Source of the DNA: Octopus bimaculoides
Lineage: Eukaryota
NCBI RefSeq assembly: GCF_001194135.2
Contig: NC_068986.1
Location: 46,320,784 to 46,367,475 of the forward strand
Direction: 5' to 3'
Length of the DNA stretch: 46,692 bases
Below are positions 1 through 46,692 of the stretch, in pieces (position 1 is the stretch's first letter; the number at the start of each line of letters is the position of its first letter). The position numbers and the translations under genes were made by a program. Under the pieces are notes generated by a model. The model worked only from the letters and a program-made list of their open reading frames with translations, did no database searches and was not told the DNA's origin.

Positions 1-39
<39 letters not shown>

Positions 40-46
<7 letters not shown>

Positions 47-323
47 GATAGTCTACTGGTTTCACGTTTTTGCTAATTATGACTGGAAAATTGGTGAAAA
101 TATTACAATCTTGTAGTATTTTCTGGAGTCTTTAGTTCTTGCTTTTGGTATGAGAGTTTGTTTGTAAATAACAAACTGGTTATTTTGCTGGTTTGTTTAC
201 AAACAAACTCTCATACAAAGAACATGGTCTAAAAACTCCATAAAATGCTAGAAAATTGCAACATTTTCACCAATCTTCCAATCATGATTAGCAAAATGTG
301 AAACCGGTAGATTATCATAATAT
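40..323. repeat. Long imperfect inverted repeat (about 140-bp arms, short spacer) with a hammerhead-like motif in each arm
   Basis: 40-179 is the reverse complement of about 187-323 (e.g. attatgatagtctactggtttcac / gtgaaaccggtagattatcataat; gagagtttgtttgtaaa / tttacaaacaaactctc). It abuts the (TA)n tract at the window start. Confidence 0.9.
280..313 (+). ncRNA. Hammerhead-like motif, A3-U8 core variant (right arm of the palindrome)
   Basis: AATC-ATGATTA-GCAAAATGT-GAAAC-CG-GTA|GATT: 4-bp stem I, 3-bp stem II with a G-U closing pair, palindromic ACCGGT stem III. The mirror copy at 50-84 (minus) has stem I AGTC/GACT. Confidence 0.5.
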
Positions 324-894
324 CCTATCTTATAAAATATATTAAAAATATATAAATTGTGGGCATTTTTCTTCTTTTGTTATATAATTTTTCATTATAA
401 CTTACCATGTGGTGAAAATCTCTTCAACAAAATTCTTTACAATATATATATATCTGAAGTGTAGACTATTGTATATCCATCAGGGCTGATCTTACCAATT
501 TGTTTCATGCTATGAGTACAATGGAGTGTTAGGTAACAATCCAGTTATATACCCCTATGCTCATGAGAAGTAGCCGATACATAATTAAATTTGCTGACTG
601 CTCTCTATTGTTGGTGGTGAAGATGATGAAACAAAATGAGTAGGGGATTAAGTTAAGATTTATGTCTCTTGGTACCGAGACATTGCCATTGAGTTGGTTA
701 TGTTGCAAGTCAGTATATATAAACATACAAGCATACATATGTATATATGTGTGTGTGTGTGTAGTATGTATGCATGTATGTGGGCATGAGATGGGGGAAT
801 ACCCTTGCCTAGACATCATGTGGCAGTGAATGAGCATCATTATTATACAAGCGAGGCTATTAATTTCCAGTCTCCTATGAAATTAAAAAATATC

Positions 895-1045
895 TAATTA
901 TGTGAAAATATTAACTTGCTTGGAAACAGGTGAGAGTTGGCAACAGGAAGGATATCTAGCTGTAGAAAAATCTACCTCAACAAATTTCATCTGACCCATG
1001 CAAGCATGAAAAAGTGAACATTAAATGATGACAATGATGATATAC
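895..1045 (+). mobile_element. Older (GAT)n-tailed relative of family B
   Basis: gttggcaacaggaagg..tctagctgtagaaaa...gacccatgcaagcatg..aaagtg.acattaaatgatg. Similar copies at 1495-1725 (-), 10200-10375 (+), 17650-17905 (-), 24905-24975 (+), 25900-26025 (+) and 30670-30780 (-). Confidence 0.65.
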
Positions 1046-2598
1046 ATTATGATGAAATTTTCCAAACACCTTTCCAATTATATTGACATAAAAATGTAAA
1101 CACAAAATGGTACACACATACACATCTGAACACACACATATACATCTCAACACATATACATGCATACACTTTATAAAAATCAGATTAAGTTATTTAAATT
1201 AACTGCTTAGACATTCTGAATACTGAGAAAAATAAGTGCTGAAAGTGAAAAATATGCATTTATTTATTTTTAATAATATTAAACTTATTGCATCTGTTTC
1301 TATTTTTATTTATGTAGTATATTTAAGTTTATTTCTTCAAAGTATATTGTTTTGCCAAACAATTTGTTTTAAGATTACCAAATATAATTATCTAAGAAAA
1401 ATATTGCATTTGTTCATTTGAACATAGAGATGGTACAAAAAATGTATACAAAACAGCCCACCACCACTGTCATCATCATCCTCATTATCATCTTTCTTTT
1501 AATGTTTACTTTTCTTTGCTTGCATGGGTCAGACAGAATTTGCCAAGACACATTTTCTACAACTCAATGCCTTTCCTCTCACTGAATGCGTCCCCTGCTT
1601 CCAAGAAAGGTAATATTTCCCCATTGCCAGGAATATTTTTCATGGAAGACTGGAAATGAATAACCACACTTGTATAACACTGATGATCATTTACAGCCAT
1701 CACATAATATCTAAACAAAAATACACACACACACATACACATGCACACGCACTCATTGTTTCTTTCAATTTCTGTCTACTAAATCCAATTGCAAGGTTTT
1801 GGTTGGCTTGGCCTGAGGCTATATTAAAAAGACACATGCGCAGGGTGTTGCATGATAGAACTGAACCTAACACCACATGATTGAGAAGCCAGATTCTTAA
1901 CCACACAGCCACACATACAGCATATTCAGGAAATAAAAAGCTCTTATAGCAACAATGGAAAATGATTTTGCAGAATATGAATTTGTCAACGAATATCATG
2001 AAAGCAGCCAATATATTCATGGGCTAGAAGTATGTTTGTTGAATGTAATGATCCAAATCTACATTTTAGGTTACATGCATGCATGGCCAACATTCCATAC
2101 AAGACAGTTAAAGCCAACATTTAATTAATACATATTCATTGCATATATTTCACACAATTTATATACATTCACAGCTTACATTTCCTACAGCTCACATTCA
2201 AGACTTATTGTAAGGTAAAAATGAAAAAGCAATACACAAATACATGTTGATTTCAATAATAAAATACTAGGGAAAGTGAAAAGCTAATGGTGAAATATTT
2301 CTAATAGAATAATAATACATAATCCAAACTCAAAAATATCAATACTTGAATCAGTGTACATGAATATAATTGAGAATTAACCACACTATAATTAACTTGA
2401 CAACAAGATATTTGCAAGCAAATTATAAATTATATAATTACATAAAAGCTGAAACACATAAGCTAAACATTTCAGACAAACATCTTGATGCATGCAATAC
2501 AAATAAATTGTTTGAAGTATTTCATCAAAAGCAACAGAACAAGGTTTAATGGAATTAATACATTACCATTACTGCTTTTAATATCAGGAACGTAAAAA

Positions 2599-2625
2599 CC
2601 TTACCTGAAAAATGCAAGAAAATAG
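2599..2625 (-). other. Candidate recursive splice site (polypyrimidine-CAG|GTAAGG)
   Basis: Minus strand ataactattttcttgcatttttcag|gtaagg, junction 2605/2604, on the same strand as the FS/Kazal exon. Confidence 0.35.
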
Positions 2626-2944
2626 TTATATTATTATAAGATATAAGAATACATATATATATAATTTATGTAAATGTAAAAGAAATATGATGAAATGAAA
2701 AGTATACACATACAATTTAAAGATTGATGTTTGCTTTCTAATTTACCTGATAAAATTATTAATCACATGAAGCCAACGAGAAAACCAATAAATATTGATA
2801 GTTGTGTGAACTGCCAGAAACAGAAACCAAATCTCTCTCAAATAACACTATACTGCTACCACCATCACTGCCACCACCACAACCACTGCAACCACCTCCA
2901 CGGCCCAACCACTGCCACCCACTCCATGACCACCACCATGTTTA

Positions 2945-3175
2945 TTTCTTCAAAGTTTTGGCATGGTTTTTACAACTGGATGCCCTTCCTAACACCAACT
3001 ACCCCACAAAGTGGACTGAGTGCTTTTTACATGGCACCAGCATAGGTGAGGTCAATTCTGGCATGAATTTTACAACTGGATGCCCTTTCAAATACCAACC
3101 ACTTTACAGTGTGGACTGAATGCTTTTTTTTATGTGGCACCAGCACTGGCAGGGTCACCAAGTAACTTGCAACAC
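2945..3175 (-). mobile_element. Family-B-related fragment with an internal duplication
   Basis: tttacaactggatgccctt occurs at about 2969 and 3069, reverse-matching aagggcatccagctgtag. Confidence 0.6.
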
Positions 3176-3546
3176 AAGGAATCTTTGAGAGGGAGGGGTC
3201 ATTGGAGGAGGTGATCTTGTATCAAACATTTTGAGATGAACTAGTGTATAACTATAGGACAATCAGTCAGATAAACTAAACCAAAAATAAGACTCACAAA
3301 ACTATGAAGACCAATCTACAAGAGCAATAGTTCTCATTAATAAATAATTCATATTGTAATGATCTGTCAAAATAATGTCAACATTGAAAGCCAATGTAAA
3401 ATGAAAATAACAATGATAATGATAGTGAAATAGCCGAGGAAAAAATTTACAGCTTAAATGAAACTTATTCTAAAGTCTTTGAATAGAAGGTTGCTATTGC
3501 ATTTATTGAATGATAAAACATTTTAGACATTTCAGATGTAAAGTTT

Positions 3547-3605
<59 letters not shown>

Positions 3606-4296
3606 NNNNNNNNNNNNNNNNNNNNNNNNNNNNNNNNNNNNNNNNNNNNNNNNNNNNNNNNNNNNNNNNNNNNNNNNNNNNNNNNNNNNNNNNNNNNNNN
3701 NNNNNNNNNNNNNNNNNNNNNNNNNNNNNNNNNNNNNNNNNNNNNNNNNNNNNNNNNNNNNNNNNNNNNNNNNNNNNNNNNNNNNNNNNNNNNNNNNNNN
3801 NNNNNNNNNNNNNNNNNNNNNNNNNNNNNNNNNNNNNNNNNNNNNNNNNNNNNNNNNNNNNNNNNNNNNNNNNNNNNNNNNNNNNNNNNNNNNNNNNNNN
3901 NNNNNNNNNNNNNNNNNNNNNNNNNNNNNNNNNNNNNNNNNNNNNNNNNNNNNNNNNNNNNNNNNNNNNNNNNNNNNNNNNNNNNNNNNNNNNNNNNNNN
4001 NNNNNNNNNNNNNNNNNNNNNNNNNNNNNNNNNNNNNNNNNNNNNNNNNNNNNNNNNNNNNNNNNNNNNNNNNNNNNNNNNNNNNNNNNNNNNNNNNNNN
4101 NNNNNNNNNNNNNNNNNNNNNNNNNNNNNNNNNNNNNNNNNNNNNNNNNNNNNNNNNNNNNNNNNNNNNNNNNNNNNNNNNNNNNNNNNNNNNNNNNNNN
4201 NNNNNNNNNNNNNNNNNNNNNNNNNNNNNNNNNNNNNNNNNNNNNNNNNNNNNNNNNNNNNNNNNNNNNNNNNNNNNNNNNNNNNNNNNNNNNNNN
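3606..4296. other. Assembly gap (691 N)
   Basis: Run of N. Other gaps: 5645-5772 (128 N) and 18273-18383 (111 N). Confidence 1.
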
Positions 4297-4514
4297 GAGC
4301 GTGGCCGTTTTCGTGCGGGTGACACGTAAAAGCACCCACTACACTCTCTGAGTGGTTGGCGTTAGGAAGGGCATCCAGCTGTAGAAACTCTGCCAAATCA
4401 GACTGGAGCCTGGTGTTGCCATCCGGTTTCACCAGTCCTCAGTCAAATCGTCCAACCCATGCTAGCATGGAAAGCGGACGTTAAACGATGATGATGATGA
4501 TGATGATGATGATG
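4297..4514 (+). mobile_element. (GAT)n-tailed SINE family B, 3' part, next to a gap
   Basis: gttggcgttaggaagggcatccagctgtagaaac...ggacgttaaacgatgatgat; identical to 30250-30451. Confidence 0.85.
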
Positions 4515-4777
4515 ACCACCACCATCATTGTTATCATCATTTTATCATCCACTTACTGGTAATTGCACAGGAAGAGGGAATTCACTGATGCAGATTTGCT
4601 ACATTGAGATGATCTTCCTCTTGCTACTTTTCACTTGTTTTTAAGCATGATAATAATGTTTTCATGGAAGATTTAGAAATGAGCAACATCAGTTGTATGA
4701 TGGTGATTCTTGTTTTACAAATATCATGAGATGTCAAGACAATGATAAACACACATACATACAAATATACACATATA

Positions 4778-4960
4778 CAGGGTGTCCCAAAATTAAAGCA
4801 ACCAGCTGTTTTCAATTTTGCCAAAGCAAAATATTGTTATATTTTGGGTTCAAGGATTGAAATGTGATAGTAAAGGAAACATAGTTATGACACTACCACA
4901 TCTATACATATCTGGAAATGCATGCGTGTTATACAAAGCGTAAAATTACCAATTACATTT
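4778..4960 (+). mobile_element. Orphan left end of a Tc1/mariner-superfamily element
   Basis: TA|cagggtgtcccaaaa is a typical Tc1-type terminus; no matching right TIR was found, and the right boundary is approximate. Confidence 0.35.
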
Positions 4961-6810
4961 TCTGCACTTCTTATTACCTCATAACATGATTTGATGTCTG
5001 TATGCTATCCTGTCCTGTGGTATAATGATTGTTTTTACATTGTGTGGTATATAGGAGTGGAGTGTGTGACTGCTAACGGAGTCCAAATTTCGTAACATGA
5101 TTTTTGTCTTTGAGTAGCAACTGTTATTTCCTATTTGCTTTTTCCTAGAAAATATGAGAAATAGCTCATATTTCCTTCAAACTTTGCTTTTCTTACATTT
5201 ATTCAAACCTCAAAGAGCCCCTCTTGACACATGGCTAGGATGTTTCCCCACTACTGCTCATGATCAGAGATGCACTTATTGTCAGTCACTAAGGGACATG
5301 TTCAAGTGGCTAAGGTCAAGAAACTGACAAGCAAATCTGTGTTATTGAATGGAATATTTGCTATAACGATATTTCTGTTTAAGTAACTCAGCATTGAATC
5401 TGTCTGAAATGTAATGGAAGATAAGTTAGTTTCAAAACATTGATGTCCAGGTCAGAAAAGCAAAGTTTGAAGACAATAGTAGTCATTTCCTTTGATTTCT
5501 AGATAGAAGTAAATAGGAAATAACACTTACTGACCAAAGACAAAAAAAAACAAAATAAAAAATTTTGTTACACAAATCTTCCAGCACACTCAGAATTCAT
5601 ATATATATATATACTTTCATACAAGCATGCATGCATATGTACGTNNNNNNNNNNNNNNNNNNNNNNNNNNNNNNNNNNNNNNNNNNNNNNNNNNNNNNNN
5701 NNNNNNNNNNNNNNNNNNNNNNNNNNNNNNNNNNNNNNNNNNNNNNNNNNNNNNNNNNNNNNNNNNNNNNNNCAATAGTAGTCATTTCCTTTGATTTCTA
5801 GATAGAAGTAAATAGGAAATAACACTTACTGACCAAAGACAAAAAAAAACAAAATAAAAAATTTTGTTACACAAATCTTCCAGCACACTCAGAATTCATA
5901 TATATATATATACTTTCATACAAGCATGCATGCATATGTACGTACATACATATATACATACATGCCTACATTCATGAAAACATAATGGGAGTAAAACTAC
6001 TAGCAGTACAAGAAGTACTTAATTTGTGAAGCAACTTATATTTTGAGCAGAATGATTTATTTCCTTGAGGACTTTAAATGTTATCAATATCCATTCATAA
6101 TAATTACTAGTATTGTGAGGTACTCTATTAGTCAGTCTACACATGCATCACATGCACACACACACTCACCCTCTCTCTCTGACTCCATACAAACTCTTTC
6201 ACTAGAATGCACACATTATTTATGAGGGGGTTTTGTTCGCCATTCAGAAATTTTCTTTTGGCAGTGTTGAAGGTAAAATTTTGAATTTCATTTAGGTGAT
6301 GACTAACTTTGTATAGATCATGGTATTTGACAGTATCTAGAGACACATTGACAGAGGTCAAATTGTCTCAGCAATGACCCACATAGTTATGTATGGCATA
6401 TATTTGTGGCCACAATCTATGCATGCCTACAACCCAGTGATACTATACAAACTATTTAGATTAGTTCATGGTTACCTAGAAAGTGAAGTAAGATTAGGTA
6501 GGTTGGTCAAAGTAATTGATACTTTCCTTTGACCTACTAACTTTTTCCATGTATCCTCCCACATGCATTTACTTACACACACATCAACATATTCTCTCTC
6601 TCTCCCTCACACACACACACACACACAGATATATAAATGTGTACTGTACACATTCAGACAAAATTAATGCCTTGTATAACTAGATATACATATTCTTCTA
6701 TACATAGATGTATATCAATTATACTAAAGATTATTTTTTTGTTCAAAATTGCAACTTCACTCTAATGCTATGCTGATGTTCCCTCATTCTATCATTTTAG
6801 TATGTTAATC

Positions 6811-6847
<37 letters not shown>

Positions 6848-6848
6848 A

Positions 6849-8540
6849 TAGAAATATGTTACAAAAAGAAAATAGAAACTACACGTGGAAATGTAAGGGG
6901 AAAGTAAGAAGAAAAAATAAGCGAAAATGCACATTGAAAATCAAAAAAAGTAAAGGCATTTTATGAAAAGTAACGATACATATATACAATTAGATGAACT
7001 GAGGTAGGAATAAAAGTAATAAAAGTCATTATTGTGAATTGTTAAATAGATTCAAAAGCATACCGGTTTCGTAAAATTACTGATCACTGCTTTGAATGTG
7101 CACCAGTTACCGAATGATGTCAGGTCTACTAGTCCCTGAGTAAAAAAGGTTATGTGTAAGGGAGGTAAGTAGTACTGGATTTGGTGCAATTAGGGTAGAT
7201 ATAATTCTGTAATGTGAATGATGTAGGGGTGGTATTAATTGAAAGGTTAGTAGTGTTCTGCATTAAGTTATGTGTTCATATTGAGTTGTGGTAGATATTT
7301 ATTGATGAAAGTTGCCTCTTTAATCATTCTTTGTTGTACTGAGGTGTTCTGTGAACATTGATAGAAGGGAAAATGAGGAAATTAGGATTAAGGTTCCTAG
7401 CACACATTTCTATGTGTTCACTGATCTGTATCTGTCTGTATTGTGGGTGGCGGATTTGTTTATTGTGGAGAGTGGTTCTTCAACGGAGTAATATTCCTGT
7501 TTGGCCAATATAAGGATTATCATACCCTAAACATGTAATGGCATAGATTAGATTTTCTGAGGCACAGGTGAAATTTGATTTAACCTTGTTTAAAGTGGAA
7601 CTCTGAACCCTCCAAAAGGTGGGGGCATGTACCACAGTTAGGTCAACCACAATTTTTCACTTTTGGTTCTGTTGTTAATGGATATAGTCTTGCACTGGTT
7701 AATATTTTTTTCAATGATTTAGATTGCATTTTGCTTTTGATAATTTTGTGTGAGCCTAAAATTTTGTTCATTGTTTTATTCTTCTGTGAGGATGGGTAAA
7801 TTTTGGATGATAATGTTGAAGGAGATGTATGGGAGTATTTTTAAGTCTGGTGTAGTATTTCAGTTGATTTCCCTTGATGTTCGTATATCTATTTCCTTAG
7901 CTCATTTAATGCCATCATTTATTAATGATATTGGGTAATGTCTTTTGATTAGTATTGATCTAAGTTCAAGGAGTCTTCATTCATGAGTATAGGTATCCAA
8001 AACTATGGTACAGATTCTTTTCGCTAGATTATAAGGTATATTAATTTTTATGTGTTTGGGGTGGCATGAGTAGAATAATAGGTATTGTTTAGAATCTGTG
8101 GGTTTATAGAAAATGTCTGTTTGATGTGGTTATTGACTATTTTAATTAGGATGTCAAGAAAAGGGAGTTGTTTACTGCTGTGCTCCATGGTGAATTGTAT
8201 GTTGCTATTAATATTGTTAAGCGTTATTTTGAAATCGAGGAGTTTGTCCATGCTGTTTTTTCAAAGTATAAAGCAATTGTCCAAATACCTCTTCAAGTTC
8301 TCCTTTAAATAGCAATGAAATGAGGTGCCATATTTTTGTAGTGATAATTGGTATATTTTAAGTTCTAGGTAACACATTACAAGGTTTGCAATTCCACGTT
8401 TTTGTTGAAAGTAAGCTGTATTGAACATGAAATAGTTGTTCAGTAGGATGAATTTGAGTGCTGCAATTATGAATCTGTGATTGATGCGTCCTATATATAC
8501 CTAACCAGGGAATGCCAAGATTCTTTTGGCCACTCTGAAG
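6849..8540 (-). mobile_element. Penelope-like retroelement (PLE), 5'-truncated and degenerate: RT C-terminus, GIY-YIG endonuclease and 3' pLTR region
   Basis: Minus-strand translation gives ILLNNYFMFN..QQKRGIA, RYLDNCF (RT YxDD motif, 8276-8290), LNNINSNIQFTMEHSSKQLPFLDILI, then NLIYAITC...YIGQTG (GIY-YIG, about 7495-7554), ending at TAA near 7268. In-frame stops and frameshifts are present. The 3' end abuts a (TA)n tract. Confidence 0.85.
7050..7097 (-). ncRNA. Minimal type-I hammerhead ribozyme motif with G3-C8 core variant
   Basis: Minus strand: ATTCAAAGCA-GTGATCA-GTAATTTTAC-GAAAC-CG-GTA|TGCTTTTGAAT. Stem I is 10 bp with one bulge, stem II is GTA/TAC, stem III is the palindrome ACCGGT. 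It lies about 170 nt after the PLE stop codon. Confidence 0.75.
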
Positions 8541-9480
8541 CAAACCTTTTCTCCTTCATTATCTTTGCAGCTGTTACACCAAACCTCTCCAACCATGCAA
8601 CAAATATTTTGCTTTAGTACTTGATGAAAATTTAATCTTTGCTTTCAAGTGAAGTCTTTCTCTCATATGTTGTTGCTATATTTGTAAAGAATTTTCTGCT
8701 TTCTTATTCAGTTTTTAAATCACTGTTCAACTGTTATTCCTATGTCCAAAGTAATGGGAGTCTAAATACAAATCCATGATATCTTACCTCTAAGAGAGAC
8801 ATAACCATCCTCGTGTCTCAAATGATTCTCTTAGTACATCATACATTAGTTTCTTTCTCTAATATTGCCCTTCAGTAGCACTAAGCAATGAAGACCTCCT
8901 TAGTCAGAAGATCATGGCAATGGCATAAAATCAAGACAGTACCATGAGATCAGGAAATTCCCTTAATATTGCAATATAGTCTTGGAATATGAGTGCTGCC
9001 TTCAAACCTCTTTGCCCTTTCCAGTCATTAGTACCATTCAGATGTTTGGATTTCAGCTTCCTTTAGTTTAAGCTGTAGTGTTTTTTCTCATCCCCCTTGT
9101 AGAAACAGGCTATAACAATGTGGATTCTCATTGTAATAGCACTACTGTAGTGTTGTTTCAGGACATTAGAATTGATATTCAAGACTGGAATAAGATACTA
9201 GGAATACTCAGTAAGGAAAGACTTGAATGCTTTCAAGACATGTTCATGCTCAACAACAGTTTCCTTGTACCAATATCTTCAATACTACCTATGGGCAATG
9301 GCTTTCTGAGTCCTACTGCTTTAGTCACTCACTCTTACTCTCCAAGAAGATGAATTTCTTTTATGACAATATCTTGCCTACCTTTGTTATTTTTGGCAGG
9401 ATATCCATTTTTTTACTGTATTGACCCCAATCCAGTACTGCATCACAACTCTCACCTCTTCTGTTTCAGAGAAGTCTCTG
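8541..9480 (-). mobile_element. Degenerate RTE-type LINE ORF2 (RT) remnant
   Basis: Frame-broken minus-strand peptides resemble VDLEKAFD (HVLKAFKS, about 9225-9250), GVHQGSVL (SHGTVL) and LHGSETW (YLLHGW). Heavily decayed. Confidence 0.45.
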
Positions 9481-10380
9481 TCATTCTTCAACTGTTTTTC
9501 TTTTTTTTTTTTTTGATTTTTTGATGAGGCGGGTTGGGGGTCATATGCATCATTTCCTAGTTGTTATTACTATTGGATAGATCACACGAATATTGGAATC
9601 TGGTGAATCTACAGTATCATGAGGCAAAAGGCTTTTATTATTTAAAACTTCTTTACCATTGATACTAAAAGCAGCTGTGGCACTATACAATCCAGTTCCT
9701 GTAAAGCATGACAAGAAACCAAGCAGCACATATAAAAACTTGTAAGGTCTTCAGCAAATGGTTAAATATGTTAAGATCACACATCAAACTTAGTCATCAA
9801 ACAACAGTTGTCAATGTTTAAACTTGGCCTCAATCATAACAACATCTGTGGCATCAATCAAGAGTACAGTGTAGGTACCTTTTCACTGGAAGCAACTCCT
9901 CTTTAGTTTTAAAGAGAAATTGCTTAACTTGACCTTACATTGTAAGCAGATCATGATGCTATTTTAGCCATTTGCATGCAGCCAACTTAGTGGGAATACT
10001 TCATCTAATTGTGCTAGTGGCAGTTAGTTTCTCTCCTTGTTTCTACTGTGGTGGTAATATCATCCATAGACACACACACATTAGTAGTAGTACTGGGTGT
10101 TCTCAAATTTTTGTTTCATATGAATGTTTTGTACTTTTAAATGCAGAGTAGAGAAATAGTACACATCATCCTGATGCCTATCTCTAGTGTTTGCCTTGAA
10201 AAAGCACACATAACATGTTATAAAGTAGCTGGCATTGCAAAGGCCATCTTGCTATAACAACTTTACTAAAACACACATTGGACCTTGACACAGTCCTCTA
10301 ACTTGCTGGATCCTGTAAAAATGTCCAACCCATATTAGCATTGAATATGGATGTTAGATGAAGATGATGATGGTGATATA

Positions 10381-12110
10381 TATAGTAATAATATTAGGGA
10401 ATAAAAAATTTATTCCAACCTTACAGGCAAAAATTGGTATAATATTATACCGGGTTTCCTAATACATAATATATATGTATATAACTAATTTAGAGACGAA
10501 CCACCACTCTACAACTCAGTCAACTCAGAACCCTCCAAATTCATGCTGTGAGGCATATTCCATCTTAATATATCTAATATTTTAATCTAAAAATTTAAAC
10601 TAAATAACATATTACATAAATAAATCATAGAAATAAATCATAGAAATATTAATTTAAAAAATTTAAAAGTCAAATTTATAAATTGGACAGTAAAAATTGA
10701 TACGATAGTATACAGTATGGAAGTATAAATGTAAAAAAGTTAGTGCTAGTACATAGACTTCACGCGTTTCATGGCTGAAATAGGACTATATAAAATCATA
10801 AGCAAATTCTATCCGAGTTCATTATAACGGGGAAATTATTTTACTCCCAAAATCAGTCACTCTTCAGGTTAAATCCCTAAAATCATTCAAGAAATAAACA
10901 TAAGCACGAGAAATAAAAATATATATAAAGAAACAAAATCTGTAGACTAATCCCTACGTTAACGGCATTAATATAATTATTGAGAGTTACAATCTAAAGA
11001 TATTATAGTATTATAGTAAACAAGGTTAAAACATTATGGAATAAGTAGATAATAGTAAAAAATGTGTTAGTGTACAAAGTTACTAAAAGACAGATGTCAA
11101 TATTGTTTATAAAATTAAAATAAGAAAACATGACTTATCTGCCGGTTGGTACTGTATATTAAACCAAAATGACTGTGCTATAGAATTTATACTAAAAGGT
11201 CACGTGATAAATATGGCGTCTATTACCCAGAAGTACATGCGTATTATAATTACTAAGATAAAAACGAAAATATCGAAAAAGGAAAATCTACCTAAAATAA
11301 AACGTTTCTTGAGGATTAAAAATACTAAAATACTTAAACTTGCAAATTAACGCAGAGTAATAACTATACTCATACGAAAATTCTATATTACGTAAATAAT
11401 GCTATGAAAATTAATACTGAAAAGTCACGTGATAAACATAGCGTCCATTACCAGAGGTAAGTACGTGTTATAATTACTAAAATAATAACGAAAATAATAA
11501 CGAAAATATCAAAAAAGAAAATCTACATAAAATAAAAAGTTTAATGAAGATTAATAATACTAAAATACTTAAAACTCTCAGATTTATGCAGTATAATAAC
11601 TACACCAAATACGAAAGTTATATATTACTTAAATAATGTTATGAAACATTGTAAAAGACTGCTCATATTATCGTTGAATACTTAAAGTAAAGGTAGTTAT
11701 ATGTTCCAATTTTGTATAATATTGTGATGATTAAAGTGTATTCTAAAGCTAATTTGATGTATTTCACGATACTGATCATAACTATAAGTTGGTACCTAAT
11801 ACTAGGTTTAAATAAATAAATTAGTTATCTAAACTTATTATATAAGTAATTTAATTTATGTCTGCATTTAATATGACGTTCATCGTGAGAGTTAATCAAT
11901 TTGTTATTAGTTAATAATATCTCTTTAAATTCGTTAGTACATAATAAGCAGAATTTATTCCCTATCCTATATGATTTAGCCTTGCAAACTATTTCCCATT
12001 TAAACTTGTATTCTATTCTTTTTGATTTAAGTTATCAAATGTATTTACTAAGGCCCGTAGAGTTCATTAAATTTCTGTTCTTAAAAGAATTCATACGTTG
12101 GGCTACATAT
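10381..12110. mobile_element. Unclassified AT-rich, CpG-retaining insertion; possibly a non-autonomous PLE-derived element
   Basis: Lies between short TA runs, has many intact CpGs compared with its flanks, an A-rich plus strand, an internal 225-bp-period duplication and a hammerhead-like motif. No ORF is recognisable. Confidence 0.4.
11190..11661 (+). repeat. Diverged tandem duplication, period 225 bp
   Basis: gtcacgtgataaa at 11199 and 11424; both copies continue colinearly (attataattactaa..., aaaatctac.taaaataaaa..., aatactaaaatacttaaa...). The second copy has an extra aataacgaaaat duplication. Confidence 0.9.
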
Positions 12111-12121
12111 ATGTATATATC

Positions 12122-12392
12122 TCACTGGACTGGCTCCTGTGCACGTGGCATGTAAAAAACACCATTTGAGCGTGGCCATTGCCAGTACCGCCTGACTGGC
12201 CCTCGTGCTGGTGGCATGTAAAAATAACCACTACACTCTTAGAGTGGTTGGCGTTAGGAAGGGCATCCAACTGTAGAAACTCTGCCAGATCAGATTGAAG
12301 CCTGGTGCAGCCATCTGGCTTGCCAGTCCTCAGTCAAACCGTCCAACTCTTACCAGCATGGAAAGTGGACGTTAAATGATGATGATGATGAT
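12122..12392 (+). mobile_element. SINE family B
   Basis: Same body and (GAT)n tail as the other family B copies. Confidence 0.85.
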
Positions 12393-13559
12393 ATATATAT
12401 ATATATATAAACTTGATGTTTGATAAACATTCCACAGAATGTAAATACTTTGAGCAAGGAGAGGATAAAGCTTTAACTTGAGAAGCTAAGTTTTAGCTTT
12501 GTGTGTGTAGTAGAGTGATCTCAGTGTACATACGTAATTTTCTATGTTAAAAAAGTTAAGTTTTTGCTAAGATATTTAGGTTAAATTCTGAAATGATATC
12601 AATGCTTTTCAATGAATGCAAGGACTGTCGTTAAGTATTTTCAGTTGTTTAATATATTTATCAACATCTCTTTATTACTATGGTAACAAGGAACTAACTA
12701 TCATTGAAATGGCTTTCTTGTATATGTGCAGATTTCACAAAAGATAACATATTTGGCAATTATATAAGCTGATGATTATTTGCTTTGTATCAACAGGCTC
12801 ATAAATATTGCAGTAAGTTTTAGTGAAGTTCAGCTGTGCTTTTTCATCCTTGATATGTGTGACTTAACTGTAAGTAAACCTGGAATTTTGATAAGATCAA
12901 AAGCACTCATATTGTAAACAGGGAAAGTTTTCCTTTGTTCACAGTAACTGGCTAACCCTTTTAAATATTGATATTATTTTGTTTGTTTGTTCTTCCTAAA
13001 TTTCATAAATTATTAAAAGGGTGGAGAGTATTCAGAATGAAAACGAAAACAACTCATTCTGTAACTTTTGCTGTTCTTTAGTCACTCAGCAAAAATTTTC
13101 TCACAAAGAATTTTCCTTAATATCACTTCAAATGTCAAAGTCATTTTCATTCTTAGAGCAACAGATATAGATTTCATGTTGGAGTACTATATGATAAAAC
13201 ATCAATAAAACTAAGATAAATCAGAATCTAAAAGAAGTTAAATAAGATTTTCTTGTTATTAGACATTATAAGCATCAATTTGAGACAGAATAGAGCATCA
13301 AAACCAAATGTTTTTTTTGTTTAATGTTCTGTTCTTGCTTTTTGCTTTTTGTCTCAAGTTGATACTTATATCATTTTCATTAAAATCTTAGCAGTGTAAT
13401 TGTAAGATTTGCTAGAGGTAAATACATTCAAACTTTTTTAGAGAATGGTAAATCAATAACATAAAGTTGGATTTAAGCAAAAATAAAGTTTGCTTTGAAT
13501 AGAATTTCACAAACTATACTCCTTAACTAATAGCCAGTTATTGACATTAGATCTTAGCA

Positions 13560-14400
13560 GGTTCTAATTTCACAATCGCACAAGTTTTCTTACTTTACTG
13601 ATCTTGGAAAACTGATAACTAAGAAATGCATTACTGATGTCAAGGACAGGCTAAAAATTCACAAGTGATTTCTTCCCTCATTTGTTTAAAAGAAAATGTT
13701 TTGGAAACAAATCACAAGTACTGCAGCAGAACAATTAGATTGTGTTTAATGAACTGAAAACCACAAAAGGAAACAAGGTGAAAATACTGAAAGAATTAAA
13801 TACTAGAAAGTTTTATTCCATTGGCCTGTATACTCCATCAACAGTGCCATATGGCTAGGGAAGCTTGCATATAATTCCTAGTTGTAAGAGAGCCAACCAA
13901 TATGAATCAAAAAATTAACTGGCATATTCTATAGAAAGAGTCTCTGCCATTAAAAACAAAACAAAATAGGGATTGAAACTGAGGCAATAGCAAATACACA
14001 AATATCAAAAGCAACACCTGAGTTCTACAACTTATTGTCAAAAGAAATTTAACATTAGATCAAATGCTATCCATAACACCACAGAATACCTACATCCAAA
14101 TATCAACTGGTACAAGAGGAAAACTCACACCAAATTAAGAAATTTAACATATGAGTTTAGCTATCTGCCAACATTATAACACATCTGACCTTATTCAAGT
14201 ATCTTAGCTGGTACCTGAAGATGCCCTTCAAACTAAGAACAAAGGAGAAAGAAAGAGAGAAACATGATAATCATGTCTATTCTTGAGAGAGTAACCATGT
14301 TCAAACAAATTTTTAAATATTCAACCTACATCTAAAATCATATAGTACATTCAACTGACATCCACCTTAATAAATTAAGCCACAAACTAACCATTCTTGC
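13560..14400 (+). mobile_element. Highly degenerate PLE-type RT remnant
   Basis: LKIHK (about 13651, cf. PLE LPKIHK) and YIQISTGTRGKLTP (about 14090-14132, cf. QIxGTAMGTKxAP) occur in the expected order; many stops. Confidence 0.35.
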
Positions 14401-14559
14401 TGATATATATGATTTTATGCTTAAGTACTCCTCTCTTTCTATATTGTTTTCACTGACTTTCTAACTGAATCCTTCCGCTCCTTATGGAGTAAGGGCTATT
14501 GATGACGTTTTGGTCCTTTCTCAAGTCTTGTTGGCTTCAGATTGTTATTGATGCTTCTG

Positions 14560-14770
14560 TAGCTTTTCTTTTTTACTACATAGAAGTGTTGGCCCTGCAC
14601 AAACCCATTTTCACCTCAGGGAAGAAGTGCACTATTTTCATCTGGTCTCTATCTTTTGACTTGTGTAACATTGGAGGTCCGACTAGGAGCTTGCACTCTA
14701 TTAGCATAGCTCTTGGGGTCACTGAAGCTCACAAGCCACCACACTGCAGCAAGAACTGGACCTTGTAGTT
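14560..14770 (-). mobile_element. Possible 5' region of an RTE-type retroposon
   Basis: GC-richer island; minus strand gtggtggcttgtgagcttcagtgaccccaagagctatgct resembles RTE 5' leaders as I recall them. Not verified. Confidence 0.25.
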
Positions 14771-15087
14771 ATTACCATTGAGCCTCAACATTTTCTTCTT
14801 TGGTATGGACTTTAATATGACAGTTTCCATCTGCCACACACATACAAACAAGTGGCTAATAACATAATAACCTCTTAATACTGTAAGAGAAGTAACAGCA
14901 TAAAACTGATGAAACTTTTGCCCACTTCCAATACTGAGAATAATTTATGCAGAGAATGTTAGAGACAAATGAGCTCTACCCACATGATATGTGTCATATA
15001 CACAGCATAAAGACAAATTCTTCAGCAGTGATGGTTATATGAAGCTTACAGGCTTTAAAACATAAAAAAATAAATACTCACACTCAT

Positions 15088-15148
<61 letters not shown>

Positions 15149-15610
15149 ACTAGAAAGATATTGTTAGATGAGAAAAATGTGCCAGATAATACAAAAATAT
15201 TTGATATACCGAAGGAAAATAATACTAGCTATCATCATTCAGAGAATGAAGTCAGCTGTAAACAGTTGCAGCTGCTGAAGATGCAGCAGCAGCAACAGCT
15301 AAATCTTTACAGCAATAGCAGCAGCTTCATGTATGATATATAACACATTTGGTCTAGTGAAATGTGATGCTACATAAGATCAAGTGTTATCAAATGTCAT
15401 TTTACATATAAAATACATGGCACTCAATGCAATCTGATAAAAGGAAAACAATACCACAATACTGGAAACATTACTACAATAAACCTGCTAAACAAATGAT
15501 ATACATTCTTAGCTGAACAAATGTAAAATACTGGATAATTTTCATCTGAACCATATAGCATAGCATGGATTATATTCCAAAAATAATTGTTAAATTTATA
15601 GTATTTTTCT

Positions 15611-15870
15611 TTTACTTTGCTTCAGTCAATGTACTGCAGCTATGCTTGGGCACTGCACTGAAATGTTTAGTCAAACATATCGACCTCAGTGTTTATTTAA
15701 GTTTGGTATTTATTCTGGTCTCTTTAACTGAACTGCAAAATTATGGAGATGTAAACAAAACATGCAGCGAGTGAGGGCAAACATAAACGCATACACACAC
15801 ATACCATATTTGTTCAGAAGTTATTGGTCAGCCTGATGCTATAGCAGAATACACCTGCAAAGTGGGCTTC
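15611..15870 (-). mobile_element. SINE family A, 3' part, diverged
   Basis: tttactttgcttcagtca...gcagctatgct...cactgc reverse-match the family A tail. Confidence 0.55.
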
Positions 15871-16343
15871 TTAAAAACAGAGTCAAGCTAATAAATAGAA
15901 TATGTAAAAAATATCCATGTCATAATGAAAACAATAAAAACAGTCTTTGCGGATGGAGAAAATATTATTGGAAGGAAGAAAAAGAAGAAGTTATGATGCC
16001 CTTGTATAGTAAAAGTATCCAGATTTTTTGCATTTTAGGGTTTAGAGTAAAAGCGTTTGAGAAAAGCATAGACTGAGAGATGTTCAGAGGTGTGATTGAA
16101 AGAGTTGAAGTTTTGAGCTATGAGTTTGAGGATATCCTGAGTATTGTTATGAATGAAAGTTAAATGAAGTACAAAGTGTTTAATCATATTGTCACCAGGC
16201 CATGATATCTAGAAAATGATTGCAGTTCAACAATCTTTCTTTACTAAACAAAATATTTACTAATAAAGATTAATTTCTGTAATAACAGGAAAAAATTAGT
16301 CAAGCATTGTTATAGGGAATATACATATTTAAAGAAGCTTTAA

Positions 16344-16563
16344 TCCTTTTTAATACCCACCCACCTTAGGCCACCTCTGGGTCTATGATACAAACCTCCT
16401 TTTTAAAATGATTTAAATTAAAATCTTATATCAAAATTTTATGTTAATTTATGTCCCAAACACCATCTTAATAATGACATAGTTATTTTACTAAAATTTT
16501 TTGTTATTTTCAAAATTAATTGAAATAAAGATGTATTTTAACAGAAGTACGGTAATGAAAGGG
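16344..16563. mobile_element. piggyBac-like (TTAA) MITE, degenerate
   Basis: ttaa|tcctttt ... gaaaggg|taaa ends resemble TTAA-CCC...GGG-TTAA termini; AT-rich non-coding interior. Confidence 0.4.
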
Positions 16564-16570
16564 TAAAACT

Positions 16571-16728
16571 CGGTGGCATAGCTGAGGGAATTGGGGAAAA
16601 GGGATGGTTTGCCCCTGATGACACTTTTATGAGGGAAGCACTTTTGGGTCTGCAATATGAGCCTGTATAGGGTGGATGGGTAGAGCAGGGCAAACTCAAG
16701 GGCTGCATATACACTAGCTAAATCACTG
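16571..16728. mobile_element. hAT-type MITE (158 bp)
   Basis: Imperfect TIRs cggtggcatagctga / ctagctaaatcactg; 8-bp target duplication gtaaaact (16563-70) / ataaaact (16729-36), 7 of 8 identical. Confidence 0.6.
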
Positions 16729-16974
16729 ATAAAACTCCACTAGAAAAAATTAAGGTCAATCCAAAATGTGGTGCATGATACAAGAGGAAAACCATGTCTA
16801 CTCTTTATGAGACTATGAATGATGCTTTATATTGGCCATACAAAAATAGTTTTTAGCTGTGATTGAACATTTGTGATTAAGAGTTTATCTTGAAGTACTT
16901 CACCTTAAGGCAATATTTTATCTTAAGACACTTCAAGATATTAAGATATTTCAACTTCAGATAATATATCAAAG

Positions 16975-17015
<41 letters not shown>

Positions 17016-17935
17016 AATATATCAAAGGAAGTGTTTGGTTGTTATCGTATGAACAAAATATTTATTAGTTTTTTCCTCTTCCCATAATTTCCCAGTCATC
17101 ACATCCCATATTGTCTAAAATCTTTTCTACCCAGGATCATATTTCTAGAATGTTCTGTCATTACCCATATTTCTCCAGCTATTAACCTTTAGCAGTTCAT
17201 GGTAAATATTAATTGCATAGACCTCACCCAGTTATCTTGCCACCTGGGAAAGGTTATGGATAACTACCTTTTTCTTTCTCAGACATACTAACAAACGCAC
17301 AGTTATGTAAAGAAAGAGGAAAATGCTTCAAGTAATTTACAATCAAATAACTTTTTGTTAACTTGTTATAAATAACATTTTCATTTGGACTGAATTATTG
17401 CCAAAAATTGGACAGCTACATAAAAAAGCTGGAGTACTGCCTTAGTTTGTACATAGTCTCCCTTGTTAATTATAATAATAAATAATATAATAAAATAACA
17501 GATAAATATAATAAGAATATACAACAAAAATATGAGTCAAGTTATGTAATTTTACTTCTATAATTTAATAGTAAACATTCAAATATTATTCTCTTAGTTA
17601 CTAACTGTTTAATTGTTTGAATTATGAGTAATTCCTTGGATTTCTTAGTCACAAATGTCATCATCATTGTCATCATTTAACACACACTTTTCTATGCTTA
17701 TATGGGTCAGATTGAATTTGCTGGGGCAAATTTTCTATGGCCAGATGCATTTCCTGTTGCCAACATTCACTTGTTGCCAAGCAAGGTAATATTTTCTTAT
17801 TACTAAACATGTTTTTCTCCTCAAATATTGGAAATGAACAACTTTGCTTATATGTCAGTGATGCTCATTTACAGCCATCAGACAATGTCTAGAAAAGGGT
17901 ACATGCAAATACACAGACACATGCATATATATATG

Positions 17936-18245
17936 TGTAGGTGCATGACTAAGTGGTTAAGAGTGTCAGGCTTACAGTCATGAGGTAGTGAGTTTCATTC
18001 CCAGACTAGGCTGTGTGCTGTGTTCTTGAGCAAGATACTTTATTCTTATGCTACTCTAGTTGCGATGTCACTGGTGCCAATGAGTTGCGATGTCACTGGT
18101 GCCAAACAGTATTGACCTTTGCTTTCCCTTGGATTGCATCAGTGGCATGGGCAGGGGAGGCTGGTATGCATGGGTGACTACTGGTCTACCATAAACAACA
18201 TTGCCCAAACTTGTACCTCAGAGGGGAACTTTCTAGGTACATCAT
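17936..18245 (+). mobile_element. Second tRNA-head SINE type
   Basis: gactaagtggttaag (A-box-like), gagtttcattccc (B-box-like), gtgttcttgagcaagatact segment; internal tandem duplication of agttgcgatgtcactggtgccaa. Confidence 0.6.
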
Positions 18246-18388
18246 GGTATATATATATATATATATATATATNNNNNNNNNNNNNNNNNNNNNNNNNNNN
18301 NNNNNNNNNNNNNNNNNNNNNNNNNNNNNNNNNNNNNNNNNNNNNNNNNNNNNNNNNNNNNNNNNNNNNNNNNNNNNNNNNNNATATA

Positions 18389-19131
18389 TTAGGTTGTTTC
18401 ATATGAAATGTCACATCTTTAATTACTTGTTATTTCAGTCATTTAAAAACTCAATTGTGTATACCTTGCATTTAAACTTAACTCTTTATCTTTCCCAACA
18501 ATATTGGTATACAAAATTCGTACCCACAGACCTTATGAAAATGATAACAACCAAACTATATTGAGTGATTTTCTCATATGAGTACAAACTGGGTCACTCT
18601 GCTGCAGAAGCTTTGGCAATGGTTTTGTTGACATCAGAACTGTTCAGAGATGGTTCTAAAGCTCTCATTCAGGAGATGATAGCCTTGAAAATAAACCAAG
18701 GAGTAGGCCAAAATCAGTTATTCAGCAGGACGGATTAAATGCTTTGGTTGAACAAAATCTGAAAACAAAGGTTTGCAAACTTTCATCAGAACTCCAAACA
18801 TGTCGCACAACTGTTTTTGGATACCTGTAAAAAATTGGAAAAGTCTAGAAAACGGATAGGTTTATTCTACATCAACTGAACAAGATAAAAAAAAAACAGA
18901 CGTCTTGAAGTGTGCTCCTTATTGCTTTCTTGACTGGAAAAAGGACTATTTTTGCATCAAATCATTACTTGTAATGAGAAATGGATACTCTTTGACAATA
19001 GCAGAACAGGACAGTGATTAGATGCAGAAGAGTCACCTAAACACTACCCAAACCCACCATTGTACCCTAAAAAGTTAGTGGTCACTGTATGGTGGTCTTT
19101 CAAATATGACATTTCATGGGAAACAACCTAA
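18389..19131 (+). mobile_element. Internally deleted mariner element (743 bp)
   Basis: TIRs ttaggttgtttcatatgaaatgtcacat / atatgacatttcatgggaaacaacctaa. Remnants WILFDN and PKPPLYPKKLVVTVWW run straight into the right TIR. Confidence 0.85.
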
Positions 19132-19379
19132 TGTATGTATGTATACATACATACATTTGTTTATCTGCACAATTGTCTCCATATCTGCTCACCTGGATTC
19201 CACTTATAGTCATGATTTGCCCTGCGGAACTGGTCCCATGTAAAGATATTGGAGAAGTTTGAATAATTTGAGTGCTACTAAGTATTTTTTTATACCAAGA
19301 ATGTCTGGATCTCATCTGTTGCCTCTCTCTCTCTCTCTCCCTCTTTATATATACACACACCACACACATATACAACATA

Positions 19380-19541
19380 GACTTCTTTCAGATTCCACTA
19401 CATTCTACTAAATCCACTCACAAAGCTTTGGTCAACTCAGTGTTATAGTAGAAAACACTTGCCCAAAGTGCCATGCAAGGAGACTGAACCCAAGACCATA
19501 TTGGTGAGAAGCAAGCTTCTTAACTATACAGCCATAACTGC
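19380..19541 (-). mobile_element. SINE family A, 5' half
   Basis: aaatccactcacaaagctttggtc...cacttgcccaaagtgcc...gactgaaccc. Similar 5' halves lie at 1770-1920 (-), 20780-20945 (-), 22610-22770 (+) and 25400-25570 (+). Confidence 0.7.
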
Positions 19542-20352
19542 AACTATGAACAACTTCAAATCTATGTTTGCAGTTATTCATAGCCAATATATTACAAACA
19601 TTTTTAATAAAAGTAACAAACTATCTAATATATATTAGATGTCTACAAACATCCAGTTTGAATAAGCCTACTGATAACAAATTATGAGCATCATCCCATC
19701 ACCCTGCAATAATCATATATATGATAAACTTGATAAGGCTCTCTCATATCAACTTGAGAGCTTTCCTATCTCTCCTACTCTTTTTCACCTTTATACAAAC
19801 AAATGATTTTGAGGAAATAGAGATAAAGACCAGCAAAATTTTCCTCAAACTACATCCTCACCCTGTTAATATGAAAAATAAGACAGGAGATATTATAGAT
19901 CAAGGTATACATTATTCATGAAAAACAAAAAGGAAAAGAACCAAATCAAAGCAAAATATTAAACATGACAAGCAGCCCATGGATCAAATTCCTTTGATCA
20001 TTGACTGATCTGTTCAATCAAAAATGATTTAGTGGTTGGCTAAATAACATCAAACTACTTGCTGTCACCTCTAATGACATATTCATCCTTAGGCAATGAC
20101 ATTAATACTTCACCATCTTTCAACACAACACTCTCTTCCAGGTATAATCATTTTGCAAAATGCAGAAACGTTGAGAACACACTGCAATGAGATGTCAACT
20201 TAGCCCTTCTCAAAAACATCTAAAACACAAAAAATACAATTAATCATAAGAGAATAAGCCTTCAAAACTACACACAACTGATGAACACACTATTAAAGCC
20301 ATCATACTTTCTAAAGATGTTACATCCAAGACAATGGTACAGTTGCTACACC

Positions 20353-20481
20353 CTACACTACAGTACAGATGCTAGGTCCTAAACTTCAGTACAGATGCTG
20401 ATTCTACACTATAGTACAGGTGCTAGGTTCTACACTACAATACAGATACTAGATCCTATATTATAATTCAAATGCATAGTT
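20353..20481 (+). repeat. Minisatellite, about five copies of a 25-26 bp unit
   Basis: Consensus ctacactacagtacagatgctaggt(c/t), contiguous with no spacers. Confidence 0.85.
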
Positions 20482-22761
20482 CAAGAAAACTAGTTTGGGC
20501 AAATATGGAGTGGAAAGGGTAGGTTGATTGTATGGACAACTACTAGTCTTTCTCAAAAACTCTTGTCTCAACTTGCACATATATTTGCAGATGCATGATC
20601 AGTAGTGATTGATGGAAGCCTAAAAGACTGAAAGGTTAAATTTTTCCAAAGTTATGCTCCTCTTAGAGAAATTTTTATGTACATAACAAGATATTTGTAC
20701 AAATTTACAGTTTACACAAATACATGTGAACAACACATATACACATGAGCATGCACACAAACACATCTATTTATATGATTGGATTCCACACAGTTTTAGT
20801 TTCACAAATTTCATACATAGGACATTGGTGAACCCAAGGCAATGCTAAATGATGCTTGCATAAGGTGCCACACAGTCGAATCAAACCTGGAGAACCAAAT
20901 TGTTGTGAAACAAACTTCTTATCCATACAGCCATGCCTGCATCATATGTCAGATGTAATAAAAATAAGACTGAATATTAACAAAACAAAACTTGTAATTT
21001 TTTTGAAGATTTCACACAAGAATTTGGATTTCTTATGCAAATCCTTTGTTGTTATTTTTTTAAAAGCAAAATAAGACATGCTAATTAGACATGCTAATTA
21101 GATTACACCATTCAAAAGCTGTCAAGTCTTTATATTAGAAGAAATATAGAAAGAAAAAGCTAACTACAGTTCTGATAGACAGATTTTTTTAAAGCCAAAT
21201 GGATTAGATTCCTGCTGGTGACAAATTAGTTAATAATATTAGAAATGATGACAGCTAAAGATGGTGATTCATAGTTTTAGACATTGTCTACTGTATCATG
21301 ATAGTGGTCAAATGCATAATGGGAGAAAATTTATAATATTGGTTTTCTTCAAAATAGATCTCAGTGTTTGACAAAATTTCAGAGATTGCAAGCATTCTTC
21401 ATTCATATACTTTTAGAAAATTCTGACAAATCAATTTCAAGGTTTTCTCTTGTTGTTGATTAGCTCTAGTTAACCCTGTTCAACTAGATCTATTACCAAA
21501 GTCATTCCAAATGAAACTAGTCTATCTTTTTAGAGATATGTAAGAGCATATTATTTAATGTATCCCTTCATTATTTAAGTAGGTAGTGTGAAGTTTGACA
21601 ACAGTTTGGTTGCTATTTCTTATAGACTGATAGACTACATAGAGTCCCTCATCCCACCTCACTGAACAGAATGGGAGAATGTATCGATGATTGTAAGTGT
21701 GACAAGGTGCAATAAACAAAGCTTTGATTATACATGGGAAAATATGAATTAAAAACATCATGAGTAAACATTGGGATGCATTACATGCTATAATCAGACA
21801 TTCTGATCTAATGTATAATGATTAGTTGAGTAGTATTGCTTTTTAGACAAAGAGAAAACCAATAAAAACAAATAAGTATTCTTGATAAGAAAATTATGGA
21901 AATTATCTAAAAAGTATCACCATCACTATCATTTATGTTTCATATCCAGCAGTAGCCATCATTAGGGATTTTGTTTTGTTCTCTTTTTAAATATTATAAC
22001 ACTGCATTGTATTAACAAGAGAAATTTGCAACAGTGACCACTTTCATTTCCTAATTGCATTAGAGACAGTAGATTATTTACTATGAAATTATAACTGGGT
22101 TGGCAAATTAAATACCTTTCCAATCTATTTACTTATTCAAATAAGAAAGATAAAATGGCCAGACAGTCAACAATTACTACATGTAAAGTCAAGAACAAGA
22201 TAGTTTGGATCTACAGATTTATTTATTGATTGATTGAGCTGAATGTGTTGAACACATTGTCATTGTAAAAGACAGAAGTTATTCTCCTGTGATGCACACT
22301 AGAGTGACCAATACACTTTGTGTCTGAACTTGGTTGGATGTATCACAAATAAATATGCAAATGAGTTCCTGGTCTCATTGCACATGGTACAAATAACGAT
22401 ATGTTATTTCTATATTTTCATAAAAAGAACTTGTGCATTTTCAACAGTATTAAGCTATAAATTTGATTTTTGAAAAAAGGAGTGAATAAATAAATCCACT
22501 GGGTAAAATAAAGGCATTTAGGATCATACCATCAAAGCTAATCTTAATCATGAATGTTAAAGAATTGAAATTGAAAAACACAAAGAAAAAGCTTGAATGA
22601 TTAGTGCAGTAATGGGTGTGTGGTTCAACAGTTTACTTCCTGACCAAATGCTTTCATTATTCAGTCCCAATGCATGGTACCTAGGACAAGTGTCTCCTAT
22701 TGTCATTCCAGGTTGACCAAAGCGTTGTGAGTGGATTTGGTGAATAGGATATGAAATAAGA

Positions 22762-22798
<37 letters not shown>

Positions 22799-22801
<3 letters not shown>

Positions 22802-23129
22802 CCCAGCTTCGCCTTCCTGGCACTTGTAAAGACATTCGAGCGAGATCGTTGCCAGTGCTGCTGGACTGGCTCCTGTGCAGGTGGCACATAAAATACACCA
22901 TTTTGAGTGTGGCCATTGCCAGTACTGCCTGACTGGCCTTTGTGCCGGTGGCATGTAAAAGCACCCACTACACTCTCAGAGTGGTTGGCATTAGGAAGGG
23001 CATCCAGCTGTAGAAACTCTGCCAAATCAGATTGGAGCCTGGTATAGCCATCTGGTTCACCAGTCCTCAGTCAAATCGTCCAACCCATGCTAGCATGGAA
23101 AGCGGATGCTAAACGACGATGATGATGAT
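22799..23129 (+). mobile_element. SINE family B
   Basis: Two gccagt...actggc subunits, family body and (GAT)n tail, followed directly by the Tc1 insertion. Confidence 0.85.
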
Positions 23130-23132
23130 ATA

Positions 23133-24409
23133 CAGGTGCTGGACAAAATAATGGAAACAACCAACTAGCATCATAGCATCGTAATTTTTAATATCTATAA
23201 AACCATCAAAAGATTGTTTATTTTCATGTTTCTTGATTTATTATTAGTGTTGCTTAATATGTTTTGCTAAAATTGCTGTTTCTTTCCCAATATCATCATA
23301 AAAAGGTAATTTAGATTCATTAAAATGAAAGATCTATTGAACTTTCAAACAGGTAAAATTGTTGGTGCTCATATGGTAGGCACTAACGTAATGAAAACAG
23401 CTGAAATGTGTAGTAAGGAGTACAGTCTCAAAAGTATAGACAGCCTTTGAGAAAGAGGGGAAAAGCTCCTTGTTGAAACAGAACACCGGAAGAAAACCAA
23501 AACTTTCAGATAGGGACCATCGGATTCTTACACGAATTGTTGCAAAAGGATTACAAAAGTACAGCTCCCAAAATTACTGGAGAGCTTAATGACCACCTCA
23601 AGAACTCAGTTTCCACAAAAAGTGCTTGTTGAGAGCTGTACAAAGCTAGATTTCATGAGAGAGCTGCAATCAGAAAACCACAACTTTCAAAAACAAAAGC
23701 TGCAAAGTGTTTGGAGTGTTGTAAAAGCCTACAGAATTGGTCCCTAGAGCAGTGGAAGAATGTTATTTTCTTCGACAAGTCATCCTTTACCTTATTTCTG
23801 CTCACCGGCCAAGTATACATGTAGAGACAGCCAAAAGAAGCATCTGACCCAGACTGCCTACTTCCAACTATTAAACATGGAGGAGGATCTGTGATGATCT
23901 AAGGGGGGGGGGGGCTATATCTTGGAAATTCACTGGCGCAATGGCTTCCCTTTGTGGTAGAATTAATAATCAAGACTTATTTAAGCATTTTATCTAATCA
24001 AACTCATCCTATGGTTGTGTAACTATTTCTGGAGAGAAATGCAATCTTTCAGGATGATAATGCACCAATTCACACAGCTAAAGTTGTTAATGAATGGCAT
24101 AAGGAACATTCTAGTGAAGTTGGAGATCTTATCTGGCCACCACAGTCCCCAGATCTCAATATTATCGAACATTTATGGTGCATTTTAGAAAAACAAAGAG
24201 TCGATATCCTCCACCATCATTACTACAAGAACTGGAGACTATTCTAGCTGAAGAATGGACAAAAATTCCTTTGGAAACAATTCAAACATTGTACAACTCC
24301 ACACCTTGTAGAATTCAAGCTGTAATTACTGCCAAAGGTGATCCTACTCTATGTTAAAATTAATTTGTTTGAAATTTTAAAGTATTTCCATTATTTTGTC
24401 CAACCCCTG
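23133..24409 (+). mobile_element. Full-length Tc1-family DNA transposon (1277 bp), defective copy
   Basis: TIRs caggtgctggacaaaataatggaaac and gtatttccattattttgtccaacccctg; TA on both flanks (23131-32, 24410-11); encloses a transposase pseudogene. Confidence 0.92.
23325..24357 (+). pseudogene. Tc1-like transposase pseudogene with DD36E spacing
   Basis: Starts MKDLLNFQTGKIVGAHMVG; contains VIFFDKSSF, FQDDNAPIHTAK and WPPQSPDLNIIEHLW; frameshifts and stops elsewhere. Confidence 0.85.
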
Positions 24410-24415
24410 TATATA

Positions 24416-24482
<67 letters not shown>

Positions 24483-24484
24483 TA

Positions 24485-24883
24485 GATGCAGGAGTGGCTG
24501 TGTGGTAAGAAGCTTGCTTCCCATCCACATAGTTTTGGATTCGATCCCACTGCATGGCACCTTGGGTAAGTATTTTCTACTATAGCCTAGGGCCAACCAA
24601 AGCCTTGTGAGTGGATTTGGTAGATGGAATCTGAAAGAAGCCTGTTGTATATATGTATGTATATGTAAATGTTTGTGTGTTTGTGTTTGTCCCCCCCACC
24701 ATCACTTGACAATCAATGTTGGTGTGTTTATGTTCCCGTAACTTAGTGGTTCAGCAAAAGAGACCGATAGAATAAGTGCTAGGCTTCCAGAGAATAAGTC
24801 CTGGGGTCAATTTGTTCCACTAAAGGCAGTGCTCCAGCATGGCCTCAGTCAAAATGACTGAAACAAGTAAAAGAATAAAAGAG
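24485..24883 (+). mobile_element. tRNA-head SINE family A, full length
   Basis: Pol III A-box-like gtggctgtgtgg and B-box-like ggattcgatccc, central (TA/TG) microsatellite, 3' half ending gactgaaacaagtaaaaga; many homologous copies in the window. Confidence 0.85.
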
Positions 24884-25169
24884 AAAAAAAAAAAATATAT
24901 ATATATAAAATCTGCCACAATAAACTCCATCTGGCTTATGCAAGCATGGAAAAGAGGGCATTGAAATGTTGATGATGATAATATTAATATAGAAATGACT
25001 GAACTCATGCATTGACAACAGACAAAAGAATGTATCTGCAATTTTCAGACTACGATTTCATTGCAGTATTGAACATTGTAATGAAAGTAGAGTATTGTAG
25101 TTCGCTTGAAGCATTGTGTATTGTTTGTAAAGAATAAAACGTTTAGAATGGTACAGCAAGGCACTATAA

Positions 25170-25363
25170 AACAAAAAATGGACTATATACCTGTTATAAT
25201 TTGGTTATCTATAGTTCTATGATATTTCGGAATTACAATTCCTTCTTCAGATTTTCTTTGCTAGAGTCTCCAGCAAAGAAGATCTGAAGAAGGAATTGTA
25301 ATTCCGAAATATCATAGGACTATAGATAACCAAATTACAACAGGTATATAGTCCATTTTTGTT
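25170..25363. repeat. Near-perfect inverted repeat (about 93-bp arms, 9-nt spacer) with a hammerhead core in each arm
   Basis: 25170-25262 versus 25272-25363: 3 mismatches and one indel in a poly-A run; spacer agagtctcc. Confidence 0.95.
25281..25316 (+). ncRNA. Minimal hammerhead motif with canonical CUGAAGA core (mirror copy at about 25218-25253, minus)
   Basis: GAT-CTGAAGA-A-GGAAT(TGTA)ATTCC-GAA-ATAT-C|ATA. All core nucleotides are present, stem II is 5 bp, stem III is the 4-nt palindrome ATAT, but only 2 bp of stem I are evident. Confidence 0.55.
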
Positions 25364-25567
25364 CAGTAATGAAAGTATTTTACTAACCTTCAGTTTGCTA
25401 TAGGTAGTGCTATGGGTATGTGACTAAGCAGTTTGCTTCTCAACTATGTGAATGCCAGTTAAGTACCCATATGACACATTTCAAAAATGTCTTCTATTAT
25501 ATTGTCAGACTTACCAAAACCAAAGCCTTGTGAATGAATTTAGTATACAGAGACTAAAAGAAACCTG

Positions 25568-25623
<56 letters not shown>

Positions 25624-28118
25624 CAGGTTTCTTAACAGCGTGCTGGATGCTTTTTACATGCCACTGACATGGTAGGTAAATTATTTGAAAAATATGAATT
25701 ATCCACATGACATTGTAATTGTTTTAGAACAATCTAGGGAAATACAATTATTGCCAGTTAAGTAAATCCACAACTCTTGAATCTGCAGCTAGTTTGATTA
25801 AGTGCTTACATATAAAACTGTCTGTTGTGTGTGTCTCCTTGTGTTTATATAATAGAATAGCTATAAAAATTAGTGTCACTGTTACGTAAGTAGAGTCCTT
25901 CATTCCCGCACTTTTGGAATCAGGTGAAGGCTAGTGACAGGAAGAGCATCCCACCATAGAAAATCTGCCACAACAAATGTCATCTGGCTCATGCAAGCAT
26001 GGAAAAGTAGTTGTTAAAGTAGTGAGGATGGCAACAAGGGGGATACGTAATATGTTTCCAATATTCTACACAGAATTTTGCACACAACATTTCAACCTTT
26101 TCCTCCCCATATCCCCATTTTTTTTTTAATTCTAAGTTTTCTATTTCTCATTCCTCTTAATTCTCTCAAGAGTTTATTCATCAAAATAATGATTAGCATG
26201 TAATGTCTACAAAAGTAAACAAAAAATTTTCAGAAAAAATACATAAAAGGAGAAAGTCTGTTCACTTTCAATCTATTTTGTCTTATTACAATTGTAACAT
26301 TCCTTTGACAAGTTAAAAAATAAATTTATGAGAACAAAATTATCTTAAAATACAACTGTATAAGCTATAACTAGCTTTAATATATTGAATAAAATCAGTA
26401 ACATAATTTTCCACTCTATGGTATTTCAGGTTGCCTAATATATTGTTTCATTTATCTATTTAGTATTGGCAAGTAAAATTTGTTATTATACATCATTTAG
26501 CTTCTGATTCAACACACACACATAAAGAGATTACTTACACATAGTAAACACAAACACATAATGTTACCCTATTTGCATATATTCTGTCAGTGTGGAAGAA
26601 ACTCATTTCATCCTTCAGTGCATTTTTCTCAGATTGAATTGTGTTATTTGCATGTTGAAAAGTTTGGTCATTTGCATAGATGAGAAACTAATATAAATCT
26701 ATTTTATTTTTACCTCTATGACCCCAACTCCTCAACATCAGTTTTACATAATTTTCTCATGTTCACATGCAATAGGTAGTTTGAAACATATAAGCCTTTC
26801 ACATGTGTATTTTGTGTCTTTTCTGCAAGATCCAATATTCTCAAGGGTTATCTGGACTGCTTTTTCCCAGGCTTTCCTGGAATGACTCTTTTGATAAATT
26901 TGGAATTGATTCAAATGTAACATTTTAACTAAGACTTTTATGATACAATATCCTGTCATTTATGATACAATATCCAATCTTTCATCCACCAGTTTGATGA
27001 TATAGTATGGATATATATTTTTTTGAATATCAGTACTTGGGAAGTTCTCTCTTAAGTATGAAAAAGACCATTTCTTTGGCTCAAAGAAACTTTTTTCTAC
27101 ATATTAACATGATATTTAGGTTAAATATAACGAAGCAAAATGGTATTCCGTTGGTTAATTCAATGTAGCAAATAGCAATACGTAAATATATTTGTCCTTT
27201 GTGTGTGTGTGTGTGTGTGTGTGTGAGTGAATGAGTGAGTAGGAAGCAGTGTATTTACTTATGCATATATATGTATACATTATCTCAATTTGTAAAGTTC
27301 CTTGACAGTGTTTAAAGCTATGGTCAGATGAAGAAGTAATGCTTAAGACTGCTAAGATCATTGGCTTTGTCTGTAAGATAAGGTAGAACATTAATCAATA
27401 TGTGTGTTGATGTTTTAAAGAGGTTTTGACATGCAAGAATGAGAGAACCTCTTAGTGGTCACTCACCCCACTAGATACAGAAGTCAAATCTCCTTCATAC
27501 CACACTGCACCATCTTAAAAAAGAAATGGTAAGAACTCAATGTCTAACAAAGTTGCTATGGCCATAACTGAAATGTCTTTGTTCATTGACTCACTCAGTC
27601 AAGTTTGATTGGATACAACAAAAATAACAACTAAATGTAGTAAATATTATATAAGACTTTTAGGGGTTCCAACACCAAATTTAACAAATAAAACTATTAA
27701 CCAAATTGCTACCAAATTGTGGTCTTGTCTTCTATGTTAATTTTTTCTTTTATTCTTTTATTGAATCTGTACCAAGACAAGATTTCAGTATGGAATCTAA
27801 ACTATGAATTAAGAGATACACTGACTGCACTGGAACTAATGATATTGTGAAATACTCGTGCAACTTTAATGTTTCAGTTATTAGGCAGGTTCCTTTGTTG
27901 GGTATTCACCTGTATTGCTATCTACTGTAATTAATGGAAGATAAATAGTATATATCTAACATCGCTTCTATGTATTTATATGAGATAAGTGAAGAATATG
28001 AGAAAAAAATGTGAGAAAATATAGCAGACTGAATTTTAGCAGAATGTAAATTGATAAAATATTTCAATATGTATACATATATATGTGTGTGTACATGTTT
28101 TTATGAGTATCTCTCTCA

Positions 28119-28152
<34 letters not shown>

Positions 28153-28409
28153 AACATGCATACACACATGTTTATATAATGCATATATATATGTATGTGT
28201 ATAAGTGTGAATGTATGTACAGATGTATGTATGTATGTGCATGTGTATGTGTTCATTTGTAACTAACTGGATGAATAAGTACTCAACACCAGGAAGCTGA
28301 ATGAGCAATTCTTTTTAATAAAAATTTTTGCTATTTTCCAGGTACCAAAAATTTCCTGCCAAAGGATCAGAATGTTTTCTTATCAGAATCCCAAACACAA
28401 ACGATATGC

Positions 28410-28469
<60 letters not shown>

Positions 28470-29757
28470 TACACATACACACATATATATATATATCCAC
28501 TGCAAAATAGTATTACTCTTAATATAAATTTCTAGCTTTTTCTCTTCAATAATTGCTGTTAAAAGCAATATTTTAATATTCTCAGTTGACTTATTGACTA
28601 GTAATTTTAATATCACTGAAACCATAATAAGCACAGTATCACATATTCATTCCACTCACAAAATATCCTCATACATGACTAATTAGTTATCATAAGCAGA
28701 TCGATGTAATGAAGGAAAACTATTATCTCATCATGGACAAGACAAAGTATAATCATCTCTTGCACTTCTAATAACATTTTATCTTGATCTTCATAACAGA
28801 CATTTATGCCCAATTACAATTTCTAAGATGTCAAAGGCAATTTGTACATATCTTCTAAGGAATAGGTATATATTTGTTAGAATTACATATAATGTACTAC
28901 ATTCTTGATTTATCTATATTTATGTAATTTGGTTTCTTTTTTGATGCTATCCTATGCTGATGTGGACTAAATTCTTCTGAATTGTTGGATCAAATGTTTT
29001 TCCAGAAATATAAGTCTACTGGGATAAAAATGGTTGAGTAAAGTTTAGCCATCAGGATAATACTTGTCTGCATTCAGATGGTAATTTTCCAGATGTGCTC
29101 ATAAATTATTGCGGTCATAAAGATAACGTAGTGATCAATATATATTATAGAAAGGTCTGATAAGATTGTATTGGCTAATAGGAAGTGCATCAAATCTGAT
29201 TTCAAATAAGAATCATGAGAGTGAAGAGAAGATACAAACAGACACAGAAACCTAGAGTGGAAGAATAGCTATAGCCAATGAAGAGGCAGTATGGACATAG
29301 TTAGCAGATTGAGAAATAGTAGTAGTGAAAACAAGAAAATTCTCTCTCTCTCTCTCAAATAGACATAATTTTGTCAGCAACACAAACTCGCAGATATGAA
29401 TTGACATTTTCAAATTATAATAAAATACTAATCATAGTTTCAATCACAGCTTTTATGTCGTGTTTCTTTGGGAGTTATGATTAGTTTCACTATTCTGATT
29501 AACTACTGCTATGAAAGCAACTCATACAATTCAGTGTAAATACCTTCCTAATGCAAGCCATTCAACTACAAAGTAAGAATGGAACCTAATTTCAGCTGGG
29601 ATGACTGAAGCATGTATAACTGTACATGTATTTGTCTTGTCTAAGGTTTGAACTCATGCATTTTTCAGCATAATTACTTCCAAACCAAATAAAACTATAT
29701 AAGGAATTGCAAAGAATAAGCTGAACTTCAGACGCTTGAAATAAGATAGCAAAGACC

Positions 29758-29860
29758 TCCTCCTCTTCATCATCATCATCATTGTCATAGTCACTATTAT
29801 CTTCATCATCACCACCCCCATCACCACTACCATTTCTGTCATCATCATCATCATCATCAT
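29758..29860 (+). repeat. (CAT/CAC)n compound microsatellite
   Basis: Visible trinucleotide runs; a similar tract lies at 2860-2940. (TA)n tracts include 1-41, 3552-3605, 15096-15140, 24423-24480, 25573-25616 and 31828-31872; (CT)n at 28414-28460. Confidence 0.9.
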
Positions 29861-30132
29861 TTTAAATACACACAAAAAAAGAATGTGTATGTTCCACTGA
29901 GGATTAAGAATGCGATTTTCTGTGTATTATGTCTTTTTTCTCATTGGAAAGATGTTTTGTTCATAACAATATTTTCAACTCAAAGGAAAAATCATTCATT
30001 TCATTAGAATAACTAAAGATAAGCTTAAATACCATGGAAATGGTAAGAGTATCTAAATCATTTCTACAGTGAAGCAAATCAATCAAATGCTGTCCGTAGG
30101 TATACTTCTGATTTTCTAAATTATGAATGTGA

Positions 30133-30451
30133 TTTTGAGCGTGGCCGTTGCCAGTACCGCCTGACTGGCTCCTGTAGGATTTTCAAGCGAGATCGTTGCC
30201 AGTGCCCCTGGACTGGCTTGTGCGGGTGGCACATAAAAGACACCATTTCGAGCGTGGCCGTTTTCGTGCGGGTGACACGTAAAAGCACCCACTACACTCT
30301 CTGAGTGGTTGGCGTTAGGAAGGGCATCCAGCTGTAGAAACTCTGCCAAATCAGACTGGAGCCTGGTGTTGCCATCCGGTTTCACCAGTCCTCAGTCAAA
30401 TCGTCCAACCCATGCTAGCATGGAAAGCGGACGTTAAACGATGATGATGAT
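30133..30451 (+). mobile_element. SINE family B, young
   Basis: Three gagcg(tggcc/agatc)gtt subunits, family body and (GAT)n tail. Confidence 0.85.
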
Positions 30452-31668
30452 AGGTATAAAAACAAACCACAAATTCTAGTACCCATTCCCACCACAAGTG
30501 TTTTTTAATGTGCAAAGAAATTGCTAGGAAATGCATGGAAATATTCTTGAATGTCATAAACTCAAAATGTTAAAAGAAGTTTAGTCAAAGCATAGGTAAA
30601 AATTATTCCGTCATGATCAAAAGATAATATGTAACTTAGTCTGATACATGTAAGTGTAGACAGATTTAAATGCAGCATATCTGTTTTTACAGCCAAATGC
30701 CCTTCCTGTCACCAGTACAGACCGGATTCCTAACAAAATATTTCCCATCCTACATGTTTTCACAGGTATTGGAAATTTGGTCCAAGTAGTTCAGAATTTA
30801 TATGGTATCTACAGATTTAAGTGCTTTAGGTGATCATCTTGTTTTCCTAGTGCATAGAACCAGCCTTGGATATTTAACCACTTATCAGCAAGAAAACACT
30901 TTTACATAAGTTATTTAAGAACTGATGTAGAGAGTGTCTCACAAAGAATATATACAACACAGGAACTAATTACAAATTATGAACTGAAATTAATTATTCA
31001 TCAAAAACTAATTAAAACTAAATTTTGAGAGAGTGCAATAAATTTGAAACATCATTCTGATGTGCCAAAAATGTTCAGCCATATAATTAATAAAAACAAC
31101 TGTTTTTAAATTATAAATTAAATATTTAGTTTTCTTTTTTTTAAGGTGATTTAATTATTTAAAAATTCTTGTCTTAGGTTCATGGGGTTCTTGTAATAGT
31201 TATAAGCCATCAACTTGCCCTCAGTGTTTATTTTATGATCAGTGTAGATTAAAATGAGAAACCATTTTGATTTAGATTCAGGAATATGAAGTAAAAAGGG
31301 AAGGTACAATAATTATATATAAACTGTTAGATTTTTAAATAATATTACTATTATAAATACACTGTATGCTGGCTTCAGTGGGCCTGTTTCTTTTTTCTCT
31401 CTTACATTGGCATTTACGATATGTAATATAATTTACATGTAATTACGTATGTTCACATATGTCTTTACCATTCACATAATTTTTAAGCACCTTTTCACAT
31501 ACTTTTACCAATCTTCTGCATTTCATTCTTCCACATAAAGTTGCTACCTACCAATCCTCAGGTTTCATAGTCTAGCAAAGCGCTTGATAGGCTCAGTAGT
31601 GCTGGTGGCATGAAAGAAATGCAGCCCAGTACACACAGTAAATTGGTTTGTGTTAAGAAGAATACTCA

Positions 31669-31826
31669 GCAGGAGTGGCTGTGTGGTAAGTAGCTTGCTT
31701 ACCAGCCACATGGTTCCGGGTTCATTCCCACTGCATGGCACCTTAGGCAAGTGTCTTCTACTATAGCTTCAGGCTGACCAAAGCCTTGTGAGTGGATTTG
31801 GTAGATGGAAACTGAAAGAAGCCTGT

Positions 31827-31885
<59 letters not shown>

Positions 31886-32110
31886 ATGTATGTTTGTGTG
31901 TCTGTGTTTGTCCCCCCCAACATCGCTTGACAACTGATGCTGGTGTGTTTACATCCCCGTAACTTAGCGGTTCGGCAAAAGTGACCGATAGAATAAGTAC
32001 TAGGCCTACAAAGAATAAGTTCTGAGGTCGATTTGCTCGACTAAAGGCAGTGCTCCAGCATAGCCGCAATCAAATGACTGAAACAAGTAAAAGAGTAAAA
32101 AAGTAAAAGA
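31669..32110 (+). mobile_element. SINE family A, full length, nested in an older (GAT)n-tailed element
   Basis: Colinear with 24485-24883; the flanks continue a family-B-like sequence on both sides. Confidence 0.85.
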
Positions 32111-33799
32111 GCTGTAGAAACCATTCCATAGCAGAAAATGAAGCATGATGCAAACCATCCAAACCATGTCAGCATGGAATATGATAATGATGATGATGAC
32201 ACGGCCATTGCCAATGTTGCCACCACCACCAACATCAACATTTTACTTTACATTTACCCATGTTAGCATTTCTTACCTTGCATTCCCAACAACAGAGAAA
32301 ACTGACCATTTGTTGTTGTATATATCATGTATTGAGTATAGGTATATTGACTGGAAGCCTTTCCTATTGCCAGTCACTTTGGAGCATGAACTGGGTATAT
32401 TTTAATAAATTAACAGCACTAGAGGGGAATTACTGTGATAGAACTAAAGAGTCCTTTCAACGCTGTGTTAGAGTTTTTATTTAGAGTTACTGCTCTACTA
32501 AATAGGTTACCAATACTTGGGCTTAAAAAAAACATGTATTCCCCAGCTACTCTTTCCTTTTCATGGTTTGGGTTTCTACAGGTGTATAATGCTTTCTTTC
32601 CTCAATTATTTTGCAGTTTGGACTAGGTGCTGGCACTAGAGAATTTATCTCCAACAAAACTAAAGTGTTCCTGGTAATTTAGGTCACTTCTGTTCATTAT
32701 TTCCATTTTCTAACATATATGGAAGTAAAATATTGCCAGTATATAAAGACATAATAGTGTCTCATCAACAAAGCTTCCATTAATATGATTTTTAAAAAAT
32801 ATGCTTTACAATTTATAGAAATTGATTTTAATAGATTTGAATTACATATAAATTTCATGATTTAGAAGTTCTTTTAAATATCTCACAAAATGTAAGTCAA
32901 GCCATATTAATCAGAAAGTTATTTTAAACTTAAGTAGAGAGTAGATGTTTTCTGTGCTAAGGAGAATGATAAAACTGTGACAAGACTTTGCATCAAGAAA
33001 TCTAGAATCTAAGTTCGTTTTCAATAAAACATATAAAAGCAGAAGTTTTGCATTACAGTAACATATTAAATTTATGTGTTATTATCTATATATTATTCTA
33101 TGACTTAAAAGATTTCAGCCATAAATTTCAAAGAAAGTCACATTGAACAAATTTCTGAAGAAACTAATGACTTGTGGAGTTATATAGAACAGCTGCTATA
33201 ATATGTGTGTGGAATGGGTCTGCTTATCAGCCAAGTCCATACTAATGATTGTCCTGTTGCCCTCCTATAACTGAGTAGGGAGGCAGTTTTTATTTAGTGG
33301 TTATAATGAAAGAGATAGTGTCACAGATGAAGCTGAAAGGTATGAGGGCAGAGACATTTCTCTATGGTAGAGTCTTTGTTGACTATTCAAGTGTCACTTG
33401 CAAAGGAAAGTGAGGGAGGTGCTGTCCTTGATTTATTTTACTGAAATGTGGGTGAAAGTGACAAAAATGTGGATTGCACCACTCTAAATATAATCATGTA
33501 AGTTACATAGCAAAACTTGTTGAGGAAACTTTCTCTTAGTGTTCAGGGTGATTTTGTACAGTGGGGTTCTTTAATCACTCCTAGAACTCCTCTTGTATCA
33601 GGAAGACTGTTTCATCATCATCACTATCATCATTTTTTCTCTTATGCTGTATACCTTATATACTTGTATTCAGTACTTTTTGTAAATACTGTAAGCCATA
33701 TATTCTTTTTCAGAATTATTCCATGCTATGGAAATGTCTTTATAAGTATTTTTGTACCATCCTCCCTCCTCCATTGTCCTAGTGGCAACTAAAAAAAAA

Positions 33800-34365
33800 T
33801 GGCTGTTGTTATTATTATTGAGTGAGAGAACAGTGCATGCCATCAAAGTGGCACTGGGGTAAAATATATAAAGCCCAATACACACATCGTGACTACCTGT
33901 CTGATAAAGGTACGCCAGGCACATGCATCACAACTATATGTGTGCAACATAGTGATCTCATATCAAGATAAACAGTGCATGACCTTGCAGGTGGGGCCCA
34001 GTTAGAATTTTCTTCAGGTTGAGTAGCTTCTCCTGCTCAAAAGGTCCCTAAATAAGGGTTGTTTAAGGATGCTGAACAAAGCACCTATGTTTCCAAAGGT
34101 GAATTATCCAAACCCCAAAGAATTCCTTTCAACACATGGCTATGATGCTCCCTCACTACTTCTGCTCGTGATCAGAGATGCACATATCATCAGCCACTAA
34201 GGGACATGCTCAACTGGTTATAGTCAAACAACGGACAAGCAAATCTGTGGTATTGAGCAGAATATTTGATGTAGACCATCTTTTATACTGAAACAAAACA
34301 ATGTACATGATAACACTCCCAATCAGTTAAGATCAGAAACCATGGAAGCCACTGCCTGGTTCTGT
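33800..34365 (-). mobile_element. Unclassified interspersed repeat with an (AAT)n-like tail, probably a non-LTR retroposon 3' end
   Basis: 34125-34270 is homologous to 5220-5360 (gatcagagatgcac...cactaagggacatg...gacaagcaaatctgtg); on the minus strand it ends in ctctcactcaataataataacaac. Confidence 0.55.
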
Positions 34366-35536
34366 ATCAGGGAATTTATTATTGCTATTATTATTACTAT
34401 TATTATTATTATATAAGGTTTTTTTCTTTTGCTACATTGAGCATGGTGGTGCTAACTCAACTGTTAGTTTACTTATAGATGGCATCTCTGGCTAATTCCT
34501 TCAGTCATTATGATCAATTTTTATACTTACAAGTATATATTATGATGCATCAGTATAGTGATTTCCTTTTCATAAAATAAACAAGCACAGAGAAGGCTAT
34601 GCTTTGTTGAGGAGGTTTAATAAGATGGAAAATGTCCAAATGTTTGGTTACACTGGCCAAAATCATACTAAAATAATATTCATTAAGTGGATATTTCTCC
34701 TTACTGTGAAATTGCTTAACTAGATATTTTCTCTTTATTGTGCTTACAAAACTCAAATGAGATCTCTGTTCCTGCATTGGGTATAGTGATATTCAGATGC
34801 AGATAGTCTAGGCAACATCAAAAAAGGTTACTCAACTGTTTGGCATGTCGTCATGTGCCACCACAAAAAAAAAAAAAAAAAAAAAAAAAAGTCACATACA
34901 TACAGCTAAATGTAAAAATATCTTCTAAAAAATGAATAGTGCACAACAATGAATATGCCTGTTATATATCATGAGACAAAAGCATTTGTAATTACATGCA
35001 TTTCAATATACCTCAAGATATTATTGATGACAATGTTCCTCATTATTTGACAGGAATGGAATTTAGCGAAATGAAGGAATTGGGATTCTCAAGAAAATCA
35101 ATATCGTGCAGGTGGAATACACAAAGATGATGATGATCCATTCAACCATCCGTCTTCGCCATCTGCTATTCTTGGAGAGGTCATGGGGGCACAATCCTCA
35201 GGCTCCTCCTCTATAGTGTCCTGTCAGAAACAACTGTCATCAAACTTTCCTGCTGGATTCCAAAGTGTGTCCAACTGGAACTATGGATATTATCTAAACA
35301 TCATACTCTTGGTTTACTCCTAGGTCTCTTTTATTTGTATTCATGATCATATTTATTTGAGAAATGACTGAAAGAATATGATCATGAACACAATATATCA
35401 AAATGGGGTTTCCTCCAAAGATCTTTCAAGTAATATTACTTGATAGTATGTACATCTCAGAGATCAGGGAATCTCTCTAGATCGAGTCACTACTTCTCCA
35501 CATTAAGAGGTCACAGCTCTGGTACTTATGGACATA

Positions 35537-35746
35537 TACTCTTTTACTTGTTTCAGTCATTTGACTGTAGCCATGCTGGAGCACTGCCTTCTAGTCGAGC
35601 TAATCGATCCCAGAACTTATTCTTTGTAAGCCTAATACTTATTCTATCGGTCTCTTTTGCTGAACCGCTAAGTTACGGAGACGTAAACACACCAGCATCG
35701 GTTGTCAAGCGATGTCGGGGGGACAAACACAGACACACAAACATAT

Positions 35747-35787
<41 letters not shown>

Positions 35788-35944
35788 CGATGGGCTTCTT
35801 TCAGTTTCTGTCTACCAAATCCACTCACAAGGATTTGGTCGGCCCGAGGCTATAGTAGAAGACACTTCCCCAAGGTGCCACGCAGTGGGACTGAACTCGG
35901 AACCATGTGGTTGGTAAGCAAGCTACTTACCACATAGCCACTCC
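35537..35944 (-). mobile_element. SINE family A, full length, young (CpG-rich)
   Basis: Reverse complement of the 31669-32110 type copy, with CpGs retained. Confidence 0.85.
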
Positions 35945-36439
35945 ATGGGTAAAATGCTAGCGGAAAGGATTGCATGACAGTGTTTTCAAACTGAGCAAAA
36001 CAAAGAAAAACAAAACAAAAAAAAAATGCTGGACTGACAAATATTAAAAATATATAACAAAAATAGTGTCAACTCCTCTACTGTTTAAGATAAATATTTT
36101 CAGGGCACTAGCCCATTTAGACAAATAAATAAATATATAAATAAAAGCGGTGGTTTAGAAAATAGTATTGTGAACCAATAATGAAAAAGAACTGAAATGA
36201 GAAAATAATTTTTTGATTTCTATTTCCAGAATGTTGCATATTTTATAACCATGATTTACTGTTTCTTCCTTCATAAATGTCACTGGCACTAAATAAACGT
36301 TTAAAACTATTTTAGGAGATGATTAGTGAATAATAGAAGAGTATAAAGGAGCCAAAATACTGTTTCTTTTGTTGAATAATTGTTTTTAATTATATTTTAA
36401 TTAGATGTACTCTTTCATTGGTAATCAGTTTAGACTAAT

Positions 36440-36697
36440 TAAAAAATGGCACGTAAAATACACCATTTTGAGTGTGGTCATCGCCAGTACCGCCTGACTG
36501 GCCTTCGTGCCGGTGGCACATAAAAGCACCCACTACACTCTCGGGGTGGTTAGTGATAGGAAGGGCATCCAGCTGTAGAAACTCTGCCAAATCGGATTGG
36601 AGCCTGGTGTGGCCATCTGGTTTCACCAGTCCTCAGTCAAATCGTCCAACCCATGCTAGCATGGAAAGCGGACGTTAAACAATGATGATGATGATGA
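36440..36697 (+). mobile_element. SINE family B
   Basis: Family body and (GAT)n tail. Confidence 0.85.
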
Positions 36698-37009
36698 ATA
36701 GTAGCGAGAAAGCGTTCTAAAATGAATATAAACGCAAATGTAAGCAAAATTGTTGAAGATTTTGAATTATCTTATTGTTCTTGAAGGATTCTGAAAAGTG
36801 AGTTCCTGAGGTCAAGTTGACCACTGTCATTTTGATATATCTTCCTTATAATTGAATGACTATCATAATTCTATTTTACCTTATTAACAGAATCTTAATC
36901 TGATAAAGACTAAAGAATTGTGGTAAAGTTCTTCACGGAGGAAGCATAGGAATGAATAATTGCAAGTGTAGTAGAACTAGATATATCTAAGGTTCTGAAA
37001 AATCATATG

Positions 37010-37400
37010 GAAATAGAGATTCACTTCACAATTATGAGGTTTCAGGTTCAGTCCCACTGCACAGTACCTTGGGTAAGTGTCTTCTGCTATAGCCCCAGTC
37101 TGACCAATGCCTTGTGAGTCTATTTGGTCGATGGGAACTGTGTTGAAGCCTGTTGTGCATATGTGTGTGTGTGTCTTTCTGTCTATATTTGCCCCTCTCC
37201 CTAAACTCTGCTTGGCAACTGGTGTTGGTTTATTTATATCCTCGTAACTTAGTAGTTCAGTAAAAGATTGATAGAATAGGTACCATATTAGAGAAAAATA
37301 GATACTGAGATTAATCTGTGTAACTAAAAGCAAAGACCTTCTTCAAGCAATACCCTAGCATGACTGCAGTTCAATCAATGAAATAAGTAAACAAGTAAAG
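37010..37400 (+). mobile_element. SINE family A, diverged
   Basis: ggttcagtcccactgc...gtcttctgctatagccc...gatagaataggtacc match family A. Confidence 0.7.
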
Positions 37401-37766
37401 GATATAATTTCCTACTGGAATCCGTTTTGAATCTTGACTGTCTATGGTAAAGCCTAATTAGTAAAATATAGAAAACAGCTTTCACAGCTATTTTGGTTGC
37501 AGAGAAAATAGTAACACTTCATCATATTGCTTAAACCTTTTATCATATTAGTAATAAAAACAATTTTCTATATCTTGTACAAAGCAGGTTTTGACACAAA
37601 GATACAGAATTTCAACAAAGAATGCAATAAATTATAAATCATATCTTTATATTGATGAAAAATGGACACACACAACTTTAAACTTGATACTGATTAAATT
37701 ACATTCAATTTTCCATCATTTATGACAGTGAAGATACTTAAGACCAAACCATCAAAGTTGATATTA

Positions 37767-38667
37767 TTACGTTGTCAAGAAAGTTCTTGCGGAATTTTTA
37801 ATTTTGGTTTTAAATTATATATTTTCAAATTAACTTTCAATAAATTACTTTGACTTTATATATCATTTTAAAGCCCATTTTTTGCTCTATCAAATCGTAT
37901 TACTCTTTTTCTTTCTGAATAATTAGGCCATTTTTTCTGGAACGTTGAATACAACATGGACAAAAAGCAAATTCACACAATTTTCTTATTCCAGTCCAAG
38001 CTAGGCCGAAAAACTGCTGAAACAGCTCGCAATATCAACAATGTGTTTGGTCCAGGAACCACTAATGAATGTACAGCACAATGGTGGTTCAAGAAATTTC
38101 ATATCGCTGACAAGAGTCTTGAAGATAAGCATAGTGGTCGGCCATAGGATGTTGACAACAATCAACTAAGAGCCTTAATTGAAGCCAATCTATGCACAAC
38201 TGTTCAGGAGCTTGCTTCTGAATTAGATGTAACATATACGAGAATTTCCAACCGCTTGAAAGAGATTGGAAAAACAAAAATACTTGAGAAATGGGTGCTG
38301 CATGAAGTGAATGAGAGCCAACTGACCCAGCAGAAGTTTAACGAATTGTGCTATGAAACTTTGCCTCATCCGCCATACTCACCAGACCTCTCACCTACCA
38401 ACTTCCACTTTTTCAAGCATCTCGACAACTCACTGCATGAGAAATGCTTCAAAAACCAAGACGATGTCAAACACACCTTCAACAACTTCATCACCACCAG
38501 AACACAGGATTTTTATGCTATTGAAGTAAAAAAAGACTTGTTTCGCATTGGCAAAAGTGTGTTGATTCTGATGGTGCTTATTTCAATTAATAAAGTTTTG
38601 TTTGAGCCGAGATATGTGCATCTGAATTTAAAGGTTAAAAACCGCAAGAATTTTCTTGAAAAACTAA
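37767..38667 (+). mobile_element. Internally deleted mariner element (901 bp)
   Basis: TIRs ttacgttgtcaagaaagttcttgcgg / ccgcaagaattttcttgaaaaactaa with TA flanks. N-terminal HTH region MDKKQIHTIFLFQ..., WVLHE joined directly to ETLPHPPYSPDLSPTNFHFF, so the first two catalytic D regions are deleted. Confidence 0.88.
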
Positions 38668-40179
38668 TAGCAATAGTATTTCAAAGATTGTTATAGTCAG
38701 CATTCTTTATTCTAGTAAGATTTAAAAAAAAAATAGATCTTTGTCTGTCTTGATGTTTCAATTAAATGTTTATTATTTCTCTAAGGACTCCTAACAGGGC
38801 TTTATTTCTAATACAATCCAAGATTAGATTTTTAGAGGAAAAACTGAAAGAGAAATTTACGGTAAACTCACAAGTAATTATTTATATAGTTTGAAAACAT
38901 TTGAATTTACTGACTGAATTATGAAATTAATAATATAAATTAAGAAACATTCGGAATTAAAAGAAAACATGTTTAAAATTTCATAAATTGCAATTTTTTT
39001 CATTTCATTGAAAACACTTGAATACACAAGTCTTGAATTGATGATTTACATATTTTAGATAGAGTTCTAGATATTTAATTAACTGGTGGTGCTCTAGCAT
39101 GGTCTTAGCAGTGATTGCTAAACGATACAAAAAAAAACAGTAATTAATATATATCATACAATTTACCAATTCTTTCCATATGTATAGAACTTATCACCTA
39201 TAAGCTGCTTCTAATGTTGAAAACTTACAAGATTAATTATTTCAAATATCTAGCTTTTTAAATTTTCCTTATTGAAGAGGCTTGCTAAAGATAAATGCCA
39301 ATCATTCAAACTATATTTTAAAGCAAAATATGAAACAAAAACTGAAATATATTTTCAAAAGAAAAATACCAAATTAAAATCTAAAAATTGCAATAACAAC
39401 TTTAGCTTATCACAAAACACATTTTCACTGAGTGGCTGAACAGAATAGAATATACAGTTGATATACAACATAGAAATTATTTTTGTGATATCTTCAGATT
39501 TTTGAAATTAATTTATCTGTTTTATTCAAGTTATTTTATTTATATGTCTATAAAACATCTCAGTACAAGCAAAACAACTGAATAGAATATAGCTATTCAA
39601 AAACATTCTATGCTCTTCAATAATTGGAAAAATTTTTGTTTTGACATGTTTCAATCAACATACAAAGTTCTATTTCTCTAGAATTTTGAAAATACTAATA
39701 ATTGACTTAACTTTTTAAATACCAGGGGCATTTTCATTATTCTCCTGCATTTCAATGTCATATCAACTGTTAGCTCTATTGACACGACTAAATATATATG
39801 GACTGTCATTTCAAATTATAATTTATGGGATATTCGTTTGAAATTATGGATATATGACCATGCAATACAAACTTTTGAAGATAATTGGACTGTTCTACCT
39901 TCATTAAATATACAATACATGTGGTTGTGAATTAAGTGAATAATAACAAAATCACGAGGATGGTAAGCATTGGCAATGTGCCATTATAAAAAAAAATGTC
40001 TACTAAAAGTAATACATCATTTGAGAATGGTAAACAGAAATTTAAAATAAAGTGTGATATATCCATACAAATTCATAAATCTTTTTATTCATATTGTATC
40101 ATTTTGAAATATGAGCATAATAATGAAAAAGAACCAAATCCAATGTTACATGTAGAAAAATTTGAACCAAGTATACATC

Positions 40180-40590
40180 AGGCATGGCTGTGTAGTTAAG
40201 AAGCTCATTTTGCAGCCACATGGTTTTGGGTTCAACCTCACTGCATGGACCTTGAGAAAGTGTCTTTTACAATAACTCCCTGACTAACCAATGTCTTGTG
40301 AGTGAATTAGTCAAATGGAAACTTTATGGAAGCCTGTTGTGTGTGTGTGTGTGTACGTATATGCATGTATGCATGTATATGTGATGCATGTGCATTTGTG
40401 TATGTCTCAAACCACCTCTTGACAATTGGATTATTAATGTCCCTGTAATTTTGTGGCTTGGCAAAAGGGATTGATAGAATAAGGACCAGACCTGAAAAAA
40501 AATAATAAGGTTTAGGGTTCATTAGATTGATTAAACACTTGAAGGCATTGTCCCAGAATGGTTGCAGTTAAGTAAAAAACATAAAAGACA
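40180..40590 (+). mobile_element. SINE family A, diverged, about 70 bp from the exon donor
   Basis: ggctgtgtagttaagaagc...gggttcaacctcactgc...gtgagtgaatt...gatagaataagg match family A. Confidence 0.7.
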
Positions 40591-40661
40591 AAACAAAGAT
40601 CAAAAACACTATATATATATTTTACATCCCTTTACAATAATACAAAAGCAAAGAGCTTTAC

Positions 40662-40877
40662 CTCCACATGCTTGAGCAATTAAGACTTTAATCCTTTTCT
40701 TTTTCAAACAGCTTGATCTTTTCAAGTTGCATTCATTGGTGTAAGAGACCTGGTCACTACCACACACAGGGGAAAAGATGTCATTGCATTTCTCAATACA
40801 TCTGCAGTATGGTTTCATGACAGTATTGTTAACATGGCATTCAGCCCCAAATGCACAAAAATGAGAATCACATGGAT
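40662..40877 (-). CDS. AGRN: Internal coding exon, follistatin-N + Kazal (FS) module, agrin-like protein
   Basis: Acceptor tttttctatttcttttccag at 40878-40897 (minus), donor GAG|gtaaag at 40661; 216 nt, phase 1 at both ends. Translates (D)PCDSHFCAFGAECHVNNTVMKPYCRCIEKCNDIFSPVCGSDQVSYTNECNLKRSSCLKKKRIKVLIAQACG with all 10 FS-domain cysteines and the PVCGSD..Y.NEC motif. Resembles agrin FS repeats; the symbol is tentative because other FS/Kazal proteins are not excluded. Confidence 0.85.
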
Positions 40878-40969
40878 CTGGAAAAGAAATAGAAAAAATT
40901 GAGAAAACAAGCTATATATGTATGTGATACATACATATACATATATATGCATATACATACATATACATA

Positions 40970-41011
<42 letters not shown>

Positions 41012-43137
41012 GTACATCTATTATTGTTATACAAAAATGTTGACAGTGACTTCAAAGTTTCAACCAGCTTACCCATTATCATATGAGGAGTTAGCTGGAT
41101 GGAATTTTAGAATCACTGTCAGCAACATTCTTGTACAACAGTGATAAATATATACTCTACAAAATTACTGAGTAACCCATCGGATTAATGTAAAATCTTT
41201 TTTATTATAACTGGACATAAAAGCAAACATTAATATATATATGTGTGTGTGTGTGTATAGCAATGAGCACAAAAAGGAGAGTTTTAACAAATGTTATATT
41301 AATTTAGTACTTAAAAAGATGGGAAAGAATCATGAAGTTTCAGATGGTGGTCGTTCATTAGAAGCAAGGGAGATAATTGGCAACGACATACATGAACCTG
41401 TTTGTGTTTGTTTACAGTGTGTTGTACATGTTTGTTAATAAGGTGTGTGTATAGAGGGTATGTGGGTATGTGTAAGTGTGCATGCAAAATCAGTAGTTTC
41501 AAATGAGTGTTGTTTTTCCAGAACTGTGTGAATGTGTTTGGATTTTAGTGCTGTATGATGTGGATTTAATTGTACTACACGCATATGAATGAATGTTAAA
41601 TTGCATGTTAGTATAAGTTGGTTGTGTATGTATTTGTATATGTGTGTATTGTGTATAATGTGTGAATGTCTGTGAGTATGGGCTCTGATGAATGTGTATT
41701 CAATGAGTTGCAATAGGTAAGCTGTTTTATCAGAATTGTGTGTAAACTCTCTGAAAACACATTTACCTGCACTTGTGCATGCACAACTGCAGTACACATA
41801 TATACACAATGACACAAGCAACAGACACATTTAACTTCACAAACTTACATATACATACATTGTACAAACATACATCATATGTCACATGAAAATAAACACC
41901 TTTCTGAAAAAAGAGCACACGCATACACTACTGAACCTAATATGCAACTAACTTTCACACACACACACGCACGCACACACACACACACACACACACAAGT
42001 TTATATGTATCGGCATCCTTTGTATTCTTATCTTTTTTAATGCTGAAAGCTACTTTCTTAATTTCTACATTAATTTCCAAACTGGAACTGGCATAGGCAA
42101 CACATGGTGGTTCATTTCACCAACATTTCTTTGCTTATTTTCCCTCTTCTATGCTTTAATACCCACCCTACCTCTCTCACCCACCCACACACACACACTC
42201 TCTCTCTCTCCCACCTTTCTGATGAAGAACTCCAGCCCAAAATACTGAGTGAAACTAATACCTCTTTTATTGTGTTTACACTTTTCCTCAGTTGCTTATT
42301 TTCCCTTTCATGTGTGTATGTGTAGGTGTATCTATATGTAAATATTTATACATATATTTAAATAGCTGAATACAATTAAAATATCAAACAGGTTTTGCAA
42401 GTTTTAATTTCTGATTTCAAAGCAGCAACATGTAAAAATGAAGACATTTTATATTTTTGTCATCTCATTAAAATATTAATTAAATTGCTATTAAAATCTC
42501 ATTCAAATTGCTATAAACGTTTACTGAAGGGCATCAATGAACAGTAATGTATCAATGAACAGGTTATAAGGTATGATAAAAGACTTTGGCACAACTGAAT
42601 TTAGACCAAATTTGTGTATGGATGGATGCATGTGTGTGTTATAAAAATCAGTTGCTGTTATGGTTGTTTGGTTTACACTATGCATTGCCAATTATACATT
42701 TTGTTTAAAAAGAAATCATACGATTTAATTGTTCAGTTCTAATATTTGTATTTTTTGTCCAATTAGATTTGTGTTTTTCAATCAATCAATAAATAAATAC
42801 TACTATTAAGAATAGAATTATTTCTTTCATAATATTTCTGTTTCCATTTGTTTTTCAGATGGAAGATGAAGTGAAACATAATATACCCCACACACAATCC
42901 CATTTTCAGTTGGGTATGAGCCAATATGATGTCCAAAAGAAAAAAAAAAAACAAGGCAAGAAAGACAAGTCTCTTATATGTAGCAACATAATCTACAGCT
43001 TACATTGCAAGAAGATTTGTAGCATTTTACACTGAGAACAAGTAGTATTTTGAAACAAACAGTTGTATTGCTTTAACCTATCTGAAGAACTTCATTAGAG
43101 ATCTACAGTTTTTATGTTGCTGATTGTTAAATTTTAT

Positions 43138-43445
43138 GCATCATCATCATCATCATAGTTTAATATCCGCTTTCCATGCTGGCATGGGTTGGATGATTTG
43201 ACTAAGGACTGGTGAACCAGATGGCTGCACCAGGCTCCAGTATGATCTGACAGAGTTTCTACAGCTAGATACCCTTCCTAACGCCAACCACTCAGAGAGT
43301 GTAGTGGATGCTTTTACGTGCCACCTGCACGAGGGCCAGTCAGGTGATACTGGCAACGGCCACACTCAAATGGTGTTTTTTTACATGCCACCTGCACAGG
43401 AGCCAGTCCAGTGGCACTGGCAATGACCTCGCTCGAATATTTTTT
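43138..43445 (-). mobile_element. SINE family B
   Basis: Reverse complement of the family body with a (CAT)n tail at 43138-43156. Confidence 0.85.
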
Positions 43446-46328
43446 CAGCATGATATCCAGCACTACATGCTTTGTTGTTCAGTGTGTGTATACATAATTG
43501 AAGGCTCTTACAATGACTATATAAAGACAGATAAGTAAATTTAACCGCTATCATAGTCTAAATGCCTCAAAATACATTACATGTGGTTGGCAGTGAAGAA
43601 CAGATTATTGGACTTAGTGAGGCATTTTATTTTATATTGTGCTTAGGCTAATCCTGCCATTTTGAGATTCTAAAAATAAATAATAAAGTCATGTAGAATA
43701 TTTGTGTATTATACAGATTATATTGATGGTGGTGCCAAAGAAAAAAAACCTACAAAACTTCTATTCCATGTCAGCATGCTAAGTACCATTTACATGTTTT
43801 CATAAGTCATACATTTTACTAAAGATTAGGCAGGGCACAAAAACTACATAAAACTTTTCTCTAGAACCTTACTTTGGACTTGAAATTTACAGTACAAACT
43901 AATACACACACTTATACACACAGGCATTCACATGTATATATGCACAAACAAACACATACACAAAAGCAAATGATTGAATATGTAGGGCAGATCAGTCATA
44001 TCACTACCCAGGCTACATGAATACCAGCATCAAATACAAATATATGTTGATGATGTCATGCACAAAAACAAAACCATAAGCAGAATTTGCTATAAAGCCA
44101 AAAATTCTGTTGCGATGATATGCCTTCCTATAAATTTTTATATAACAGTTTTCCATGTGTACAAGACATATATTTGCAATTGTTTATCAGCCAGCTAGAA
44201 TCTTAATGTCAGTTATACACTGTATATAATTACTTTTAGTGAATCAGGAGGGGAAGTTTTAAAAACACCAGTTAATTGGTTTGTTCATAGGTAAACATTG
44301 CTATGATATCTATAGTTCCAGTACTCTGCTTGACCGTATTGATAGTGATTAATATTATTTCAACTAAATACTTTCTTTTTTATTATTTAAATGCAATCGT
44401 AAGCAAGGTTGCCAGCAGTATTAACAAAATGCAACATGCAACCTATGTATGGGTCAAAGCTTGAAGCCAAAACATTTTAAACACAATAGGATATGATTTA
44501 TATACAAGTTTATGTGGTAATTGTGAAGAGAAATAATAACCATGAATAAGATAATTTTTGTTTCATGCATTAGTCGTCATGAAAATATGTCCTGCTGTGT
44601 TATAAACCATTCGAACTATGTTAAGCTTTGTCAGCTGTGATTGAAATAATTCCCATCATACATAATGATTAACTAATCCTTGACATGAGTAGCTTGTGTC
44701 AGTCACAGATGTAAAGTGAAATTAAGAAAACGGATCTCAAATTTTGAAAAGTAAAGAAGAGAAAAAGGAATAAGATGACTTTAATTTCCTGCTTCTCTGC
44801 ATCATTTTCCCATTTGCATCTCATTTTCACACCTAACTTCTAGCAAAGCAGAGCAGATCAGTGAGAAACTATGTCTCATAAACAAAGAGTTTGATATTGT
44901 GTTGATATAGTTTTTACCAGTCAAGGACCATTTTGTTTACATGGAGACAAATTGATTCTAGGGATCAAATAAATTACCATATATTTGTAAATCTTTACTG
45001 AACCACAAAGCCTAATCTTAAAATTCTCTCCATACATATATTCACAATACCAAAGTTATTTAGATAATTAACTGCTTTTATTAAATCTAATATGCTATGT
45101 AAATTATTTTGTGTAACCTTAATTAGTATGAGAACACAAATTTTTATTCTATGAGAAAGTGATTTCAAATTTCTAAACCACGCATAATCCACAGTAACAA
45201 AATCTTTATTTCATTTTTGTATTCTAATATTCAGGAAGACATTTTCTTACTGCAAGAATTATCATCTTGGAAACTGATCAAATGAATTTAATTCGTTTAA
45301 CTAAGTTTTGCAATCATTTCTATCAGTTTATTCTGAAAGATATGATAGTGATTTAATGTGATTTATAATTATTGTGAGTTATTGCTTAATCATTCTGATT
45401 GATTAATGATAACCCTGTTACATTAAATAATTAGTTGTAAGTATTAAATTAAGAATATGTTAGTAAAAAAGACACCCAATACAAAAATTAAATTTTCAGT
45501 TAGAAATTTGATTTGTGCTTGGTTATCTAATTGCACAGTAGAACTTTGAAATCTAAAAGTGTAACTCCAAACAGTAATATAATTACTTTAATACATTATA
45601 ATTTAGAAATTTGATGATACACACGTTTGCATTAAGAATTATGACAGAAAATATCTAATTAAGAAAAAGAAATAGTGTGGAAACTTATCCATGACATTTC
45701 ATTGTAAATATACATTAAAATGAAGTGAATAATATTGAATATACTGGTTAAAACAGTTTTTCAATATGTAAAAATGTTTATCACCAAAGAAATGTTGATT
45801 ATATATAAAAGAAACTTTAAATTTTAACATTGTCATAGCAGGTAAGTTTTAGATATTATACCATGATTGCTAACAAAGGATATCATCATGCATGCTATTG
45901 TGAATCAAAAGTGTAAAGATGTTTCATGATTAAAAGAAATGCTACCAGCAACAATGGAAGTGGTGGCAGCTATATTTATAGTTACAGAAAGTTAGTTCCG
46001 AGAACTACTTTTTTCATAAAATTAGAGTAAAGACTTCTAACTATAATCACTGTGATCACTGGATATGTGTTACTATGTGATAATGAAGCTTGGAGGCTTC
46101 ATTAGTGCTCAATAGTAATGAAGCTGCTATGACAAATTCTTTAGGTAGTATTTATTATTTTTTAAAAGTAATATGAGATCTAGAAATACTGAAGGATGCA
46201 GCATTTTGAAAATTTTGAGAACATGTTGATTACAATTACTTCCTTGAAAATATTATTATATATTTTTATATTCTTTTCTTTTCTTATGACAGTGATTCAT
46301 ATATCTTCCTCCTTCGAATTATATAAAA

Positions 46329-46692
46329 CTAGCAGAAATATCCGGCGTTGCCCGGGTTAAAGAGAATAATGAAATCTAAAAACGCTGTCTAGACTACGCA
46401 TCATCTTTATATATAGAGATGTATATACACACACGCACCCAAACACACGTTTATATATGTATATCAATATAAATATATGAAAGTCAATGAAGTTTCGTAA
46501 AAGAAGGTGATCATGTACATACTTTCTTGCTGTTGTGATTATAACACCTCATTGTAAACAATGTTCCTTGTTTTCCCTTGTGGAGCATATACAAATAGGT
46601 TTTTTTTGCTGCCTACTCTTGAGCAGCCAACATACAGTTGTCCATGTGAGAAGCAGGGCTCTTCCAAGAGAAGACCAGCTACAGACAGTGTT
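46329..46692 (-). mobile_element. Helitron 3' end (continues beyond the window)
   Basis: Subterminal hairpin cccgggcaacgccgga (46341-46356) followed by ...CTAG|T terminus at 46329; helicase C-terminal coding sequence lies upstream on the same strand. Confidence 0.85.
46539..46691 (-). CDS. C-terminal 50 aa of a Helitron Rep/Hel PIF1-like helicase (partial)
   Basis: Open frame TLSVAGLLLEEPCFSHGQLYVGCSRVGSKKNLFVYAPQGKTRNIVYNEVL*, containing the PIF1-family FSHGQLYVxxSRV motif. Confidence 0.9.
   Translation of the reverse strand, partial: TLSVAGLLLEEPCFSHGQLYVGCSRVGSKKNLFVYAPQGKTRNIVYNEVL

What the first reader, a model, noticed from the sequence alone, without database searches (positions are those of the whole stretch)
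40..25363. Natural covariation of the hammerhead catalytic 3-8 pair (G-C, A-U, C-G) across retroelement-derived loci within 25 kb
Seen: three separate loci carry minimal hammerhead architecture (N3-TGA-N-N8-A, stem II, GAAA, palindromic stem III, NUH site). The cores read GTGATCA (7081-7087, minus), ATGATTA (284-290) and CTGAAGA (25284-25290). Positions 3 and 8 change together and always stay Watson-Crick complementary; the two variant loci also share GAAACCGGTA. Established: C3-G8 is a tertiary pair needed for catalysis and compensatory swaps can rescue activity; PLEs carry minimal hammerheads that cleave as dimers through a palindromic stem III. Inference: PLE/retrozyme lineages in this genome keep non-canonical but functional cores that a CUGANGA-based search would miss.
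Basis: partly seen in the sequence, partly recalled or inferred. Interest (0 to 1): 0.85.

Follow-up and report, generated by a model that had tools for sequence, protein, structure and literature searches.

The report
Retroelement hammerhead relics, swapped core pair
Three short relics of Penelope-like jumping genes in what is probably an octopus-type genome carry the small self-cutting hammerhead RNA motif, and two of them have a rare swapped version of one key base pair, which modestly extends a pattern already described.

Summary
All three loci resemble the minimal hammerheads (HHR) of Penelope-like elements (PLEs).

I built covariance models only from PLE hammerheads of other organisms. 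In the window they find:
- locus 2 (7052-7096, minus): 35.4 bits, E 2e-7
- locus 1 (275-318): 21.8 bits, E 1e-3
- locus 3 (both arms, about 20.5 bits, E 2-3e-3)

Background stops at 12 bits.

Locus 2 lies 181 nt downstream of a decayed, 5'-truncated RT/GIY-YIG ORF (8551-7277, minus). Canonical hammerheads sit at that position in related PLEs. Loci 1 and 3 are head-to-head foldbacks with no ORF nearby. This fits the inverted 5'-truncated copies typical of PLEs, but it is an inference.

Positions 3-8 read G-C, A-U and C-G as claimed. Among 36 other PLE hammerheads I found C-G 23, U-A 10, U.G 1 and 2 mismatches, with no G-C or A-U. Both arms of locus 1 share A3/U8, so that state predates the arms' divergence.

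Limits:
- all copies are relics
- no same-family copies could be fetched
- activity is untested
- natural 3-8 covariation (U3-A8) in PLE hammerheads was published in 2011 and 2014
- the C3G/G8C double mutant is known to cleave partially

Verdict: a real but modest new variant of a known kind.

The parts
7052..7096 (-). Locus 2: PLE-type minimal hammerhead with G3-C8. Helix I 7097-7088 with 7060-7051; core GUGAUCA 7087-7081; helix II hairpin 7080-7071; GAAA 7070-7067; palindrome ACCGGU 7067-7062; A17 at 7061. Predicted cleavage between 7061 and 7060.
   Evidence: Model R1 gives 35.4 bits, E 1.8e-7. Cofold predicts the intermolecular ACCGGU helix.
7277..8551 (-). Decayed, 5'-truncated PLE ORF covering the C-terminal two thirds of the RT and the GIY-YIG endonuclease. 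It has three frame changes and at least two in-frame stops.
   Evidence: Six-frame reading. tblastn with P0001 and other homologs. The homologs carry RVT_1, HTH_animal and GIY-YIG.
6848..7276 (-). 3' untranslated / pLTR part of that PLE. It holds the hammerhead 181 nt after the end of ORF homology and ends at a (TA)n run.
6816..6847 (.). (TA)n microsatellite abutting the 3' end of the PLE. (TA)n is the preferred PLE target.
   Evidence: Craig 2021, PMC8557442.
40..323 (.). Locus 1 foldback. Two arms of about 140 nt lie head to head, 84-90% complementary. I read them as two 5'-truncated PLE 3' ends in inverted orientation.
   Evidence: Folds at -149.8 kcal/mol, z -25. Arm alignment.
275..318 (+). 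Locus 1, right arm: hammerhead with A3-U8. Helix I 280-283 with 310-313; core AUGAUUA 284-290; helix II 291-299; GAAA 300-303; ACCGGU 303-308; A17 at 309.
   Evidence: R1 gives 21.8 bits, E 1.2e-3.
45..89 (-). Locus 1, left arm: decayed twin. Core AUAAUUA at 80-74 (G5 changed to A, but A3 and U8 kept); GAAACCAGUA at 63-54 (palindrome broken at the CpG).
   Evidence: R1 gives only 8.8 bits.
1..43 (.). (TA)n run abutting the left end of the locus 1 foldback. It is cut by the window edge.
25174..25360 (.). Locus 3 foldback. Two 93-nt arms, 96% complementary, 1 nt apart.
   Evidence: Folds at -138.5 kcal/mol, z -27.6.
25275..25319 (+). Locus 3, right arm: class-2 PLE minimal hammerhead with canonical C3-G8. 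Core 25284-25290; bulged A 25291; helix II 25292-25305; GAAA 25306-25309; AUAU 25309-25312; C17 at 25313. Helix I is only 2 bp.
   Evidence: R2 gives 20.2 bits, E 3.4e-3.
25215..25259 (-). Locus 3, left arm: the same motif on the other strand, core at 25250-25244.
   Evidence: R2 gives 20.9 bits, E 2.2e-3. Also.

Best explanation
All three loci are relics of Penelope-like retrotransposon (PLE) 3' ends. Each carries the minimal type-I hammerhead that PLEs hold near their 3' end.

How it works in a live element (from the literature, not shown here):
- Helix III is one A-U pair closing a self-complementary loop, ACCGGU in loci 1 and 2 and AUAU in locus 3.
- A single copy is therefore unstable. 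Two copies in one transcript, or in two transcripts, pair through the palindrome and form two active sites.
- Each site cuts after position 17. PLE hammerhead cleavage is weak and protein-assisted.

What each locus is:
- Locus 2 sits 181 nt downstream of a frameshifted, 5'-truncated RT/GIY-YIG ORF, and the element ends in (TA)n.
- Loci 1 and 3 are pairs of very short 5'-truncated copies joined head to head. This is a typical PLE insertion product.

The 3-8 pair:
- The parent elements of loci 1 and 2 belonged to the GAAACCGGUA hammerhead class.
- They already carried a purine3-pyrimidine8 pair (A-U, G-C) instead of C3-G8, while the other ten fixed core positions were intact.
- This points to selection for 3-8 pairing, and hence probably for residual cleavage, in those lineages. 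G-C and A-U interconvert by transitions through G.U.

Shown: motif homology, position next to the ORF, the pairing pattern, and the relic state.
Inferred: a PLE origin for loci 1 and 3, the variant pair being ancestral, and activity.
The copies in this window are very probably inert today.
For: PLE context of locus 2:
- PLE ORF remnant at 8551-7277. Homologs carry RVT_1, GIY-YIG and HTH_animal and are named from Octopus, Argonauta, Crassostrea and Mytilus.
- Canonical hammerheads lie about 100-110 nt after the ORF stop in the related loci L002 and L004, and 50-570 nt after the ORF end in the metagenome PLE loci.

The hammerhead class:
- Other PLEs carry CUGAWGA, a G..C helix II and GAAACCGGUH (L008, L009, L020, L047 and others).
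- Model R1 was trained on 21 such sequences, none from the window. It finds locus 2 (E 1.8e-7) and locus 1 (E 1.2e-3) and nothing else above 12 bits.
- Model R2 finds both arms of locus 3.
- In more than 320 kb of other PLE loci, every hit of 20 bits or more with either model lies downstream of an ORF or in an inverted partner copy.

The 3-8 pair:
- Over 38 distinct sequences: CG 23, UA 10, GC 1, AU 1, UG 1, mismatch 2. Permutation P<1e-5.
- Both arms of locus 1 have A3 and U8, although they differ at G5/A5, CCGG/CCAG and elsewhere.

PLE biology:
- (TA)n abuts locus 1 and the locus 2 element, as it does in L002, L004 and L087.
- 5' truncation, adjacent inverted truncated copies, (TA)n targets and a hammerhead near the 3' end are described in PMC8557442.
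- Dimer cleavage is described in PMC4209133 and PMC6765202.
- The C3G/G8C double mutant partly restores cleavage in a PLE hammerhead (PMC11167929).
- Cofold predicts the intermolecular ACCGGU helix for loci 1 and 2.
Against: - No second copy of either variant family could be obtained, so a family consensus is unknown.
- None of 36 other PLE hammerheads, including four from Octopus bimaculoides and Argonauta, has G-C or A-U.
- There is no PLE ORF near loci 1 or 3.
- Helix I is only 4 bp in locus 1 and 2 bp in locus 3.
- Locus 3 has no (TA)n flank.
- E-values of about 1e-3 come from briefly calibrated models and may be off several-fold.
- Local folding energies are no better than shuffles (z +0.1 to +0.8).
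- Any transcript through loci 1 or 3 would fold into a long hairpin.
- L087 has an intact ORF but A3.G8, and L045 has C3.U8. So position 3 or 8 can drift singly in apparently live elements.
- Hammerhead cleavage is dispensable for PLE insertion in vitro, which weakens the argument for selection.
Confidence: 0.65

Rival explanations
1. The variant 3-8 pairs are private changes that arose after insertion in dead copies. The families have canonical CUGANGA cores, and the Watson-Crick look is coincidence.
For: - All copies are relics.
- G-C and A-U are absent from 36 other PLE hammerheads.
- Single 3 or 8 mismatches do occur (L087, L045).
- The arms of locus 1 show 10-16% decay since insertion, including a core hit at G5.
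Against: - Both arms of locus 1 share A3 and U8, so that state predates the arms' divergence.
- For locus 2, two specific transversions at exactly positions 3 and 8 are needed, with the other ten fixed core positions untouched. The ORF lesions (three frameshifts, two stops in 1.27 kb) suggest roughly 2-14% neutral divergence. That gives about 1e-4 to 2e-3 for the double change. This is my rough estimate, not a tool result.
- Two independent double changes that both end up paired are much less likely still.
Confidence: 0.15
2. Only locus 2 is a PLE hammerhead. Loci 1 and 3 are foldback or MITE-like DNA elements unrelated to PLEs, and their hammerhead-like strings are chance matches.
For: - No RT/EN remnant lies near either locus.
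- They are near-perfect hairpins.
- Helix I is weak.
- Model E-values are only about 1e-3 and roughly calibrated.
- The loose descriptor expects 0.3-0.8 chance hits per window when 3-8 is free.
Against: - Locus 1 shares the exact decamer GAAACCGGTA with locus 2. From base composition I estimate about 0.04 exact matches expected in the window; two are observed.
- Its G.U-closed, AAA-looped helix II resembles that of L020.
- Locus 3 matches the class-2 PLE pattern (CUGARGA, bulged A, helix II, GAAAUAUH) seen in L049 and L055. The chance rate with C3-G8 is 0.01 per window.
- Neither model gives an off-target hit of 20 bits or more in over 320 kb of other loci.
- Outward-facing motifs in head-to-head arms mirror L002 and L089.
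- Locus 1 abuts (TA)n.
Confidence: 0.15
3. The motifs are PLE-derived and the variant pairs were in the parent elements, but these cores are catalytically dead. The motif is retained as a structural or RT-recognition element of the PLE 3' end, or simply hitch-hikes.
For: - Hammerhead catalytic mutants do not affect PLE insertion in vitro, and cleavage is weak and protein-dependent (PMC11167929).
- PLE hammerheads cleave poorly even as dimers (PMC4209133).
- Naiad PLEs thrive without hammerheads (PMC8557442).
- For locus 2, cofold prefers an alternative GUGA/UUAC pairing that uses G3.
Against: - A purely structural role would not explain why U4, G5, A6, A9, G12-A14, A15.1-U16.1 and H17 stay fixed while 3 and 8 change together.
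- C3G/G8C retains partial cleavage.
- Covarying 3-8 variants are active in vitro, as cited in PMC3088659.
Confidence: 0.3

Closest known systems
Minimal hammerheads of Penelope-like elements, including the U3-A8 core variant (Cervera & de la Pena 2014, PMC4209133; dimer cleavage also Lunse et al. 2017, which I could not read)
   Same: - Type-I topology.
- Helix III reduced to A15.1-U16.1 with a palindromic loop, or to palindromic 15.2-16.2.
- Location in the pLTR / 3' region after the RT-EN ORF.
- Single, dual and opposite-strand copies.
- 3-8 covariation.
   Different: The pair here is G3-C8 or A3-U8, with a purine at 3 and a pyrimidine at 8. This orientation was not found in the text of that paper, in 36 other PLE hammerheads sampled here, or in my literature searches. 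Helix II is short (3 bp), without the extra nucleotide after A9 in loci 1 and 2.
Engineered C3G/G8C double mutant of the hammerhead (Martick & Scott 2006, as cited; tested in the Anolis Poseidon PLE hammerhead, PMC11167929)
   Same: Locus 2 has exactly this swap. The literature shows that each single change kills cleavage and the double change partly restores it.
   Different: The double mutant is a laboratory construct. Locus 2 is a natural genomic copy from a different PLE and a different hammerhead class. Its activity is untested.
Natural U3-A8 hammerheads outside PLEs (Perreault et al. 2011, PMC3088659)
   Same: A compensatory change at the tertiary 3-8 pair seen in natural sequences.
   Different: These keep a pyrimidine at 3 and a purine at 8, an orientation reachable from C-G by transitions through U.G. 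They are mostly bacterial or phage and have a full helix III.
Metazoan non-LTR retrozymes (tandem hammerhead repeats, proposed PLE derivatives; bioRxiv 10.64898/2026.07.22.740005)
   Same: Short non-autonomous sequences with a type-I hammerhead related to PLE pLTRs.
   Different: Retrozymes are direct tandem arrays that allow dimer cleavage and circularisation. Loci 1 and 3 are inverted pairs, and locus 2 is a single copy. No tandem array is present in the window.

Membership tests
Hammerhead ribozyme (type I, minimal PLE form) | Invariant core U4 G5 A6, A9, G12 A13 A14, A15.1-U16.1, H17 | tested here: met
   Present in locus 2, locus 1 (right arm) and locus 3 (both arms). The left arm of locus 1 has G5 changed to A.
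Hammerhead ribozyme (type I, minimal PLE form) | C3-G8 tertiary pair | tested here: inconclusive
   Canonical in locus 3. Replaced by G-C (locus 2) and A-U (locus 1). Pairing is kept but base identity is not. The swap is known to be partly active.
Hammerhead ribozyme (type I, minimal PLE form) | Helices I and II flanking the core | tested here: inconclusive
   Locus 2: helix I 6 bp, bulge, 4 bp; helix II 3 bp with G10.1-C11.1. Locus 1: helix I 4 bp; helix II 3 bp with G.U. Locus 3: helix II 5 bp; helix I only 2 bp.
Hammerhead ribozyme (type I, minimal PLE form) | Short palindromic helix III or loop allowing a dimer | tested here: met
   ACCGGU in loci 1 and 2, AUAU in locus 3. The intermolecular ACCGGU helix is predicted by cofold.
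Hammerhead ribozyme (type I, minimal PLE form) | Match to a curated Rfam hammerhead model | tested here: not met
   No hit at the gathering threshold or at E<=10. The test is uninformative, because Rfam also misses canonical PLE hammerheads in nine control loci apart from one 24-bit hit.
Hammerhead ribozyme (type I, minimal PLE form) | Site-specific self-cleavage after position 17 | not testable with these tools
   Needs in vitro transcription and cleavage assays.
Penelope-like element | RT plus C-terminal GIY-YIG endonuclease ORF next to the motif | tested here: inconclusive
   Met for locus 2: 8551-7277, decayed. Not met for loci 1 and 3: no tblastn hit elsewhere in the window.
Penelope-like element | Hammerhead in the pLTR / 3' region, downstream of the ORF on the same strand | tested here: met
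   Locus 2 lies 181 nt after the end of ORF homology, the same place as in L002, L004 and about 30 metagenome PLE loci.
Penelope-like element | Insertion signatures: 5' truncation, adjacent inverted truncated copy, (TA)n target | tested here: inconclusive
   Locus 2 is 5'-truncated and ends at (TA)n. Locus 1 is a head-to-head pair abutting (TA)n. Locus 3 is a head-to-head pair with no microsatellite flank. The criteria come from PMC8557442.
Non-LTR retrozyme | Direct tandem repeats of a hammerhead-bearing unit | tested here: not met
   No direct repeat of any of the three loci in the window.
MITE / foldback DNA transposon (considered for loci 1 and 3) | Multi-copy family with terminal inverted repeats and target-site duplication | not testable with these tools
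   No other copy in the window or in 325 kb of fetched loci. The source genome is not searchable at nucleotide level here.

The most novel reading that the evidence does not exclude
A cephalopod PLE lineage runs its hammerhead on a flipped tertiary pair, with a purine at 3 and a pyrimidine at 8. The pair is kept by selection and has already exchanged G-C for A-U through G.U. This would be a natural, active hammerhead clade that every CUGANGA or UUGANAA descriptor misses. It would also be a natural counterpart of the C3G/G8C rescue experiment.
Probability: 0.4. Interest if true: 0.55.

Novelty: new variant of a known kind. Interest (0 to 1): 0.42.

Why it matters
- If the G3-C8 and A3-U8 cores are family-level and active, all four Watson-Crick pairs are tolerated in nature at the 3-8 tertiary contact. 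That is the contact that positions the general-acid ribose.
- It would give natural test cases for the 2006 structural model.
- PLE and retrozyme censuses built on fixed core strings would be shown to undercount hammerheads, at least in cephalopods.
- A practical by-product: Rfam models miss even canonical PLE minimal hammerheads. Small class-specific models with 3-8 treated as a pair recover them cleanly.
- The gain is incremental. 3-8 covariation in PLE hammerheads and partial activity of the swap are already published, and the role of hammerhead cleavage in PLE transposition remains unclear.

Tried and rejected
- Rfam (gathering threshold; E<=10 on the whole window; E<=10 on stretches of about 130 nt): no hammerhead hit. 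I first read this as evidence against the finding. I then showed that Rfam also misses canonical PLE hammerheads, so I dropped that argument.
- I first dismissed locus 3 as a chance string inside a palindrome, because my first descriptor and model R1 reject it. I reversed this after the class-2 descriptor, the simulation and model R2.
- I first treated locus 1 as a MITE. I revised this after seeing the PLE head-to-head architecture in L002 and L089 and the (TA)n flank.
- blastn between the three loci, and of their flanks against 89 fetched loci: no similarity outside the PLE coding region.
- Search for copies of the locus 2 family. The best protein relatives are only 50-61% identical. Their contigs end too early (L001, L088) or carry a different motif (L087 has A3.G8; L002 and L004 are canonical).
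- Octopod loci (O. bimaculoides L003 and L006; Argonauta L005 and L089) have U-A, U-A, C-G and a core with an extra U. None has G-C or A-U.
- Thermodynamic z-scores of the local motifs are not significant.
- Lunse et al. 2017 (PMC5785218) is not held. No supplements are held for Cervera 2014.
- Literature searches for natural G3-C8 or A3-U8 found nothing.

Full report
OBSERVATION

ATGATTA is at 284-290 (+), GTGATCA at 7087-7081 (-) and CTGAAGA at 25284-25290 (+). GAAACCGGTA follows the first two.

None of the motifs or their host elements touches an assembly gap. Gaps 1 and 3 lie inside (TA)n runs. Gap 2 is flanked by an identical 171-nt stretch (5474-5644 = 5773-5943) and is probably an un-merged overlap. 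Only the distances between the loci are uncertain.

FIRST PASS AND WHY I REVERSED IT

Rfam finds no hammerhead at any threshold. Loci 1 and 3 are arms of long foldbacks:
- 40-323 folds at -149.8 kcal/mol, z -25.
- 25174-25360 folds at -138.5 kcal/mol, z -27.6.

The three loci share no detectable similarity, and there is no long ORF nearby. That looked like motif-picking. Three later results overturned this reading.

1. Locus 2 sits in a Penelope-like element.
- Six-frame reading of the minus strand upstream of locus 2 shows RT motifs (..RYLDNCFIL....FTME..LPFLD....KPTDSKQYLLFYSCHPKH..). It also shows a GIY-YIG endonuclease (..NLIYAITCLGYDNPYIGQTG..).
- A stitched query finds 145 homologs with RVT_1, HTH_animal and GIY-YIG domains. 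Some are named from Octopus bimaculoides, Argonauta hians, Crassostrea and Mytilus.
- tblastn maps them to 8551-7277 (-) only. There are three frame changes and at least two stops, and roughly the first 180 codons are missing.
- The motif begins 181 nt after the end of ORF homology, and the element ends at a (TA)n run (6816-6847).
- In related PLE loci the same position holds canonical minimal hammerheads. L002 has CUGAAGA-UCAAUGGA-GAAACAUGUA with an 11-bp helix I, plus an identical inverted copy. L004 has CUGAAGA-GCUCAGC-GAAACGCGUU.

2. A wider sample of PLE hammerheads.
- One metagenome scan with a PLE protein alignment returned 80 PLE loci.
- With positions 3 and 8 left free, descriptor hits downstream of the ORFs fall into two classes.
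- Class 1 has a 6-nt palindrome, very often GAAACCGGUH with a G..C or U..U closed helix II. Examples are L008, L009, L020, L047, L033, L015 and L043.
- Class 2 has CUGARGA or UUGAUAA, a bulged A, a 4-6 bp helix II, GAAA and a 4-nt palindrome (AUAU or ACGU). Examples are L049, L055, L063, L075 and L051.
- Loci 1 and 2 fit class 1. Locus 3 fits class 2.

3. Models trained without the window.
- R1 was built from 21 class-1 sequences, with 3-8 and the palindrome written as pairs. In the window it scores locus 2 at 35.4 bits (E 1.8e-7) and locus 1 at 21.8 bits (E 1.2e-3). Everything else is at or below 12 bits.
- R2 was built from 7 class-2 sequences. It scores the two arms of locus 3 at 20.9 and 20.2 bits (E 2-3e-3), with the next hit at 12 bits.
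- On more than 320 kb of other PLE loci, every hit of 20 bits or more lies downstream of an ORF or in an inverted partner copy.
- Rfam detects almost none of nine canonical control loci, so its silence on the window means nothing.
- Simple simulations agree. The strict descriptor expects 0.20 Watson-Crick hits per window, and two are seen (P 0.02). The class-2 descriptor with C3-G8 expects 0.01.

WHAT LOCI 1 AND 3 ARE

No RT/EN remnant lies near them. Each is a head-to-head pair of short arms (about 140 nt and 93 nt), with the motif near the outer end of each arm and pointing outward.

PLE insertions are known for three things: heavy 5' truncation, an inverted truncated copy placed next to the unit, and a preference for (TA)n targets (PMC8557442). 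L002 and L089 show the same outward-facing inverted arrangement with longer arms. Locus 1 abuts (TA)n at 1-43. Locus 3 has no microsatellite flank.

I therefore read both as PLE 3'-end pairs. This is an inference. A MITE with a chance motif is the rival.

THE 3-8 PAIR

Across 38 distinct sequences aligned to R1 the pair reads C-G 23, U-A 10, U.G 1, A.G 1 (L087), C.U 1 (L045), G-C 1 (locus 2) and A-U 1 (locus 1). Thirty-five are Watson-Crick, with permutation P<1e-5 with or without the window. Pairing at 3-8 is clearly constrained in PLE hammerheads. The window supplies the only purine3-pyrimidine8 cases.

Are they private decay?
- For locus 1, no. The two arms have diverged by 10-16%, including G5/A5 and CCGG/CCAG, yet both carry A3 and U8.
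- For locus 2 there is one copy. The ORF lesions suggest a few per cent to perhaps 14% neutral divergence. Two specific transversions at exactly positions 3 and 8, with ten other fixed positions untouched, would then be a 1e-4 to 2e-3 event. This is my estimate, not a tool result.
- G-C and A-U interconvert by transitions through G.U, just as C-G and U-A do through U.G (seen in L085). Loci 1 and 2 also share GAAACCGGUA with A17. A common flipped ancestor is therefore plausible, but it is not shown.

FUNCTION

Nothing here shows cleavage.
- Local folds are no more stable than shuffles.
- Cofold does predict the intermolecular ACCGGU helix. For locus 2 it also predicts a competing GUGA/UUAC pairing.
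- Published work shows that C3G or G8C alone abolishes cleavage in a PLE hammerhead and that the double change partly restores it. The same work shows that cleavage needs the PLE protein and is not required for insertion in vitro (PMC11167929).
- PLE hammerheads cleave weakly and as dimers (PMC4209133 and PMC6765202).
- The window copies are inert relics. They are truncated and frameshifted, lack a same-strand partner, or are locked in hairpins.

COMPARISON WITH WHAT IS KNOWN

Natural C3-G8 to U3-A8 covariation was described in 2011 (PMC3088659). It was described in PLE hammerheads in 2014, with about 1,300 U3-A8 hits in Schistosoma (PMC4209133).

I found no report of natural G3-C8 or A3-U8. 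However, I could not read Lunse et al. 2017 or any supplements.

Source organism: dispersed repeats in the window match only the octopod loci, at 68-89%. The window is therefore probably from a cephalopod related to those species but not identical to them.

VERDICT

The finding is a new variant of a known kind and rests on two relic copies. The decisive test is a family-level census in the source genome, followed by cleavage assays.

Noticed in passing
window 5474-5644 and 5773-5943 (flanking gap 5645-5772): The 171 nt before the gap are 100% identical to the 171 nt after it. This looks like an overlap the scaffolder failed to merge, so the gap and one copy are probably artefacts.
   Followed up: partly
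window 4297-4498 and 30250-30451: The 202 nt directly after gap 3606-4296 are 100% identical to a SINE-like repeat copy 26 kb away. Other copies of that repeat are 62-88% identical. This may be a mis-join or gap-filling artefact.
   Followed up: no
window 40927-41008, 25557-25633, 28130-28265, 5895-5963 and others: Rfam 'microRNA' matches (mir-3149, mir-1277, mir-297, mir-466) with E down to 1e-10 are TA/TG microsatellites. All are far below the gathering scores.
   Followed up: yes
window 22608-23132, 24488-24853, 31669-32074, 35592-35944, 36447-36697, 43139-43447, 12154-12395: Several dispersed SINE-like repeat families occur in both orientations, 62-92% identical to each other. They match Octopus bimaculoides and Argonauta hians loci at 68-89% and nothing else fetched, so the window is probably octopod-like.
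   Followed up: partly
L087:1744-1791: The second-closest PLE relative, with an intact 478-aa ORF, carries AUGAAGA..GAAACCGGUU. That is an A3.G8 mismatch with a poor helix II, so position 3 can drift singly in an apparently live element.
   Followed up: partly
L005:7248-7547 and 12831-13130 (Argonauta hians): 100% identical 300-nt direct pLTRs flank a PLE ORF, so the insertion is young. Their hammerhead-like motif reads CUUGAUGA..GAAACUAGUC, with an extra U in the core.
   Followed up: no
L002:2155-3033 with 3788-4671; L004:5034-5190; L087:~1880-1900: PLE 3' ends in other organisms also run into (TA)n. L002 is a 99% identical head-to-head pair with outward-facing canonical hammerheads.
   Followed up: partly
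window 276-283 and 310-316 versus 87-81 and 53-47: The two arms of the locus 1 foldback differ by a compensatory pair in helix I: G-C in the left arm and A-U in the right. This could mean the arms come from two different source copies rather than from one insertion event.
   Followed up: no
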